A stretch of DNA of 64,000 nt from an uncultured Bacteroidales bacterium (GCA_944323845.1 CALUUA010000002.1:18444-82443); one strand, 5' to 3'. Counted from the stretch's first letter, positions 1 to 64,000 are shown. Translations and numbers: made by a program. The notes: generated from the letters alone by a model not told the origin.

Positions 1-581
1 CGCGACACCACCTCCTCGACATACATGCGCATGAGGTCGAATCTCTCCGGCATCGCCTTCTCGTTCTCGTCTATGACGGCCGGGTCTCCCTTGAAATCGA
101 GGTTATGGATGCCCGGCACAGGGTCCAGCTGCTTGCCGACCTGGCAACGGTCCACCCGGTCCCCGGCTCCGGAGAAGAAACAGAACATTACCTTTATGCC
201 GTGCTTGTCGGCAATGGAGAGGAAGTCGTCCACATTGCGGAAGAACGAATCATGCTCGTACTCCCAGACCGCGCTGTGGAGGAAGACCCTGACAGTGTTG
301 AAACCGAGGCCGGCAGCCCATCCGAGCTCCCGGTCGATGGTTTCATGGTCGTAGGTCGAGGACTGCCACATCTCTATCTGGTTTATGGCTGTGCTCGGGA
401 AGAAGTTGCATCCCACAATCCACGGCTGGCTGTCGTACCACGCGTGGGCCTTTTCCACAGACCATGGCTGGAGAGGCGCGTCCGGAAGTTCCGTAAAGCG
501 GATGTCGCCTTCGTACTTGGTGCATGCCGCCGCTACTGCCAACAGTGCCGTTATCGTTATCGATAAAATGTTTCTCTGCAT
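1..581 (-). CDS. Glycoside hydrolase family 5-like lipoprotein (GH5_13-like), runs off window start (partial)
   Basis: Not in the ORF track. Manual translation from ATG at 581: MQRNILSITITALLAVAAAC-TKYEGD...WSVEKAHAWYDSQPWIVGCNFFPSTAINQIEMWQSSTYDHETIDRELGWAAGLGFNTVRVFLH...GKQLDPVPGIHN. Lipobox present; frame open to position 1. Confidence 0.8.
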   Translation of the reverse strand, partial: MQRNILSITITALLAVAAACTKYEGDIRFTELPDAPLQPWSVEKAHAWYDSQPWIVGCNFFPSTAINQIEMWQSSTYDHETIDRELGWAAGLGFNTVRVFLHSAVWEYEHDSFFRNVDDFLSIADKHGIKVMFCFFSGAGDRVDRCQVGKQLDPVPGIHNLDFKGDPAVIDENEKAMPERFDLMRMYVEEVVS

Positions 582-614
582 AAATATTCGCTTGTTGAGA
601 CTGCTTCGAGTCCG

Positions 615-2372
615 TTATTCCGCAGCCTTGAGGGTGAGGGAAATCTTGCGGATTTGCTTATGGTCGTCAGAACCATCTTCTCCAATATAGAACGTATAAT
701 CATCTCCGAGAGCAAGACCTTTCGGATTATCGAGCTGGATTTGGGACATATCGGTTACTGCAGCATCTGTAATATCGGCACAGCCTGCCTGACCAGTTCC
801 TGCAACAGTAGTGGTAGTCCATGTCCCGTTTTCATACGTAACCTTACGTAAAGCATGGTTATGCTGGTCTACGAAATAAAGGATCTCGCCGGTAGAATTG
901 AAACACATCTGCCGAGGGCCGTTCAAGCGTGAAGTGCCGACAGCTCCGTCTTCAAAACCTATCTCGTTTGTCGCCTTGCTTCCTGCCACGAGTTCACCTT
1001 CCGAAGCCAGGCTATGGGTTACAGGATCATATGGATATCTGATAATAAATGCATGAGGTTGCTCTGCTCCGCCCCCTCCTGTTGATGACATGTCGCATCC
1101 TCGGGCAACATACAGCCACTTACCGTCAGGAGAGAACAACAGACGCGCCTGGTTATGAGCCCAAAGTGCAGGGATTTCATTAAGTTGTGTCATCGTTCCA
1201 TCTACACGATCAAGAATATAGAAATAAGATTCCATCCTAAACGCATCCCAGGTGTATTTTGTAAGTACGATATGCCCATCTACCGGATTCACTGCCACAT
1301 CCATAAAGTCATTCACTTTGTCCTGATATCCTGCCGCTTTCCCGAAATAGTCATTGCCTTCTCTGGATGCCATCCACAGAAGGTTGCAGGTCCTGTCCAT
1401 GCCTTCTTTTACAGTATTGTACAAATTATCTCCCTGGATACATACCGAACAACTTTCCGGGAATGCCCACGGGTTACCCTCATTAGGAGAACGGTACCAT
1501 GAAACATTGTCATTCGATATAAGCCGGATGCCATTTGTCGATTCTCCCACATATAAAGACTTCGTACGGGAATCATACGCAAGACTGTATGGAGCCTGAT
1601 AAGAAGCCGTTGAGCGCGGTCCGTTTACAATTCCTTTTGCACCTCCTGACCACACTTCCGATGTCACCACATATTCTTTCTTCAGCACGTTGAAATCGGA
1701 GAACGTTTTTGTTGCAGTCTGGCTTCCGCCGGTGCCGTATTTCACATCGACCTTCAGCTCGTATAGACCGAAGGCTGTCTCTTCCGGAACCAGAACCACA
1801 ATAGCTCCCGGTGCGACAGACTTCACTTCGAGGGCTTCACCGCCCAGAGTCACCGTCACGAGCGCCGGGTCGGACCCCAAATCAGTGCCTTCTATAGTGA
1901 GTTCTCCTCCCGGATAGATTCCGGCAGCCGGCTTGTAGCCCGTGATTTCAGGCACACGCGCGCGGATTTCGAAATCCACCTCGAACGTATGGGAAGCCTT
2001 CTGCTCCACACCCTCGCTGTCGGTATAGACGACTGTCACCGAAAGAGGGTACTGGCCAGCCTCCATAGTCTCCGGGACAGTGAACTTTATGACAGACCTG
2101 CCTGCCTCGGTGACGGTCATTTCTTTCTCGCCGAGCATTACGGTAATCCTGGAAGCATCGGTACCGAAGTTCTTCCCCATTATCATGGCATCGGTCTCGA
2201 CACCGATTTCGGCATATTCAGGAGTGTAGGACACGAATTCCGGAATCGCCTCCTCTCCATCTTTCGTAGAATCGTCTTCTATTTCGTCTTTCGTACATGC
2301 CGTGAACGAAAGGGTTGCAGCCATGATGAACATCGCCACATGGCCGAATCTGAATTTTGTCAATTTTTTCAT
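615..2372 (-). CDS. Surface lipoprotein with two IPT/TIG domains and C-terminal NHL-repeat beta-propeller
   Basis: Lipobox FTAC followed by acidic TKDEIEDD; TIG-like motifs (GKNFGTDASRITVMLG, GTDLGSDPALVTVTLGG); NHL-like repeats (LNGPRQMCF...YFVDQHNHALRKV, LDNPKGLAL...YIGED). Confidence 0.8.
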   Translation of the reverse strand: MKKLTKFRFGHVAMFIMAATLSFTACTKDEIEDDSTKDGEEAIPEFVSYTPEYAEIGVETDAMIMGKNFGTDASRITVMLGEKEMTVTEAGRSVIKFTVPETMEAGQYPLSVTVVYTDSEGVEQKASHTFEVDFEIRARVPEITGYKPAAGIYPGGELTIEGTDLGSDPALVTVTLGGEALEVKSVAPGAIVVLVPEETAFGLYELKVDVKYGTGGSQTATKTFSDFNVLKKEYVVTSEVWSGGAKGIVNGPRSTASYQAPYSLAYDSRTKSLYVGESTNGIRLISNDNVSWYRSPNEGNPWAFPESCSVCIQGDNLYNTVKEGMDRTCNLLWMASREGNDYFGKAAGYQDKVNDFMDVAVNPVDGHIVLTKYTWDAFRMESYFYILDRVDGTMTQLNEIPALWAHNQARLLFSPDGKWLYVARGCDMSSTGGGGAEQPHAFIIRYPYDPVTHSLASEGELVAGSKATNEIGFEDGAVGTSRLNGPRQMCFNSTGEILYFVDQHNHALRKVTYENGTWTTTTVAGTGQAGCADITDAAVTDMSQIQLDNPKGLALGDDYTFYIGEDGSDDHKQIRKISLTLKAAE

Positions 2373-2395
2373 GTCGTGTTATTTTTTATGGTAGA

Positions 2396-3796
2396 TTATT
2401 CGTTGCCTATGACAATCCTGCGTATGTCGGCGAATCCTTCCTCCGCCACATACAGGTTGCCCCTGGAATCCATGCAGATGCCGTTCGGTTTCGAGAACAC
2501 GGCATCTTCCGGACGCCCGTTGGCAAAGGCTGTCGGATTGTTGCCGTCGGTGCTCGGGTAAGGAATGCCGGCGAATGTGGTTACCACACCGTCAGGGGTT
2601 ATCTTCCTGACACAATGGTTCCAGCTGTCGGCGACATAGAGATTCCCCTCGTCGTCGCAGCAGCCGTATTCAGGAACGTTGAACCGCGCATCCCTGCCTG
2701 TACCGTCAGCATAGTCGCCGGTGTCGCTGTTCCGCCCGGCAAATTCATGGATTTCTCCCGAAAGCTGTCCGGTCTGAGGGTCATAGTCGTATGCCGATAT
2801 GCAATGCCGGCCCTTGTGGATGACGTAGAGACGGGTCCCGTCTTTGGAGAACACCGGGCGCGACTGGCATTCGAATCCGAGCGGAGTATAGCCGGAGACC
2901 TCCGACAAGGTGTGAGTGTCGGGGTTGTAACGGAATATCCCCGTGGAGCCGTTGCTGTTCCTGCAGATGATAATGCTGCCGTCCACCGGATTCACGGTCA
3001 TACCTTCGCAGTCCGGCTGGACATCCTGCGAGTCTGGATACCACAGCTTGTACCCGTCACTTTGCAAGGCATAGCCGAGATATGCGCCCGTAGACTTGTC
3101 GCGTCTCACGAGAATCCAGAGCCGCGAGTAGTCAACAGAAAATGCTACCGCCCTGAACTCATAGTTCCATGGGTCTGTAGCGATGTTCCCCTGATTCTGG
3201 TCCGGTGTGCCGCCTCCGTACATCGGGATGAGCCACGAGGTCTCCCCATCTTTGAGAAGGCGTATCCCGCGGGCCCACTCCGCCAGATAGAAATTGTCGT
3301 CAGCATCGCATACGAGCTGGCTCGGGGCATAGAAACATGATGTAAGATACGGGCCGAAATAGTGTTGGCCGGTGAGGCCGGACTGGCCGGCGAAAGTCGA
3401 TACGTTTGACTCTACAGTATATGTGAACAGAGTCTCGAAAGTGGTTTCATATAGTTTGCCATACCCCCCCCCGGTACTTCTGCGGATGCCTACCCGGATT
3501 TCCCCGGAGCCGCAGTCCTCGGGAACGATTACTGTTATGGCATTGTCCGTCACTGACGCTATCTGCACAGGAGTGGAATTGATGAGGACAGTGACTCTGG
3601 AAGGGTCGGAGCCGAAATATTCTCCGGAAATCGTGATTTCATCTCCGGCCTTGGCCTGGACCGGAGAGAAGGATACGAATACGGGAGGCTCTGAAGGCTC
3701 TCCGTCAGGAGCTGCCGTTTCATCCTCCGTGCATGCTGCGGCAAGAGCCAGAGTGCATATCATGGCCAACCGGTAAAATTTTGTAAAAGGACTCAT
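2396..3796 (-). CDS. Surface lipoprotein with IPT/TIG domain and NHL repeats
   Basis: Lipobox LAAAC-TEDE; TIG motif (FSPVQAKAGDEITISGEYFG); NHL repeats (ARFNVPEYGCCDDEGNLYVADSWNHCVRKITPDGVVTTFAG, FSKPNGICMDSRGNLYVAE). Confidence 0.85.
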   Translation of the reverse strand: MSPFTKFYRLAMICTLALAAACTEDETAAPDGEPSEPPVFVSFSPVQAKAGDEITISGEYFGSDPSRVTVLINSTPVQIASVTDNAITVIVPEDCGSGEIRVGIRRSTGGGYGKLYETTFETLFTYTVESNVSTFAGQSGLTGQHYFGPYLTSCFYAPSQLVCDADDNFYLAEWARGIRLLKDGETSWLIPMYGGGTPDQNQGNIATDPWNYEFRAVAFSVDYSRLWILVRRDKSTGAYLGYALQSDGYKLWYPDSQDVQPDCEGMTVNPVDGSIIICRNSNGSTGIFRYNPDTHTLSEVSGYTPLGFECQSRPVFSKDGTRLYVIHKGRHCISAYDYDPQTGQLSGEIHEFAGRNSDTGDYADGTGRDARFNVPEYGCCDDEGNLYVADSWNHCVRKITPDGVVTTFAGIPYPSTDGNNPTAFANGRPEDAVFSKPNGICMDSRGNLYVAEEGFADIRRIVIGNE

Positions 3797-3827
3797 ATCT
3801 GAAACTTTTTCATGTCAGGAAAATTCA

Positions 3828-5057
3828 TCATTTCGCGTAGAGCAGGATTCCGGGGATGTCGAACAACCTCTTGGCCATGGCATAGTGGCCGTCCTCGTTC
3901 GGATGGATGAGGTCTTCGGTGAAAAGTTCCCGGTCCTGGCTGGAAGAATCGTCTCCGCTTGCCGTGGCGAGGTCGAAGCGGCAGCTTGCCACGCCTTTCT
4001 CTTCACACACGGAGGCTATCACCTCGTTCACCTCGGCACTGCTGCCGTCATCCTTCAACGGGATACGGTTGAGAATCGGCACAGCCCCGTAACTGCGCAC
4101 AAGGTCGACCAGTGCGACGAGCTTGTCCCTGGTGTTGCCGCCGTCGGTGCCTGTTGTCAGCATGACGAATTTCGGCCTGATGACAGGAAGTTCATTGGAA
4201 AGCCTGTCCATCAGCCCGTCTATGGTGGAGCCGCTCTGCCCGGAATACACGACACGGCCGTTGAGCCATGACGCCATCACATGTCCGAACCTTGCGGTTT
4301 CGCTGACGAAATCGCCTTCGGTGACAGAATCTCCGGCAATGTACATCAGCGGCTCAGGTGCCACGGTCGCGGCTATCTCCACACTCTTTATGAAAGGGGA
4401 CTTGCCCGAAAGGCGGCGCAATCCGAATACATTGTTCTGGCGGCCTCCCTTGAACTCGTTCTGCTCCACTGTATTGCCTCCGGATGTGGAACCAGTTTCC
4501 GAAGACACGGACACCGACGCCGTCTCCCCCGTAGTTTCATCGGTAATGGTGAAAGTATTGCTGCGGAATGATTTCACGGCCTCAAGGACATAGACATGGC
4601 CGTTTTCCACGGTGAAATACACGGAAGCCTCCACTTCCTCCTCGTTCCCGAACCTGTGTATGTTCAGTGTGCCTTCCGCGGCATCGACTGTGAAAAGCGA
4701 ACCGCCCTTGCCGTCCCGGCCGAGCCAGTGCATCCCGAATCTCGTGTCGGAGAAAAGCGACAGCCTGACCCGTGTGACCCGCTCCTCGAAAGTGATGCGG
4801 CGCGCCATGTCAAGATACAGGGCCGCATCCGAGGTGCCGTCGAATGCAAGACCGCGGGATTCGCAGTGCCATCTGCCCGTATTATCCATGCCGGAAAAGT
4901 CGGCCAGAGCCTTTTCGCCGTCCGCCAGGAAATCATATTCGAGCAGCGTCAATTCGCTGACAACGGTCTTTTCCGGCTCGTATGGCTGGAAATCGTACTC
5001 TTCAGCACAAGAGAGCATACCCAGCAAAGGGAAAAACAACGTCAGAATCTTTTTCAT
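3828..5057 (-). CDS. Lipoprotein with C-terminal SGNH/GDSL hydrolase (esterase) domain
   Basis: Lipobox MLSC-AEE; SGNH block I GDSVTEG and block V DLIHPNEDGH. Confidence 0.8.
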   Translation of the reverse strand: MKKILTLFFPLLGMLSCAEEYDFQPYEPEKTVVSELTLLEYDFLADGEKALADFSGMDNTGRWHCESRGLAFDGTSDAALYLDMARRITFEERVTRVRLSLFSDTRFGMHWLGRDGKGGSLFTVDAAEGTLNIHRFGNEEEVEASVYFTVENGHVYVLEAVKSFRSNTFTITDETTGETASVSVSSETGSTSGGNTVEQNEFKGGRQNNVFGLRRLSGKSPFIKSVEIAATVAPEPLMYIAGDSVTEGDFVSETARFGHVMASWLNGRVVYSGQSGSTIDGLMDRLSNELPVIRPKFVMLTTGTDGGNTRDKLVALVDLVRSYGAVPILNRIPLKDDGSSAEVNEVIASVCEEKGVASCRFDLATASGDDSSSQDRELFTEDLIHPNEDGHYAMAKRLFDIPGILLYAK

Positions 5058-5190
5058 AAATTATCAGTAATTAGTGTTATCAAGACTCGCGGCACACAAT
5101 CCCGCCGGAGCATGTTTCCTCAAAATCCTTATTAAGACATCTCTGAAACGAAAAAACACATGGTATCATGTTTTTTACTATTTTTATTGT

Positions 5191-5215
5191 GGAAAACCGG
5201 ACGTTGGGTGTCTTA
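5191..5215 (+). promoter_or_regulatory. Putative ECF-sigma promoter (GGWAAA-N12-TGTCTT) upstream of the GDPD gene
   Basis: ggaaaa-ccggacgttggg-tgtctt; same motif and spacing at 8219-8242; an inverted TGTCTTA box at 5133-5139 faces the divergent operon. Confidence 0.4.
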
Positions 5216-5257
5216 TATTGACATGATTGATTACCACTGACCAATAACCCAACGTTT

Positions 5258-7615
5258 ATGAAAAGAACTCGCCTTATGCTGATGTCTATCGTGGCCTTTG
5301 CGGCAGCATTGATGAATGTGGCCTGCGTGGAGGAGAATGTCGGAACCCTGTCATTCTCCCTCGGCACACCGGATGACGGGACGGACCCTGCTGCCGTCGA
5401 AATTTCTTCAGGGAATTATTCCAGGATATTCACAATCTCCACAGATGCAGAATGGAGCATAGAGAAGCAGGATGATGCCGGATGGCTTTCCATACGTCCG
5501 GAGAGCGGAGAAGGAGATGCTTCCGTCTATTTCTCGGCTGCAGCGAACAAGTCACCGCAGGTGCGGGCGACTGAAATTGTCTTCTATTGCGGAGACAGGG
5601 AAATGCACCGGCTCAAGTTCAGTCAGGCAGCCGACACGCCATATCTCACAGTCACGGCATCTGCAAACTCTATCCCAGCGGACGGAGGGGAGATAACCCT
5701 TACGGTTGACACCAACGCGGAGAAGTGGGAATATGAAATAAAAGCCGACGGAAACTGGCTCGGTGAAAAGTCGAAAGAAGTCTCGGGACTGACTCTTGCC
5801 GCCGACAGGAATCCCGGTTTCACCGCGCGGTCCGCAACAGTCACGTTCACGGCAGTCGGATTCTCCGGCCTCAAGGAGGAGATAACAATCACACAGAACG
5901 GGGTCACCGCAGATTTGCTGGACATCGTGTTCAACAATGACGGCTCTGCCACGGATGCATCACCGATGCATAACGAGGTGGAATATGTTCCGGGAGCCTC
6001 ACTGATGACATACTGGAATGACAGTTACGGGCGTTACGCCGCAAGATTCAACAACGCTCCGGGAGACAACCCTTCCTCCGGATACTACAAGGTGGCCTAC
6101 GGAGACAATCCGGACTTCCGTGAAGCCCTCGCGGACGGTCATTCGCTCGAGGTGCTCGTGATGTACGATGCTGATGCCGACGGGGCGAAGGAAATAAAAC
6201 CGTTCAGTTCAATGCAGTCCGGAGGTACAGGATTCCTGATAACGAAGGCGGACCGCGGTACGGAACTCACATTCCTGCCGAACCTGACATCAGGCGGCTG
6301 GCAATGGACAAGGAGCGGGGTAACACCTGAACGCGGAAAATACTACCACCTTGTAGGGGTATGGGACAAGACTGCCGGGAAGTCCCGCATATACGTCAAC
6401 GGAGAGCAGAAAGCCGAGGTGAACACTTCAGGAGACTTCGTCTTCCCGAATAACGCAAACTGCCTCTGGTTCGGAATAGGATGCGATGCAGGAGACAACA
6501 AGGCCGAAGCCGGCTGGAAAGGGGATATCGTGCTCGCAAGGATATACGACGACCCTCTCCAGTCAAGTTCTGTCGCCGCACTCTGGGACGAAGTCAGGGA
6601 CATGGAGCCGCAAGGCAGCGTCATAGAGCTCTCGGACATTTTCTTCCTGCCTTCAGCAGGAGTGACGGCCGGCTCGCAGTACAGGATTGCGGGTGAAGGT
6701 TTCGAAAACGGAGACATGATAAGGCTCGAATCGACAGCGGATGCCAGTGTCGTCCACGACTGTGAGACAACCGTGTCGGATGGGGCAGTCAGCTTCACGA
6801 TACCTTCCGGTTTCGTGTCGGGGACATACAGGATGGTGCTGCTTCGCGGAGAGGCCCACTGCCCTGTAGGGCTTGTGGAACTGACGCTTTCAGACGTCCC
6901 TACCCTGCAGAATCTGCCTGAGGTGGTCGCCCACCGGGGCTTCCATACCACCAACGGGGCCGCAGAGAACTCGCTGGCTTCACTCGAAGCCGCCATAGCC
7001 CTTGGAGTCTACGGTTCCGAAGCGGATTTCTACATAACGGCGGACGGAGTAGTGGTCTCGAACCATGACCCGGACATAAACGGCATAGTCATAGAGAACT
7101 CGAGATACGATGACATAAAGGACATAACCCTGTCCAACGGAGAAAATGTGGCGACTCTCGACATCTACCTCGACGAGATTTCCGAGGCCGGGACGAAACT
7201 CGTCATCGAAATCAAGCCTCACAGCAGCACGGAAAACAACAACAGGGTCGTGGACGCCATAGTCGAGAAGCTTGAGGAAAGAGGCATGACGGACAGGGCC
7301 GACTTCATCTCGTTCGACTACGGGGTCTGCCAGCGGCTTGCCTCCGAAGTCCCGGGAGCCCTCGTCGGCTACCTCAACGGAGACAAGGACCCGTGGTCCG
7401 TAGCTTCTGACATAAAATGCATAGACTATCAGATGAATGTGCTGAGATCGCATCCGGGGTGGGTGCGCGATGCCCACAACAGGGGCATGAAAGTGAATGT
7501 CTGGACAGTGAACTCCACCGCCGACATGATGGAATTCATATCCATGGGTGTGGATTTCATAACCACGGACCATCCGGATGTGCTGAAAGACATCATCGGG
7601 AAGCTGTCCGAATAG
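5258..7615 (+). CDS. Lipoprotein: 2x BACON + LamG/concanavalin-like + Ig-like + glycerophosphodiester phosphodiesterase (GDPD)
   Basis: Lipobox NVAC-VEE; BACON-like W motifs (AEWSIEK...GWLSIRPESG); LamG-like YHLVGVWD...RIYVNG; GDPD motifs VVAHRG, AAENSL, EADFYITADG...HD, LVIEIK, VDFITTD. Confidence 0.85.
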   Translation: MKRTRLMLMSIVAFAAALMNVACVEENVGTLSFSLGTPDDGTDPAAVEISSGNYSRIFTISTDAEWSIEKQDDAGWLSIRPESGEGDASVYFSAAANKSPQVRATEIVFYCGDREMHRLKFSQAADTPYLTVTASANSIPADGGEITLTVDTNAEKWEYEIKADGNWLGEKSKEVSGLTLAADRNPGFTARSATVTFTAVGFSGLKEEITITQNGVTADLLDIVFNNDGSATDASPMHNEVEYVPGASLMTYWNDSYGRYAARFNNAPGDNPSSGYYKVAYGDNPDFREALADGHSLEVLVMYDADADGAKEIKPFSSMQSGGTGFLITKADRGTELTFLPNLTSGGWQWTRSGVTPERGKYYHLVGVWDKTAGKSRIYVNGEQKAEVNTSGDFVFPNNANCLWFGIGCDAGDNKAEAGWKGDIVLARIYDDPLQSSSVAALWDEVRDMEPQGSVIELSDIFFLPSAGVTAGSQYRIAGEGFENGDMIRLESTADASVVHDCETTVSDGAVSFTIPSGFVSGTYRMVLLRGEAHCPVGLVELTLSDVPTLQNLPEVVAHRGFHTTNGAAENSLASLEAAIALGVYGSEADFYITADGVVVSNHDPDINGIVIENSRYDDIKDITLSNGENVATLDIYLDEISEAGTKLVIEIKPHSSTENNNRVVDAIVEKLEERGMTDRADFISFDYGVCQRLASEVPGALVGYLNGDKDPWSVASDIKCIDYQMNVLRSHPGWVRDAHNRGMKVNVWTVNSTADMMEFISMGVDFITTDHPDVLKDIIGKLSE

Positions 7616-7656
7616 ACATGCCCGCCCATGCATCCTGCCACAACTTTGACTTCTGA

Positions 7657-8223
7657 ATGAAAGAAGATATCACGCTTGACCAGCTGAAGCAAGGTGACCA
7701 TAAGGTTTTCTCCCGGTTGTTCATATTGTACTACCGGGACCTTGTGCTGTTTGCCGGACGCTATCTCCCGGAACAGGAGGCGTGTGAAGACATAGTGCAG
7801 GACATATTCCTGAAAATCTGGCATCTGCGCCGGAGTCTGGACATAAACGTGTCCCTGAGGGCCTACCTTATAGGGGCGGTGCGCAACAGATGCCTGAACG
7901 AACTCAAGCACAGGCGTCTGACGTCCATGACTACCGTCGAGTCGCTGACATGGATGCCGGCCCGTGTGGAGGAGGAAGCCGTGCTCTACTCGGAACTCTC
8001 GGAAAGATTCGCGAAGGCCCTGCGGAAACTGCCGGACCCGTGCCGGGAAGCTTTCGAGATGAACAGATTCCGCCGGATGAAATATCAGGAGATAGCCGAC
8101 ATGCTCGGAATCTCCAAACGGACGGTTGAAGTACGCATCGGCAAGGCCCTGTCTTTGCTGCGTACCGAGTTGAAGGATTTTTTGCTGCTTGCAATGATAT
8201 TTTCAGGAATATCGCTGTGGTAA
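7657..8223 (+). CDS. ECF RNA polymerase sigma-70 factor (Bacteroides expansion family)
   Basis: Region 2 CEDIVQDIFLKIW...YLIGAVRNRCLN; region 4 MKYQEIADMLGISKRTVEVRIGKAL; directly upstream of FecR. Confidence 0.92.
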   Translation: MKEDITLDQLKQGDHKVFSRLFILYYRDLVLFAGRYLPEQEACEDIVQDIFLKIWHLRRSLDINVSLRAYLIGAVRNRCLNELKHRRLTSMTTVESLTWMPARVEEEAVLYSELSERFAKALRKLPDPCREAFEMNRFRRMKYQEIADMLGISKRTVEVRIGKALSLLRTELKDFLLLAMIFSGISLW

Positions 8224-8249
8224 AATTCTTGACAGATGTCTTCATCTGT
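8219..8249 (+). promoter_or_regulatory. Putative ECF-sigma promoter upstream of fecR, overlapping a 7-bp hairpin
   Basis: ggtaaa-attcttgacaga-tgtctt; perfect inverted repeat acagatg-tctt-catctgt at 8232-8249. Confidence 0.4.
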
Positions 8250-8273
8250 AGATGATACGAAAACGAATTTGAA

Positions 8274-9299
8274 ATGGAAGAGATTGACGAACGCATTTCC
8301 GCAATCATCGCGAAATATCTTGCCGGAGAGGCTTCCCCGGAAGAGACTGGGGTGCTGACAAAATGGCTCGAAGAAGACGCCGGACATGCCCGTATCTTCG
8401 CCAGGATGGCTGATATGGACTATACCGCCAGACCACCTTTCCCGCCTGAAGGCATTCCGGTGGAGAAAGCCCTCCTGAAGACGATGCACGCGCTCAGGAA
8501 AGAAGAGAGAGGCATCCGCAGAAGACGCTTCTTCCATGGGGCGGAAAGGGTCGCCGCCGTATTGTTCCTGCCTTTGCTGCTGGCCGTCGCATATCTCATC
8601 GCCGAGAAAGGCAAGGAGACAGAGGCCGTCGCATGGCAGACCGTCACCACTCCGTTCAGGACGAACACCCTGCTTGAACTGCCGGACGGTTCGAAAGTGT
8701 GGCTCAACGGCGGAGGCACTCTGGAATATCCCCTGACATTCGGGAAATCCGGAAGGGACATCTACCTTTCCGGAGAGGCTTATTTCGATGTCGAATCCGA
8801 CAAGAGGAATCCGTTTTCCGTGCACACCGGGGATGTCACCGTCACAGCCACAGGCACCGAATTCAATGTCAATGCGTTCCCGAATGACAACACCATATCC
8901 GTCACCATGGTGGACGGAATCGTGGATATCGACATGAAAGGCGTGAAAAGACGCATAGCCCCCGGGGAGAATGTCAGCTTCGACAGCCGCGCCAACACCT
9001 GCACTGTCGAGAAAACAGACCCGGAAAAGATATGCGCATGGCGCAACGGCAGGATAATTTTCGACAACGACAATCTCGGCTCGGTGTTCCACCGTCTCGG
9101 GCAGATATACAACGTGGAATTTTCGGTCTGCGACCCGGCTGTCGACAAATATGTCTATCATGCCGTATTCACTGACGAGACGCTGCCGGAGATTCTGGAT
9201 ATGCTCAGCATAAGCGCGCCCATAAGATACGAAATAATAAAGAACAGCTCTCCCGACCCGGATGCCCCGAAACAGTTCATCCGCGTCTACGGGAAATAA
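8274..9299 (+). CDS. FecR-family anti-sigma factor
   Basis: N-terminal IIAKYLAGEASPEE...WL, a TM segment, LPDGSKVWLN, LSGEAYFDV, GTEFNV and AWRNG motifs typical of Bacteroidota FecR. Confidence 0.92.
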   Translation: MEEIDERISAIIAKYLAGEASPEETGVLTKWLEEDAGHARIFARMADMDYTARPPFPPEGIPVEKALLKTMHALRKEERGIRRRRFFHGAERVAAVLFLPLLLAVAYLIAEKGKETEAVAWQTVTTPFRTNTLLELPDGSKVWLNGGGTLEYPLTFGKSGRDIYLSGEAYFDVESDKRNPFSVHTGDVTVTATGTEFNVNAFPNDNTISVTMVDGIVDIDMKGVKRRIAPGENVSFDSRANTCTVEKTDPEKICAWRNGRIIFDNDNLGSVFHRLGQIYNVEFSVCDPAVDKYVYHAVFTDETLPEILDMLSISAPIRYEIIKNSSPDPDAPKQFIRVYGK

Positions 9300-9311
9300 A
9301 AACCGAAACAG

Positions 9312-11132
<1,821 letters not shown>

Positions 11133-11164
11133 TTCAGCAGCAGAAAAAACTAACATTTGAAATA

Positions 11165-13672
11165 ATGATAAGGAAAACCGTATTCATTCTGGGTGCGGCT
11201 ATGGGTGCCGCATCCGTTCTGTCAGCCCAGCAGGTCACTCCCGAGCATGAGGCAAAAGCCAGGGAACTCGTGGAACAGATGACCCTGGAAGAGAAAATCG
11301 ACTATATCGGAGGCTACAACACCTTCTTCATCCGCCCTGTGGAACGTCTCGGGATACCGGAAATACGCATGGCCGACGGACCGCAGGGTGTACGCAATGA
11401 TTTCAGTGCACAGCTGACGGGGAGGGACAAGAAAAGCACATTATACCCGTGCGGAATGGCGGCGGCTGCCACATGGGACAGGGAACTCGTGTACAGGATG
11501 GGGACCGGCATAGGACAGGACGCAAGGGCAAGAGGGGTGCACATAGTCCTCGGCCCCGGAGTGAACATATACCGTTCGCCTCTGTGCGGACGCAATTTCG
11601 AATACTACGGAGAGGACCCGTATCTCGTGGGAGAGACGGCGGCAAGCATGGTGGAAGGCATACAGGACTGCGGAGTCATGGCCTGTGCGAAGCATTTCGC
11701 CGCCAACAACCAGGAGTGGGACAGATACAACACCTCCTCGGACCTCGACGAGAGGACATTGCATGAAATATACCTGCCCTCGTTCGAGAAGATGGTCCAC
11801 AAGGCAGGGATAGGCGCGCTGATGTGCGGCTATCACATCATAAACAGCGTGCATTCTTCCGAGTACAGATACCTGAATGTGGACGTGCTGCGCGGCAGAT
11901 GGGGATTCAAGGGCATACTGATGTCCGACTGGGGCGGTACGTATTCGACCATCGGCCCGGTGGTGAACGGGCTTGACATCGAGATGCCGGGCGGAGCCAT
12001 GATGAACAGGGCCAGGATAATGCCTCTCATTGAAAACGGGGTCATAGACGAACGTGTCATAGACGAAAAGGTCCGGCATATTCTCCAGTCGCTGCTCGCG
12101 TTCGGTTTTTTTGACAGACCTCAGAAAGACGAAAGCATAAGCGAAAGGAACCCGTATTCGGACAGTGTCGCCCTCGAAGTCGCCAGAGGAGGAATAGTGA
12201 TGCTGAAAAATGACGGCATCCTGCCTCTGGAAAAAGGGAAAATCCTTGTCTGCGGACCAAATGCGAATACTATAGTGACAGGCGGGGGCAGCGGTGTGGT
12301 CTATCCGTTTGAAAGCTGCTCCGTTGCCGAGGGGATGAGGAATATGGGCAGGAAATACCACTCGCTGTATGATACTTCCGGATGGGAGACGGACCTTTCA
12401 ATGTTCTATGCCGACAAGGATTGCACAATCCCGGGGGCATTCGCCGAATTTTTCAGTTCGAAGGACCTTTCGGGAGAACCGGTGCATACGGCATTCGTAA
12501 CCGGGATAGACAGCACATACGCGGCGTCTCCGGTGCCCGGAGTCGTACCTGACGACTACTCGGACAGGTACACGTTCTACTACAGGCCGGAGAAGGAGTC
12601 TTATCTGTATCTGTCCGCTGGAGGAGACGACGGCTACAGACTGCTGATTGACGGGGAAACGGTCATAGACGACTGGGAGAACAAGGCTTTCCGTTCCAAG
12701 GATATAATCCGCCGCTTCGAAGCCGGCAAAGTGTACCGGTTCACGTACGAGCACACTGACGACTGGGCTGTCTCGCAGGTGCTTTTCCGCTACTCGGACC
12801 AGATGAATGACCCCGCATTCGCGAAAGCCCTTGACCAGGCCGACGCCGTGATAGCATGCATAGGATTCGACTCTGTCACCGAGCACGAAGGAGGAGACAG
12901 GACATTCTCCTTGCCTGACGGCCAGACCGACCTGCTCGATGCGCTTCTGGAAAGAAATTCCAACGTGATTGTGGTGCTGAATGCCGGCGGCGGCGTAGAC
13001 ATGACCCCATGGCTCGACCGTGTGAGGGCCGTAATCATGGCATGGTATCCCGGGCAGCAGGGAGGACAGGCGGTGGCCGAGATTCTCACCGGGAAAATCT
13101 CCCCGAGCGGGAAGCTGCCTTTCACAATCGAAAAGAGACTCGAGGACAACCCGACATACCGCAGCTACCACACGAACGTGGACATGAGCATGTTCAACAC
13201 GCCGTACAAAAGGGTGGAGTACAATGAAGGCATCTTCGTGGGCTACAGAGGCTACGAACGCAACGGGACGGAACCGCTTTTCCCGTTCGGATACGGACTT
13301 TCCTACTCCCGGTTCGAATACGCGAATCTCTCGGCGGAAGAGGACGGAGGTGTGTGGACCATAGCCTTCGATGTCACGAACACCGGAGACTTTGATGCGG
13401 CGGAAGTCGTCCAGCTGTATGTCAGCGACCTGGAGGCCAGTGTCCCGAGACCGGTCAAGGAACTGAAAGGATATGAGAAGATATTCCTGAAGAAAGGACA
13501 GACGAAACGTGTGGAGATTGAGCTCGGCAGAGATGCGTTCAGCTACTATGATGCGGTGGAGCGGCACGGATTCGTCGTTGAGCCCGGAAGATTCGAAGTG
13601 CTTGTCGGGGCATCTTCGGAGGATATACGCCTGCGGACCGGAATCGACGTACCGGCACAGGAGATTTTATAA
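11165..13672 (+). CDS. Glycoside hydrolase family 3 (beta-glucosidase-like) with PA14 insertion and FnIII-like tail
   Basis: MTLEEK, ADGPQG, GRNFEYYGEDP, KHFAANNQE, nucleophile MSDWG, PLFPFGYGLSYS, EVVQLY...KELKGYEK. Confidence 0.92.
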   Translation: MIRKTVFILGAAMGAASVLSAQQVTPEHEAKARELVEQMTLEEKIDYIGGYNTFFIRPVERLGIPEIRMADGPQGVRNDFSAQLTGRDKKSTLYPCGMAAAATWDRELVYRMGTGIGQDARARGVHIVLGPGVNIYRSPLCGRNFEYYGEDPYLVGETAASMVEGIQDCGVMACAKHFAANNQEWDRYNTSSDLDERTLHEIYLPSFEKMVHKAGIGALMCGYHIINSVHSSEYRYLNVDVLRGRWGFKGILMSDWGGTYSTIGPVVNGLDIEMPGGAMMNRARIMPLIENGVIDERVIDEKVRHILQSLLAFGFFDRPQKDESISERNPYSDSVALEVARGGIVMLKNDGILPLEKGKILVCGPNANTIVTGGGSGVVYPFESCSVAEGMRNMGRKYHSLYDTSGWETDLSMFYADKDCTIPGAFAEFFSSKDLSGEPVHTAFVTGIDSTYAASPVPGVVPDDYSDRYTFYYRPEKESYLYLSAGGDDGYRLLIDGETVIDDWENKAFRSKDIIRRFEAGKVYRFTYEHTDDWAVSQVLFRYSDQMNDPAFAKALDQADAVIACIGFDSVTEHEGGDRTFSLPDGQTDLLDALLERNSNVIVVLNAGGGVDMTPWLDRVRAVIMAWYPGQQGGQAVAEILTGKISPSGKLPFTIEKRLEDNPTYRSYHTNVDMSMFNTPYKRVEYNEGIFVGYRGYERNGTEPLFPFGYGLSYSRFEYANLSAEEDGGVWTIAFDVTNTGDFDAAEVVQLYVSDLEASVPRPVKELKGYEKIFLKKGQTKRVEIELGRDAFSYYDAVERHGFVVEPGRFEVLVGASSEDIRLRTGIDVPAQEIL

Positions 13673-13691
13673 CCAATAATTACTGATACTG

Positions 13692-16166
13692 ATGTCAAGG
13701 AAATCATTTCTGACCTTAGCGGTCTTTGCAGCATGGGCTTTCACAGGCAATGCCCAGACCGTGACTCCGGAGCATGAGGCCCGGGCTCGTGAGCTTGTCT
13801 CCATGATGACACTCGAGGAGAAGCTCGAATATATCGGAGGCTACAACTCTTTCTATCTGCGCGCCATCCCACGGCTCGGCATTCCGGAGATATGGTTTGC
13901 TGACGGACCGCAGGGCATACGCATAGATTCCCGAAGCACTCTCTACCCGTCGGGGATGGCACTTGCCGCCACATGGGACCGTTCCCTGGCCTACGGCACC
14001 GGTGAAGGCATAGGCCAGGATGCGAGGGCGAGAGGGATACATGTGGTGATGGGCCCCGGAGTGAACATATACCGCTCACCTGTGTGCGGGCGCAATTTCG
14101 AATACTTCGGAGAAGACCCTTATCTTTCGGGAGAGACCGCCGCAGCCTATATCGAAGGCATGCAGGATATGGGTGTCATGGCCTGCATGAAGCATTTCGC
14201 CGCCAACAACCAGGAATACGACAGGCATCATGTGTCTGCGGACATGGACGAACGCACCCTGAACGAAATCTACCTTCCGGCCTTCGAGAAAGGTGTAAAG
14301 CAGGCGAAGGTGGGCATGGTGATGGACTGCTACGGACTGGTGAACGGTGTCCACGGGACAGAAAACACCTACCTCAACATAGATGTGCTGAGGGACCGCT
14401 GGGGATTCAAGGGCATAGTGACATCCGACTGGGAAGCCACCTACACCACAATCAACGCAATCTACAACGGTCTTGACATAGAGATGCCGAGAGGGTGGCT
14501 CAGGGATGCCGCCAAGATGAAGGGCCTTGTCGAAAACGGGGTCATAGACGAGCGTGTCATAGACGAGAAAGTCCAGCATGTCCTCCAGACACTGCTCGCT
14601 TTCGGATTCTTCGACCGGCCGCAGAAGGACGACAGATACAGAGAAAGGAACCCTTACTCGGAAAAGGTGGCTCTCGACGTGGAAAGAGGCGGAGCCGTGC
14701 TCCTGCGCAACAAGGATGGCATACTGCCTGTCTCAAAAGGCAAGATAGTGGTGTGCGGCCCTAATTCAGAGATAATCGCCAAAGGCGGAGGAAGCGGGGA
14801 AGTGTTCCCGTTTGTCACGAGCAGCATAGCGGACGGTTTCAAGAAGAACATGGGACGCAAACTGGAATTCGGCTATTCTCCGGACCTGTGGAAGACTGAC
14901 CTCAGCGTATTCTATGCCGACTCTTCATGCACCGTGAAAGGGGCTGCTGCAGAATTTTTCAACAACCCTGACCTTGAGGGCACACCAGTGCACCGGACCA
15001 TCGTCACAGGAATAGACTACAAGGGTTGGGACTCCCCTGTGCCGGGGATTGTGGACACCGACAATTACTCGGACCGCTACACGTTCTACTACAGGCCGGA
15101 GCAGGATGCCATACTCTATTTCTCGGCAGGAGGGGACGACGGCTACAGGGTGACAGTCGACGGGGAAGAAATCATAGAGCAATGGTCACCGCACCCTTTC
15201 CGGCAGAAGGAAGGCTTCAGGAAATTCAAGGGAGGGAAGACATACAGAATCACATACGAGCATTTCGACGGTGGTTCCGACCAGCAGGCCATGTTCAGGT
15301 ATGCGGACTATCTCAACGACCCGGAATTCACGGAAGCTGTCAGCGAGGCTGATGCCGTAATCGTGTGTGTCGGATATGACTGGTATGTGGAATCGGAAAG
15401 CTGGGACAGGTCATTCTCCCTCCCGGAAGGGCATCTCGAGTGTATCGAGGCTGTGCTGAAGCACACTGACAAGGCGATTATTGTCATAAATTCAGGAGGA
15501 GGAGTAGAAATGGCTCCGTGGATAGACCGTACATCCGGGGTGATGATGGCATGGTACCAGGGACAGGAAGGCGGAGATGCCATAGCAGAACTGATAACGG
15601 GGAAGGTGTCCCCGAGCGGGAAGCTGCCTTTCACCATCGAGAAGAGGCTCGAGGACAATCCGACATACGAAAACTATCACCCGAACACGCTGCAGGTGAA
15701 GCCTGACAATCCATACAAGAGGGTGGAATACAATGAAGGCGTGTTTGTAGGCTACCGCGGCTATGAGCGCAGCGGGACGGAACCGCTCTTCCCGTTCGGG
15801 TTCGGACTGTCCTATTCATCGTTCGAGTACGGCAATCTCGGAATCGACCCAATCGGAAACGGCAAATTCTCCGTGACCTTCGACGTGACCAACACAGGAA
15901 AGAGGGACGCTGCGGAAGTGGCACAGCTGTATGTCGGTGCGGAAGACCCGGCAGTGGTGCGTCCGGCGAAGGAACTCAAGGGTTACGAAAAGGTCTTCCT
16001 GAAGAAAGGCGAGACCCGTCGCATAACGATAGAGCTCGGGGAAGAGGCTTTCCGCCACTACGACTACATGAAGCACGACTTCACCGTACATCCGGGTAAA
16101 TTCAACATTTTTGTAGGCTCGTCGTCGCAGGATATCCGCCTCGAAGGCAGTCTGGTTGTGGAATAA
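13692..16166 (+). CDS. Glycoside hydrolase family 3 with PA14 insertion (tandem paralog)
   Basis: Same motifs as the upstream GH3 (GRNFEYFGEDP, KHFAANNQE, TSDWE, PLFPFGFGLSY); visibly similar to it at the DNA level. Confidence 0.92.
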   Translation: MSRKSFLTLAVFAAWAFTGNAQTVTPEHEARARELVSMMTLEEKLEYIGGYNSFYLRAIPRLGIPEIWFADGPQGIRIDSRSTLYPSGMALAATWDRSLAYGTGEGIGQDARARGIHVVMGPGVNIYRSPVCGRNFEYFGEDPYLSGETAAAYIEGMQDMGVMACMKHFAANNQEYDRHHVSADMDERTLNEIYLPAFEKGVKQAKVGMVMDCYGLVNGVHGTENTYLNIDVLRDRWGFKGIVTSDWEATYTTINAIYNGLDIEMPRGWLRDAAKMKGLVENGVIDERVIDEKVQHVLQTLLAFGFFDRPQKDDRYRERNPYSEKVALDVERGGAVLLRNKDGILPVSKGKIVVCGPNSEIIAKGGGSGEVFPFVTSSIADGFKKNMGRKLEFGYSPDLWKTDLSVFYADSSCTVKGAAAEFFNNPDLEGTPVHRTIVTGIDYKGWDSPVPGIVDTDNYSDRYTFYYRPEQDAILYFSAGGDDGYRVTVDGEEIIEQWSPHPFRQKEGFRKFKGGKTYRITYEHFDGGSDQQAMFRYADYLNDPEFTEAVSEADAVIVCVGYDWYVESESWDRSFSLPEGHLECIEAVLKHTDKAIIVINSGGGVEMAPWIDRTSGVMMAWYQGQEGGDAIAELITGKVSPSGKLPFTIEKRLEDNPTYENYHPNTLQVKPDNPYKRVEYNEGVFVGYRGYERSGTEPLFPFGFGLSYSSFEYGNLGIDPIGNGKFSVTFDVTNTGKRDAAEVAQLYVGAEDPAVVRPAKELKGYEKVFLKKGETRRITIELGEEAFRHYDYMKHDFTVHPGKFNIFVGSSSQDIRLEGSLVVE

Positions 16167-16176
16167 TACGGCTGTC

Positions 16177-18780
16177 ATGAAACGATTTGCCATATTGCCG
16201 CTGCTGTGCATGCTGTCGCTGTGCACTGCGGCGGCACAGCCTTCGGGGCGCATAAGCATGAACGAAGGATGGAGGTTCCATCGTGGAGATGCCTTTCCGG
16301 GAGATTCGGCAAGGCTGTGCTACGACAGTCTCAAGGCCTGGATATTGCCGACAGCGAACCATCTCCTGGCTCCAGCCGACAGACATTCCCGTCCGGATGG
16401 AGAACCCGACGGAGGCCCTTTCGCGTCTCCGGATTTCGACGACTCGCAGTGGAGGCTGCTCGACCTGCCCCATGACTGGGGCATCGAAGGGCCTTTCCGC
16501 CAGGAATATCCCGGAGAGACAGGAAAACTGGAATGGTGGGGACAGGCCTGGTACCGCAAGACCCTGGACATAGGCAAGGAAGACAGGGGGAAACGCTTTT
16601 CCCTGGAGATAGACGGGGCCATGTCATTCTCGAGCGTCTGGTGCAACGGACATCTTGCCGGAGGATGGCCATACGGATACACATCATTTCCGGTGGACCT
16701 CACCCCGTATCTCTCCGAAGGGAAGAACACAATAGCCATAAGGATAGACAATCCGCCTGAATCGAGCCGCTGGTACCCTGGCGGAGGCATATACAGAAAT
16801 GTCTGGCTCACCCGCTACGGACAGGTGGGAATCGCCGAAAACGGGACATTCATCTCCACTCCGCATGTCTGTGCGGACTGCGCCGGAGTAAATCTGAAGA
16901 TAACGCTGAGGAACAACGGAAACGACACTCCGGACGCAGTGGTGACAACGGAAGTGTGCGGTCCCGGACAAGGCGGGAGGGAAATCCTCGCTTCCGCGAA
17001 TGACACGGTGCGCGGACTTGCTCACGGGCATGTCCTTGTCCAGACATTCACTGTGGAAAAACCGGAACTTTGGAGTCCGGAACATCCGGCCATGTATGTG
17101 GCCGTCACCACTGTCAGGTGCGGAGACAAGGTCATGGAACGCTACTCTACGCCTTTCGGGATACGGAAGGCCGAATTCACGAATGAAGGGTTTTTCCTGA
17201 ACGGGAAGAGGACGATGCTCCAGGGAGTGTGCCTGCACCACGACCTCGGGGCATTGGGTGCCGCCGTCAACATCTCCGCCATCGGACGGCAGCTGCGCAT
17301 AATGAAGGAAATGGGGGCGAATGCCGTCAGGACCGCACATAATCCTCCTGCACCGGAGCTGCTGGACCTTTGCGACAGCATGGGACTCATGGTCATAGAC
17401 GAATTCACCGACACGTGGCGAGTGCCCAAGAAACCGAACGGATACGCCCTGCTGTTCGACGAATGGGCGGAGGCCGACCTTACGGCAATGATACGCAGGG
17501 ACAGGAACCATCCTTCGGTAATCGCATGGAGCACAGGCAACGAGACGGGAGAGCAATGGGACCCTGAACTGTACGGCACTTCCCGGGAACTCACTGCCAT
17601 CGCGCACAGGGAGGACCTTTCACGTCCGACAACTTTCGGCAGCAACTACTGGCTTGCGGCATACAACGGGTTCAGACATACGGTGGACGTGTTCGGCTTC
17701 AACTACAAGCCGATGCTCTACCATGATTTCGTGCTCGGAAGTCCTTTCCAGCCGTTCCTCGGGCTCGAGACAGCCTCCTGCATCAGCACAAGGGGCTTCT
17801 ATGTGTTTCCTGTCAGCGATGACAAAAGCCAGGGCCGCTCGGACTTCCAGGTGAGTTCCTACGACCTCTATTCGCCCGGATGGTCCACGCCTCCGGATAC
17901 TGAATTCGAAGGGCTCGACAGGAATCCGTCTGCTGCAGGTGAATTTGTATGGACCGGCTTCGACTACCTCGGGGAGCCGACCCCCTACAATGACGACTAC
18001 ACCGTGCTGGACAATTTCAGCGACCCGGAACTGAAGGCCCGGGCATCTGAGGAACTTGCACGTCTCGGAAGGATGGAAGTCCCTTCCCGCAGCTCCTATT
18101 TCGGGATTGTAGACTTGGCCGGTTTCCCCAAGGACAGGTACTATCTCTACCAGTCGAGGTGGAGGCCCGACCTGCCGATGGTCCATATACTCCCGCACTG
18201 GACATGGCCGGGACGAGAAGGGGAAGTGACCCCTGTGCATGTCTACACCTCCGGGGACAGCGCAGAGCTTTTCATCAACGGGAAATCATGCGGAGTCCGG
18301 AAAAAAGGTGAATACGATTACCGTCTGAGGTGGGATGATGTCAGATATGAACCTGGGACAGTGAAAGTTGTCGCATACAAGGACGGCAGGGTCTGGGCGG
18401 AAGAGACTGTCGCGACGGCCGGGAAGGCCATGTCGGTGGAACTTCTGCCGGAGTGCACGGAGATGACGGCAGGGAAGGATGTGCTTGCGTTCGTGTCGGC
18501 AAGAATCACGGACAGGCATGGCAATCCGGTCCCCGGAGCCTCGCATCTTGTCGAATTTTCAGTTGAAGGTCCGGCACGGATTGCTGCCACTGACAACGGG
18601 GACCCGACGAGCCATGCGTCATTCCAGTCGCATTCGGTCAAGGCATTCAACGGTCTCGCCCTTGTCATTCTGGAGTCCTCCGGAGAGCCGGGGACAATCA
18701 AGGTCAAGGCAAAGGCGAAAGGCTTGGGAACGGCCGTGTGCCGCCTATCCAGCTCATCCCCTTGCCCGCCGATGCCCTGA
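16177..18780 (+). CDS. Glycoside hydrolase family 2 (beta-galactosidase-like, DUF4982-type C-terminus)
   Basis: Signal peptide MKRFAILPLL (ATG 16177 preferred over 16156); LPHDW, RWYPGGGIYRNV, GVCLHHDLG, RTAHNPP, WSTGNE, GEFVWTGFDYLGEPTPY. Confidence 0.9.
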   Translation: MKRFAILPLLCMLSLCTAAAQPSGRISMNEGWRFHRGDAFPGDSARLCYDSLKAWILPTANHLLAPADRHSRPDGEPDGGPFASPDFDDSQWRLLDLPHDWGIEGPFRQEYPGETGKLEWWGQAWYRKTLDIGKEDRGKRFSLEIDGAMSFSSVWCNGHLAGGWPYGYTSFPVDLTPYLSEGKNTIAIRIDNPPESSRWYPGGGIYRNVWLTRYGQVGIAENGTFISTPHVCADCAGVNLKITLRNNGNDTPDAVVTTEVCGPGQGGREILASANDTVRGLAHGHVLVQTFTVEKPELWSPEHPAMYVAVTTVRCGDKVMERYSTPFGIRKAEFTNEGFFLNGKRTMLQGVCLHHDLGALGAAVNISAIGRQLRIMKEMGANAVRTAHNPPAPELLDLCDSMGLMVIDEFTDTWRVPKKPNGYALLFDEWAEADLTAMIRRDRNHPSVIAWSTGNETGEQWDPELYGTSRELTAIAHREDLSRPTTFGSNYWLAAYNGFRHTVDVFGFNYKPMLYHDFVLGSPFQPFLGLETASCISTRGFYVFPVSDDKSQGRSDFQVSSYDLYSPGWSTPPDTEFEGLDRNPSAAGEFVWTGFDYLGEPTPYNDDYTVLDNFSDPELKARASEELARLGRMEVPSRSSYFGIVDLAGFPKDRYYLYQSRWRPDLPMVHILPHWTWPGREGEVTPVHVYTSGDSAELFINGKSCGVRKKGEYDYRLRWDDVRYEPGTVKVVAYKDGRVWAEETVATAGKAMSVELLPECTEMTAGKDVLAFVSARITDRHGNPVPGASHLVEFSVEGPARIAATDNGDPTSHASFQSHSVKAFNGLALVILESSGEPGTIKVKAKAKGLGTAVCRLSSSSPCPPMP

Positions 18781-21112
18781 AGGTCCGGCTACCTGAGACG
18801 AAGTGCACGTCGAGCGGCACCTCGGAGTTGAGATGCAGCATCCTGACGCAATTTTCATCGGCCCTCACAAGTAGACATCCGGGAGAAGTCCACTCTGCCG
18901 AACAGTTATGGCAGCGGATTTCTCCCGTATCTTCCACAATGACATACGAGAGTGTCATGGCACATTCTTCCAGAGCCTTGAAAATCTCGTAGACAGTGTT
19001 GTCGCCGGCACCTCCCGGCTCCCCGAACACCGGAAAGGCAGACTCGTCTTCCGGCCTGAGCCACGGGCTTATCATTTCCATGTACTGCTCCCCTATCACT
19101 GTCTCTTTCATGAGCCTTTCTCCAGGATTGCCCGGGGACGGGGTGCAGACAAGCCCGTCTATGTACGGGTCAGGAATGAATCCCCAGCGCAGCTTCCCGT
19201 CCAGGCCCATCAGCTGGACGCAGGTGCCGAGAGTCTCGAACATCTCGCCAAGATATCCCTCCTCCCCCGTCAGGAGATACAGATAATGCATGGCGTAAAT
19301 TTTCCACGCTGTCCATCCGTGCGGAGAATTCATGGCCTGGTTGGGCGAGAAATAGATGTCGAGGGCCTCCCAGTAACGGAGGGTCGCTCCCCTCATACGG
19401 CAGTCCGGCACAAGACGCTGTTCGAGACAGAGGTGCTTGTCCATCATCTGCCGTGCAGCCCGGGCATATTCCATACGCGCGGACGTGTCGGACAGATGCA
19501 GGCCGCAAAGAGCCATCTGCAGTGCGCTGCACGTTATCATGCCGTCCTCGAATGTCATGTCCCCTTCAGTCTCTATGTCATCCATCCTAGACTTGAGGTC
19601 CGCAGCAGCCCGCACGGCGGAAGAATAATGACGTTGCGCCGCATCTTCCCATCCGGCCGCATACTCCGCGTCGGCAAGTTCGAACATGGATTTGGCAGGA
19701 TATATCACAGCCGTATAATGTATGCCCGAGGAGCGGTAGGACCCGTCCGGCCACTGTACGGCAGGGGACGAGAGATAGTCTCCGATGCGGGATGCGGCAC
19801 GGAGCACCGTCTCGTCTCCCGATGCCTCCCAAAGGTCGACCAGCATGCCGCACAAGGCCGCAAAGTTCTGGATTCTATGCGGATTTGCCTGCGCCCGGGG
19901 CGTCCCGTCGGGGCTGACCATCCTGCCCAGTCCCGAGAGGAACCGCCTCTCCACCGGCCCGTATCTCAGACTGTCGGGGAAATGCCTCGACGCGAGGAAT
20001 GCCGGATAATATCCGTAGAATGTCTCGCAGGAGGCACTGAAGAACGGTGGATAGAGCGACACCTGTTCGCCGGCTTTCCGGAGATACCAGGACCATGGTT
20101 TCCTGACATACAGAGACACTTCGGAATGCCTGCCTCCGGCGGAGATGTCGAGCCGGTGAAGACCGTATTCCTCCATCGGAGGGGTGACAATGTCCTTTCC
20201 CCCGCACGCCTCCAGGATGCGGACCCGCCCGTCAGGGGCATGGAGAACGGCTTTGACAGTGTCATGACAGCCGAATACCCTGACTGCCGCCCGTTCTCCG
20301 GCAGAAAGCGTGTGTTTCCGTGGTTGCGCCAGCGGAGCCCCGGTCCATGATGATAGTGCCGGCTTCACCTCATCGAGACCCCCGACAGCACCGATGTACA
20401 GCGTCCAGCTTCTGCACTCTCCGGGGGCAAGGGCTGACAGAGAGTCCGGATGGCGTTGAGGAAGCGGCGGGACATGCAGCAGGTCGAGGCTCGCCGTATA
20501 GACCTGATGCCCCCAAAGCCAGGCCTTGTTTCCCTCGAAAATATATTGAAGTCCGTATGAAGCAACCGGGTCACCGGTACAGAAAGCGAGAATCCTGCCT
20601 TCCGGAGACATGAAATAGCCCCAGGCAAAATCCTTCTCACACCTCACGAGTGTCGGGAAGAATTTCCCGTTCCACTCGGGGAATGTCCGCATTTCGCTGT
20701 CAACACCCAGGAAAAGTCTCACGCGATAAGGGGAAAAGGTGGTGGAGGCCCCGTTGCTGACGGTACATTCCACGGCCAGATGGTCTTCTTGTGCCGTGTA
20801 CCGCAGGATGTATGTGACCGAGTCCTTCTGCCCGGAAAATGTGTATGGAACGTTGCCGGAAGGATGCATGGCCACATTTTCAAAAGCCGGGCCCCGCCTC
20901 GAGTCTGACCGGAACGGAATCTGCCACGAGCAGTCTCCGTCCTGAACTGACCAGCTGACTACTGCACCCGTAGCGGTGCTCAGTTCCACCTTCCAGCCAT
21001 GGCCTGAAAGTTCCGCAATGCCTCCCTCGTCCGCCCGGACGGATGTCCTGGCGGCAGCGGCGGGCCACACGCACATTATGAGAAGCATGTATGAAATAAT
21101 GGTATTCTTCAC
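18704..21112 (-). CDS. Secreted hypothetical protein, probable (alpha/alpha)6-barrel fold
   Basis: 802-aa ORF, GTG start preceded by AGGAGG, signal peptide; helical motifs DLWEASGDETVLRAA and YLLTGEEGYL; family not recognised. Confidence 0.7.
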   Translation of the reverse strand: MKNTIISYMLLIMCVWPAAAARTSVRADEGGIAELSGHGWKVELSTATGAVVSWSVQDGDCSWQIPFRSDSRRGPAFENVAMHPSGNVPYTFSGQKDSVTYILRYTAQEDHLAVECTVSNGASTTFSPYRVRLFLGVDSEMRTFPEWNGKFFPTLVRCEKDFAWGYFMSPEGRILAFCTGDPVASYGLQYIFEGNKAWLWGHQVYTASLDLLHVPPLPQRHPDSLSALAPGECRSWTLYIGAVGGLDEVKPALSSWTGAPLAQPRKHTLSAGERAAVRVFGCHDTVKAVLHAPDGRVRILEACGGKDIVTPPMEEYGLHRLDISAGGRHSEVSLYVRKPWSWYLRKAGEQVSLYPPFFSASCETFYGYYPAFLASRHFPDSLRYGPVERRFLSGLGRMVSPDGTPRAQANPHRIQNFAALCGMLVDLWEASGDETVLRAASRIGDYLSSPAVQWPDGSYRSSGIHYTAVIYPAKSMFELADAEYAAGWEDAAQRHYSSAVRAAADLKSRMDDIETEGDMTFEDGMITCSALQMALCGLHLSDTSARMEYARAARQMMDKHLCLEQRLVPDCRMRGATLRYWEALDIYFSPNQAMNSPHGWTAWKIYAMHYLYLLTGEEGYLGEMFETLGTCVQLMGLDGKLRWGFIPDPYIDGLVCTPSPGNPGERLMKETVIGEQYMEMISPWLRPEDESAFPVFGEPGGAGDNTVYEIFKALEECAMTLSYVIVEDTGEIRCHNCSAEWTSPGCLLVRADENCVRMLHLNSEVPLDVHFVSGSRTFRASAGKGMSWIGGTRPFPSLSPLP

Positions 21113-21415
21113 TGCCGTCCTCCTTGTTGTGATATGACAGCCGAAGTCCTGAAAAACACATTGTCCGGCCCGGGAAAAATTTGCCGGGACTCACTCCCGT
21201 CAAAAAAAGCGTATTGTACAGGGTTACGACTTATTTCTTTTTTTTCTATTGCAGCAGATACTTACCCTGACGGAAGCGGAATGGCAGGAAATGGCAGCAA
21301 GTCACAACATCCTGCTGAAGCAGACGCAGACGACTATCCTGATGAACGAACAGAAGGTGAACCAGGAGTTCAAACCAGAGAATCATATATCTGCACGGCA
21401 ATCCGGACGATGAAA

Positions 21416-22882
21416 TCATCCCCGGGACTGTGCCGACAATACCGCTGAAATGAATTTGTTTTTCTCCGTCGTGCTGGAATATACCCGGTCATACCCGCAT
21501 TCCGGACACCATCCACCGCCGAGCAGGACATATTCGAGAGAAGAGGTAAATCTGTGCCCGTTCTCGCATTCCCATAAAAACATGGACCCGCGTTTGCCCA
21601 CAGCATCGGCAGGAGTGGCAGGGCCGAGGAATTTTCCTCCGCGGAATCCGGCGGCAGCCGCGATTTCCTCCTCCGTAAGACTGTAGACTGACCGGCTGTC
21701 ATCATATCCCTTCGGAATATCCGTCACCTGACCGGCCTCACGCGCTTTCTCCAGATTTTTCTCAAGATGAGGCGGGCGGACCTGCTCCCACGTCCTGATG
21801 CTTTCATACTCTTCACGGGAACCGTAATAAGCCTTCAGCTTTTCTTCATCGTTTTTCGCCCACGACTGGGTTCCGAGCCCGTCTTCAAAAGCCAGAGGCC
21901 GCATGAAAGCCTTTATCAGGCATGAAGGCACAAGCCTCGCCAGAGAGTAATACCATGGCAGGCGTCCGGCCAGACCGGCAAAATACTCCGCGACAGGGAC
22001 ATTCGCCCTGAAATGCAGATAATTCTCGAGAATGTCCGCATCCTTGTACCACATTCCGTGGAAATTGCGGGTGGCGAACCACTGCGGTTCGAAAACTTTC
22101 TCTACGGAACAGATTCCCAGCGGCTTCAGCAACAGATTCTCGAAATCATAATTTACAAGCCTGTAGTCCTCCCCGCTGCTTATGTTATAGAACCTGTTCC
22201 AGAACTCGTCAGGCACCCAGTCTTCCACAACATTGGCCAGAACACGGCCGGAATCCTCGATTGTAGCCCATTCGAGCACTCCGCTTACCGGAACATGGAG
22301 TGCCGTAGGATTTATCTGCTTGAAAATGCCCGGATACAGGATGCCTGTCTGCCGAAGGGACACCCACCACCTGATGCCGGAATCCGCTATCACACGCTCC
22401 GCCACACATTTGGATACCGAATACTTGTCATATTTGCTTGCATATACCGGTTCGCCGGCCTCTCCCCAATGCAGCGGCGGCATTCTGTCTCCGCACTGCG
22501 CCACAGACCCTATATATACCACCTTGATATTTTCGTGTCCGGGCTGTGCCAGAACCGCCCGGACAATGTTTTCAGCCGCGGTTATATTGGTCTTCAACGT
22601 CTTTTCAGGGAAATAGTCGGCCGCAGGAGATACCATGCCCCCCACATGAAGCACGAAATCCGATCCGGTCACGCCCCGAAGCACATCCTCATAATCCGTA
22701 AGGTCGCCCCAGATTACCGTCACATCGGGATCATCCCGGAACGGAGCCAGTTTTTTCAGATTTTTCCGGCTCGGACGTGCGATTATCCTTATATTGAACC
22801 TGTCTTTCTTCTTCAACAATTCCTGAAATCCGGCCCATCCCATATTGCCGGTGGCACCGGTCAAAAAAACGGTTTTTTTCAT
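21416..22882 (-). CDS. Extended SDR NAD(P)-dependent oxidoreductase/epimerase with C-terminal zinc-ribbon-like motif
   Basis: TGATGNMG Rossmann motif, YSVSK catalytic motif, C-terminal WECENGH...WCPEC. Confidence 0.85.
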   Translation of the reverse strand: MKKTVFLTGATGNMGWAGFQELLKKKDRFNIRIIARPSRKNLKKLAPFRDDPDVTVIWGDLTDYEDVLRGVTGSDFVLHVGGMVSPAADYFPEKTLKTNITAAENIVRAVLAQPGHENIKVVYIGSVAQCGDRMPPLHWGEAGEPVYASKYDKYSVSKCVAERVIADSGIRWWVSLRQTGILYPGIFKQINPTALHVPVSGVLEWATIEDSGRVLANVVEDWVPDEFWNRFYNISSGEDYRLVNYDFENLLLKPLGICSVEKVFEPQWFATRNFHGMWYKDADILENYLHFRANVPVAEYFAGLAGRLPWYYSLARLVPSCLIKAFMRPLAFEDGLGTQSWAKNDEEKLKAYYGSREEYESIRTWEQVRPPHLEKNLEKAREAGQVTDIPKGYDDSRSVYSLTEEEIAAAAGFRGGKFLGPATPADAVGKRGSMFLWECENGHRFTSSLEYVLLGGGWCPECGYDRVYSSTTEKNKFISAVLSAQSRG

Positions 22883-22908
22883 ATTCGTCCGTAATGTCTT
22901 TTACAAGA

Positions 22909-24096
22909 TTACCTGCGGCGCAGCCAGGATTCCGGATTCTGAGGCTTGGAACCCTGCCATATCTGGAAATGCAGCTGCGTCTCCCCGTTTATGGTATCCA
23001 CAGTGCCTATTTTCTGTCCTGTCCTGACCTTGTCCCCCGGCTTGACTGCCGTAGTCTTCAATTTGCAATAGAACGTAAAGTAGGTGCCGTGCTCCACAAG
23101 GACGCACTGATTGTATCCCGGCATGACCACTATCTGCTTCACCACGCCGTTGAATACGGCATCCACCTCCGTCCCTTTCGGCAGGGCTATGCTGATTCCG
23201 TTGTTGAACGGCAGTTTGACATTGGTGAATACAGGATGATAATGCTGGCCGAATCTGTCCACGACAGGGCCCTGCGCCGGCCACGGGAGCTTGCCTTTGT
23301 TCTTTGAAAATTCATCAGCCAGCTTGTAATCCACCGTCTCCCGGCCTTTCTTGCCTTCGGACGCTTCTTTCATGGCCTCCTCGATGATTCTCTTTATTTC
23401 CTTGTCCAGAGCCTCCACCTGCTTCTTCTTCGCGGCAAGCTCCTTCAGATACTTGCTCCTGTTCTTTTTCAGCTGGGCCACGATGCCGGCAGCCACCTTC
23501 TCGGACTTCTGCAGGGCGGCCAGCTCATCCTGCCGTTCCGCACGCAGGGCTTCCGCCTCGGCCTTGAGTTTCCTCAGATGCGTTTTCTGCCCCTCCAGCT
23601 CTTCCCGCGTTTTCCTGATATTGTCAGCCTGGACTCTGGCCTGGGCTGACATGTTCTTGAAATAACTGTATCTGCGGAAGGCCTGCCCCATGTCGTCGCT
23701 CGCAAGGATATACATGTACCACACCTTGGCATCCCTGTTCTTGTATGCGTTCCTGATAAGTCCGGCATAAAATTCGGATAAGGTGTCGAGTTTCGCGTTC
23801 AGCCGGTTTATCTTTCTCTGTGTCAGGTAAATATCATCGGAATAGCGGCGGATCTGCCTGTCGCTCGCCTGAATGAGAGCCTTGCTTCCGGCAATCTTCG
23901 CCCTCACCAGCGACAGTCTGGAAAGTTCGCTTCTGCTGCGGGACGCGTTTTCGGCAAGCTGCCTGTCGAGCATCTCTATCTCCTTTTCCAATGCGGCCTT
24001 GCGCTCCTCGAACTCTCTGGTATCCTGTCCGTAAACAGAAACGGCACAGAAGAGCATGACGGCCACGGCCAGAAACACTGATTTCCCCGTTTTCAT
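22909..24096 (-). CDS. envC: Murein hydrolase activator EnvC family (coiled coil + M23 domain)
   Basis: Signal peptide, long coiled coil, KGKLPWP, NNGISI, degenerate M23 (VEHGTYFTFY...LHFQIW). Confidence 0.85.
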   Translation of the reverse strand: MKTGKSVFLAVAVMLFCAVSVYGQDTREFEERKAALEKEIEMLDRQLAENASRSRSELSRLSLVRAKIAGSKALIQASDRQIRRYSDDIYLTQRKINRLNAKLDTLSEFYAGLIRNAYKNRDAKVWYMYILASDDMGQAFRRYSYFKNMSAQARVQADNIRKTREELEGQKTHLRKLKAEAEALRAERQDELAALQKSEKVAAGIVAQLKKNRSKYLKELAAKKKQVEALDKEIKRIIEEAMKEASEGKKGRETVDYKLADEFSKNKGKLPWPAQGPVVDRFGQHYHPVFTNVKLPFNNGISIALPKGTEVDAVFNGVVKQIVVMPGYNQCVLVEHGTYFTFYCKLKTTAVKPGDKVRTGQKIGTVDTINGETQLHFQIWQGSKPQNPESWLRRR

Positions 24097-25808
24097 CTGG
24101 ACTCCTTCTTCATTTCTCTTTTTCTCTGGCTGATACGGTTTTCCAGATCCTCGATCTCACCGTTGTTTATGGCCTTTGCCTGATTCCAGTAGAGGAATGC
24201 CAGATCATATTCTTTAAGGGCGAAGAGGACTTCGGCATAATGGTCCAGAATCACGGGGCTCTCCTTCCCGCCGTAAAGCATGACGGCGTTCTTGAAAAAC
24301 GGCTTGGCCTCCAGCGCCTTGCCCTGCAGATACAATATCCACCCGAATGTGTCCAGATAAGTGGAGTTCTGCGGCTCCAGCTCCACTGTCTTCTTGCTCA
24401 TGGCATAGGCCTTTTTCAGCTGCTTCTTCTCGAGACTCAGGAAGTATGCATAGTTGTTGAGGACAGGAACATAGTCAGGATTTACCTTCAAAGCCTTGTC
24501 ATAAGCCTTGAAAGCCTTCTTCTTCTCTCCGGTCTTGTAATACATGTCGCCCATGGTAGTATAGGCGTTGAGGACAGTCGCACTGTCTTCCGGAGCCATG
24601 TCCAGCACCTTGCCGCAGATGTCTATCACCTCACGGTAATTCCCGCGGTTATACTCGCCCAGGCTCGCATACTCCCAGAATGCCGGTTCGGACGGGAATC
24701 TGGCGGCTGCTTTCCTAGACTCTTCCACCAAGGCGTCCCATTTCTGCAGATACATCAGAAGTTCCACATATGTGGATGCGGCATACTCGCTCTGCGGCCA
24801 GTTCATGGCATTTTCGCGGAATATGGATTCAGCCCTGTCGCCGTCTCCTTTCGCATAATAATATATGCCGGTCATCACTGCGACCAGCGAATCCTTCGGA
24901 TACTTCTCCGAACACCTGTCCATCAGCGTATCCATCTGCGGGCCGAAACTTTTCATGAAATGTCCGTCCGCTGAACGGACCAGCAGATTCAGATAGCTGC
25001 ATTTCCCGGCTGCCGGCACGGAGTCATCGTCCACGAAACTTCGCAACAGGCTGAAATAACGGTCATACTGTCTGGTAATCCTGAATGTCTCGGCCTTGCC
25101 GAGCACGGCGGGAGTGAACGAAGGGTCTATATCCAGAGCCTCGTCATACATGGCAAGCGCCAGAGAGTCGTTATACATGGAAAGTTGCCTGTCTCCGAGC
25201 AGGGACAGGACCTGCGGGGAAGAATATGTCCTGTTGAATTCTTCCAGATATTCATATCCCTCATCTTCGCGGCCGAGCTTCCTCATAAGGTCGAACTTGG
25301 CCACGGCTGTCATGTCGTTGCTGCCGAAGACGGTCTCTATCTGGGTCAGCGTCTCCAGAGCCTTCTCCTGCATCCCCTGGCTCTGGTAAAGTTCGGCCAG
25401 AGTATAGTACAAGTCATATTTGTCCGGGAAATCCCTTATGAGATCTTCGAACATGGCCAGAGTCAACTCCTCTTTCCCCGCCGCCGAATAGACCATGGCC
25501 AGTCTGGAGCGATACCAGAAATTCGAGGAATCCAGTCTGACGGCCTCTTCCAGTTCGGCCTCCGCATTCTCTATATGGTTCATGCAGAATTCCGACAGGC
25601 CGAGATAAAAATGTGCCGCATCATTTTCGGGAACAGTACGGACAACCTCGCGCAGCAAAACCGCAGCGTCTTGGAACTTCTGGTCATTATAGTAATTTAC
25701 CGCCGTTATTATCTGGTTCTCCGCAAATTTCTCCTTGTGATCCTGCGCCTGCATCCCGAACGGGAAAAGCTGCAAGGACAGCATCAGCGTCAAAAAATAT
25801 TTCAGCAT
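24093..25808 (-). CDS. Tetratricopeptide-repeat protein, secreted
   Basis: Signal peptide from ATG 25808 (downstream of a -7 box at 25834-25841); many TPRs (AFKAYDKALKVNPDYVPVLNNYAYFL, STYLDTFGWILY). Confidence 0.88.
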   Translation of the reverse strand: MLKYFLTLMLSLQLFPFGMQAQDHKEKFAENQIITAVNYYNDQKFQDAAVLLREVVRTVPENDAAHFYLGLSEFCMNHIENAEAELEEAVRLDSSNFWYRSRLAMVYSAAGKEELTLAMFEDLIRDFPDKYDLYYTLAELYQSQGMQEKALETLTQIETVFGSNDMTAVAKFDLMRKLGREDEGYEYLEEFNRTYSSPQVLSLLGDRQLSMYNDSLALAMYDEALDIDPSFTPAVLGKAETFRITRQYDRYFSLLRSFVDDDSVPAAGKCSYLNLLVRSADGHFMKSFGPQMDTLMDRCSEKYPKDSLVAVMTGIYYYAKGDGDRAESIFRENAMNWPQSEYAASTYVELLMYLQKWDALVEESRKAAARFPSEPAFWEYASLGEYNRGNYREVIDICGKVLDMAPEDSATVLNAYTTMGDMYYKTGEKKKAFKAYDKALKVNPDYVPVLNNYAYFLSLEKKQLKKAYAMSKKTVELEPQNSTYLDTFGWILYLQGKALEAKPFFKNAVMLYGGKESPVILDHYAEVLFALKEYDLAFLYWNQAKAINNGEIEDLENRISQRKREMKKESR

Positions 25809-25833
25809 TTGGAATCCTCCTGTCAAATCTTTA

Positions 25834-25862
25834 CAAAAATAGCACAAAAACAGTTATCTTTG
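25834..25862. promoter_or_regulatory. Back-to-back Bacteroidota sigma70 -7 boxes (TAnnTTTG)
   Basis: TATTTTTG on minus strand at 25834-25841 (TPR gene) and TATCTTTG on plus strand at 25855-25862 (sigma gene). Confidence 0.55.
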
Positions 25863-25978
25863 AAAAAATTGCGACAATGATGCAACATTCATACTTGATG
25901 GAGCATCTTTTACGCGCAGGTTGAACGAAAAATGTTTGATTCCAGCGGTCTTACCGCTCAATATTTGGAGACGACACT

Positions 25979-26518
25979 GTGAACGGGACCTCGGAGCCAC
26001 GAATGATCGAGCTGTGCAGGAAAGGGGACAGAAACGCTCAGAAGGCCCTATTCGACCTGCTGGCGCCGCGGATGTATCCCGTATGCATCCGTTACGTCGG
26101 CGACAGGGAAGTGGCCTTGGATCTGCTTCAGGACGGATTCGTCACTCTCTTCTCCAAACTTGACTCCTACAAGGGGGAGGGATCGTTCGACGGCTGGGCA
26201 CGTCGCATCTTCATCAATACGGCACTGATGTACCTTAGAAAGAAAGATGCACTGAAAATGAGCGATGAGCTCGAAAACGCAAGGCATCTGAGTTCCGACC
26301 TTGAAGACCAGATGGACAACATCGGATACAAGGAACTCATGAAACTGGTGACATCGCTCCCGCCGGGATTCAGAACAGTGTTCAACATGTATGTCATAGA
26401 AGGGTACTCCCACAAGGAAATCGCCGGAATGCTGGGGATTTCGGAGACCACTTCCAGAACCCAGCTCAGCAGGGCCAGGGTATGGCTGCAAAACAAGATC
26501 AAGGAGAACGCCAGATGA
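25979..26518 (+). CDS. ECF RNA polymerase sigma factor (RpoE-like)
   Basis: CRKGDRNAQKALF, DLLQDGFV, FDGWARRIFIN, GFRTVFNMYVIEGYSHKEIAGMLGISETTSRTQLSRAR. Start may be GTG 25979 or ATG 26003. Confidence 0.92.
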   Translation: MNGTSEPRMIELCRKGDRNAQKALFDLLAPRMYPVCIRYVGDREVALDLLQDGFVTLFSKLDSYKGEGSFDGWARRIFINTALMYLRKKDALKMSDELENARHLSSDLEDQMDNIGYKELMKLVTSLPPGFRTVFNMYVIEGYSHKEIAGMLGISETTSRTQLSRARVWLQNKIKENAR

Positions 26519-27750
26519 TGGATGAGAGAAATATGTTCGATGCCCGTATCCGGGCAATTCTGGAAAATGCCGCGGAGGAAGTCCCTGCCGGGGCATGGGC
26601 CGGAATAGAAAAGCGTCTCCCGTCCAAAAAAGTCAGGACAGTGCCTCTGTGGGCAGGGGTGTTTTCCGGCATTGCTGCTGCAGCCGCAGCAGCGGCCGCC
26701 TTTTTCCTTTCAGGGACATCCGACAGCACGTTTTCAGACAGACAATATGACAGACTGGCTCTCGCGTCCGGAGATGATATCATAAGGATAGAAAACCGCG
26801 GGACTCCGAGCCTGTACCTTGCCGACATTCCGGCAGCACAGCCTCTGAAAGAGATCATGCGCCCTGTCTTCGGCGAAGAGACGGAGGCAGAATCAGGCAG
26901 TACCGATGTCACGACCGGTATTTCCGACAGCATTGCCGAAGGCACAGGGACGGCGGGAACAATAGAAGAAGAGAAAAGCATTGTCCGTGAGGACAGCATG
27001 ACGGCAAAACCGGAAAACGCGGCTCCGGAAGAGACTTACGGAACCGATTGGGCGGAAATCATGGCTGCGGATGAAAGGCAGGGGCGCAGGATCAGGACCT
27101 CCATCACCTTGTCCGGAAATGCGATAAGCAATTCGAATCCGGCTTTAAACAGGCAAAATTCCGCCATCATAAGCTATCGGCCGAACAAGAACACTCCCAA
27201 AAAGGACGTGGTCAGCGAGTCCGGAGAATCATCGTATTCGGTACCTGTATCATTCGGTGTCGGCGTCAAGATAGACTTCACCAAAAGATGGGCTCTCGGC
27301 GTGGGTGTGAATTATTCCCACCTCAGCAGGACATTCACAGGAACCTTTTTCGACTATGAAGACGGGGTGCTTGTATCGGACAACACATATTCGAATATCC
27401 TCAACAAGCAGGACTATATCGGCATTCCGCTGAATGTGTATTTCAGCATACTCAGCAACAGTTTCATAGATTTCTATGCATACGCAGGCGGCACTGCTGA
27501 GAAATGCGTGTCGAACCGGTTCCAGATGAGCGCAGAAGGGACGGACATCCACCATCGGGAAGCTGTCGAAGGCTTTCAGTTCTCGGTGAATGCAGGTCTG
27601 GGCATGGAATTCATCATCGCCGACCTGTTCGGAATATACATCGATCCGAGTCTCAGATATTATTTCCCTGACGCCAGACAGCCGCACAGCATCAGGACGG
27701 CCCAGCCGCTGATGTTCGGGCTGGAACTCGGCTTCCGCATAAGGCTGTGA
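26515..27750 (+). CDS. Dual-membrane-spanning anti-sigma-like protein (anti-sigma N-terminus, TM helix, acidic linker, outer-membrane beta-barrel)
   Basis: ATGA overlap with the sigma stop; EEVPAGAWAGIEKRL N-terminus, hydrophobic segment, low-complexity acidic linker, alternating beta-strand C-terminus (WALGVGVNYS, YIGIPLNV, GIYIDPSLRYYF, FGLELGFRIRL). Confidence 0.7.
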   Translation: MMDERNMFDARIRAILENAAEEVPAGAWAGIEKRLPSKKVRTVPLWAGVFSGIAAAAAAAAAFFLSGTSDSTFSDRQYDRLALASGDDIIRIENRGTPSLYLADIPAAQPLKEIMRPVFGEETEAESGSTDVTTGISDSIAEGTGTAGTIEEEKSIVREDSMTAKPENAAPEETYGTDWAEIMAADERQGRRIRTSITLSGNAISNSNPALNRQNSAIISYRPNKNTPKKDVVSESGESSYSVPVSFGVGVKIDFTKRWALGVGVNYSHLSRTFTGTFFDYEDGVLVSDNTYSNILNKQDYIGIPLNVYFSILSNSFIDFYAYAGGTAEKCVSNRFQMSAEGTDIHHREAVEGFQFSVNAGLGMEFIIADLFGIYIDPSLRYYFPDARQPHSIRTAQPLMFGLELGFRIRL

Positions 27751-27754
27751 CGGA

Positions 27755-28189
27755 TTACAGGGCGTCCGGCTCCGACCATTCGAGGACGCGGGCGCCGTCA
27801 TCCCTGACGGAAATGCCGACTGCAAGAGTCTCTTCGGGAAGCAGGCTTTCTATGTTTTCCGGCCATTCTATCAGACAGAGGTTTCCGCTGTCCACATAAT
27901 CGTAAAAGCCTATGTCCATGGCTTCGGACGGGCTGTTTATCCTGTAAAAATCAAAATGATACACCGGTTCCCCGCTTGCGGTCAGGTACTCGTTCACGAT
28001 AGTGAATGTCGGCGAGCAGACCGCATCTCCGACACCGAGCCTGCGGCACAGGGCCGTGGTGAAAGTAGTCTTCCCCGCACCCATAGGAGCATGGAATGCG
28101 ATGATTCTGTGATTCTTCGTCCTTTCCAGAAACTCTCCGGCGGCACGGTCAAGGTCCGCCAGATCCTTTATAATGATTTCGTTCCGCAT
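27755..28189 (-). CDS. tsaE: tRNA threonylcarbamoyladenosine biosynthesis ATPase TsaE
   Basis: APMGAGKTTF, CSPTFTIVNEY, YHFDFYRI, LIEWPE. Confidence 0.95.
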   Translation of the reverse strand: MRNEIIIKDLADLDRAAGEFLERTKNHRIIAFHAPMGAGKTTFTTALCRRLGVGDAVCSPTFTIVNEYLTASGEPVYHFDFYRINSPSEAMDIGFYDYVDSGNLCLIEWPENIESLLPEETLAVGISVRDDGARVLEWSEPDAL

Positions 28190-28264
28190 CTGAAAAACTT
28201 TTTCTGCCAAACAGCCGTAAAAATAGGGATAAAAATCCGACTATCCAGCAGAGACGCCTAAAAT

Positions 28265-29806
28265 TTACAGGAAGATATCTTTCCTGTCCAGCAGCCTGTA
28301 TCCTGCAGCTTCAGAGAGATGTTCCAGACTGATATCCTCCACCCCTTCCAGATCGGCTACAGTCCTGGACACTTTCAGTATCCGGCTGTAGGCTCTGGCC
28401 GAGAGACGTTCCGAAGATATAAGCCTTTCTAAAAATTCAGCTCCGGACTTCCCTGTCCTGCAATATCTTTCCATAAGCTGCCCGTTCATCTCGGCATTGG
28501 TATGTATCCCGTCTCCGGCAAACCTGCGGAGCTGGATCTGTCTGGCCGCGCAGACCCTTTTCGCGACATCGGCCGACGACTCCTCCTTCCGCCGCCTTAC
28601 GAGTCTGGATGCATCCACCGGAGAGAGCCACAGCTGGATGTCGATCCTGTCCATGACAGGACCGGACAATCTGGAAAAATACGCGGCCCGCTTGCCCGGA
28701 GTGCATGTACACCTGTCCCCGTCGCCGTAATAGCCGCACGGACATGGATTCGTGGCTGCGACCAGCATGAAGGACGACGGATACTCCACCTTGCTTTTCA
28801 GCCTGGATATGGTGACTTTCCTGTCTTCCATAGGAGCCCTCAATGCTTCGGTCACACGCTTGGGAGCCTCGCAGAACTCGTCCAGAAAAAGCACTCCGTT
28901 ATGTGCCAGGGATATCTCTCCGGGCATGATGCTGTCGGATCCTCCGCCTATTATGGCATTAAGCGATGAGCTGTAATGCGGAGACCTGAACGGGCGGGAA
29001 CGGACAAGTCCGCCACAGACTCCGCCCTTGCCCGCCACAGAATAGATCTTGCTCGTCTCCACAGCTTCAGCCGTGGTCATCGGAGGCAGTATGCCCGCCA
29101 TGGCCTTCGCCAAAGAACTCTTCCCTGAGCCGGGCGGCCCCACCAGAAGGACGTTATGCCCTCCGGCCGCCGCTATTTCAAGCCCCCTCTTGGCTTCCGT
29201 CTGACCGAAAATGTCCGAGAAATCCCCGACATCCTGCAGATGCTCAGCCCGCAATTCCGGAGACTCCCGGGCCATATTCCGGACCAGCAGATCCTGACAG
29301 TCCTCCCCTTTCAATATCCGGATGACATCCGTCAATACTGACACGCCGTATATCCTGCCGCTGCCGTATTCTACCGCTTCCATGGCGGACGATACGGGCA
29401 AAATGCATCCGCAGCCCGAAGATTCCGCCATCTCCACAATGGGAAGAGCACCCCTGACATCCCTGACAGTCGCATCCAGTCCGAGTTCGCCCATGATGAC
29501 ATATTTTCCCAGATCCGGCAGCTCTTCCTGACCGGACGAAGCGATTATGCCTATGGCTATGGGCAGGTCATAGCCGCTGCCTTTCTTGTGCATGTCTGCC
29601 GGGGCCAGATTGATGACTATCTTCTTCCCGGGTATCCTGTAGCCGACAGACTGCAGGGCAGTGATTGTCCTCAGCAGACTTTCCTTCACGGCGGCATCGG
29701 CAAGTCCGACCAGATGGATTCCGAGACCGGAAGAAACGTTCACCTCGACATTGACAGGGACAGCCTGTATGCCAATACATTTGGCGCTCGAAACAGTTGT
29801 AAGCAT
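28265..29806 (-). CDS. comM: YifB/ComM-family Mg-chelatase-like AAA+ ATPase
   Basis: GLADAAVKES, INLAPADMHKKGSGYDLPIA, GPPGSGKS, PFRSPH, PGEISLAHNGVLFLDE, LVAATNPCPCG, LSARAYSRILKVSRTVADL. Confidence 0.93.
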   Translation of the reverse strand: MLTTVSSAKCIGIQAVPVNVEVNVSSGLGIHLVGLADAAVKESLLRTITALQSVGYRIPGKKIVINLAPADMHKKGSGYDLPIAIGIIASSGQEELPDLGKYVIMGELGLDATVRDVRGALPIVEMAESSGCGCILPVSSAMEAVEYGSGRIYGVSVLTDVIRILKGEDCQDLLVRNMARESPELRAEHLQDVGDFSDIFGQTEAKRGLEIAAAGGHNVLLVGPPGSGKSSLAKAMAGILPPMTTAEAVETSKIYSVAGKGGVCGGLVRSRPFRSPHYSSSLNAIIGGGSDSIMPGEISLAHNGVLFLDEFCEAPKRVTEALRAPMEDRKVTISRLKSKVEYPSSFMLVAATNPCPCGYYGDGDRCTCTPGKRAAYFSRLSGPVMDRIDIQLWLSPVDASRLVRRRKEESSADVAKRVCAARQIQLRRFAGDGIHTNAEMNGQLMERYCRTGKSGAEFLERLISSERLSARAYSRILKVSRTVADLEGVEDISLEHLSEAAGYRLLDRKDIFL

Positions 29807-29904
29807 TTTTTTCGGCAAATGTCGGGGAGGCGGCGCAAATATTCGACAATAAAAAGAAAAATAATCGCTAAAAAAAGAAAAATTCCATAAGTTTGCACCA
29901 ATCT

Positions 29905-30663
29905 ATGAAAATACACATGCTGCGCAATTTCCTCATACAGACAGGACAATATTTCCTTTTCCTGAAAATAGTGTTCAGGAAACCGGAAAAATGGAAAATC
30001 TTCTGGAAACAGTTCTTTCTGGAAGCGGACAAGCTGATAGTTTCGTCAGTCGTCCTGGTATCTGTCATATCCATATTCATCGGAGGGGTTCTGGTAATCC
30101 AGACCGCCTCCAATATGAACAATCCTTTTCTGGACCGCATGCTGGTAGGATATATGGTGAGGGAAAGTCTCATTCTGGAGTTCTGTTCGACGATGGTGGC
30201 CCTCATTCTGGCAGGGAAAATAGGGTCGAATATTGCTTCCGAGCTCGGAAGCATGAGGATAACGGAACAGATTGACGCCATAGAAATGATGGGAGTGAAT
30301 TCAGCCTCGTTTCTGGTACTTCCCAAGATACTTTCAGCCACCCTGCTGAGTCCGCTGCTCGTCCTGCTCAGTTTCGTACTGGGTCTGGCAGGCGGCTGGA
30401 TAGTGGTGTGGATGACTTCGATCATCCCGCCGGCCAAGTATGCTGAAGGGCTGAGATACTTCTTCACGGAATTCTATATATTCTACAGCTGCTTCAAAAT
30501 GTCCATCTTCTGCTTCATGATAGCATCCATATCCGCATTCAAGGGATATTATGCCTCCGGAGGCACTCTGGGAGTAGGACGGGCCAGCACTGAATCCATC
30601 GTGATTTCATGCATACTCATCCTGATGTTTGACCTGATCATCACGCAGCTGATGCTTTACTGA
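29905..30663 (+). CDS. mlaE: MlaE-family ABC transporter permease
   Basis: AGKIGSNIASELGSMRITEQIDAIEMMG, VGRAST; -7 box TAAGTTTG at 29888-29895 favours ATG 29905. Confidence 0.9.
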   Translation: MKIHMLRNFLIQTGQYFLFLKIVFRKPEKWKIFWKQFFLEADKLIVSSVVLVSVISIFIGGVLVIQTASNMNNPFLDRMLVGYMVRESLILEFCSTMVALILAGKIGSNIASELGSMRITEQIDAIEMMGVNSASFLVLPKILSATLLSPLLVLLSFVLGLAGGWIVVWMTSIIPPAKYAEGLRYFFTEFYIFYSCFKMSIFCFMIASISAFKGYYASGGTLGVGRASTESIVISCILILMFDLIITQLMLY

Positions 30664-30671
30664 CCGGTATT

Positions 30672-31424
30672 ATGATCAAGATAGAACACTTGAACAAGAG
30701 TTTTTCAGACAATCATGTGTTGAAAGACATCTCCATAGAATACAGAAAGGGGGTGTGCAACATGATCATCGGGGCAAGCGGCTCCGGAAAAACCGTGCTT
30801 CTGAAAACCATCATCGGGCTGCTGACTCCGGACAGCGGCTCCGTGACATTCGACGGCAAGGACATTTCCGCCATGCCTTATGCCGAGAAGAAGCGTTTCC
30901 GCCAGAACATCGGGGTCCTGTTCCAGAACAGCGCACTCTTCGATTTCGCCACGGTGCTGGAAAATGTCATGTTCCCCATGGATTTCTTCACGGACTGGAG
31001 CAGGAAGGAGAAGATAGAACGTGCCGAATACTGTCTGGAACGCGTGAACGTACAGGGAAGCGACCGGAAATACCCGGGAGAGCTGAGCGGCGGAATGCAG
31101 AAAAGGGTCGGGATAGCCAGGGCCATCGCCCTTAATCCGAGCTATCTGATCTGCGACGAACCGAACTCCGGTCTGGATCCGGAGACATCCATCATGATAG
31201 ACCAGCTGATACACGGGCTGACGAAGGAATTCGGGATGACGACTGTCATCAATACGCATGACATGAACTCCATACTTGAAATAGGAGACAACATCGGCTT
31301 CCTCCATCAGGGGAAAATGCTCTGGCAGGGAGACCGTCACAGCATATTCGGGACAGACTGCAAGGAGCTGCGCAAATTCATCTGCGCGAACTCACTGGCC
31401 AGAAACATCATCGAAAAGGGTTGA
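30672..31424 (+). CDS. mlaF: MlaF-family ABC transporter ATP-binding protein
   Basis: Walker A GASGSGKT, signature LSGGMQKRV, DEPNSGLDP, adjacent to mlaE. Confidence 0.9.
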   Translation: MIKIEHLNKSFSDNHVLKDISIEYRKGVCNMIIGASGSGKTVLLKTIIGLLTPDSGSVTFDGKDISAMPYAEKKRFRQNIGVLFQNSALFDFATVLENVMFPMDFFTDWSRKEKIERAEYCLERVNVQGSDRKYPGELSGGMQKRVGIARAIALNPSYLICDEPNSGLDPETSIMIDQLIHGLTKEFGMTTVINTHDMNSILEIGDNIGFLHQGKMLWQGDRHSIFGTDCKELRKFICANSLARNIIEKG

Positions 31425-32642
31425 GGTCACGCCCAGCCCCAGAAAACACCCGTTCACCGGAATTTCATATATCTGCCCGTCCAGGACATACGCAGGAGGG
31501 AGGGAAGGATCCATGGGATTCAGGCAGATACAGTAACGGCCATTCATGAAATTCCCCATTCCTGCCGATATCAGCACATAGCCTTCCGGCAATCCGATAT
31601 AATTTCCGTCCAGATACAGGTACTGATTCGACCAGTCATCGTCATAATATCCCACAGCGGCGGCTTTCCCTCCGTCAGGATAACAGGCCACGACCTTGAA
31701 AGACTTTTCGAAAACGACATGCACCGACATATCGCGCCACAGTACCGCCCTGACGTCTCCGTCAGCGTCTTCGGCACGGCCCAGAACATAGACCGAACAG
31801 CTGTCCGCCAATATGGAATCCGCCCCTTTAAGGCTCATGCCGTCCGGGGCTTCAAGCTCATATGGCATGTAGTTCCTGTACAGCCATCCGGAACTCCCGT
31901 CCGCAGTCTGCGCCAGCATACAGACTTCGCCCTTCCACATCCGGATATCCACGATATCCTGTCCTGTTTCCGGAGCCTTCACCTGCGACATCACCCCATC
32001 CTGCACGATATAATGCATGGTCAGAGTCTGATACCCTTCCTCGTATGTGACGGATGAAGTAAAGACAGTCTTTCCCTCATCCTGATACAGGCCGGAAGTC
32101 AGTACGCCTTCTTCCGATGCGGCCATCACCGCCCCGTTCTTCCTGAATCTCCATCCGCCGCCTTCCCTCGGGACGCCGAGAGTGAAAACGGTGGTCCCTC
32201 CATACTCCAGAAAACCCTTCAGCATTTCCCTTCCGGGATACCTGAAGATTTCCTCCCCGTCACGTCCGATCACTGTCTCCCCTTCCGTGGAATAGTCTGT
32301 GAATACATGGGCTCCGGAACACCTTATCATATCGGCATCTGTCGATATCCCATATTCATGTCCTGTCTGAAAACGCAAGACCTCATCCCCGTCCTCCTCC
32401 AAGAGCAGGATTTCACAATCTACGCTGCCGTACTGCGGATCCTTGAGCCAGTCATAGCCGTCCGGATAGACGGCAGCCGCCAGATAATAAGAAATCCCGG
32501 CTTCCTGAGGCTGCCCCTCCCCTGAAGACTGCACTCCGTCAGCCGGGACAGCAGACCTGCGGCTTTCCCAGGAATCTTCCATACAGGAAGAGGCAGCCAG
32601 AAAAGCTGTCATGAGCATGATAACGTTGAATTTCCTTCCCAT
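31392..32642 (-). CDS. Hypothetical lipoprotein (beta-rich)
   Basis: Lipobox LAASSC from ATG 32642; 3' end overlaps mlaF convergently by 33 bp; no family recognised. Confidence 0.7.
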   Translation of the reverse strand: MGRKFNVIMLMTAFLAASSCMEDSWESRRSAVPADGVQSSGEGQPQEAGISYYLAAAVYPDGYDWLKDPQYGSVDCEILLLEEDGDEVLRFQTGHEYGISTDADMIRCSGAHVFTDYSTEGETVIGRDGEEIFRYPGREMLKGFLEYGGTTVFTLGVPREGGGWRFRKNGAVMAASEEGVLTSGLYQDEGKTVFTSSVTYEEGYQTLTMHYIVQDGVMSQVKAPETGQDIVDIRMWKGEVCMLAQTADGSSGWLYRNYMPYELEAPDGMSLKGADSILADSCSVYVLGRAEDADGDVRAVLWRDMSVHVVFEKSFKVVACYPDGGKAAAVGYYDDDWSNQYLYLDGNYIGLPEGYVLISAGMGNFMNGRYCICLNPMDPSLPPAYVLDGQIYEIPVNGCFLGLGVTSTLFDDVSGQ

Positions 32643-32654
32643 GTTTTTTACGCC

Positions 32655-32700
32655 AAAGGAAAGAAATCGGCGGCAGACTGAAAAATCGTCCGCCGCCGAT
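32655..32700 (-). terminator. Intrinsic terminator downstream of ispE
   Basis: 13-bp stem (atcggcggc arms, one G-U pair on minus strand) followed by TTCTTTCCTTT on the minus strand. Confidence 0.6.
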
Positions 32701-32747
32701 ATGCGCATTCCGCCACAATTTTCTTTTTCCTTCTATTTTTTCTTTTT

Positions 32748-33611
32748 TTAACGGTCCGTTCTCGGATATATGGCAAAAAAGGCCGAACCGCTGCCTGACA
32801 TGGAAGCATATACCGCCCCTGTCTCATATAAAGACCGTTTGACCTGAGACAGAGCCGGATATTTTCTGAAAACTGTCTCCTCGAACGCATTGGTCACATG
32901 GTCTTTCCAGCTTTCCACCGGATATGAAAGTCTCTCGCGCAGAGGCCGCTCCGGGACTGAAGGCACGATACCCTTATATGCATCGGCCGTGGAAACGGAC
33001 ACCCCTTCGGGCACGATCACTTTCACTTCATATTTTTCATGGAAATCCGCCGGCAGGTCATATCCGGACAGTACTTCGCCCCGTCCGCTTCCGAACATAG
33101 GCCTGTCATGCAGGAAAAAAGAGCAGTCGCTGCCGAGCCTCGCCGCATAGACGGACAGACTGTCCGTATCAAGATCCAGGCAGAAAAGGTCGGAAAGCAT
33201 CTTCAGCGCAAATGCAGCATCGGCCGAGCCTCCTCCGAGACCGGCCCCTACCGGAGAAGTCTTCTCTATAAAAATCTTTACCGGGGCGAGGGAAAAATCC
33301 GCATCCAGAAGTCTGAATGCCCTGACAGTCAGATCTTCCAGAGGATTCCAGTCCACGCCTTCCGCTCTGGCTATGGTCACCATCACCTTCGCATCGTCCG
33401 ACACGGCCTGCACGATCCGGCCTTTCCGTGCATCATAGAGCGACTGCAGATGCCCTGCAGTCGATGAAAAATCATCAGCCTCGATGATTTCGAGAGTATC
33501 CCGTATCTCATGGTACGGGACGAAAAGGGTCTCCAGATCATGAAAACCGTCAGGTCTCTTCCTCAGGACATCGAGACCGAAATTGAGTTTTACAAATGGA
33601 TGTGCTATCAT
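32748..33611 (-). CDS. ispE: 4-diphosphocytidyl-2-C-methyl-D-erythritol kinase
   Basis: KLNFGLDVLRKRPDGFHDLETLF, GAGLGGGSADAA, LGSDC, MSGSGS. Confidence 0.95.
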   Translation of the reverse strand: MIAHPFVKLNFGLDVLRKRPDGFHDLETLFVPYHEIRDTLEIIEADDFSSTAGHLQSLYDARKGRIVQAVSDDAKVMVTIARAEGVDWNPLEDLTVRAFRLLDADFSLAPVKIFIEKTSPVGAGLGGGSADAAFALKMLSDLFCLDLDTDSLSVYAARLGSDCSFFLHDRPMFGSGRGEVLSGYDLPADFHEKYEVKVIVPEGVSVSTADAYKGIVPSVPERPLRERLSYPVESWKDHVTNAFEETVFRKYPALSQVKRSLYETGAVYASMSGSGSAFFAIYPRTDR

Positions 33612-34343
33612 TCAGAATCCGTTTCTGACAGTATGTCCGACATATGCAGCCAGATTCTCCCTGTCTTCGCCTTCCGGCAGGATTTCGAGCACGGAAGATA
33701 TGAATGATACCATCTGGAGAACCTTGGCCTCGCTTTCGGGGATACCTCTGGACCTCATATAGAACTGCTCCTCCTCGTTCAGTTTCCCGATTGTGGCTCC
33801 GTGGGAGCACTTTACGTCATCAGCATAAATCTCAAGCTGCGGCTGTGTATCCGCCTTGGCCGTATCCGACAGCAGAAGATTGTGGTTTTCCTGATACGCT
33901 TCAGTGACCTGTGCATCAGGATCCACTACTATCCTGCCATAGAATCCGGCTCTGGCAGTCCCTGACACTATGCCCTTGAAAAGCTGGCGGGATGTACAGT
34001 GATGCACCCTGTGGAAAAGCTCCACGTTGATGCGCACCTTCTCTGCGTCCGGGCAGAGATACAGCCCGAAAAGCCGGCATGAAGCCCCGGGTCCCGTAAG
34101 TTCGATCCGGAAATCCATGTCAGTATCCGCACCCGGCAGCACGAGGACGAGAATGTCGGCTCCGGCATTCTCTTCAAGAATGATATGCCGGCAGGACTCC
34201 CTGCCATACAGCGCGGAGAAACCGCAAATGCCGGACTTCAGATGCTCTTTCGCTTCCTGGCCGGCGGCTACAAGCATCAGCCTGCAGCTATCGCCGGATT
34301 TTATGACGGTGCTGTCCATAAAATCATCAGTTAATGCTGTCAT
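33612..34343 (-). CDS. sufD: Fe-S cluster assembly protein SufD (short form)
   Basis: SRQLFKGIV, FYGRIVV, AYQENHNLLLS, PQLEIYADDVKCSHGATIG, FYMRSRGI; only 243 aa. Confidence 0.88.
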   Translation of the reverse strand: MTALTDDFMDSTVIKSGDSCRLMLVAAGQEAKEHLKSGICGFSALYGRESCRHIILEENAGADILVLVLPGADTDMDFRIELTGPGASCRLFGLYLCPDAEKVRINVELFHRVHHCTSRQLFKGIVSGTARAGFYGRIVVDPDAQVTEAYQENHNLLLSDTAKADTQPQLEIYADDVKCSHGATIGKLNEEEQFYMRSRGIPESEAKVLQMVSFISSVLEILPEGEDRENLAAYVGHTVRNGF

Positions 34344-35079
34344 ATCCCTGCTCTTCTATCCTGGACACCAGCTCCTTGCCGGCCGTCATGACGATTCTGC
34401 CGTCTTTCAGCACATGGACAATATCAGGGACAATATAGTCGAGCAGCCTCTGGTAATGAGTAATGACAATGGCGGCTTTCTCCGGCGTCTTGAGCTTGTT
34501 CACGCCCTCTGCGACTATGCGGAGAGCGTCCACATCCAGACCGCTGTCGGTCTCGTCCAGTATGGAAAGTATCGGGTCGAGCATGGCCATCTGGAAGATT
34601 TCGTTGCGTTTCTTCTCCCCTCCGGAGAAACCCACGTTCACTTCCCTCTTTGCAAACTCGGGCTTCATCTGTACCAGAGCCATCTTCTCTTTCATGAGTT
34701 TGAGGAATGCCGCAGCCGACAAGGGCTCTTTTCCTTCAGCCTTCAGTCTGGAGTTTACGGCAGTTTTCATGAAATTGGTGATCGAGACGCCCGGAATCTC
34801 CACCGGATACTGAAAAGAAAGGAAAATGCCGGCCCAGGAGCGTTCTTCCGGACTCATTTTCAGAAGATCCTGACCCAGAAAAGTGATTTTCCCGTCAGTC
34901 ACCGTGTACTGCGGTTTGCCGGCCAGAACAGAGGACAGGGTGCTTTTCCCCGCCCCGTTAGGTCCCATGACCACATGGGTTTCGCCTCTGCGGACTGTCA
35001 GATCGACTCCTTTCAGAATCTCCTTGTCATCCACTCTGGCTTTGAGGCCCTCGATTTTCAACAGGATATCGTTTTCCAT
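34327..35079 (-). CDS. sufC: Fe-S cluster assembly ATPase SufC
   Basis: MGPNGAGKST, FQYPVEIPGV, GFSGGEKKRNEIFQM, DETDSGLDVDAL, ITHYQRLL. Confidence 0.96.
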   Translation of the reverse strand: MENDILLKIEGLKARVDDKEILKGVDLTVRRGETHVVMGPNGAGKSTLSSVLAGKPQYTVTDGKITFLGQDLLKMSPEERSWAGIFLSFQYPVEIPGVSITNFMKTAVNSRLKAEGKEPLSAAAFLKLMKEKMALVQMKPEFAKREVNVGFSGGEKKRNEIFQMAMLDPILSILDETDSGLDVDALRIVAEGVNKLKTPEKAAIVITHYQRLLDYIVPDIVHVLKDGRIVMTAGKELVSRIEEQGYDSIN

Positions 35080-35136
35080 AATTCCGGTTTTTCTTTATGA
35101 TATTTTCTTATTGCAATTCATATTCTTCATGCGTCG

Positions 35137-35796
35137 TCATGCCTTTCTGGAATACAGCCCCGTCCAGTTGATCAGGGAGACTATCCCGTTTATCAGATAC
35201 AGGCCGCATACCACCGGCATGAAGACATGTCCCACAGACAGATGCAGCCACAGCTGGGCTATGTTCACCAGAAGCCAGGCCACCCAGCAGTCCCATTTCT
35301 TCAGGGCGGACAGGAACTGGGCCGCCAATATCAGGACCGTCACGCAAGAATCCAGATAAGGGACGGGATCCGCCGGCAATATGCCTGTAAGCCATCCGTT
35401 CCCGAGCAGGCTGAGAAGCCGGCCCCACAGACCTGCCAGTACCAGAACCGCTGTCAGGACTGCAGCTCGCTGCGGCCATGTCAGCATGGTGACCTTCAGT
35501 TCTCCCGGATGCAGGGAACTCTCCTCTCCCTTTCGCGGATGCGTCCACCTGTAATGCCCCATAATGTTTATTCCGAGCGAAACCGGCTGCAGAAGGAGAC
35601 TCGCATACAAATGCTTGTTCCAGAACATCAGGAACAGCAAAACGGTATATAGATATCCTATCCAGAAATTGTATTTGCTGTTTCTGCCGGCCAGAATGAC
35701 ACAGCCCAGCCCCGCTGCCGATGTCACCAGATCTATCAGCAGGACCGGGGTATCCCCGCCGATTGTAAACAATGTATGGTTTATGATCTCATGCAT
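35137..35796 (-). CDS. pnuC: PnuC-family nucleoside/vitamin transporter
   Basis: Multi-TM hydrophobic protein with NFWIG, PYLDS and WDCWVAWLLVN (WxxWxxxN) signature; substrate specificity uncertain. Confidence 0.82.
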   Translation of the reverse strand: MHEIINHTLFTIGGDTPVLLIDLVTSAAGLGCVILAGRNSKYNFWIGYLYTVLLFLMFWNKHLYASLLLQPVSLGINIMGHYRWTHPRKGEESSLHPGELKVTMLTWPQRAAVLTAVLVLAGLWGRLLSLLGNGWLTGILPADPVPYLDSCVTVLILAAQFLSALKKWDCWVAWLLVNIAQLWLHLSVGHVFMPVVCGLYLINGIVSLINWTGLYSRKA

Positions 35797-35813
35797 GATT
35801 CATGTCTGTCAGT

Positions 35814-37247
35814 CTACCCTACCGAGCCTTCAAGGGAAACCTGCAGGAGCTTCCTTGCCTCCACGGCGAACTCCATCGGGAGTTTGGCCAGAACCTCCTG
35901 GGCATATCCGTTTACTATCAGACCCACGGCATCTTCAGGGCCTATTCCCCTCTGGTTGCAGTAGAAAAGCTGTTCTTCGCTTATTTTGGAGGTAGTGGCT
36001 TCATGCTCCACCACGGAAGAGCTGTTCGCATTGACAATATGCGGGAACGTATGTGCCCCGCATTTGTCACCTATAAGAAGACTGTCGCACTGGGAGTAGT
36101 TTCTGGAGTTCTCCGCCTTCGGCTCTATCCTGACCAGACCGCGGTAGCTGTTCTGGCTGCGGCCTGCCGAAATTCCCTTGCTGATAATGCGGCTTCGGGT
36201 ATTCCGGCCTATATGGATCATCTTCGTACCGGTATCGGCCTGCTGCATATTGTTCGTAACGGCTACGGAATAAAATTCGGATGAGGAATTGTCCCCTTTC
36301 AGGATAGTGCTCGGATATTTCCATGTGATGGCCGAACCTGTCTCCACCTGCGTCCACGAGAGATGGCTGCCCTCACCTTTGCAGATTCCGCGCTTGGTCA
36401 CGAAGTTGAATATTCCTCCCCTGCCCTGCACATCGCCGGGATACCAGTTCTGGACAGTGGAATATTTCACATCGGCGCCCTTCTCCACCACGATTTCCAC
36501 GACAGCCGCATGGAGCTGGTTCTCGTCCCTCATCGGAGCCGTGCAGCCTTCGAGATAGCTGACATACGAATCCTCGTCAGCCACTATCAGAGTCCTTTCG
36601 AACTGGCCTGTACCGCTCGCGTTGATCCTGAAATAGCTGGAAAGTTCCATCGGACAACGGACGCCTTTGGGAATGTAGCAGAAGGAACCGTCGCTGAAGA
36701 CGGCGGAATTGAGGGCTGCGTAGAAATTGTCCCCGACAGGGACAACCGATGCCAGATATTTTCTGACCAGATCAGGATAATCCCTGACTGCCTCGGAAAA
36801 CGGACAGAATATTATGCCTTTTTCGGCAAGTGTCTTGCGGAATGTGGTTTTCACGGATACCGAATCGAATACGGCATCCACCGCCACCCCGGCCAGAGCC
36901 TCGCGTTCATGAAGCGGGATTCCCAGTTTCTCGAACGTAGCTTCCAGCTCCGGGTCTATATGGTCCGGTCTGTCTTTTTTCGGGGCCGCAAAATATATTA
37001 TGTCCTGAAAATCAATCTGCGGGATGTCCAAATGCGCCCATGACGGCATTTTCATCTTCTGCCATTTGCGGAATGCATCGAGACGGAAATCAAGCAGCCA
37101 CTGCGGTTCGTCTTTCTTCGACGAAATGAGCCTGATGATGTCCTCGTTCAGTCCTTTCGGAATAAATTCCTGCTCCACATCGGTCACGAAACCGTGTTCG
37201 TACTCCTGCGAAGTGATTTCTTTCAATATGTCCTTGTCTTCTGCCAT
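35814..37247 (-). CDS. sufB: Fe-S cluster assembly protein SufB
   Basis: [66 protein letters not shown]; ATG 37247 preferred. Confidence 0.96.
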
Positions 37248-37282
37248 AGTCTTCTTTCCATAATCGGCAATAATCGGCGGGA

Positions 37283-38503
37283 TCACTTATTCAGACGGGT
37301 CCTGCCTTTGGCCAGACCGCCGGCGCCGGTTTCCTTGTAAAGGGACGGAATATCATGGCCGGTCTCCTTCATCACCTGCACGACCTCATCGAAGGACACC
37401 CGGTGGAATCCGTCGGAAAACGATGCATAAATATTCGAATCCAAGGCTCTGGCGGCCGCGAACGCGTTCCTTTCTATGCACGGTATCTGCACCAGTCCGC
37501 ACACGGGATCGCATGTCATGCCCAGATGATGTTCGAGCCCCATTTCCGCCGCATACTCCACCTGTGTGGGAGTGCCGCCGAAAAGCTGGCACGTAGCCGC
37601 CGACGCCATGGCGCAGGCCACGCCCACTTCACCCTGACAGCCGACCTCGGCTCCGGATATGGATGCGTTGTGCTTGACCACGTTTCCGAAAATGCCGCCC
37701 GTAGCCAGTGCATGGAGAATCCGTTTTTCGTTGAAATCATGGCCTTTCGAGATATGGTACAGCACGGCCGGAAGCACTCCGCTGGAGCCGCAGGTGGGCG
37801 CAGTGACCACTACTCCGCCGGACGCGTTCTCCTCGCTGACCGCCAGGGCATACGAGAATACCATGCCGCGCGTCTGGAGGTTTGCCTTGTAACCGGACGC
37901 CTTTATGTGATATGTGGCCGCCTTTCTCGAAAGTTTCAGAGGTCCCGGCAAAGCCCCTTCGCTGTCGAGTCCTCTGTGGATGGAGGCCTTCATCGCTTCC
38001 CAAACCGCCTTGAGATAGTCCCAGATGTCTTCATCCTCGCACTGCTGGACATATTCCCAGTAATTCCTTCCGTTTTCCTGACACCACTTCACGATTTCGG
38101 CTATAGTATTCAGTCCATACACCTCGTGACCCTCGCCGATGGCTGAGCCCGGACCTTCTGAAATCGTCCCTCCTCCGATACTGTAGACCGTCCATTCGGG
38201 GCCTGAATGCCCGTCGCTGTCTTTCGCCAGAAATTTCATCCCGTTCGGATGATAAGGCAGGAAGATGTCCGGTTCCCAGACAATGTCGACACGCTTCCTC
38301 CCTCCGTCGGAGAGCGCATCGATAACGGCGACATCCGTCAAATGCCCTTTCCCCGTAGCGGCAAGGCTGCCGTAAAGCGTCACTTCGTAAGAATCCGCCT
38401 CAGGATGCCTGTGGGCAAACATGGCCGCCGCCTTCGCAGGCCCCATGGTATGGCTGCTCGATGGCCCTCGGCCTATCTTATATAATTCCTTCAATGATTT
38501 CAC
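37283..38503 (-). CDS. sdaA: Fe-S-dependent L-serine ammonia-lyase (single chain)
   Basis: [67 protein letters not shown]. Confidence 0.95.
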
Positions 38504-38576
38504 TGCCGTTTTCCTGCTGGAACAGGAGGATGACCCGAAAGGTCTCCGGGTCGCCCCGGCCTCCCGAAAATTTCGG

Positions 38577-38584
38577 CAAATTTA
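38577..38584 (-). promoter_or_regulatory. Bacteroidota -7 box for the sdaA-suf operon
   Basis: TAAATTTG on the minus strand about 75 bp upstream of the sdaA start. Confidence 0.5.
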
Positions 38585-38614
38585 ATAATTAAAGGACAAT
38601 AATGACTGCATTCC

Positions 38615-38646
38615 GGCAAAAAGAGGGCAAAAAGAAGGCAAAAACG
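38615..38646 (+). repeat. Three phased 11-bp direct repeats (GGCAAAAA core)
   Basis: ggcaaaaagag / ggcaaaaagaa / ggcaaaaacg. Confidence 0.7.
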
Positions 38647-38806
38647 TCTTTTTCCGCCACTTATAAACCTTAAGCGGAACCTTAAAACAGGTTCCATTCC
38701 ATAACCGCACACGGGCAAATTGTTCCGATATGTAAAATATTCGCCGGAATATTTTTATGAATCGTTTTTAACTCTATCAGAATCAGCGTGAAAAATTTTG
38801 TTAAGG

Positions 38807-38838
38807 ATTGATATTGTGATTAAAAATCGCTACCTTTG
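38807..38838 (+). promoter_or_regulatory. Bacteroidota sigma70 promoter of the susC operon
   Basis: -7 box TACCTTTG at 38831-38838 with ATTG at 38807-38810, at about -33 spacing. Confidence 0.6.
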
Positions 38839-38862
38839 CGCCCCGAAAATTAAGTATAGTAT

Positions 38863-41826
38863 ATGAAAACAACATTGTTGATTCTTCTTGAACTTTTAAT
38901 CTGTGGATTGCCGGCAGCAGCCGCATCTCAGATCGAGGACAGGGAAGATGTCACAGTCAGCGGTGTCGTGTCTTCAGCAGAAGACGGACAGCCTCTGATC
39001 GGTGTCGTTGTCATGTCTTCAGCAGGGGGGGGCGTCAGCGCTTCCGATGACGGAAGCTATTCGCTTACGGTTCCTGCAGGGACAGTTCTCACATTTCATG
39101 CCATCAGCTACGAAACAGTCGAATACATCGTACCGTCAGGCTCTCCGGCCGTAACCTATGATGTAGTCATGACTTCAGACTCCCAGCTTCTGGAAGAAAC
39201 CGTGGTGGTGGCTTACGGCGTGAGAAAGAAAGGCACTATCACAGGTTCCGTATCCAGTGTCAAGTCGGAAAAGATAGAAAGCACACCGACTGCGGCCTTC
39301 GACCAGGCACTGCAGGGACAGGTCCCGGGACTGACCGTACTTTCTTCCACCGGAGAACCGAGCGCATCCGCCACGATGCTTATCCGCGGTACGAACTCCA
39401 TAAACTCCGGCACTTCGCCTCTTTACATTCTGGATGGAGCTGCCATCGAGGCTTCTGAATTCAACTCCATAAATCCTTCGGATATCGAGAGCATTTCAGT
39501 CCTCAAGGACGCATCGTCCACATCCATCTACGGAGCCCGTGCATCGAACGGCGTGATAGTCATCACCACCAAGCGCGGACGCATGGCAGACAAGCCGACC
39601 ATTTCATTCAGGGCACAGCTCGGAATCTCCGATGTCGCTCACGGCCAGTGGAATCTGATGAATACGGAAGAGCGTATAGCCTACGAGAAGGAAATCGGTC
39701 TGGATGCAGGTAAAGATTACGCCACGCTTTCCAAGATAGATGTAGACTGGCAGGACGTTGTCTACAACGACGCCGCCCTTCTCCAGAATTACGAGCTTTC
39801 AGTGTCAGGAGCTACCGAAAAGACAAACTACTATATCTCCGGCTCATATTACGATCAGGAAGGAATCGCCATGGGCTCGAACTTCAACCGTTATTCCATC
39901 AGGGCCAATGTAGAGCAGCGTGCAGCCAAATGGCTGACAGTCGGCACGAATACCATGCTCAACTATCAGGACATCGAGCAGGCGGACGAGGGACAGCCGT
40001 CCATCGTCACTCCTATTTCGGCAGCACAATTCATGCTTCCGTACTGGGATCCGTACAATGCCGACGGGTCGATAGCCATTACCGGAAGTTCCGATCCGAA
40101 GAAAAGCTGGAAAGGAGACGGAGTAAACCCTATCGAATGGCTGGACAACAATCCGCTTTCCTTTAAAAGATATAAGGTATTCTCCTCTATTTTCGCAGAG
40201 GCCAGACCTATAGAAGGACTCTCTATCCGCTCGCAGTTCACCGTGGACTACACCCACACGACCGGCTACGGAAAATCCTATCCTGATTTCGCGCCTAACC
40301 AGGAATCGGGACAGGCGATGAGAAGTTCTACCGACGGACTGGCACTGTCCGTGACCAATACGATAGGCTATCAGTTCGACATCAATCATGACCATTCGTT
40401 CAATTTCATGGTGGGACAGGAAGGCATCAATTATCATTACGAGGCCTTCAACGTATTGTCCGAAGGACAGAACAATCATTATTTGACGAATCTGACCACC
40501 GGTTCCCGCGTATCTTCATGGGGAGACACCACCGATAACGACTACGGTTTCCTCTCATTTTTCGCCAGAGCCGAATACAACTACGCGAACAAATACTATC
40601 TCGAACTTTCAGGACGTGCGGATGCATCCTCCCGGTTCGGAAAGGACGGCCGCTGGGCAGGCTTCGGGTCCGTCGGCCTCATGTGGAACATGCTGAACGA
40701 GGATTTCATGGCCTCATCACGCCACTGGCTGACTTTCGCTCAGGTATCTTTCAGCAGCGGAACAGCAGGAAACTCCACTATCCCGAACTATGAGCATCTG
40801 GCTCTGATCGGAAGCGCCGGAGACTATGTAGGACAGCCGGGACTCGCTCCGTCCACCCAGGGTAACGAAAACCTGAGCTGGGAAACCACATGGACCACGA
40901 ACCTCGGTCTGCACTTCGCATTCTGGAACAGGCTCAACGTGGATCTCGAACTTTACAACAAGTACACATACAACATGCTCATGCTTGTCCCGAAATCGTA
41001 TTCAGACAACGGCTTCGGCTCGAACTGGGACAATGTCGGAGCCATGGTAAACCGCGGAGCCGAGCTCAACCTTACCGGAACGGCTCTCCAGATAGGCGAT
41101 TTCATCTGGACGCTGAACGCCAATGTGTCATATAACTATAATATGATCACGGAACTCTATGGCGGCGTCACCGAATACGAACAGGCCAATACCAGCCAGA
41201 AACTCGTGGTAGGCCATGATGTCGGGGAGTTCTTCATAAACCGCTTCGCCGGAGTGAACCCGGCAAACGGCGATGCCCTCTGGTACACGAAGGACGGCGA
41301 AATCATCGACGAGCTCCGCGACGAGGACAGGGTGATGATAGGCAAAAGCAGCAATGCTCCGTGGACCGGCGGTTTCGGAACCACTTTCTCATGGAAAGGT
41401 CTGTCACTCTCCGCACAGTTCAGCTGGGTCGCCGACAGATGGATGATAAACAACGACAGGTATTATCAGGAATCGAACGGACGTTTCCAGACCTACAACC
41501 AGTCAGCCAAGCTGCTCGACAGGTGGAAAGAACCGGGGGACATTTCAGAGACGCCGAGACATGGCGAGTACATGGAATTCGATGACCGTCTCCTTGAAGA
41601 CGCATCGTTCCTCAGACTGAAGAATCTGATACTTTCATATCAGGTACCTTCCCCTGTAATCCGCAAGTCTGGCTTCATAGAGGGTCTGAGAGTGTATTTC
41701 CAGGCTCAGAACCTGCTGACTTTCACGAATTTCTCGGGTCTTGATCCGGAAGGTGTAAGCAACATATACATCGCACAGTATCCGATGTCGAGACAGTTCA
41801 CTTTCGGTATCGACCTGACATTCTAA
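38863..41826 (+). CDS. susC: SusC/RagA-family TonB-dependent outer-membrane transporter
   Basis: TonB box LEETVVVAYG, plug motifs (IRGTNS, PLYILDG, ISVLKDASSTSIYGARASNGVIVITTKRG), SRFG, C-terminal GIDLTF. Confidence 0.96.
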   Translation: MKTTLLILLELLICGLPAAAASQIEDREDVTVSGVVSSAEDGQPLIGVVVMSSAGGGVSASDDGSYSLTVPAGTVLTFHAISYETVEYIVPSGSPAVTYDVVMTSDSQLLEETVVVAYGVRKKGTITGSVSSVKSEKIESTPTAAFDQALQGQVPGLTVLSSTGEPSASATMLIRGTNSINSGTSPLYILDGAAIEASEFNSINPSDIESISVLKDASSTSIYGARASNGVIVITTKRGRMADKPTISFRAQLGISDVAHGQWNLMNTEERIAYEKEIGLDAGKDYATLSKIDVDWQDVVYNDAALLQNYELSVSGATEKTNYYISGSYYDQEGIAMGSNFNRYSIRANVEQRAAKWLTVGTNTMLNYQDIEQADEGQPSIVTPISAAQFMLPYWDPYNADGSIAITGSSDPKKSWKGDGVNPIEWLDNNPLSFKRYKVFSSIFAEARPIEGLSIRSQFTVDYTHTTGYGKSYPDFAPNQESGQAMRSSTDGLALSVTNTIGYQFDINHDHSFNFMVGQEGINYHYEAFNVLSEGQNNHYLTNLTTGSRVSSWGDTTDNDYGFLSFFARAEYNYANKYYLELSGRADASSRFGKDGRWAGFGSVGLMWNMLNEDFMASSRHWLTFAQVSFSSGTAGNSTIPNYEHLALIGSAGDYVGQPGLAPSTQGNENLSWETTWTTNLGLHFAFWNRLNVDLELYNKYTYNMLMLVPKSYSDNGFGSNWDNVGAMVNRGAELNLTGTALQIGDFIWTLNANVSYNYNMITELYGGVTEYEQANTSQKLVVGHDVGEFFINRFAGVNPANGDALWYTKDGEIIDELRDEDRVMIGKSSNAPWTGGFGTTFSWKGLSLSAQFSWVADRWMINNDRYYQESNGRFQTYNQSAKLLDRWKEPGDISETPRHGEYMEFDDRLLEDASFLRLKNLILSYQVPSPVIRKSGFIEGLRVYFQAQNLLTFTNFSGLDPEGVSNIYIAQYPMSRQFTFGIDLTF

Positions 41827-41840
41827 AAGGAGGAAAAAAC

Positions 41841-43409
41841 ATGATAAAGAATATATTGCATATCATAAAGATTGCGGCTGTTTCCGCTCTCATTGCAGGA
41901 ACGGCTGTTTCCTGCCTTGAGAAATACCCGGGTTCTTCCATTCCGGAAAAGGATGCGATGAAGACATTTTCGGATGCCGAACAGCATAATCTGGGTATAT
42001 ATGCCAGTCTGAAAAGCAGCGCCCTTTACAGCGGGAGTCTGACTCTCCTGCCTGACATACAGGCGGATCTGGTCATGGCCACCCTCACGAACGCGAACCC
42101 GTATGACGGTATCTGGAACTGGGACATCAGGCCGACCAACGAAAATATCGAAGCCGTTTACGGCTCCCTCTACGCAGTCATCGGAAACTGCAACTTCTTC
42201 CTTGAGAAGGTCGGGGACGTGAAGGCGACGCTTACCGACGAGGATCAGCTGGACATGCTCGAACATTACACTGCGGAAGCCCATGCCATCCGCGCACTTT
42301 GCTACTCTGAACTGATCAAATGTTTCTGCGAGGCGTACCCTGCCAGCGGCAATGACGCCGATGACGAAGCTGCAAAGTCTCTCAAAGGCGTAGTTCTGCG
42401 TACGAAATATTCAGAACCGGAGCCTGTCCGCAGAGCAAGCCTTTATGATTCATACCAGCTGGTACTGGATGACCTGCAGAAGGCCGAAGAGCTTTTCGAT
42501 GACGGGGACGATGATCCGTCAGAGAGCGAACTTGACGAATACAACAGCTATTATATCACGCCTGCGGCAGTATATGCCATCCGCGCGAGGGTAGCCCTTT
42601 ATATGCGTGACTGGGATGACGCGATCAAATATTCGACCTACGTCATCAACAACAAGGCATATGAACTGTGTACGAACGTAGTGGATCCTACTACCGGATA
42701 TTCCGAAATCGACAGCATCTGGGGCTTTGACACCGGCAGCGAAATCATCTGGAGAATCGGCTTCACCCCGACTTCATACGGCGGAGCTCTCGGCACAGTC
42801 TTCCTCAACCTGACGAGAGACTTCACCTACACATATCCTGACTATGTCCCTGCCGAATGGGTTCTGGGACTGTACAGTCAGAGCGATTACCGCTATCTTG
42901 CATACTTCGCGACTCCATCCAACAATCCGGTAGGGTTCTCTTATGAAATTCCTGTACCGTTGCTGGTAAAATATTGGGGTAACCAGACATTCATAAGCGG
43001 ATACCAGCTCTATCATGTCTGCATGCCGAAGCCTCTCAGGTTAGCGGAGCAGTACCTGATACGCGCCGAAGCCAACTATTGGAACGGAGATACCGGCAAG
43101 GCAACCACCGACCTGACTACGCTCAGTCAGAGCAGGCTGGCAGGCTCGGTCACTGTAAGCAGCGGTGATGCCGGACTGGAAACCATCTCGAACGAAAGGG
43201 TGAAGGAACTCTATATGGAGGGCTTCCGCCTGAATGACCTGAAACGCTGGCACAAAGGGTTCGAAAGAACTCCGAACAGCTATTCCCAGGTAGAAGGATA
43301 CGATCTGGAAGTCTCTGCCGACGACCCTCTTTTCGTATGGCCAATCCCGCAGCACGAAATCGAGGCCCCGGGCTCTGACATAGAAGGAAATGACAGCAAC
43401 AACAGGTAA
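41841..43409 (+). CDS. susD: SusD/RagB-family lipoprotein
   Basis: Lipobox AVSC; YAVIGNCN, EAHAIRALCY, AIRARVALY, LRLAEQYLIRAEA, ERVKELYMEGFRLNDLKRW, WPIPQHEI. Confidence 0.93.
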   Translation: MIKNILHIIKIAAVSALIAGTAVSCLEKYPGSSIPEKDAMKTFSDAEQHNLGIYASLKSSALYSGSLTLLPDIQADLVMATLTNANPYDGIWNWDIRPTNENIEAVYGSLYAVIGNCNFFLEKVGDVKATLTDEDQLDMLEHYTAEAHAIRALCYSELIKCFCEAYPASGNDADDEAAKSLKGVVLRTKYSEPEPVRRASLYDSYQLVLDDLQKAEELFDDGDDDPSESELDEYNSYYITPAAVYAIRARVALYMRDWDDAIKYSTYVINNKAYELCTNVVDPTTGYSEIDSIWGFDTGSEIIWRIGFTPTSYGGALGTVFLNLTRDFTYTYPDYVPAEWVLGLYSQSDYRYLAYFATPSNNPVGFSYEIPVPLLVKYWGNQTFISGYQLYHVCMPKPLRLAEQYLIRAEANYWNGDTGKATTDLTTLSQSRLAGSVTVSSGDAGLETISNERVKELYMEGFRLNDLKRWHKGFERTPNSYSQVEGYDLEVSADDPLFVWPIPQHEIEAPGSDIEGNDSNNR

Positions 43410-43421
43410 ACATCACAGGCT

Positions 43422-44348
43422 ATGAGAAGAACAATATTACTTTCAGCAATACTTCTTGGAGCTATATTTACCGCCTGCCAGGAAGAGAACATAAAGACCT
43501 TCGACAAGGAATACATCATGTTCGAGGATACCCTCAATGTGGTGCCTGTCCTTGACGAGGAAGACTATACTATAAAGATTCCCGTAATATCCTCCGTCAA
43601 GTGCGACTATGAACGGACCATTGCCGTAGAGGTCCTCGACATCCCCGGCACCATGGACAGCGTGGCTGTGGAAGGACGGGACTATACGATCGAATCCAAT
43701 ACTATCAGAATCCCTGCCGGGAAATACAGGACCGACATCGTCATCAGACCGAACTATGAGATGTTCGGAGACAATGACACCCTGTCCTTCGAGCTCAAAC
43801 TCGTAATGCCTGAACAACTCTGCTGGGACATGTACGGAGACCGCACCAGAGTGTCGATGTATAAGGTATGTCCGTTCGACATCAACTCTTTCAAGGGCTG
43901 GTGCGTGGTCACATCCATGTTCCTCTACAGCTATCCGGGTGTGGATGACTCGAATGCTTCATACCAGAGGCTCATCAAGACATCTCTGGATCCGGCAAAT
44001 GAAAACACCGTCATTCTGCACGACTGGCTGTTCGACGGATACGACGTGAAAATAGAACTCGACCCTTCGGATCCTGAAAATCCGACGGTGACCATGCCGG
44101 AAGACCAGCTTATAAGCGACGAAGAGTCTGTCTTCGGCCAGATGAACGGAGACAACAGGATACTCGGCATGTCGAGTCCGGCATATGTATCCTATTACAA
44201 CAATTGCCAGAAATTCGTATCCCTCTGGATGAGGGCCTATGTCTATGATATCAAGACTCTGGTCGGCTATGTAGGCGATTTCTATAATGTCATGGAATGG
44301 GTATCCGACGAGGAGGCCGAAAGGCTCCAGAGCGAAAACGGCTGGTAA
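43422..44348 (+). CDS. Surface lipoprotein (DUF4984-like), third gene of the SusCD operon
   Basis: Lipobox FTAC-QEE; beta-rich; domain name from recalled synteny only. Confidence 0.7.
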   Translation: MRRTILLSAILLGAIFTACQEENIKTFDKEYIMFEDTLNVVPVLDEEDYTIKIPVISSVKCDYERTIAVEVLDIPGTMDSVAVEGRDYTIESNTIRIPAGKYRTDIVIRPNYEMFGDNDTLSFELKLVMPEQLCWDMYGDRTRVSMYKVCPFDINSFKGWCVVTSMFLYSYPGVDDSNASYQRLIKTSLDPANENTVILHDWLFDGYDVKIELDPSDPENPTVTMPEDQLISDEESVFGQMNGDNRILGMSSPAYVSYYNNCQKFVSLWMRAYVYDIKTLVGYVGDFYNVMEWVSDEEAERLQSENGW

Positions 44349-44375
44349 GATTCATCCCGCTAAAAAGTTAATGCA

Positions 44376-46823
44376 ATGAAAAAGATATTTACACGACTTC
44401 TGCCGGGAATAGTGCTTTCAGCAGCGTTGTTCGCGGCTTGTGAGAAAGAGGAAAAGGAACCGGATGCAGCTCCGAGCTTCCCGGACAGCCTTACTGAAGA
44501 CGTGCTTCTGTATCCGGAAGCCGAGGCTTCAGTTTCAGATGAAGACAATATGGAATCTGAATACGACATAGTATTCACTCCGAACAATAACTGGACGATT
44601 TCCCTGTCCTCCGGCGCATCGAGATATTTCGAACTCAGGTACGGAGCCACTGAAGCGCAGTCGGTACGCGGCCCGGCTTCGGACAGTCCGCAGACTGTAA
44701 CCGTAGTATGTATCGCCGCAGACAGAGATCTGGAAGAAGCCCACAAGGCGGATATATCCATGACAATGGGCGGTAAAACGAGGGAACTGGGCACAGTCAT
44801 GATGCCGGCCAAGGAAATCAGTTTCAAGGCATACGCCGTATCAATAAAGACCGACGGCGAATCCCAGACATTCGAAGAGGCGGAGAGCGGCAGCGGGCTT
44901 ACATACAAGTATTCATCGGAACCGGCAGATGAAAATACGGTTCTGACCATGATCTGGAACAATGTCACAGCTGTCTACGAAAGCTATCTGCTGATAGACA
45001 GCAATACCGGCTTCAGGCAGGATCTCGAAAATTCCGGATCAGAGCTCGAACTGCTCAACTATACTGAAAACGGCAACCTTACCGAACTCCGGATTTCATG
45101 CCGGACGACATCGCTCAATGAGAGGAAAAGCGGATTCGTACTTTTGGTGGAAGAAAACGGCGAAAAAGTGCCATATCCTTTCACGGTAAAAATTCCTGCT
45201 TTCGAAGCCGACTTCTTCGTATATCCGGTGGAGAAGGAAGAAAACGGCGACTATGTCATCAGCGATGACGAGACTTTCACCATGTCCTACAGTACCGATT
45301 TCTTCATGCCGGGGGATAATATCCAGCTGGAATATGTGTCGGAAAACATGCAGTTCGAGACATATATACTCGTCGAGGGAAATTATGACTATGTGGATAT
45401 CTCCCAGTCTGACGAGGACGGCGGCAAGCCTGCGATTCTGGACGGTCTCGTTCCTGAATGGCTCAGCGTGAAGGCTCTCGGATCAGAGGGGAACAAGAAG
45501 GAATTCTGCCTGTCAGTAATTCCTGAAAACATGCTTCTCGACGGAGCTGAAGAAACACTCGTGTTCCAGGATGGCACCAGCCCTGAGATATCGAACAGAT
45601 ACAACATAGTGCTCCCGGGATGCCGCGATTTCTTCGAAATCATATCGAACGAAGAGACAGCCACATTCGACTATCAGGGCAAGTACTACAATACGATGCA
45701 GGGGCAATACCTTGAAGGCGGAGCAAACATCGCAGTCACCAGCGCAAACGACCTTAAGGTCTATGCATTTTCTGTAGACGAGAACGGGAACTATGTCGCG
45801 AATCCCGACTGGCTCCATGCCTCGTGGACATGGGATAATGCCAATCTCGGCAAACTGCAGCAGAATCCTGTAAACATCACCGCAGACGAAAACGAAGGCG
45901 GAATCAGGGAAGGCCTGGTAATGGCTCTTCCGGCCACTCTTGCAGGAGAGATTTCGGGAGCGTCCGACCTCGTGTCAGGTGATGCTGTCAAGCCTGAATA
46001 TGAGGCATATGTAGTTACCCTCGTAATGCAGAATGCTAATCCTTCTGCCCCGGGCATTGTAATCAATAACGAATCTGCATGGAATAGCGAAAGCGGGCTT
46101 GGCGCAAGTTTCGGTCTTCTGGTTGATGATGAGATGGCTGGAATGGCAGAGTACGCTTATCTCGTGACATACACTTGGAACGGCTGGGCAGACGGTACAG
46201 TAAGCAGTTTCGGACAGGATCTTACTCTGAATGTAAATCTTGATTTTGTGCCTGAGAAGACCGTGATATATGAAGTAGTGGACGGGACACCGTCTCCTGT
46301 GGAAAATCCTTCAAAATACTGGATCGGATTTACGCAGTCGAGAACCGGCGAGACTTATTATATATCCATGACACCTAAATCGCTGGAGGACGTGAAAGCC
46401 ACTACACTGTATTTCGCTCTTCTCAGTGAAACGGACGAGATTGTGGCTGTCATAAAGTTCGTCTATGATTTGGGTTCAGCTCTTGACTTGAAGCTGGTGG
46501 AATCCGGAGACTTCACCTTGAGGGCAGCTGCTGAAGATGACAAGATTCCTGAAGGTCAGAACAGGTCGATCTGCTGGATTCTTGAATATACCGGAGAGGC
46601 TGACAGCGCTACTGCAGTGATATCAGGAATAGAGGAAGAAATCAATGAATGGATTAACACTTCTCCAACTGTCGACGTCAAAGATTTGGGCAATGGCAGC
46701 ATTCAAGTGTCTCTTGACATGTCGGAACCATGGGAAGAGAACGGTTTCGCCCAGTTGATGGACAAGCAAGGACAGTATTTCCTGTATCTCATAATTAAGG
46801 CACCATCTGCATCCCAGGAATAA
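44376..46823 (+). CDS. Large acidic multi-domain surface lipoprotein (DUF5003/BACON-like)
   Basis: Lipobox FAAC-EKEEKE; BACON-like W motifs (NNNWTISL, PEWLSV, PDWLHA); very D/E-rich. Confidence 0.7.
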   Translation: MKKIFTRLLPGIVLSAALFAACEKEEKEPDAAPSFPDSLTEDVLLYPEAEASVSDEDNMESEYDIVFTPNNNWTISLSSGASRYFELRYGATEAQSVRGPASDSPQTVTVVCIAADRDLEEAHKADISMTMGGKTRELGTVMMPAKEISFKAYAVSIKTDGESQTFEEAESGSGLTYKYSSEPADENTVLTMIWNNVTAVYESYLLIDSNTGFRQDLENSGSELELLNYTENGNLTELRISCRTTSLNERKSGFVLLVEENGEKVPYPFTVKIPAFEADFFVYPVEKEENGDYVISDDETFTMSYSTDFFMPGDNIQLEYVSENMQFETYILVEGNYDYVDISQSDEDGGKPAILDGLVPEWLSVKALGSEGNKKEFCLSVIPENMLLDGAEETLVFQDGTSPEISNRYNIVLPGCRDFFEIISNEETATFDYQGKYYNTMQGQYLEGGANIAVTSANDLKVYAFSVDENGNYVANPDWLHASWTWDNANLGKLQQNPVNITADENEGGIREGLVMALPATLAGEISGASDLVSGDAVKPEYEAYVVTLVMQNANPSAPGIVINNESAWNSESGLGASFGLLVDDEMAGMAEYAYLVTYTWNGWADGTVSSFGQDLTLNVNLDFVPEKTVIYEVVDGTPSPVENPSKYWIGFTQSRTGETYYISMTPKSLEDVKATTLYFALLSETDEIVAVIKFVYDLGSALDLKLVESGDFTLRAAAEDDKIPEGQNRSICWILEYTGEADSATAVISGIEEEINEWINTSPTVDVKDLGNGSIQVSLDMSEPWEENGFAQLMDKQGQYFLYLIIKAPSASQE

Positions 46824-46855
46824 TCAAATAAAAGGCATATCAAGAAATTACGAAT

Positions 46856-49567
46856 ATGAAACATAATTATAAACGGATATTGACAGCCGCTCTGGCTGTA
46901 TTCGCCGCACTGATGTCAGGATGCGTCCAGGAGGAGCTGCCGGACAACAGGGAGACGAGCTACGGCTATGTCCAGTTCAAGCTCTATAAGGAAGCTGCTT
47001 ACGGAACGATATCCAAGGCCGTGGAAGAATTGCCATCCATGTCTGCGGTGTCCAAGGTACAGGTAGAGCTTCAAAGAGGAGCCCAGACCATATCGCAGAC
47101 CCTGACGCTGACTGCATCTGACAACAATGCCGCTGAGTTCGGGCTGCGGAGCAGCAAGCTGCGCCTGCTGTCAGGCACATACAAAGTAACAGGCTTCACC
47201 CTGTTTGATGCAATGGACAAAGAGCTTTACCTCGGAGAGACTCCGGGCAAGGCTCTGGAAATCACTCCTGGCGGTATGACCATATACGACCTGACCGCCA
47301 AGGCTGCAGGCAGAGGCTCGGTAATCTTCACATTCGTCAAGGATACATCAGGCTTCACCACTAAAACATCCACCAAATCCACCGGCGAAATAAAACGCCA
47401 GTACACACTGGATGAAATAGCTACGGTTTCCCTCGAACTTCGTGACGAAAACAACCCTTCGGCACAGGCCATAAAGGTAGAGGATATGTCCGTAGATTTC
47501 ATAGAAGACTTTTCCGGAGAACAGCACTATGACGGAAATGACGGTGTAGTGGGACACCAGACATCATATCTGGAATGCGACAGCCTGATTTTCCTGCCTG
47601 CCGGAGAATACAAGATCTGGCAGTACACCGTACTCGATGAAGAAGACAATCTGCTGGAAACCAAGCGGTATGACACCAACGAACTGGCTTCGGCAGAATC
47701 TTTCGTCATCGAGGACAACAGGACTGCCGAAGTGGATGTGCCTATCACTCTCTACGAAGAGGACAGATACATTCAGGAATATTACAAACTGAAAGAGCTC
47801 TGGCTCGCTCTGGGCGGCCCGAACTGGTCATACACCGGAGAATCATGGCCAGCCGGCAGCAACTGGGACTTCGACAAGGATATCGACCTCTGGGGCGACC
47901 AGCCGGGAGTCAAGATACATCCGAACGGACGTATTGCCAGCATAGACTTCAGCGGTTTCGGCATCACAGGCGAATGCCCGGCAGCGATAGGTGAATTCAC
48001 CCAGCTTATACAGCTGTACTTCGGAAACCACAATGAAGCGAACAACCACTACGGCCGGAACAGTGCGGCAGCAGCCGCCTATCCTATAAACGGCTCACAG
48101 GAAGAAAAAGCCCTTTGGAGGGAGAAAGTGAACAAGGCCTACCGTGACGAACTTCATCCGGCATACCAGATGTCTCCTGTATGCGCCCTTGCACTCAGGC
48201 TTAACGGACAGGAATCACCTGCAGCCTCTTCATATGCAAACCTGACGGACGACGAGCTTTCGCGTCTGTCGGCAGGCGGAATGAAACAGGCTGACTACAG
48301 TATCGAGCTCTACGACATGAACCCGGGAGTGCTTACTAACGGGCTTACGAAACTGCCTGACGAACTCGGCAACCTGCAGAAGCTTGAAACCTTGAGCATC
48401 GCAAACGCGCCTATTAAGGCCGACGGATTCCCGAGCGCCGCGGCCATGAGCCGACTCACCTCCGTGACTGACCTAGAAATCTATAACTGCCCGAATCTGG
48501 GAGAATTGCCTGCAGGAGTGGCAAGCATGCCTTCCGTGATATCATTCAACTTCTCGAACAACGGGTTCAGCGCAGAAAAGGCAAAATCGAGCCTTATCGC
48601 TCTGGCTACAGGAGCTTCCAAGGACAAGCTGCAAATTCTTTACTATCTTGAGAACGGGCTTACGGAACTGCCTGAAGAACTCGGGGAGCTGTCGGATTTG
48701 GGTATGCTCGACATAGCGCGCAACGAGATTGGAGGAAAGCTCCCGGCATTCGGAGACTCTTTCGCTCCGGAAGAAATCATTCTGGACAATAACAAGATAA
48801 AATCTATACCGGACGGATTCTGCTCCCTCGATTTCCTGGACAAGTTCTCTGCAAACAACAACGAACTGACGGAATTCCCGAACATCTTTTCTTCTAAGAA
48901 AAACATCATCATGACTTCCATCAGTGTGGCTCACAACAAAATAACACAGCTGCCGGAAGACTTCAACGGACTCCGGACCGTCACTCTGACCCTTTCGGGA
49001 AATCCTATAAAGACTTTCCCTAAGGAACTGGCAGCTACCGACTCTTATGTCGAACAGATCATCATGCAGCAGTGCGGAATGGAGGAATTCCCGGAAAAAT
49101 GCCTGAACGGCAAATACACCAGCAGCATCACGACTATAGACGTCCAGTTCAACAACCTGACTGACCTTCCTAAGGACTTCAACGCCGAGGCCATGCCTTA
49201 CCTGTATGGAGTGGATCTGTCGAGCAATTCGTTCTCCAAGTTCCCTTTCGAACCGCTGAACGCATCCAGCCTGACTGCCTATTCCATCCGCGGACAGCGC
49301 GACAAATCAACAGGCGCGAGATCTCTGCGGGAATGGCCTACAGGTCTTTGGCAGCACACCGGACTGAGGGGCTTCTACATCGGAGCGAACGACCTGCGTG
49401 TCATCTCCGATGATATCTCTACCATGATATTCTATCTGGATATCAGCGACAACCCTAACATCGTTTTCGATGCATCCGACATCTGCGCCGCATGGAAGGC
49501 AGGAACCTATTTTCTCTACTATGACCGGACACAGAATATCCAGAACTGCGATGCCATGAAGGAATAA
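46856..49567 (+). CDS. Leucine-rich-repeat lipoprotein with N-terminal beta-sandwich (DUF4458-like) domains
   Basis: Lipobox MSGC-VQEE; LRRs LPDELGNLQKLETLSIAN, LPEELGELSDLGMLDIARNEIGGKLP, LDKFSANNNELTEFP, LYGVDLSSNSFSKFP. Confidence 0.88.
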   Translation: MKHNYKRILTAALAVFAALMSGCVQEELPDNRETSYGYVQFKLYKEAAYGTISKAVEELPSMSAVSKVQVELQRGAQTISQTLTLTASDNNAAEFGLRSSKLRLLSGTYKVTGFTLFDAMDKELYLGETPGKALEITPGGMTIYDLTAKAAGRGSVIFTFVKDTSGFTTKTSTKSTGEIKRQYTLDEIATVSLELRDENNPSAQAIKVEDMSVDFIEDFSGEQHYDGNDGVVGHQTSYLECDSLIFLPAGEYKIWQYTVLDEEDNLLETKRYDTNELASAESFVIEDNRTAEVDVPITLYEEDRYIQEYYKLKELWLALGGPNWSYTGESWPAGSNWDFDKDIDLWGDQPGVKIHPNGRIASIDFSGFGITGECPAAIGEFTQLIQLYFGNHNEANNHYGRNSAAAAAYPINGSQEEKALWREKVNKAYRDELHPAYQMSPVCALALRLNGQESPAASSYANLTDDELSRLSAGGMKQADYSIELYDMNPGVLTNGLTKLPDELGNLQKLETLSIANAPIKADGFPSAAAMSRLTSVTDLEIYNCPNLGELPAGVASMPSVISFNFSNNGFSAEKAKSSLIALATGASKDKLQILYYLENGLTELPEELGELSDLGMLDIARNEIGGKLPAFGDSFAPEEIILDNNKIKSIPDGFCSLDFLDKFSANNNELTEFPNIFSSKKNIIMTSISVAHNKITQLPEDFNGLRTVTLTLSGNPIKTFPKELAATDSYVEQIIMQQCGMEEFPEKCLNGKYTSSITTIDVQFNNLTDLPKDFNAEAMPYLYGVDLSSNSFSKFPFEPLNASSLTAYSIRGQRDKSTGARSLREWPTGLWQHTGLRGFYIGANDLRVISDDISTMIFYLDISDNPNIVFDASDICAAWKAGTYFLYYDRTQNIQNCDAMKE

Positions 49568-49581
49568 AAGGAGGAAAAGAC

Positions 49582-51447
49582 ATGAAAATATACAGATATA
49601 TCACAGTCATTGCCATGGCGGCAGCTCTGGCAATCTCATGCCAGCCTGAAGAACAGGTAGAGTTCGCGATTGAAGGCGATCTTCTGGAAGTAGGCGCTGA
49701 CGGAGGCACGGTAAACCTGAAAGTCAATTCACCGGGAGCATGGACCGCAATAGTAAACGAGCCGTGGATAACGGTATCCCCTACTAACGGACACGGTTCG
49801 CAGATATGCCAGGTCATCATCGACTCATCCCTTTATTATCTGAATGAAGAAGCTGTCCGTGAGGGCGTAATATCCATTCAGGATGATATGAGCTATGAGA
49901 CAAAGGATATCACTATCCGTCAGGAAAACTACAAATACCAGATCACTCTGGCCAAGTCTGAAATCGACATCCCTGAATATGACGTACTCTCTAACCGCTG
50001 GTTCGATGTGAACGTAAAGTCAAACATCGACTTCAAGATCAGCTTCAAGGACAAGGACGACAACGACATAAACTGGATCGAGCCTGACGAGGAGAATCCG
50101 GAACTGGAGCTAAACAAGGGTGCGCGTCCGCGCAATGTCAAACTCCGCTTCGAATGGAAAATCAACCAGCAGGACAGCGACAGACTCGGAAAGATAGTCT
50201 TTACGCCGCAAGATGCCAATCAGGAACCGATCACGGTGAATCTCGACAGAATAGACACTGTCAAGGTAAGCCAGACCGCAGCGGAGACAATAGAGCCGAA
50301 TACCAGACACGGAGACTCTACGGCCATAGTAGCCATTTCCCGCGCCCTGAACGAATGGTCAGGCGGATGGGACACTTCCACTCCTATGAACACATGGTCG
50401 GATGTAGTCCTCTGGGAAGAAGGCGATGACACCGAACCTGAAAATATCGGAAGAGTCCGCTACGTGCGCTTCTTCATGTTCAACACTGAAGACGGCCTGC
50501 CATATCAGGTAAAATACCTGACAGCCGCAGAAGAAGTGGTATTCTATTCGAACGAGAACAATACGAGGCGTAAAGGCATTGTCCTCGGCGAGGACATCTG
50601 CGAGCTTGACCAGCTGAAAAGGCTGACCATCGCGGCCTACGGTCTGGACGACGAGTCCCTGTCGGAAAGGTTCTTCACGAAAGAGAACAACTCACCGGCC
50701 TTCCCTAATCTGGAATATCTGAATCTTTCCAGCAACAACTTCATGGCAATACCGGAAGGTATATGCGAGAAGAATTTCCCGAAACTCCACGCCTTGTTGA
50801 TGAACAACAACCAGAGGATGCTCGTCACCGATGCATCGAATGCAGCCGTCAATGACGACAAGGAGTTTGCCGAGAAATACGCAGGACTTTTCAACGAATA
50901 CATCAACCCTGAAAACGAGGCAGCAGGAGGAAGTTTCCCTGTCAGGTTCCTCTCTTGGGATAATCTGGATACTCTCCAGTTCACCCTCAACTATTTCCAA
51001 GGCTCCCTACCGTCCGACGATTATCTGAAGAGCAAGGGTTTCGAGAACTGGACAGATGACGACAAGATAACGGATGATGAAGGCAAGGTCATTCTGAGCG
51101 TGGCCGACTCCCTGAAGAACGGCGACACCGACTTCTTCTCGACACATCAGATACCGAGAGTCCTCCCTCGCATCAAGAGCCTGTCCATAAACCTGAACAG
51201 AATGTCAGGAGAAGTCCCGAACTGGATTCTCCGTCATCCGAATCTGGACATCTGGGATCCGTTCGTCTTCATATTCACGCAGGAAGGTCGGGATCGTAAT
51301 GGCAATGCCGCAGGATTCTCGAATGCCCCGAAGAATCTCAACGACTATTACGAGGTATTCGGAAACAAGAAATATGACCCTGACAATATGGTAGATGACG
51401 ATGAAGCCGATGATTCGTCAGAAGCAGGAACAGGTTCTACAAGATAA
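49582..51447 (+). CDS. BACON + leucine-rich-repeat lipoprotein
   Basis: Lipobox AISC-QPEE; BACON (GAWTAIVNEPWITVSP); LRRs LEYLNLSSNNFMAIP, LDTLQFTLNYFQGSLP, IKSLSINLNRMSGEVP. Confidence 0.85.
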   Translation: MKIYRYITVIAMAAALAISCQPEEQVEFAIEGDLLEVGADGGTVNLKVNSPGAWTAIVNEPWITVSPTNGHGSQICQVIIDSSLYYLNEEAVREGVISIQDDMSYETKDITIRQENYKYQITLAKSEIDIPEYDVLSNRWFDVNVKSNIDFKISFKDKDDNDINWIEPDEENPELELNKGARPRNVKLRFEWKINQQDSDRLGKIVFTPQDANQEPITVNLDRIDTVKVSQTAAETIEPNTRHGDSTAIVAISRALNEWSGGWDTSTPMNTWSDVVLWEEGDDTEPENIGRVRYVRFFMFNTEDGLPYQVKYLTAAEEVVFYSNENNTRRKGIVLGEDICELDQLKRLTIAAYGLDDESLSERFFTKENNSPAFPNLEYLNLSSNNFMAIPEGICEKNFPKLHALLMNNNQRMLVTDASNAAVNDDKEFAEKYAGLFNEYINPENEAAGGSFPVRFLSWDNLDTLQFTLNYFQGSLPSDDYLKSKGFENWTDDDKITDDEGKVILSVADSLKNGDTDFFSTHQIPRVLPRIKSLSINLNRMSGEVPNWILRHPNLDIWDPFVFIFTQEGRDRNGNAAGFSNAPKNLNDYYEVFGNKKYDPDNMVDDDEADDSSEAGTGSTR

Positions 51448-51462
51448 AAGGAGAGAGAAGAC

Positions 51463-53556
51463 ATGAAAATGAAATTTATAAATATGATATTGGCCGCAGG
51501 CATCCTGACAGTCGCTTCTTCCTGTGTGGAAGAAAACTTGGACATACAGACTCCGCCGGTTCAGGAAAACGACGGGATTCAGGACAAGATGTCTGGTCAG
51601 GTCATCCTGAAATTCGATGATTCGCTTTCGGACCTTCTGGACCGGATAGACCTGACAGGTGGTCCGGCCACCCGCTCCGGAGTGAATACGGTGGATGAAA
51701 TCCTCGAAATCATCGGAGGATACAAGCTGGAAAGGGTCTTCCCTGTGAACAAGGCTACAGAGGATCAGTCCAGAGAAGCAGGACTTCACCTGTGGTATGT
51801 AGTGTACTTCGATGAAAGTCAGAATGTGGATGATGTCGTGAAAAAGCTTTCGGTTCTCGGAGAAGTGCAGTCTGCCGCTCCGGTAAGGACCATAAAGAAA
51901 GCCTATGACGACAAGGTTATTCCATACCGCCCGTCCCGTCGGACAATGACAAAGGCGGACGGCACCGAAAATGAAGAAGAGAAGAACCTGATAATGCAGT
52001 GGAATCTGATTAACAACGGCTACGTCTCTGATTATGTCATCAAGGACGGAGTGGATTACCCTTCTGACTATCCTTTCGGCAAGGATGCGGAAGAAAAATT
52101 CATTGCCGGTTCAGACGTGAACTGCAAATCGGCCTGGGAAAGGTGCACCGGTGACGAATCCATCATAGTCGCCGTCCTCGATGAAGGTATCAGGCTGGAT
52201 CACCCTGATCTGAAGGATAACATCTGGACAAATGAGGACGAAGTCGCCGGTTCGGAAGACAAAGACGAGAACGGGTATGCCGGAGACGTACACGGATACA
52301 ATTTCATAGACGGTTCAGGTACGATTAAATGGGATTCCTATGGCGACACTGGACACGGCACACACGTTTCAGGAGTGATCGCGGCAGTGAACAACAACGG
52401 CATAGGCATACATTCCATCGCAGGCGGAGATTATTCAGCACACAAGCCGGGTGTGAAACTCATGTCATGCCAGGTATTCTCCGGAACTGCGGCATCGAAT
52501 ACAGTCCGTCTGGCCCGTGCCATAAAATATGCGGCCGACAACGGGGCTGTCATCCTTCAGTGCAGCTTCGGCTACAATTCAGGTTCTGCCAACCCGTATC
52601 TGTACGGGGAATCCGGCTTCAAGACAGAAGAAGAGTGGGAAACATACTGTCCTCTCGAGAAGACAGCCCTCGACTACTTCATACACAATGCCGGCTCTGA
52701 CAACGGCCCTATCAAGGGAGGAATACCTATATTCGCTTCCGGAAACGAGTATGCCCCGCAGGCCGGTTTCCCGGGTGCTTCAGAAGGCTGCATTTCGGTA
52801 GCTTCAATCGCGGGTGACTATACTCCTTCCACTTTCACGAACTACGGCGAAGGTACGAAGATAGCGGCTCCGGGAGGAGATCAGGACTACTACTTCGACT
52901 ATCAGCAGGGAGATGACGTCACCGAAAGAGGAGCGGTAGGCTGCATCCTGTCCACATTGCCGGATCATGTCAGCGAAGGCTCTGGCTACGGATACATGGA
53001 AGGTACATCCATGGCCTGCCCTCATGTCTCCGGAGTGGCTGCCCTCGGGCTGTCATATGCGGCTCAGCAGCACAGGCATTTCACGGCAGAAGAGTTCCGC
53101 GAACTCCTGTTCGATTCATGCACGGCCATAGACAGCTACATGACCGGAACCAAGTTCTACTATCAGTGGCAGGTGGACGCCTCGAGCCTTATCCATCCGG
53201 ACAGGCTGATTCTCAGCAAATACAGGAACAATATGGGAGCAGGGCTTGTCAATGCAGGTAAGCTCCTCGATGCCATAGACAACGGGGCCGGAGAACCGAT
53301 GAAGTTCCCGAACATCTATGTAAAGGCAGGAAGCAAGGTAGCGGCGAATCCGTCGGCTTATCTTGACGGGACCTCATTCACCATCGAGGTTTCCGACCAG
53401 AGCATAGCTTCCGTGACAAAGAATGAACAGAACGGGATATTCACTTTCGAAGGTCTGAAAAGCGGCTTCACTTCAGCTACGATATCCTGGGGCGGCAATT
53501 CGCAGTCATTCGTCATCACGGTAAGCACGAGCGATTCGGCTTCCGGCTGGCTTTAA
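51463..53556 (+). CDS. Subtilase (S8) serine protease lipoprotein with prodomain and C-terminal Ig-like domain
   Basis: Lipobox ASSC-VEE; intact triad VAVLDEG (Asp), HGTHVSG (His), GTSMACPHVSG (Ser); oxyanion FASGNE. Confidence 0.93.
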   Translation: MKMKFINMILAAGILTVASSCVEENLDIQTPPVQENDGIQDKMSGQVILKFDDSLSDLLDRIDLTGGPATRSGVNTVDEILEIIGGYKLERVFPVNKATEDQSREAGLHLWYVVYFDESQNVDDVVKKLSVLGEVQSAAPVRTIKKAYDDKVIPYRPSRRTMTKADGTENEEEKNLIMQWNLINNGYVSDYVIKDGVDYPSDYPFGKDAEEKFIAGSDVNCKSAWERCTGDESIIVAVLDEGIRLDHPDLKDNIWTNEDEVAGSEDKDENGYAGDVHGYNFIDGSGTIKWDSYGDTGHGTHVSGVIAAVNNNGIGIHSIAGGDYSAHKPGVKLMSCQVFSGTAASNTVRLARAIKYAADNGAVILQCSFGYNSGSANPYLYGESGFKTEEEWETYCPLEKTALDYFIHNAGSDNGPIKGGIPIFASGNEYAPQAGFPGASEGCISVASIAGDYTPSTFTNYGEGTKIAAPGGDQDYYFDYQQGDDVTERGAVGCILSTLPDHVSEGSGYGYMEGTSMACPHVSGVAALGLSYAAQQHRHFTAEEFRELLFDSCTAIDSYMTGTKFYYQWQVDASSLIHPDRLILSKYRNNMGAGLVNAGKLLDAIDNGAGEPMKFPNIYVKAGSKVAANPSAYLDGTSFTIEVSDQSIASVTKNEQNGIFTFEGLKSGFTSATISWGGNSQSFVITVSTSDSASGWL

Positions 53557-53576
53557 CAGGCAGTGCTCCGGAAAGG

Positions 53577-54359
53577 ATGAAACGCGTTACGCTCATATCC
53601 GCGGCTCTTGGGCTTTTCCTCCCGGGCATCCTCCATGCCCAGTCGGAAAGGGAGCGTCTGATAGACAGCCTGCTCCACCCGGAAATTTCCGAGGCCGGAG
53701 CCGCGATGAGTTTTGAGCGTACAGTAATAGACGCCGGAGAAATGCCGGAAGATACTGTCCCTCCTGAATATATGTTCCGCTGGGAAAATACCGGAAAGGA
53801 GCCGGTCACAGTGCTGAAAGTATCCACTACATGCAGCTGCGCCGTTCCGTCCTTCGAAAAAAAGGCGGTAATGCCGGGAGAGAAAAGTTCTTTGAAGATA
53901 ACATACCATCCCAAGGGGCACCCCGGGAATTTCGACAGGAAGATATTCTTGTACACCGACAAGTCCGGCTCCAAGCCGGCGGCAGTGCTTGGATTGAAAG
54001 GAAAGGTGATCCCGAAACTGAAACCGCTTTGGGCATTTTCCTATCAGATGGGAGAACTCTACCTGAAAAGGAAGACGGTGAAGTTCGATGCCGGATCCAA
54101 AGGGGAAGAAAGAATCTTATGCCTGAATGCAGGAGGATCTCCGGTGTCATGGGGAGTGGAAACAAACCTGCTCCCGCCTTACATGAAAGTCCGGTTCGAA
54201 CCGGAAGTCATTCCGGCCGGCGGATACGGGGATATCGTGATATCCTATGACCCGGAGGGAGCGCCTGCGAGGATGCTGAAAAACATTCCCGTCATCCTGA
54301 CCGGAATCGATGTCCCGCCTTCACAGCGTACCGTGACTGTTATTGTCGAAGAGGATTGA
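53577..54359 (+). CDS. DUF1573-like secreted Ig-fold protein
   Basis: Signal peptide without lipobox; FRWENTGKEPVTVLKVSTTCSCAVP...PGEKSSLKITYHPKG...FDRKI. Confidence 0.8.
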   Translation: MKRVTLISAALGLFLPGILHAQSERERLIDSLLHPEISEAGAAMSFERTVIDAGEMPEDTVPPEYMFRWENTGKEPVTVLKVSTTCSCAVPSFEKKAVMPGEKSSLKITYHPKGHPGNFDRKIFLYTDKSGSKPAAVLGLKGKVIPKLKPLWAFSYQMGELYLKRKTVKFDAGSKGEERILCLNAGGSPVSWGVETNLLPPYMKVRFEPEVIPAGGYGDIVISYDPEGAPARMLKNIPVILTGIDVPPSQRTVTVIVEED

Positions 54360-54437
54360 AACATTGTCCCGAAGCAGGGCGAGGGACACACACATATCAG
54401 AAATAATTTTTTAGAGAAAATTTAGATAAACCGAGAA

Positions 54438-54911
54438 ATGAAGAATTTACTGAAGACCGTTCTGGCAGTCGCAGCCATTGCCTTTATGGCATCCTGCGAC
54501 AAGAATGCATTGGACGAAGAGACTTATCTCGAAGTCACTCCTTTCAACATCGAGGGTATATGGGAGCTGACGGAACTGAACGGCGTCCCGATGGGCGAAG
54601 GCGTGTTCGCTTATATGGAATTTGTACGTCAGGACAGGAAATTCACAGGATACTATAACTTCGACAGTTTCGCCACTGTCGTAGAGACCGGGAAATATGA
54701 CATAGATATCGAAGACAATTCGATCGGAGGATATTATGACCATTCATTCAAGGAGCAGTGGAAACACAGCTACATCATTTCGGAGCTGACTTCGGAAAGG
54801 ATGGTGTGGACCGCGGAGGACGATGAGAATGAAGTGCGCGTCTACGTGAGAATCGACAGTCTTCCGGACGGCATAGCCCCTGATTCCGAAGATGACGGTC
54901 AGGATGAATAA
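54438..54911 (+). CDS. Lipocalin-like domain lipoprotein
   Basis: Lipobox MASC-DKN; IEGIWEL (GxW) and ISELTSERMVW motifs; 157 aa. Confidence 0.75.
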   Translation: MKNLLKTVLAVAAIAFMASCDKNALDEETYLEVTPFNIEGIWELTELNGVPMGEGVFAYMEFVRQDRKFTGYYNFDSFATVVETGKYDIDIEDNSIGGYYDHSFKEQWKHSYIISELTSERMVWTAEDDENEVRVYVRIDSLPDGIAPDSEDDGQDE

Positions 54912-54948
54912 ACCCGAACTTAAAGTAACACCTATTAATAACTACAAA

Positions 54949-57558
54949 ATGAACAAGACAAATTTATTCCGCCACACGGCTGCAGCAGCCATGGCGGTGC
55001 TGACTGCGGGAATGTTCGCGTTCTCGTCATGCGACACGCTGGACGAGACGGGATTGCAGGACTCTATCGACGATCTGACCGATAGGGTAGAATCTCTCGA
55101 AGAAAAAGTAGCTACTCTGGAAGAACAGGCAGCTACAGTTTCCGGGCTTCTCGAAAAAGGGAAAATCATCAGCGGCATAGCAGAGAATGCCGACGGGACC
55201 GGCTACATCATCTCATATGTGGGCGAAGAGACTACAGATGAAATAATCGTATCAACAGGTCAAACGGAAATCACCATGATTCAGGAAGGTGAAGACTGGT
55301 ACTGGGCTAAAATAGGTGAAAACGGAGAACCTGTACATCTGCTCGGCGAGGAGAACAAGATAGCCGTAGAGCCGGTGATTCCTCAATTCAAGATAGAAGA
55401 GAACAGTCTCATGGTGTCAGTCGACGGGACTGAATGGACAAATACAGGCATAACCCTCGGCGAGGCAGGTTTGAGCCTTATCTCTGACGTAAATGTAGAG
55501 GATGGCTATGTGGAGTTCATATTCAACGGAAATGCAGGCTCATTCAAGGTGAAGAGGGTAACGGAGTTCAAATGCGAATTCCTCAGCGGAAAGACCATTT
55601 TCGAGTATGAGGAGATGAAGAACCTGTCGATGGATGTCAGCGGATATGTGAAATATGACATCGACTATCCTGAAGGCTGGACGGTGGAATTCGACGGGAC
55701 CAAGATGAGCGTAACAGCTCCTGCCGCGCCGAGTGAGTGGAATAAGACACCGTTCGATGAATCCGGACTGATCAAGATATGGCTCTATGACAACAAGGGC
55801 GATGTGGTGTTCGACAAGGTAATGGTACAGATCGGCGGGACACAGATAATCACCCTTTCTGCTACGATGACAGAAGGAGTTGTCAATGTCGTAGCTGAAA
55901 CTCCGTATGCTTCATCATTCTACCTTGGAGTAATGAAAGCTGATGAGTTTACGGCAGAAGCTGCAGCGGAGGCTGCGAATGCGCCAGACGCCACCATATA
56001 TGAAACCAAACAGATAGCAACGGAAGATGGTTGGCAGATCATACCATTCTCTGCACCGTTTGCAGACTTCTATGCTGATGAACCTGAAGTAGGTGAATCA
56101 TATGTAATCTGGGCTTTCAATTATGGCGGGTCTGTAAGTCCTGAAGACATCATCACCATCGTCTACGACTATGGTCTGAATGTGGACGCAGCTTTCTCCG
56201 ACGTCACATTCAAGGATGCTACGGTGACTGTTACTCCGGGCGAGGGCACAAGCTACTTCTATGGAATAACTACTACAGACGACTACTATGCGTCTTCTAT
56301 CCTCTACATGGTGAATGCCGGAATGTATTCCGCTACCAGCGAAGCTGTCAATTCTACGATGTCCGCTCTCAGCGAATCCGACCAGCCTAATGTCCGCTTC
56401 AACATCACGCCCGGTGCATCCTACACTCTGTGGTATGTCATCAAGACTTCTGCCGGCTCTTACACCGAGGCTGACATGAAGACAGTCGATGTGACATTGA
56501 ACGCACTTACTGACGACGGTACGGCAGAAGTAACTTTCGGCGAACCTGTTGTCACATACAATTCCATCGAATTGCCGTTTACTCGTCCGGAGAACACATG
56601 GAGGGTATATGCGCAGTATTTCACTGAGGCCGAATACACCAGCGACTACGAGAGTTCAGATGACGCAGTCAAGGAATTCCTGCTCAATTCATGGCCGTTC
56701 AATACCAATTATCCTACGACATCCGATGTCTACGGTAACTTCAACCTCAGCCCGAACACTAAAGGCTATGTATTCGTAGTGGTCATAGACAATGACGGCA
56801 AGATAGGCCCGCTGCAGAAAAAGGAAGTGACTACTACCGATGTCCCTCGTGATGCCTCTATCAGTGTTGCGCTCGACGGGACAGTAGCAGCCACGGCTTC
56901 TTCCGCTTCAGTGAAACTTTCCGTGACAGGAACTCCGACCACCGTAATCTATTATTTAGCCACGAAAACGGAATTCGATGACCATTGGTCTTTCAAGGGC
57001 GATAAAGAAATCGTAAAATCAGATATGGCCCTGAACCCTAACAACTACAATTACACGAGGGTAGCATACTCGACCTTGACTGACAACACTCTGGAAATCA
57101 CAGGTCTGTCATTCAGTCAGGATTACATTCTTATCGGCTCCGTGGCTTCAGGCGATGAAAGCACAGGATATACTCTCTCGGAAGACTATTTCGAGACTGA
57201 ATTCAGTACTCCTGATCCTACAATCATAGGAACAGAAGATCCCGGATACGCCGATATGCTTCCTGGAATAAGCGAGCCATCCTATGAAACAAGTTATGGC
57301 AGCACTTATGGGAAAGTCACTGTAACTCCTGCAGAAGGCACAGCTACATGGTACTACTATGCCACGACAACGGCTCTCGATGAGTCTAACACGGCTGCGC
57401 TCGTATCTCAGATTACATCTAACGGTAACTCAAGCACCGAAGAATTCGAAATCAACAGGTATATGTACACCACATTGTATGTCTACATAACCTGGACTGA
57501 CGCAGAAGGAAACTATTATGCTCCTGTTAAGGTAGAAATCCCGATGCCGGCCGAATAG
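54949..57558 (+). CDS. Large surface lipoprotein with N-terminal coiled coil (DUF4988-like) and repeated beta-sandwich modules
   Basis: ATG 54949; lipobox FSSC-DTLDE; IDDLTDRVESLEEKVATLE coiled coil; DWYWA motif; repeated VTVTPxEG...YYY-like modules. Confidence 0.75.
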   Translation: MNKTNLFRHTAAAAMAVLTAGMFAFSSCDTLDETGLQDSIDDLTDRVESLEEKVATLEEQAATVSGLLEKGKIISGIAENADGTGYIISYVGEETTDEIIVSTGQTEITMIQEGEDWYWAKIGENGEPVHLLGEENKIAVEPVIPQFKIEENSLMVSVDGTEWTNTGITLGEAGLSLISDVNVEDGYVEFIFNGNAGSFKVKRVTEFKCEFLSGKTIFEYEEMKNLSMDVSGYVKYDIDYPEGWTVEFDGTKMSVTAPAAPSEWNKTPFDESGLIKIWLYDNKGDVVFDKVMVQIGGTQIITLSATMTEGVVNVVAETPYASSFYLGVMKADEFTAEAAAEAANAPDATIYETKQIATEDGWQIIPFSAPFADFYADEPEVGESYVIWAFNYGGSVSPEDIITIVYDYGLNVDAAFSDVTFKDATVTVTPGEGTSYFYGITTTDDYYASSILYMVNAGMYSATSEAVNSTMSALSESDQPNVRFNITPGASYTLWYVIKTSAGSYTEADMKTVDVTLNALTDDGTAEVTFGEPVVTYNSIELPFTRPENTWRVYAQYFTEAEYTSDYESSDDAVKEFLLNSWPFNTNYPTTSDVYGNFNLSPNTKGYVFVVVIDNDGKIGPLQKKEVTTTDVPRDASISVALDGTVAATASSASVKLSVTGTPTTVIYYLATKTEFDDHWSFKGDKEIVKSDMALNPNNYNYTRVAYSTLTDNTLEITGLSFSQDYILIGSVASGDESTGYTLSEDYFETEFSTPDPTIIGTEDPGYADMLPGISEPSYETSYGSTYGKVTVTPAEGTATWYYYATTTALDESNTAALVSQITSNGNSSTEEFEINRYMYTTLYVYITWTDAEGNYYAPVKVEIPMPAE

Positions 57559-57569
57559 GCATTGCATGG

Positions 57570-57619
57570 AATAAAAGAAAAAGGGGACGTGCGAAAGCAC
57601 ATCCCCTTTTTCTTTTATT
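57570..57619. terminator. Bidirectional intrinsic terminator ending the susC operon
   Basis: aataaaagaaaaagggga-cgtgcgaaagcaca-tcccctttttcttttatt: 18-bp perfect outer stem, GAAA loop, A/T tracts on both sides. Confidence 0.85.
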
Positions 57620-57741
57620 GCGGTGAGAGGGGGATTTGCTCCCTGCGGGACCACATCCCCTGCCACTCGCCGGGGTGGCCCTGACAAGAAAAGCCTGAAC
57701 TCTCTTCGAGTCCAGGCTTTTCTTGCGGTGAGAGGGGGATT
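57618..57741. repeat. 19-bp direct repeat of the tRNA-Ser 3' end
   Basis: ttgcggtgagagggggatt at 57618-57636 and 57723-57741. Confidence 0.9.
57685..57725. terminator. Terminator hairpin immediately 3' of tRNA-Ser
   Basis: 13-bp perfect inverted repeat caagaaaagcctg ... caggcttttcttg. Confidence 0.8.
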
Positions 57742-57814
57742 CGAACCCCCGGTACGGGTAAATCCGTACGGCAGTTTAGCAAACTGCTGGTTTCAGCCAC
57801 TCACCCATCTCACC
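57726..57814 (-). tRNA. tRNA-Ser (GCT)
   Basis: Cloverleaf: acceptor GGTGAGA/TCTCACC + discriminator G, anticodon stem GCAGT/ACTGC with loop TTGCTAA, long variable arm GTACGG/CCGTAC, T arm GGGGG-TTCGAAT-CCCCC; CCA not encoded. -7 box TATATTTG at 57896-57903. Confidence 0.97.
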
Positions 57815-57974
57815 GGATTCCTATTCACAGCATGGATGCCACACACATTGTCCAATTCCAACAAGCACATCTATGCTGCCGAATGAATAGGACTGCAAAT
57901 ATACAACAAAATTATTGTTTTGCAATAAGAGCTCCGGAAATCTTCTCCGGCCTCATGGGATACGATACCGGAGA

Positions 57975-59858
57975 TTATCGCTTGAGCACCTTAGTCCCCA
58001 GACTGACAGGATAGACATCGGCCACACCTGTAGCCCTGACGGCCACTACGACCTTGTCGACAAGAGCCTTGTCATCGAAATTGCCTACCACATAGATTGT
58101 CCGCCCGTCCTCCACTGTCCGGGCAATATCCTTCCGGCCGCACAGCTGTTCTATTGCCGGAACGGTCAGGTCCGGCAACCTGTCCCCTGCCGGGACGATA
58201 TTAATCTGATACAGGGTCACTACCGCATACTGACGCTCAAAAGACCTTGCCTTGTTCACCGGGATTTTCTCCCCGTCCATAAAGGCCGTGATGAACGCTG
58301 TCCGGAAGCCGAGTCTTTTGACTTTGTTTATATGCGACAAAGCATCGTTGTAGGATCTGAAGACGCCAGCCCGGTAAGTGTAGCGTCCGTCAGGTGCGAT
58401 TTCTTCGAAAACGGGACTCAGGCCGCGGAATTCCGTCACGTCCGGCCTGTCAGTAAGGTTGAACAGCTGGATCTGGTACACCAGCCCTGCCGGCAAAGTA
58501 TTGTCTTCGGCGAATCTGCCTTCCGGCAATATCATGAAAGTATAGTCGAATTTCTCCACCGGCTTCTCTACCTCGATATCGGGGGCTTCCCCGGGATTCA
58601 TCCGCATGAAGGCATAATTGGAGGCGACACCTTCCACTTCCCTGTCCGCTTCTGTCATCAGCTGGTCAGGATCCAGGGCAATGCCCCTGAACAGAAAATC
58701 CATCTCTATTTTCTGCAGGTCTTCCGAGGCCTTCTTCAGGGAATCCTGCAGGAAAGGCAGGCGTGCCTCGAAACGTGCGATTTCATTCTTGAGCCGGACG
58801 GCTTCGTCCTCTTCCTGATTTTCTTCAAGTCTGGCTCTCCTGGAGTCGATCCCTACGTTATAGCAATAAATCGAATCCCTCAGGGTCTTGACTTCAGCGA
58901 CTTTTGCCGTATAGGTGCCGGTATCCACATCTTCCGGAAGAATCTGCTGCATGGCGGCGCTGTTGTCGAACCTGATCAGGTCATCGACAGGCTCCAGCGC
59001 CATGATTTTCCTTAACTGGGCGATATCGTCCACTCCTTTTCTGACCGGCATGGTCTCCTGCTCGATCACGTAAACGTCCACGCTGTCCCCGGGGCAGTTC
59101 CTGTCCGAAGCGAAGATAGAATATTTGCCGTCAGGAGTATTGATGAAGAGAAAATCATTGTAGGGGGAAGAAAACGGCATACCCATATTGGCCGGAGGCC
59201 CCCATTCCTTCTGATCCTCGTTCCATGAAGAGACGTAAAGGTCGAAACCGCCCATGCCGTAGAGTCCGGATGAGGCGAAATAAAGATGTTTGCCGTCCGG
59301 TGAAAGCATAGGGTATATCTCGTCTTCCGAAGATACCAGATACTCGTTCAGGAGACATGGGGCGCTCCATGTCGTGTCCTTCCGGTCGGTCCTGTAAATG
59401 TTCACCGCGCCATCGGCATCCGGGGCGGAATAATACAGTATCCGCATATCCTCCGGAAAATATATCGCTTTATAGAAAGGATGGCCGGCATCGCTGTTCA
59501 GGATGTTCGGGAGCGGTCTCCAGCTGCTGTCCCGAAGAGGATAGTACAGGTAAAAGTCTTCCGTCGAAAACCTGTGTCTGGCCACCACGGTGGGCTGGAA
59601 CACGAAATCCGTCATGCCAAGACCGTTTTCGGACAGCATCTTGCTGTCCTGAATGGCGATTCTGGCCACCGAATCTTCGGTCTGCTCCAGAGCCTGATCG
59701 TAGAGCCGCATGGATTTTCCGAAGACATATGCCTTACGCAATGAGTCGGCCCGCCTTAACAGGCTGTCAACATCTTGAGAGGCATATATTTCCATGTTTC
59801 CGGAAAATAAAAACAATGTCAGGAGAATCGGAACGGTCTTTTTCAGGTAATCGGTCAT
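57975..59858 (-). CDS. Secreted PD40-repeat protein with coiled coil and C-terminal SPOR-like domains
   Basis: Signal peptide; DEIYPMLSPDGKHLYFAS, GMGGFDLYVS, PFSSPYND (PD40-like); YQIQL...YRAGVFRSYNDA...GFRTAFI (SPOR-like). Confidence 0.72.
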   Translation of the reverse strand: MTDYLKKTVPILLTLFLFSGNMEIYASQDVDSLLRRADSLRKAYVFGKSMRLYDQALEQTEDSVARIAIQDSKMLSENGLGMTDFVFQPTVVARHRFSTEDFYLYYPLRDSSWRPLPNILNSDAGHPFYKAIYFPEDMRILYYSAPDADGAVNIYRTDRKDTTWSAPCLLNEYLVSSEDEIYPMLSPDGKHLYFASSGLYGMGGFDLYVSSWNEDQKEWGPPANMGMPFSSPYNDFLFINTPDGKYSIFASDRNCPGDSVDVYVIEQETMPVRKGVDDIAQLRKIMALEPVDDLIRFDNSAAMQQILPEDVDTGTYTAKVAEVKTLRDSIYCYNVGIDSRRARLEENQEEDEAVRLKNEIARFEARLPFLQDSLKKASEDLQKIEMDFLFRGIALDPDQLMTEADREVEGVASNYAFMRMNPGEAPDIEVEKPVEKFDYTFMILPEGRFAEDNTLPAGLVYQIQLFNLTDRPDVTEFRGLSPVFEEIAPDGRYTYRAGVFRSYNDALSHINKVKRLGFRTAFITAFMDGEKIPVNKARSFERQYAVVTLYQINIVPAGDRLPDLTVPAIEQLCGRKDIARTVEDGRTIYVVGNFDDKALVDKVVVAVRATGVADVYPVSLGTKVLKR

Positions 59859-59884
59859 TTGTGCTGAGATGATTTACAAGTATG

Positions 59885-59994
59885 CAAAAATATAAAATTG
59901 TCAAGAGAGTATCCGTCTTTTTTTGAATATATCGGATAAATCTCATCGAAAATCATCAAAACAGCTTCTTAATAAGAAAAAAATAGTAAATTTG
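59885..59994. promoter_or_regulatory. Divergent Bacteroidota -7 boxes
   Basis: TATTTTTG on minus strand at 59885-59892; TAAATTTG on plus strand at 59987-59994 (secDF). Confidence 0.5.
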
Positions 59995-60065
59995 TGCCCT
60001 ATTTGTGGCATTGTGTCCGTAAGGACCTGACCCGGAAAATATTAATCAAAAATTTACGATAAATT

Positions 60066-63000
60066 ATGCAAAGTAAAGGTGCTATCAGATTCGTGGCAAT
60101 ACTCCTTGCCCTGGCCTGCATCTGGCAGCTTATGTTCACGGTAGTGACCAAGATTCACGAGAACAAGGCTGTGAAATATGCAGAAAATGCTGCCGAGGCA
60201 TTCATGGCAAGCCCTGCTTACGAAAAGATTCCGGATGTAGACAAGGCATATGTGCTTGACTCCATCAAAAAAGACCAGAACAGATGGTATCTGGATTCCA
60301 TCTCTTCGCAGAAAGTGTATTTCGGCTATACTTTCGATGACGTGAGGGAAAAGGAAATAAACCTGGGTCTGGACCTCAAGGGAGGTATGAACGTCATGCT
60401 CCAGGTACAGGTGGAAGATGTGGTACAGGCTCTGGCTGAAAACAATACCGATCCGGCTTATGTGAAGGCTTTCGAAACGGCCCTGCAGCGCAGCCAGACT
60501 TCAGGTACGGATTTCATAACCCTTTTCAACGAGGCCTGGGAGGAAAATTCGAACGGACAGAGGCTGTCAAATATCTTCATCGGTCTGGACAGGAAGAACA
60601 AGACCGAGAACAAGAAGCTCGAATCGACCGATGCCGAAATAATCTCCCTCATCCGCAAGGAAGCGGAAAGCGCCATAGCGAACTCATTCGAAGTGCTCAG
60701 GAACAGGGTGGACCGTTTCGGCGTGACCCAGCCTAACATCCAGAAGGTGGGCAATACCGGACGAATCCTCGTGGAACTTCCGGGAGTAAAGGAGCCTGAG
60801 CGTGTCAGGAAGCTCCTTCAGGGAACAGCTTCCCTCGAATTCTGGACTACCTACGAGACTTCGGAAATCTTCCAGTATATGACTGAAGCCAACAGTCTGG
60901 TGGCACAGTTGAATGCTGAAAACGACACTGAAAACGAAACTGCAGCTCCTGCCGATGCAGCCGCAAGCGAAGACGCTTCGGACATTCTGGCGGAGGAGCT
61001 CGAGGCTCAGTCGGCAGAATCAGCCGATCTGGCTGCATACGAGAAACAGAATCCTCTGTTCTCCATCCTCATGCCTCCGGTAGATCAGGCCGGAAGCATA
61101 ATGAGGGGCGCCACTATGGGATATGCGCATTTCAGCGATACCTCTAAAGTGAACAGAATCCTCAACATGCCGGAGGTGAAGGCTCTCTTCCCTGAAGACC
61201 TCATACCTATGTGGTCAGTCAAGCCTTACGCCAACAATCAGTACGAACTCGTGGCTATCAAGGCATCCCTGAACGGGGAAGCTGCCCTTCGCGGCGAGAG
61301 GGATCAGAAGTTCATCACCGACGCACGCGTCCAGTATAACGGCGCCAGTCCTGAAGTGTCCATGTCGATGAGCGCGGAGGCCGCCAAAGTGTGGGCAAGG
61401 CTGACAAAGGACAATATCAACAGGCAGATAGCCATCGTTCTCGACCAAATGGTCTACTCCCACCCTGTAGTCAACACTGAAATCACAGGCGGAAACTCGC
61501 AGATCAGCGGAAACTTCACCCTCGAAGAAGCTGAAGACCTCGTGAACGTGCTGAAGTCAGGTACTCTTCCTGCTCCTGCCAAGATCGTACAGGAACAGGT
61601 GGTGGGACCTTCCCTCGGTGCCGAATCCATCAATGCAGGTTTCATTTCGTTCATCATAGCCTTCCTGCTGGTGCTCGCCTACATGGTATTCTTCTACCAC
61701 GGTGCAGGTCTGATCGCGGATGCCGCCCTTCTGACGAATGTGCTCCTGCTTTTCGGAACGCTGGTATCGTTCTCGGCCGTATTGACCCTGCCGGGTATAG
61801 CAGGTCTCGTCCTGACTCTGGGTATGGCCGTCGATGCGAACGTGATCATCTATGAGCGTATCAAGGAGGAGTTGCGTTCAGGCAAAGGCCTGGGCAAGGC
61901 CGTATCCGACGGTTATTCCAATGCATATTCAGCCATCATCGACGGACAGATCACCACTATTCTGACCGGTATAGTGCTGTTCATCTTCGGTTCCGGTCCG
62001 GTACAGGGCTTCGCTACCACGCTGATCATCGGTATCGTCACTTCTGTCTTCACGTCCATCTTCATCTCACGTATCATCATAGATGACAGACTGGCCAAAG
62101 GCAAGAATATTACCTTCGACAACAAGCTGACGAGGAACTTCCTCCAGAACACTACCGTAAACTTCCTCAGCAAGCGGAAATACACCTATGTAATTTCATC
62201 CGTAGTCATCATCATCTGCATCGTGTCGATGTTTACCAAAGGCTTTACATACGGTGTCGACTTCGCCGGCGGACGTACTTTCGTGGTGAGGTTCGACCAG
62301 CCTGTATCGGTGGAAGATGTCAGGGCATCCCTCGTGAAGGAATTCAACGGCGGTGTGGAAGCCAAGCAGTTCGGTGGTGAGAGCCAGATGAAGATAACCA
62401 CCCAGTATATGATCGAGGACAAGTCTTCCGAGGCCGATGCGGCTGTAGAGGAGAAGCTCTTCAACGCAGTCAAGGGATTCTATGCCGGGGAAATGAATCT
62501 GGATCTGTTCACTTCCACCGCAGTGAACCCTAACGGTATCATCAGTTCCGACAAGGTGGATGCATCCATCGCCGATGACATGAAACGTGATGCCATCATA
62601 GCCGTGGTCATCGCCCTTCTGGTCATCTTCATATACATCGCACTCAGGTTCAAGAAGTGGACATGGGGTCTGGGAGGAACTCTCGGACTGGCGCATACGG
62701 CCATCATCGTGGTCGGATTCTTCTCCATCTTCTCCGGAATCCTGCCGTTCAGCCTTGATGTCGACCAGACATTCATCGCTGCGGTGCTGACCATCATCGG
62801 TTATGCAATCAACGATACAGTGGTGATTTTCGACCGTATCCGCGAATACAAGAACCTGCATCCTAAGATGCCGCTCGACGTGAACGCCAATCAGGCATTG
62901 AACAGTACCCTGTCACGTACCATGAACACCAGCCTCACGACCCTGATAGTGATGATAGCCATCGCCATCTTCGGAGGTGAAGTGATCAGGGGTATGGCAG

Positions 63001-63128
63001 TGGCCCTGTGTGTCGGTATCGCTGTAGGTACCTATGCTTCCATCTTCATCGCCACCCCTATCATGTACGATGTCACCATGGCTGTACAGAAACGGGCTGA
63101 AAAGAAGCTGGCTGCAGGCAAGAAATAA
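60066..63128 (+). CDS. secDF: Fused protein translocase subunit SecDF
   Basis: NLGLDLKGG, RNRVDRFGVTQPNIQ, IAIVLD, VGPSLG, LTLPGIAG...GMAVDANVIIYERIKEE, GVDFAGG, GYAINDTVVIFDRIRE. Confidence 0.97.
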   Translation: MQSKGAIRFVAILLALACIWQLMFTVVTKIHENKAVKYAENAAEAFMASPAYEKIPDVDKAYVLDSIKKDQNRWYLDSISSQKVYFGYTFDDVREKEINLGLDLKGGMNVMLQVQVEDVVQALAENNTDPAYVKAFETALQRSQTSGTDFITLFNEAWEENSNGQRLSNIFIGLDRKNKTENKKLESTDAEIISLIRKEAESAIANSFEVLRNRVDRFGVTQPNIQKVGNTGRILVELPGVKEPERVRKLLQGTASLEFWTTYETSEIFQYMTEANSLVAQLNAENDTENETAAPADAAASEDASDILAEELEAQSAESADLAAYEKQNPLFSILMPPVDQAGSIMRGATMGYAHFSDTSKVNRILNMPEVKALFPEDLIPMWSVKPYANNQYELVAIKASLNGEAALRGERDQKFITDARVQYNGASPEVSMSMSAEAAKVWARLTKDNINRQIAIVLDQMVYSHPVVNTEITGGNSQISGNFTLEEAEDLVNVLKSGTLPAPAKIVQEQVVGPSLGAESINAGFISFIIAFLLVLAYMVFFYHGAGLIADAALLTNVLLLFGTLVSFSAVLTLPGIAGLVLTLGMAVDANVIIYERIKEELRSGKGLGKAVSDGYSNAYSAIIDGQITTILTGIVLFIFGSGPVQGFATTLIIGIVTSVFTSIFISRIIIDDRLAKGKNITFDNKLTRNFLQNTTVNFLSKRKYTYVISSVVIIICIVSMFTKGFTYGVDFAGGRTFVVRFDQPVSVEDVRASLVKEFNGGVEAKQFGGESQMKITTQYMIEDKSSEADAAVEEKLFNAVKGFYAGEMNLDLFTSTAVNPNGIISSDKVDASIADDMKRDAIIAVVIALLVIFIYIALRFKKWTWGLGGTLGLAHTAIIVVGFFSIFSGILPFSLDVDQTFIAAVLTIIGYAINDTVVIFDRIREYKNLHPKMPLDVNANQALNSTLSRTMNTSLTTLIVMIAIAIFGGEVIRGMAVALCVGIAVGTYASIFIATPIMYDVTMAVQKRAEKKLAAGKK

Positions 63129-63150
63129 TCCCGACGTCTATCCGGGAAAG

Positions 63151-63201
63151 ACAAGATGAAGAAGACTGGAAGGCCCTCCTTTCGGTCTTCTTCGTTTTTG
63201 T
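63151..63201 (+). terminator. Intrinsic terminator after secDF
   Basis: acaagatgaagaagactggaagg-ccct-cctttcggtcttcttcgtttttgt; stem with G-U pairs favouring the plus strand. Confidence 0.7.
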
Positions 63202-63277
63202 GGATAACTGTATCCTGCCGGAAATCCTCCTGACAGGAAATTTTCTTATCTTTGCCTTTCATCAAAATTCCCTGAAA

Positions 63278-64000
63278 ATGTCATTCGTCCACCTTCATGT
63301 CCATACGCAGTATTCCATCCTCGACGGCCTGTCTTCCATCGAGAAACTTTTCGGACGCGCCCGCGAACTGGGTATGCCCGGCATCGCCATCACGGATCAC
63401 GGAAACATGTTCGGCGTGAAGGAGTTCTTCAAGGTAGCTAAGAAATTCCCTGACATAAAGCCTATTATCGGCTGCGAAATCTACGTGTCCAAATACGACC
63501 ACACGATAAAGGACAAGGAGCATCGCGAGTACTATCACCTGATTCTTCTCGCCAAAAACTACAACGGATACAAGAATCTGATGAAGATCGTCTCCACAGG
63601 ACATATCGAAGGGATGTACTACGGCAAACCGAGGGTCTCCCACGAGATAGTGGAAAAATATGCTCAGGATCTGATATGCTGCTCCGCATGTATAGCCGGA
63701 GAGATTCCGAGAGCCCTTATAGCAGGGGATATGGAAGCGGCGGAAAAGGCTGTCGGCTGGCACAGGAAGGTTTTCGGAGATGATTATTATCTCGAAGTGC
63801 AGCTGCACCGGACCGAAGTGCCGGGTCTGTCTCTGGAAGTATATGACCGTCAGAGCATTGCAAATGCCGGTATATTCGAACTTGCCGCCAGGACAGGGAT
63901 CAAGGTAGTGGCGACGAACGACGTGCATTTCGTCGACAAGGAAGACGGACCGGTACACGACAGGCTCATCTGCCTGACTACGAACGCGAATGTCGATGAC
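63278..64000 (+). CDS. dnaE: DNA polymerase III alpha subunit (PHP domain; partial, runs off window end)
   Basis: Not in the ORF track. Manual translation MSFVHLHVHTQYSILDG...AITDHGNMFG...KPIIGCEIY...YHLILLAKNYNGYKNLMK...SACIAGEI...VATNDVHF; -7 box TATCTTTG at 63247-63254. Confidence 0.96.
   Translation, partial: MSFVHLHVHTQYSILDGLSSIEKLFGRARELGMPGIAITDHGNMFGVKEFFKVAKKFPDIKPIIGCEIYVSKYDHTIKDKEHREYYHLILLAKNYNGYKNLMKIVSTGHIEGMYYGKPRVSHEIVEKYAQDLICCSACIAGEIPRALIAGDMEAAEKAVGWHRKVFGDDYYLEVQLHRTEVPGLSLEVYDRQSIANAGIFELAARTGIKVVATNDVHFVDKEDGPVHDRLICLTTNANVDD

What the first reader, a model, noticed from the sequence alone, without database searches (positions are those of the whole stretch)
38863..57558. 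CAZyme-free SusC/SusD operon with two LRR lipoproteins, a surface subtilase and a lipocalin: candidate protein-capture and utilisation system
Seen: ten co-oriented genes separated by short gaps, between one sigma70 promoter (38831) and one strong terminator (57570). Eight products carry a lipobox, most followed by acidic residues. The S8 protease has an intact Asp/His/Ser triad. No glycoside hydrolase, lyase or regulator is recognisable. Established: SusCD pairs import oligomers made by co-encoded surface enzymes, LRRs bind proteins, and acidic residues after the lipidated Cys direct surface export in Bacteroidota. From memory, a similar gene order exists in B. thetaiotaomicron (around BT0206-BT0213, with an LRR structure of BT_0210), and I know of no assigned function. 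Inference: a PUL-like machine in which LRRs capture a specific host, dietary or microbial protein, the subtilase cleaves it at the surface and SusCD imports the peptides; the lipocalin hints at a lipidated or hydrophobic ligand.
Basis: partly seen in the sequence, partly recalled or inferred. Interest (0 to 1): 0.8.

Follow-up and report, generated by a model that had tools for sequence, protein, structure and literature searches.

The report
RagA-type SusCD operon with subtilase
This is a real ten-gene outer-membrane nutrient-uptake operon of a small-genome gut Bacteroidales bacterium, one more copy of a widespread but never characterised locus type (BT0206-14 in Bacteroides thetaiotaomicron); its transporter groups with a known peptide importer and its only enzyme is a protease, so it probably harvests protein rather than sugars.

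Summary
Ten co-oriented genes (38863-57558) lie between a conserved Bacteroides -7 promoter box (38831-38838) and a strong terminator (57577-57612). Eight products have lipoboxes followed by acidic residues. The S8 triad is intact and invariant in 73/73 orthologues. Pfam, NCBIfam and two structure models found no CAZyme, and no regulator gene is adjacent.

New evidence:
- Genes 1-9 are colinear in 51 of 53 sufficiently long related loci. At least 551 species genomes encode the LRR protein. B. thetaiotaomicron PUL BT0206-14 has the same annotated gene content and no assigned substrate.
- The SusC sits with full support in a clade with P. gingivalis RagA, a peptide importer, apart from 17 of its own genome's other SusC genes that were sampled.
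- Of the seven next-closest SusC loci, three carry peptidases (five subtilases, one C10). No glycoside hydrolase family was matched among the genes scanned.
- SusC is conserved almost like neighbouring housekeeping genes. Genes 4 and 10 are variable arrays of Ig-like domains.

Protein or peptide uptake is the best reading (about 0.5). It remains untested, and protease-less variants exist. The lipid hint from the lipocalin has no support. This is a new member of a known but uncharacterised locus family.

The parts
38831..38838 (+). Bacteroides-type -7 promoter box TACCTTTG, 32 nt upstream of the susC start, implying a short leader
   Evidence: Read directly from the sequence. The same box sits at -29 to -33 in 10 of 14 aligned orthologous upstream regions. 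The E. coli-type sigma-70 scan does not list it.
38863..41826 (+). Gene 1: SusC/RagA-family TonB-dependent transporter (987 aa) with signal peptide, CarboxypepD_reg-like N-terminal extension, plug and barrel. No STN signalling domain was detected.
   Evidence: TIGR04056 scores 753 bits; Plug and TonB_dep_Rec_b-barrel also match. The best solved structure is RagA 6SLI at 542 bits, against 358 bits for the next SusC. It falls in a RagA-containing clade with 100/99 support. Identity to orthologues is 63-90%.
41841..43409 (+). Gene 2: SusD/RagB-family lid lipoprotein (522 aa)
   Evidence: SusD_RagB and SusD-like_3 match. The best PDB matches are RagB 5CX8/6SM3 at 65 bits, which is weak. The lipobox VSC|LEKYPG is conserved.
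43422..44348 (+). Gene 3: DUF4984 surface lipoprotein (308 aa), in the position of a surface binding protein
   Evidence: PF16372 matches at E 2.5e-44. There is no PDB relative. A profile of its orthologues also finds the third gene of 3 of 7 related RagA-clade loci. The positional equivalent in one related locus is Calx-beta-like.
44376..46823 (+). Gene 4: hypervariable lipoprotein (815 aa) made of a chain of Ig-like/BACON-like beta-sandwich domains, with no catalytic fold
   Evidence: It has no Pfam or NCBIfam hit of its own. The AF2 model has mean pLDDT 85 and is all-beta. Foldseek finds hydin/ASH arrays, cadherins, alpha-2-macroglobulin and adhesins. 17 of 35 homologues match BACON. Orthologues are only 22-40% identical and often align only in part.
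46856..49567 (+). Gene 5: LRR lipoprotein (903 aa) with two DUF4458 beta-sandwich domains, an LRR_10 cap and an LRR solenoid
   Evidence: Pfam matches. PDB 4ECN matches at E 1.9e-144 over residues 32-901, and 4ECO at 1.3e-110. 898 homologous clusters were found and at least 551 species genomes encode a relative.
49582..51447 (+). Gene 6: BACON + LRR lipoprotein (621 aa)
   Evidence: BACON scores 27.9 bits and LRR_4 is weak. PDB hits are weak LRR matches only. It is present next to gene 5 in 78 of 80 loci.
51463..53556 (+). Gene 7: lipoprotein subtilase (697 aa) with Peptidase_S8_N, the S8 catalytic domain and a C-terminal extension. It is the only S8 gene in the genome.
   Evidence: PF00082 matches at 6.2e-38 and PF16361 at 6.1e-28. 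D240, H301, N428 and S516 are invariant in 73/73 sequences. PDB relatives include deseasin MCP-01, SUB1 and mirolase. It is the single PF00082 match in the own genome.
53577..54359 (+). Gene 8: DUF1573 / HYDIN-VesB-like Ig protein (260 aa) with a signal peptidase I-type signal; not a lipoprotein
   Evidence: PF07610 matches at 6.7e-27. The N-terminus has no lipobox Cys. Only 9 of 64 orthologues give a lipobox-like pattern.
54438..54911 (+). Gene 9: small lipoprotein (157 aa) with a borderline lipocalin-like match and an acidic tail
   Evidence: PF13648 scores 23.2 bits against a cut-off of 22.4. It has no PDB relative. It is conserved at this position in 66 of 80 loci.
54949..57558 (+). Gene 10: clade-specific accessory lipoprotein (869 aa from Met20; the ORF opens at 54892) with a DUF4988 coiled-coil N-terminus followed by FN3/Ig-like repeats
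   Evidence: PF16378 matches at 3.1e-9. The NCBIfam BT3328-family lyase model matches only over profile positions 8-294 of 840, at 69.6 bits against a cut-off of 1100. The AF2 model has pLDDT 62 and Foldseek finds FN3/Ig arrays only. Only 21 homologues exist. Among the loci listed, only L005, L006, L013, L019 and L024 have a 760-960 aa + strand gene directly after gene 9.
57577..57612 (+). Intrinsic terminator hairpin followed by a U run
   Evidence: Fold energy is -23.8 kcal/mol, z = -5.41. Inverted repeat I2 is 96% complementary.

Best explanation
WHAT IT IS. A single sigma-A-driven operon encodes a RagAB-type, TonB-dependent outer-membrane import machine for proteinaceous material.

PROPOSED MECHANISM, STEP BY STEP.
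1. SusC (gene 1) and its SusD lid (gene 2) form the pedal-bin transporter. This is shown by family membership.
2. Six or seven surface-exported lipoproteins assemble around the transporter, as in glycan utilisomes. They are DUF4984, a variable Ig/BACON array, two LRR proteins, the subtilase, the small lipocalin-like protein and, in this clade, an FN3/Ig array. This is inferred from lipoboxes with acidic export signals and from strict gene linkage.
3. The two LRR proteins would act as the binding modules for a protein ligand (inferred).
4. The lipoprotein subtilase would cut the captured protein into oligopeptides at the surface. This is inferred from an intact, invariant catalytic set.
5. The RagA-clade SusCD would import the peptides. 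This is inferred from phylogeny and from the recurrent peptidase partners of its relatives.
6. The DUF1573 protein has an ordinary signal peptide and probably acts in the periplasm or as a soluble accessory. Its role is unknown.
7. The operon has no dedicated regulator.

WHAT IS NOT KNOWN. The natural substrate is unknown.
For: OPERON ANATOMY.

NO CAZYME.
- Pfam and NCBIfam give no CAZyme for any product.
- Gene 4 was modelled at pLDDT 85 and is an Ig-like array.
- Gene 10 is FN3/Ig-like.

THE TRANSPORTER IS RagA-LIKE.
- The best solved relative of SusC is RagA at 542 bits, against 358 for the next SusC.
- The RagA barrel fragment hits gene 1 at 337 bits, against 174 for the next of the genome's more than twenty other SusC genes.
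- An ML tree puts all LRR-locus SusCs (monophyletic, 100/100), seven further relatives and RagA in one clade (100/99). That clade excludes the 17 own-genome paralogues sampled.

RELATIVES CARRY PEPTIDASES. SusCs 35-44% identical, from genomes without the LRR genes, have these neighbours:
- SusD, a DUF4984-like gene and three S8 subtilases (G748);
- two S8 subtilases with T9SS tails (G764);
- a C10 cysteine peptidase (G672);
- no glycoside hydrolase family was matched among the downstream genes scanned.

THE PROTEASE LOOKS FUNCTIONAL. The S8 catalytic residues are invariant in 73/73 sequences, and it is the genome's only subtilase.

LINKAGE AND CONSERVATION.
- Genes 1-3 and 5-9 are colinear in 51 of 53 eligible loci.
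- SusC at 53% identity or more occurs only in genomes that also hold DUF4458.
- In L006 and L024, SusC is 86-90% identical. Neighbouring L-serine dehydratase is 92-93% and SufB (found in L006 only) 93%. LRR1 is 57-63% and gene 4 is 26-39%.

SURFACE EXPORT. Lipoboxes with acidic residues are conserved in orthologues.

FROM ESTABLISHED KNOWLEDGE.
- RagAB imports oligopeptides (Madej et al. 2020; cited from memory, and described as implicated in protein uptake in the abstract of PMC11817032).
- The genera that hold most copies, Alistipes and other Rikenellaceae, are known amino-acid fermenters (memory).
Against: - No ligand, expression or activity data exist for any member.
- S8-less variants keep SusCD, DUF4984 and the LRR pair (two copies in G483, one in G660). 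Proteolysis by a co-encoded enzyme is therefore not universal in the family.
- The SusD match to RagB is weak (65 bits).
- BACON domains were first proposed as glycan or mucin binders.
- In B. thetaiotaomicron the orthologous PUL was induced together with CPS2 only when the Sus-like proteins of BT3983-88 were expressed (PMC2709373). This suggests a link to glycoprotein processing or envelope state.
The gene 10 model has low confidence.
- The tree's background consists only of paralogues from one genome plus relatives picked by similarity.
Confidence: 0.5

Rival explanations
1. Glycoprotein or glycan locus with outsourced enzymes. The system targets a glycoprotein such as mucin or an N-glycosylated dietary or host protein. 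The subtilase only opens up the polypeptide. The imported cargo is a glycan or glycopeptide that is processed by enzymes encoded elsewhere.
For: - B. thetaiotaomicron BT0206-14 was up-regulated in the anti-sigma BT3992 mutant. That induction needed the BT3983-88 Sus-like proteins. From memory, BT3983-88 is the high-mannose N-glycan PUL.
- BACON domains occur in gene 6 and in homologues of gene 4.
- Many PULs lack some of their enzymes.
Against: - This genome has no GH18 at all, so a BT3987-type partner is absent here.
- No CAZyme lies in the locus.
- No glycoside hydrolase family was matched among the genes scanned downstream of SusC/SusD in five of the seven related RagA-clade loci; three of the seven carry peptidases. 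Only the ~300-aa third gene of 3 of the 7 matched the DUF4984 profile.
- The SusC lies in the RagA clade, away from the genome's other SusCs.
Confidence: 0.2
2. Non-nutritional surface module. The LRR, Ig-array and subtilase lipoproteins serve adhesion, host or microbe protein recognition, immune evasion or surface and vesicle remodelling. The SusCD acts as an anchor or as a sensor or importer of a signal.
For: - Bacterial LRR surface proteins are often adhesins; BspA and internalins are examples (memory).
- Gene 4 is hypervariable between genera (22-40% identity).
- Gene 10 splits into 16 or more clusters of 84-95% identity, whereas gene 5 of the same population collapses into one 97% cluster. 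This pattern is typical of exposed antigens.
- The B. thetaiotaomicron locus is co-regulated with capsule locus CPS2.
- An earlier follow-up reported Alistipes lineages that kept the accessory genes but lost SusCD. One locus here, L055, also lacks the cognate SusCD.
Against: - SusC and SusD are the most conserved genes of the locus and are linked to the rest in 51 of 53 loci. That is hard to explain if transport were marginal.
- The concave-face positions of the LRRs are not hypervariable (mean entropy 1.32 against 1.58 bits for the rest). This argues against diversifying recognition.
Confidence: 0.15
3. Dedicated importer of one specific small protein or peptide (a signal, a bacteriocin-like molecule or a micronutrient carrier), analogous to ButCD taking up Bacteroides ubiquitin homologues. 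The LRRs would be high-affinity receptors for it.
For: - ButCD shows that peptidase-linked SusCDs can take up a folded small protein (PMC11467351).
- SusC conservation is high and the LRR concave positions are conserved. Both fit a single conserved ligand.
- The locus has no substrate-sensing regulator.
Against: - ButC (8YPT/8YPU) is a distant match at 226 bits, against 542 for RagA.
- A surface endoprotease is not needed to import an intact ligand.
- Six or seven accessory lipoproteins are a large investment for one ligand.
Confidence: 0.1

Closest known systems
Bacteroides thetaiotaomicron PUL BT0206-BT0214 (Martens et al. 2009, PMC2709373), with structural-genomics structures PDB 4ECN and 4ECO of the LRR protein
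   Same: - The annotated order is the same: SusC, SusD, DUF4984, unknown, DUF4458-LRR, BACON(-LRR), S8, DUF1573 and a small lipoprotein.
- Gene 5 aligns end to end with 4ECN.
- That locus also has no linked regulator.
- A complete Bacteroidaceae-like genome (G243) shows genes 1-3 and 5-9 in the same order, with 25-57% identity.
   Different: - The window is from a 2.23-Mb uncultured Bacteroidales genome whose nearest relatives are Cryptobacteroides- and Rikenellaceae-type MAGs.
- It carries an extra tenth gene (DUF4988 plus FN3/Ig array) found only in its closest relatives.
- Gene 4 is too diverged to align with the Bacteroides counterpart.
- Neither locus has an assigned function.
Porphyromonas gingivalis RagAB oligopeptide importer (PDB 6SLI, 6SM3)
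   Same: - Both are a SusC/SusD-type pedal-bin transporter.
- RagA is the best solved relative of gene 1.
- RagA nests in the same well-supported clade.
- RagB is the best, though weak, solved relative of gene 2.
- Both lack CAZyme partners.
   Different: - RagAB is a two-gene unit that relies on unlinked gingipains (memory).
- It has no LRR, DUF4984, subtilase, DUF1573 or lipocalin-like partners.
- tblastn identity to gene 1 is 41% over the N-terminal/plug fragment and 35% over the barrel fragment.
Glycan utilisomes of Bacteroides (levan and dextran SusC2D2 with a surface binding protein and an endo-enzyme; PMC7618045, PMC13450635, seen as titles and abstracts)
   Same: The operon logic is the same: SusC, SusD, then surface-exposed binding lipoproteins and one surface endo-acting enzyme, all co-transcribed.
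   Different: - The enzyme here is a serine protease, not a glycoside hydrolase.
- The presumed binding proteins are LRR solenoids rather than carbohydrate-binding modules.
- There is no hybrid two-component or ECF/anti-sigma regulator.
ButCD of Bacteroides fragilis (PMC11467351)
   Same: It is a SusCD pair in a locus without polysaccharide enzymes, next to a peptidase. Its authors regard it as a protein-related nutrient system, and it takes up a small protein.
   Different: - Its partner is a zinc metalloprotease, and it has no LRR proteins.
- ButC is only a distant relative at 226 bits.
Treponema denticola dentilisin (PrtP lipoprotein subtilase complex)
   Same: - Both are surface-anchored, lipidated subtilases.
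- The NCBIfam PrtP model matches residues 421-692 of gene 7 (E 1.8e-20, below the cut-off).
   Different: - It comes from a different phylum.
- Its partners (PrcA, PrcB) differ.
- It has no linked TonB-dependent transporter (memory).

Membership tests
Sus-like system / predicted PUL (SusC-SusD pair with co-transcribed surface proteins) | SusC/RagA-family TonB-dependent transporter | tested here: met
   TIGR04056 scores 753 bits against a cut-off of 368. The signature TIGR04057 scores 64 bits.
Sus-like system / predicted PUL (SusC-SusD pair with co-transcribed surface proteins) | Adjacent SusD-family lipoprotein | tested here: met
   PF07980 and PF14322 match above their cut-offs. The gap to susC is 14 nt and a lipobox is present.
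Sus-like system / predicted PUL (SusC-SusD pair with co-transcribed surface proteins) | Carbohydrate-active enzyme(s) in the locus | tested here: not met
   No GH, PL, CE or CBM domain appears in Pfam or NCBIfam. The gene 4 and gene 10 models are Ig/FN3 arrays. dbCAN was not available and gene 3 was not modelled.
Sus-like system / predicted PUL (SusC-SusD pair with co-transcribed surface proteins) | Linked substrate-sensing regulator (HTCS, ECF/anti-sigma, SusR, GntR and similar) | tested here: not met
   The flanks encode L-serine dehydratase, SufB, a PD40 protein and SecDF. No STN domain was detected in SusC. The same is reported for BT0206-14.
RagAB-type peptide importer | SusC groups with RagA rather than with glycan SusCs | tested here: met
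   RagA scores 542 bits against 358 for the next solved SusC. The best-hit relationship within the own genome is reciprocal. The clade has 100/99 support in the ML tree. The outgroup sampling was limited.
RagAB-type peptide importer | SusD partner is RagB-like | tested here: inconclusive
   RagB is the top PDB hit, but at only 65.6 bits, close to other SusD structures such as 3KEZ at 61 bits.
RagAB-type peptide importer | Binds and imports oligopeptides | not testable with these tools
   This needs purified complex with peptidomics or cryo-EM, or uptake assays.
BT0206-14-type locus family | Colinear SusC-SusD-DUF4984-(variable)-DUF4458/LRR-BACON/LRR-S8-DUF1573-small lipoprotein | tested here: met
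   51 of 53 eligible loci are colinear. G243 shows the same order. The B. thetaiotaomicron annotation agrees. The B. thetaiotaomicron control genome matches DUF4984 and DUF4458.
Subtilase (MEROPS S8) | Asp-His-Ser triad in S8 order plus the oxyanion Asn | tested here: met
   D240, H301, N428 and S516 are invariant in 73/73 sequences. PF00082 scores 131 bits.
Subtilase (MEROPS S8) | Proteolytic activity | not testable with these tools
   This needs an enzyme assay with a Ser516Ala control.
Surface-exported Bacteroidota lipoproteins (lipoprotein export signal) | Lipobox Cys followed within a few residues by acidic residues | tested here: met
   Eight of ten products have it. It is conserved in orthologues of genes 2, 3, 5, 6, 7 and 9. 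Actual surface exposure was not tested.
Lipocalin-like (PF13648) for gene 9 | Significant match to the family profile or fold | tested here: inconclusive
   The score is 23.2 bits against a cut-off of 22.4, E 1.4e-4. There is no PDB relative and no structure model.
BT3328-family hyaluronic acid endo-lyase (NF058554) for gene 10 | Full-length match that includes the catalytic part | tested here: not met
   The score is 69.6 bits against a cut-off of 1100, and only profile positions 8-294 of 840 (the DUF4988 end) match. The model shows FN3/Ig arrays only, at low confidence.

The most novel reading that the evidence does not exclude
RagA-clade SusCD transporters, together with a DUF4984-like lipoprotein and a Peptidase_S8_N-type subtilase, define a distinct and widespread class of protein utilisation loci in gut Bacteroidales. 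The subtilase may be lipid-anchored or T9SS-anchored. In the BT0206-14 branch, which includes this operon, a pair of LRR lipoproteins has been recruited as protein-capturing counterparts of the surface glycan-binding proteins. The result would be a utilisome for proteins instead of polysaccharides.
Probability: 0.4. Interest if true: 0.75.

Novelty: new member of a known kind. Interest (0 to 1): 0.55.

Why it matters
Sus-like systems are the paradigm for how gut Bacteroidota feed, and almost all characterised ones take up glycans. Only RagAB, and indirectly ButCD, point to peptides or proteins.

This locus type is present in at least 551 species-level genomes, above all in Alistipes and other Rikenellaceae and their relatives, and also in B. 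thetaiotaomicron. It has crystal structures for one component but no known function.

If it is a protein-harvesting utilisome, it would explain how abundant gut amino-acid fermenters obtain peptides. It would give LRR proteins a defined nutritional role in bacteria. It would also identify a surface protease that may matter for host or dietary protein turnover. The hypothesis can be tested directly in a genetically tractable laboratory strain.

Tried and rejected
- HIDDEN CAZYME IN GENES 4 AND 10: rejected. Gene 4 was modelled at pLDDT 85 and gives Ig-like/BACON arrays. Gene 10 was modelled at pLDDT 62 and gives FN3/Ig arrays. The lyase-family hit of gene 10 covers only the non-catalytic N-terminus.
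- IDENTITY WITH ButCD: rejected. ButCD has a different locus with a ZnMc peptidase, and ButC is a distant match.
- RIBOSWITCH OR KNOWN RNA ELEMENT IN THE LEADER: none found. Rfam found only the downstream tRNA.
- LARGE INVERTED REPEATS FLANKING THE OPERON, to explain its inverted orientation: none found.
- DIVERSIFYING SELECTION ON THE LRR CONCAVE FACE: not seen. Mean entropy is 1.32 against 1.58 bits, p = 0.08, and only 8 repeats were caught by the pattern.
- CONSERVED GENOMIC NEIGHBOURHOOD, for example with L-serine dehydratase: the flanks are shared only with the closest relatives, and there in the opposite orientation.
- LITERATURE. They found no functional assignment. Only PMC2709373 and an iron-stimulon table (PMC10434189) mention the B. 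thetaiotaomicron genes.
- KNOWN ERROR. The per-gene identity line printed for g7 is a script slip that reused the g6 alignment. It is not used.

Full report
OBSERVATION

The region 38863-57558 holds ten + strand ORFs with gaps of 12-78 nt. Gene 10 most likely starts at Met20 (nt 54949), 37 nt after gene 9.

The generic sigma-70 scan lists nothing on the + strand at 38831. However, the Bacteroides -7 box TACCTTTG lies at 38831-38838, 32 nt before the susC ATG. It is conserved at -29 to -33 in 10 of 14 aligned orthologous upstream regions.

A 36-nt hairpin at 57577-57612 folds at -23.8 kcal/mol (z = -5.4) and is followed by a U run.

Eight products (genes 2-7, 9 and 10) have a lipobox Cys followed by acidic residues. 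SusC and the DUF1573 protein have plain signal peptides. This pattern holds across 61-77 orthologues per gene.

The flanks are housekeeping genes: L-serine dehydratase and SufB on one side, a PD40 protein and SecDF on the other. No regulator gene is adjacent.

GENE CONTENT

1. SusC: TIGR04056 at 753 bits, with a CarboxypepD_reg-like N-terminal extension, plug and barrel.
2. SusD.
3. DUF4984.
4. An 815-aa protein with no family match.
5. Two DUF4458 domains, an LRR_10 cap and LRRs. It is end-to-end homologous to PDB 4ECN (E 1.9e-144) and to 4ECO.
6. BACON plus LRR.
7. Peptidase_S8_N plus Peptidase_S8.
8. DUF1573 / HYDIN-VesB-like Ig.
9. A 157-aa lipoprotein with a borderline Lipocalin_4 match (23.2 bits against a cut-off of 22.4).
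10. A DUF4988 N-terminus followed by 560 unassigned residues.

The subtilase residues D240, H301, N428 and S516 are present and invariant in 73/73 aligned sequences. Its PDB relatives are ordinary secreted subtilases such as deseasin, SUB1 and mirolase. It is the only S8 gene in the 2.23-Mb genome.

SEARCH FOR HIDDEN ENZYMES

- Gene 4 has 134 relatives among 1.84 billion cluster representatives. With 35 of them aligned, AlphaFold gave a confident all-beta model with mean pLDDT 85. Its Foldseek matches are arrays of Ig-like domains: hydin/ASH, cadherins, alpha-2-macroglobulin and adhesins. 17 of the 35 homologues match Pfam BACON.
- Gene 10 has only 21 homologues. Its model is weak (pLDDT 62) and shows a coiled coil followed by FN3/Ig-like sandwiches.
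- The gene 10 NCBIfam hit to the BT3328 lyase family covers only profile positions 8-294 of 840, at 69.6 bits against a cut-off of 1100. It therefore covers only the N-terminal DUF4988 part and stops well short of full length.

No catalytic fold other than the protease was found.

CONSERVATION AND DISTRIBUTION

- The LRR protein has 898 homologous clusters.
- At least 551 GTDB species genomes encode a relative. The best 80 are Alistipes, Rikenellaceae, Cryptobacteroides and unnamed Bacteroidales MAGs.
- Among loci with enough flank, 51 of 53 have genes 1-3 and 5-9 in the same order and strand.
- A complete 4.87-Mb Bacteroidaceae-like genome (G243) has the same nine genes.
- The literature lists B. 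thetaiotaomicron PUL BT0206-14, with SusD, DUF4984, BACON, S8 and DUF1573 in that order.
- In even samples, DUF4458 is found in 2 of 401 genomes of the phylum and in 10 of 401 genomes (7 of 237 genera) of the order. The family is therefore rich in species but restricted to a few Bacteroidales lineages.
- Variants without the protease module exist: two copies in G483 and one in G660, each with a third LRR gene.

Conservation is very uneven within the locus.
- SusC is 63-90% identical, SusD 50-75%, LRR1 42-66%, and gene 4 only 22-40% and often only partly alignable.
- In L006 and L024, SusC (86-90%) approaches the neighbouring L-serine dehydratase (92-93%) and, in L006, SufB (93%).
- Gene 10 is confined to the nearest relatives. 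It splits into many 84-95% clusters, whereas gene 5 of the same population collapses into one 97% cluster.

WHAT KIND OF TRANSPORTER IT IS

- The best solved relative of SusC is P. gingivalis RagA at 542 bits, against 358 for the next SusC and 226 for ButC.
- RagA fragments copied from that alignment hit gene 1 best among the more than twenty SusC genes of the genome: 337 bits against 174 for the barrel.
- Gene 1's best paralogue in its own genome is only about 31% identical.
- In 401 genomes of the order, SusCs at 53% identity or more occur only where DUF4458 is present. A second tier lies at 35-44%.
- I fetched seven second-tier loci.
  - G748 has SusC-SusD, a DUF4984-like gene, a PorV-like gene and three S8 subtilases.
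  - G764 has SusC-SusD and two S8 subtilases with T9SS tails.
  - G672 has SusC-SusD, a Calx-beta lipoprotein and a C10 peptidase.
  - Two more (G643, G523) have only a DUF4984-like gene after SusD; G031 has a ~300-aa unknown and a phospholipase A1.
  - No glycoside hydrolase family was matched among the downstream genes scanned in six of the seven loci; G526 (L091) was not scanned.
- An ML tree (IQ-TREE, LG+C20) places the LRR-locus SusCs (monophyletic, 100/100), all seven second-tier SusCs and RagA in one clade (100/99). The 17 own-genome paralogues sampled fall outside it.

INTERPRETATION

The operon is a Sus-like import system whose transporter belongs to the RagA lineage. Its only enzyme is a surface-type subtilase, and its relatives are repeatedly coupled to peptidases.

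The most economical mechanism is capture of proteinaceous material at the surface, cleavage by the subtilase, and TonB-dependent import of oligopeptides by SusCD.

Assigning the capture role to the LRR pair is inference. The concave-face positions of the LRRs are not hypervariable. That fits a conserved ligand or a conserved partner, but the test is weak.

Several points argue against a simple protein-feeding picture.
- Protease-less variants exist.
- The SusD-RagB similarity is weak.
- In B. thetaiotaomicron the locus was co-induced with CPS2 in a way that needed the BT3983-88 Sus-like proteins.

This genome has no GH18, so a fixed partnership with a BT3987-type endoglycosidase is not general.

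I put protein or peptide uptake at about 0.5. The rivals are a glycoprotein locus with outsourced enzymes (0.2), a non-nutritional surface module (0.15) and a dedicated importer of one small protein (0.1).

COMPARISON WITH WHAT IS KNOWN

The locus type is already catalogued as PUL BT0206-14, and one component has crystal structures. No function is assigned in the searchable literature.

This window is therefore a new member of a known but uncharacterised family, with one clade-specific extra gene. It works like a utilisome and like RagAB. Membership of the RagA clade was tested and met. Peptide transport itself cannot be tested with these tools.

Earlier notes of this scan describe the same locus type in other genomes, including a transporter-less and a protease-less variant. 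I reproduced the protease-less variant and the RagA relationship independently. The peptidase linkage of the wider clade and the structural exclusion of hidden enzymes in genes 4 and 10 are the checks I ran here.

LIMITS

- No multimer modelling was possible.
- DUF4984 was not modelled.
- The gene 10 model has low confidence.
- The tree has a narrow outgroup.
- That 4ECN is BT_0210 and that RagAB imports peptides are taken from memory and from abstracts, not from tool output.

Noticed in passing
window 57612-57643 and 57717-57748; tRNA at 57725-57814 (-): A tRNA-Ser(GCU) gene lies directly downstream of the operon. A 32-nt partial copy of its 3' end (88% identical) lies 105 nt away, just after the operon terminator (D5). 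This looks like the scar of an old integration or recombination event at the tRNA.
   Followed up: partly
window 35814-59858 compared with loci L006, L024, L013, L015, L019: In the closest relatives the PD40 gene lies upstream of the operon and L-serine dehydratase (plus SufB in L006) downstream, on the same strand as the operon. In the window both flanks are on the opposite strand. The whole 19-kb operon therefore appears inverted in place relative to its neighbours. No long flanking inverted repeats were found.
   Followed up: partly
window 41824-41847, 49565-49588, about 51445-51465: Nearly identical stop-plus-Shine-Dalgarno-like junctions (TAAAAGGAGGAAAAnACATG) precede genes 2 and 6, and a similar one precedes gene 7 (D9). 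This is unusual for Bacteroidota, which rarely use strong SD sequences (from memory). Similar motifs recur before genes 2 and 7 in the closest relatives, but not generally.
   Followed up: partly
window about 38766-38785: A motif TAAC(N4-6)TGATT about 100 nt upstream of susC is conserved in most aligned orthologous upstream regions, although the surrounding sequence is not. It is a candidate operator for the unknown regulator of this regulator-less locus.
   Followed up: no
window 54949-57558 (gene 10): Gene 10 splits into 16 or more separate 90%-identity clusters at 84-95% identity. Gene 5 of the same population falls into one 97% cluster with 143 members. This is strain-level hypervariability typical of an exposed antigen or phage receptor.
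   Followed up: partly
own genome G000 (2.23 Mb, 31 contigs): Despite its small size the genome carries more than twenty SusC paralogues. It has a single S8 subtilase, the one in this operon, and no GH18.
   Followed up: partly
L086 and L087 (G483:C8, two places about 40 kb apart); L088 (G660): One genome carries two divergently oriented, protease-less copies of the locus. Each has SusC, SusD, DUF4984, LRR, BACON-LRR and a third LRR gene. The family has therefore duplicated and lost or never gained the S8/DUF1573/lipocalin module in some lineages.
   Followed up: partly
L089 (G748) and L092 (G764): Related RagA-clade SusCD loci carry two or three tandem subtilases of the same Peptidase_S8_N type, but with T9SS C-terminal sorting domains, and a PorV-like gene in the same cluster. 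This is the same functional pairing with a different anchoring route.
   Followed up: partly
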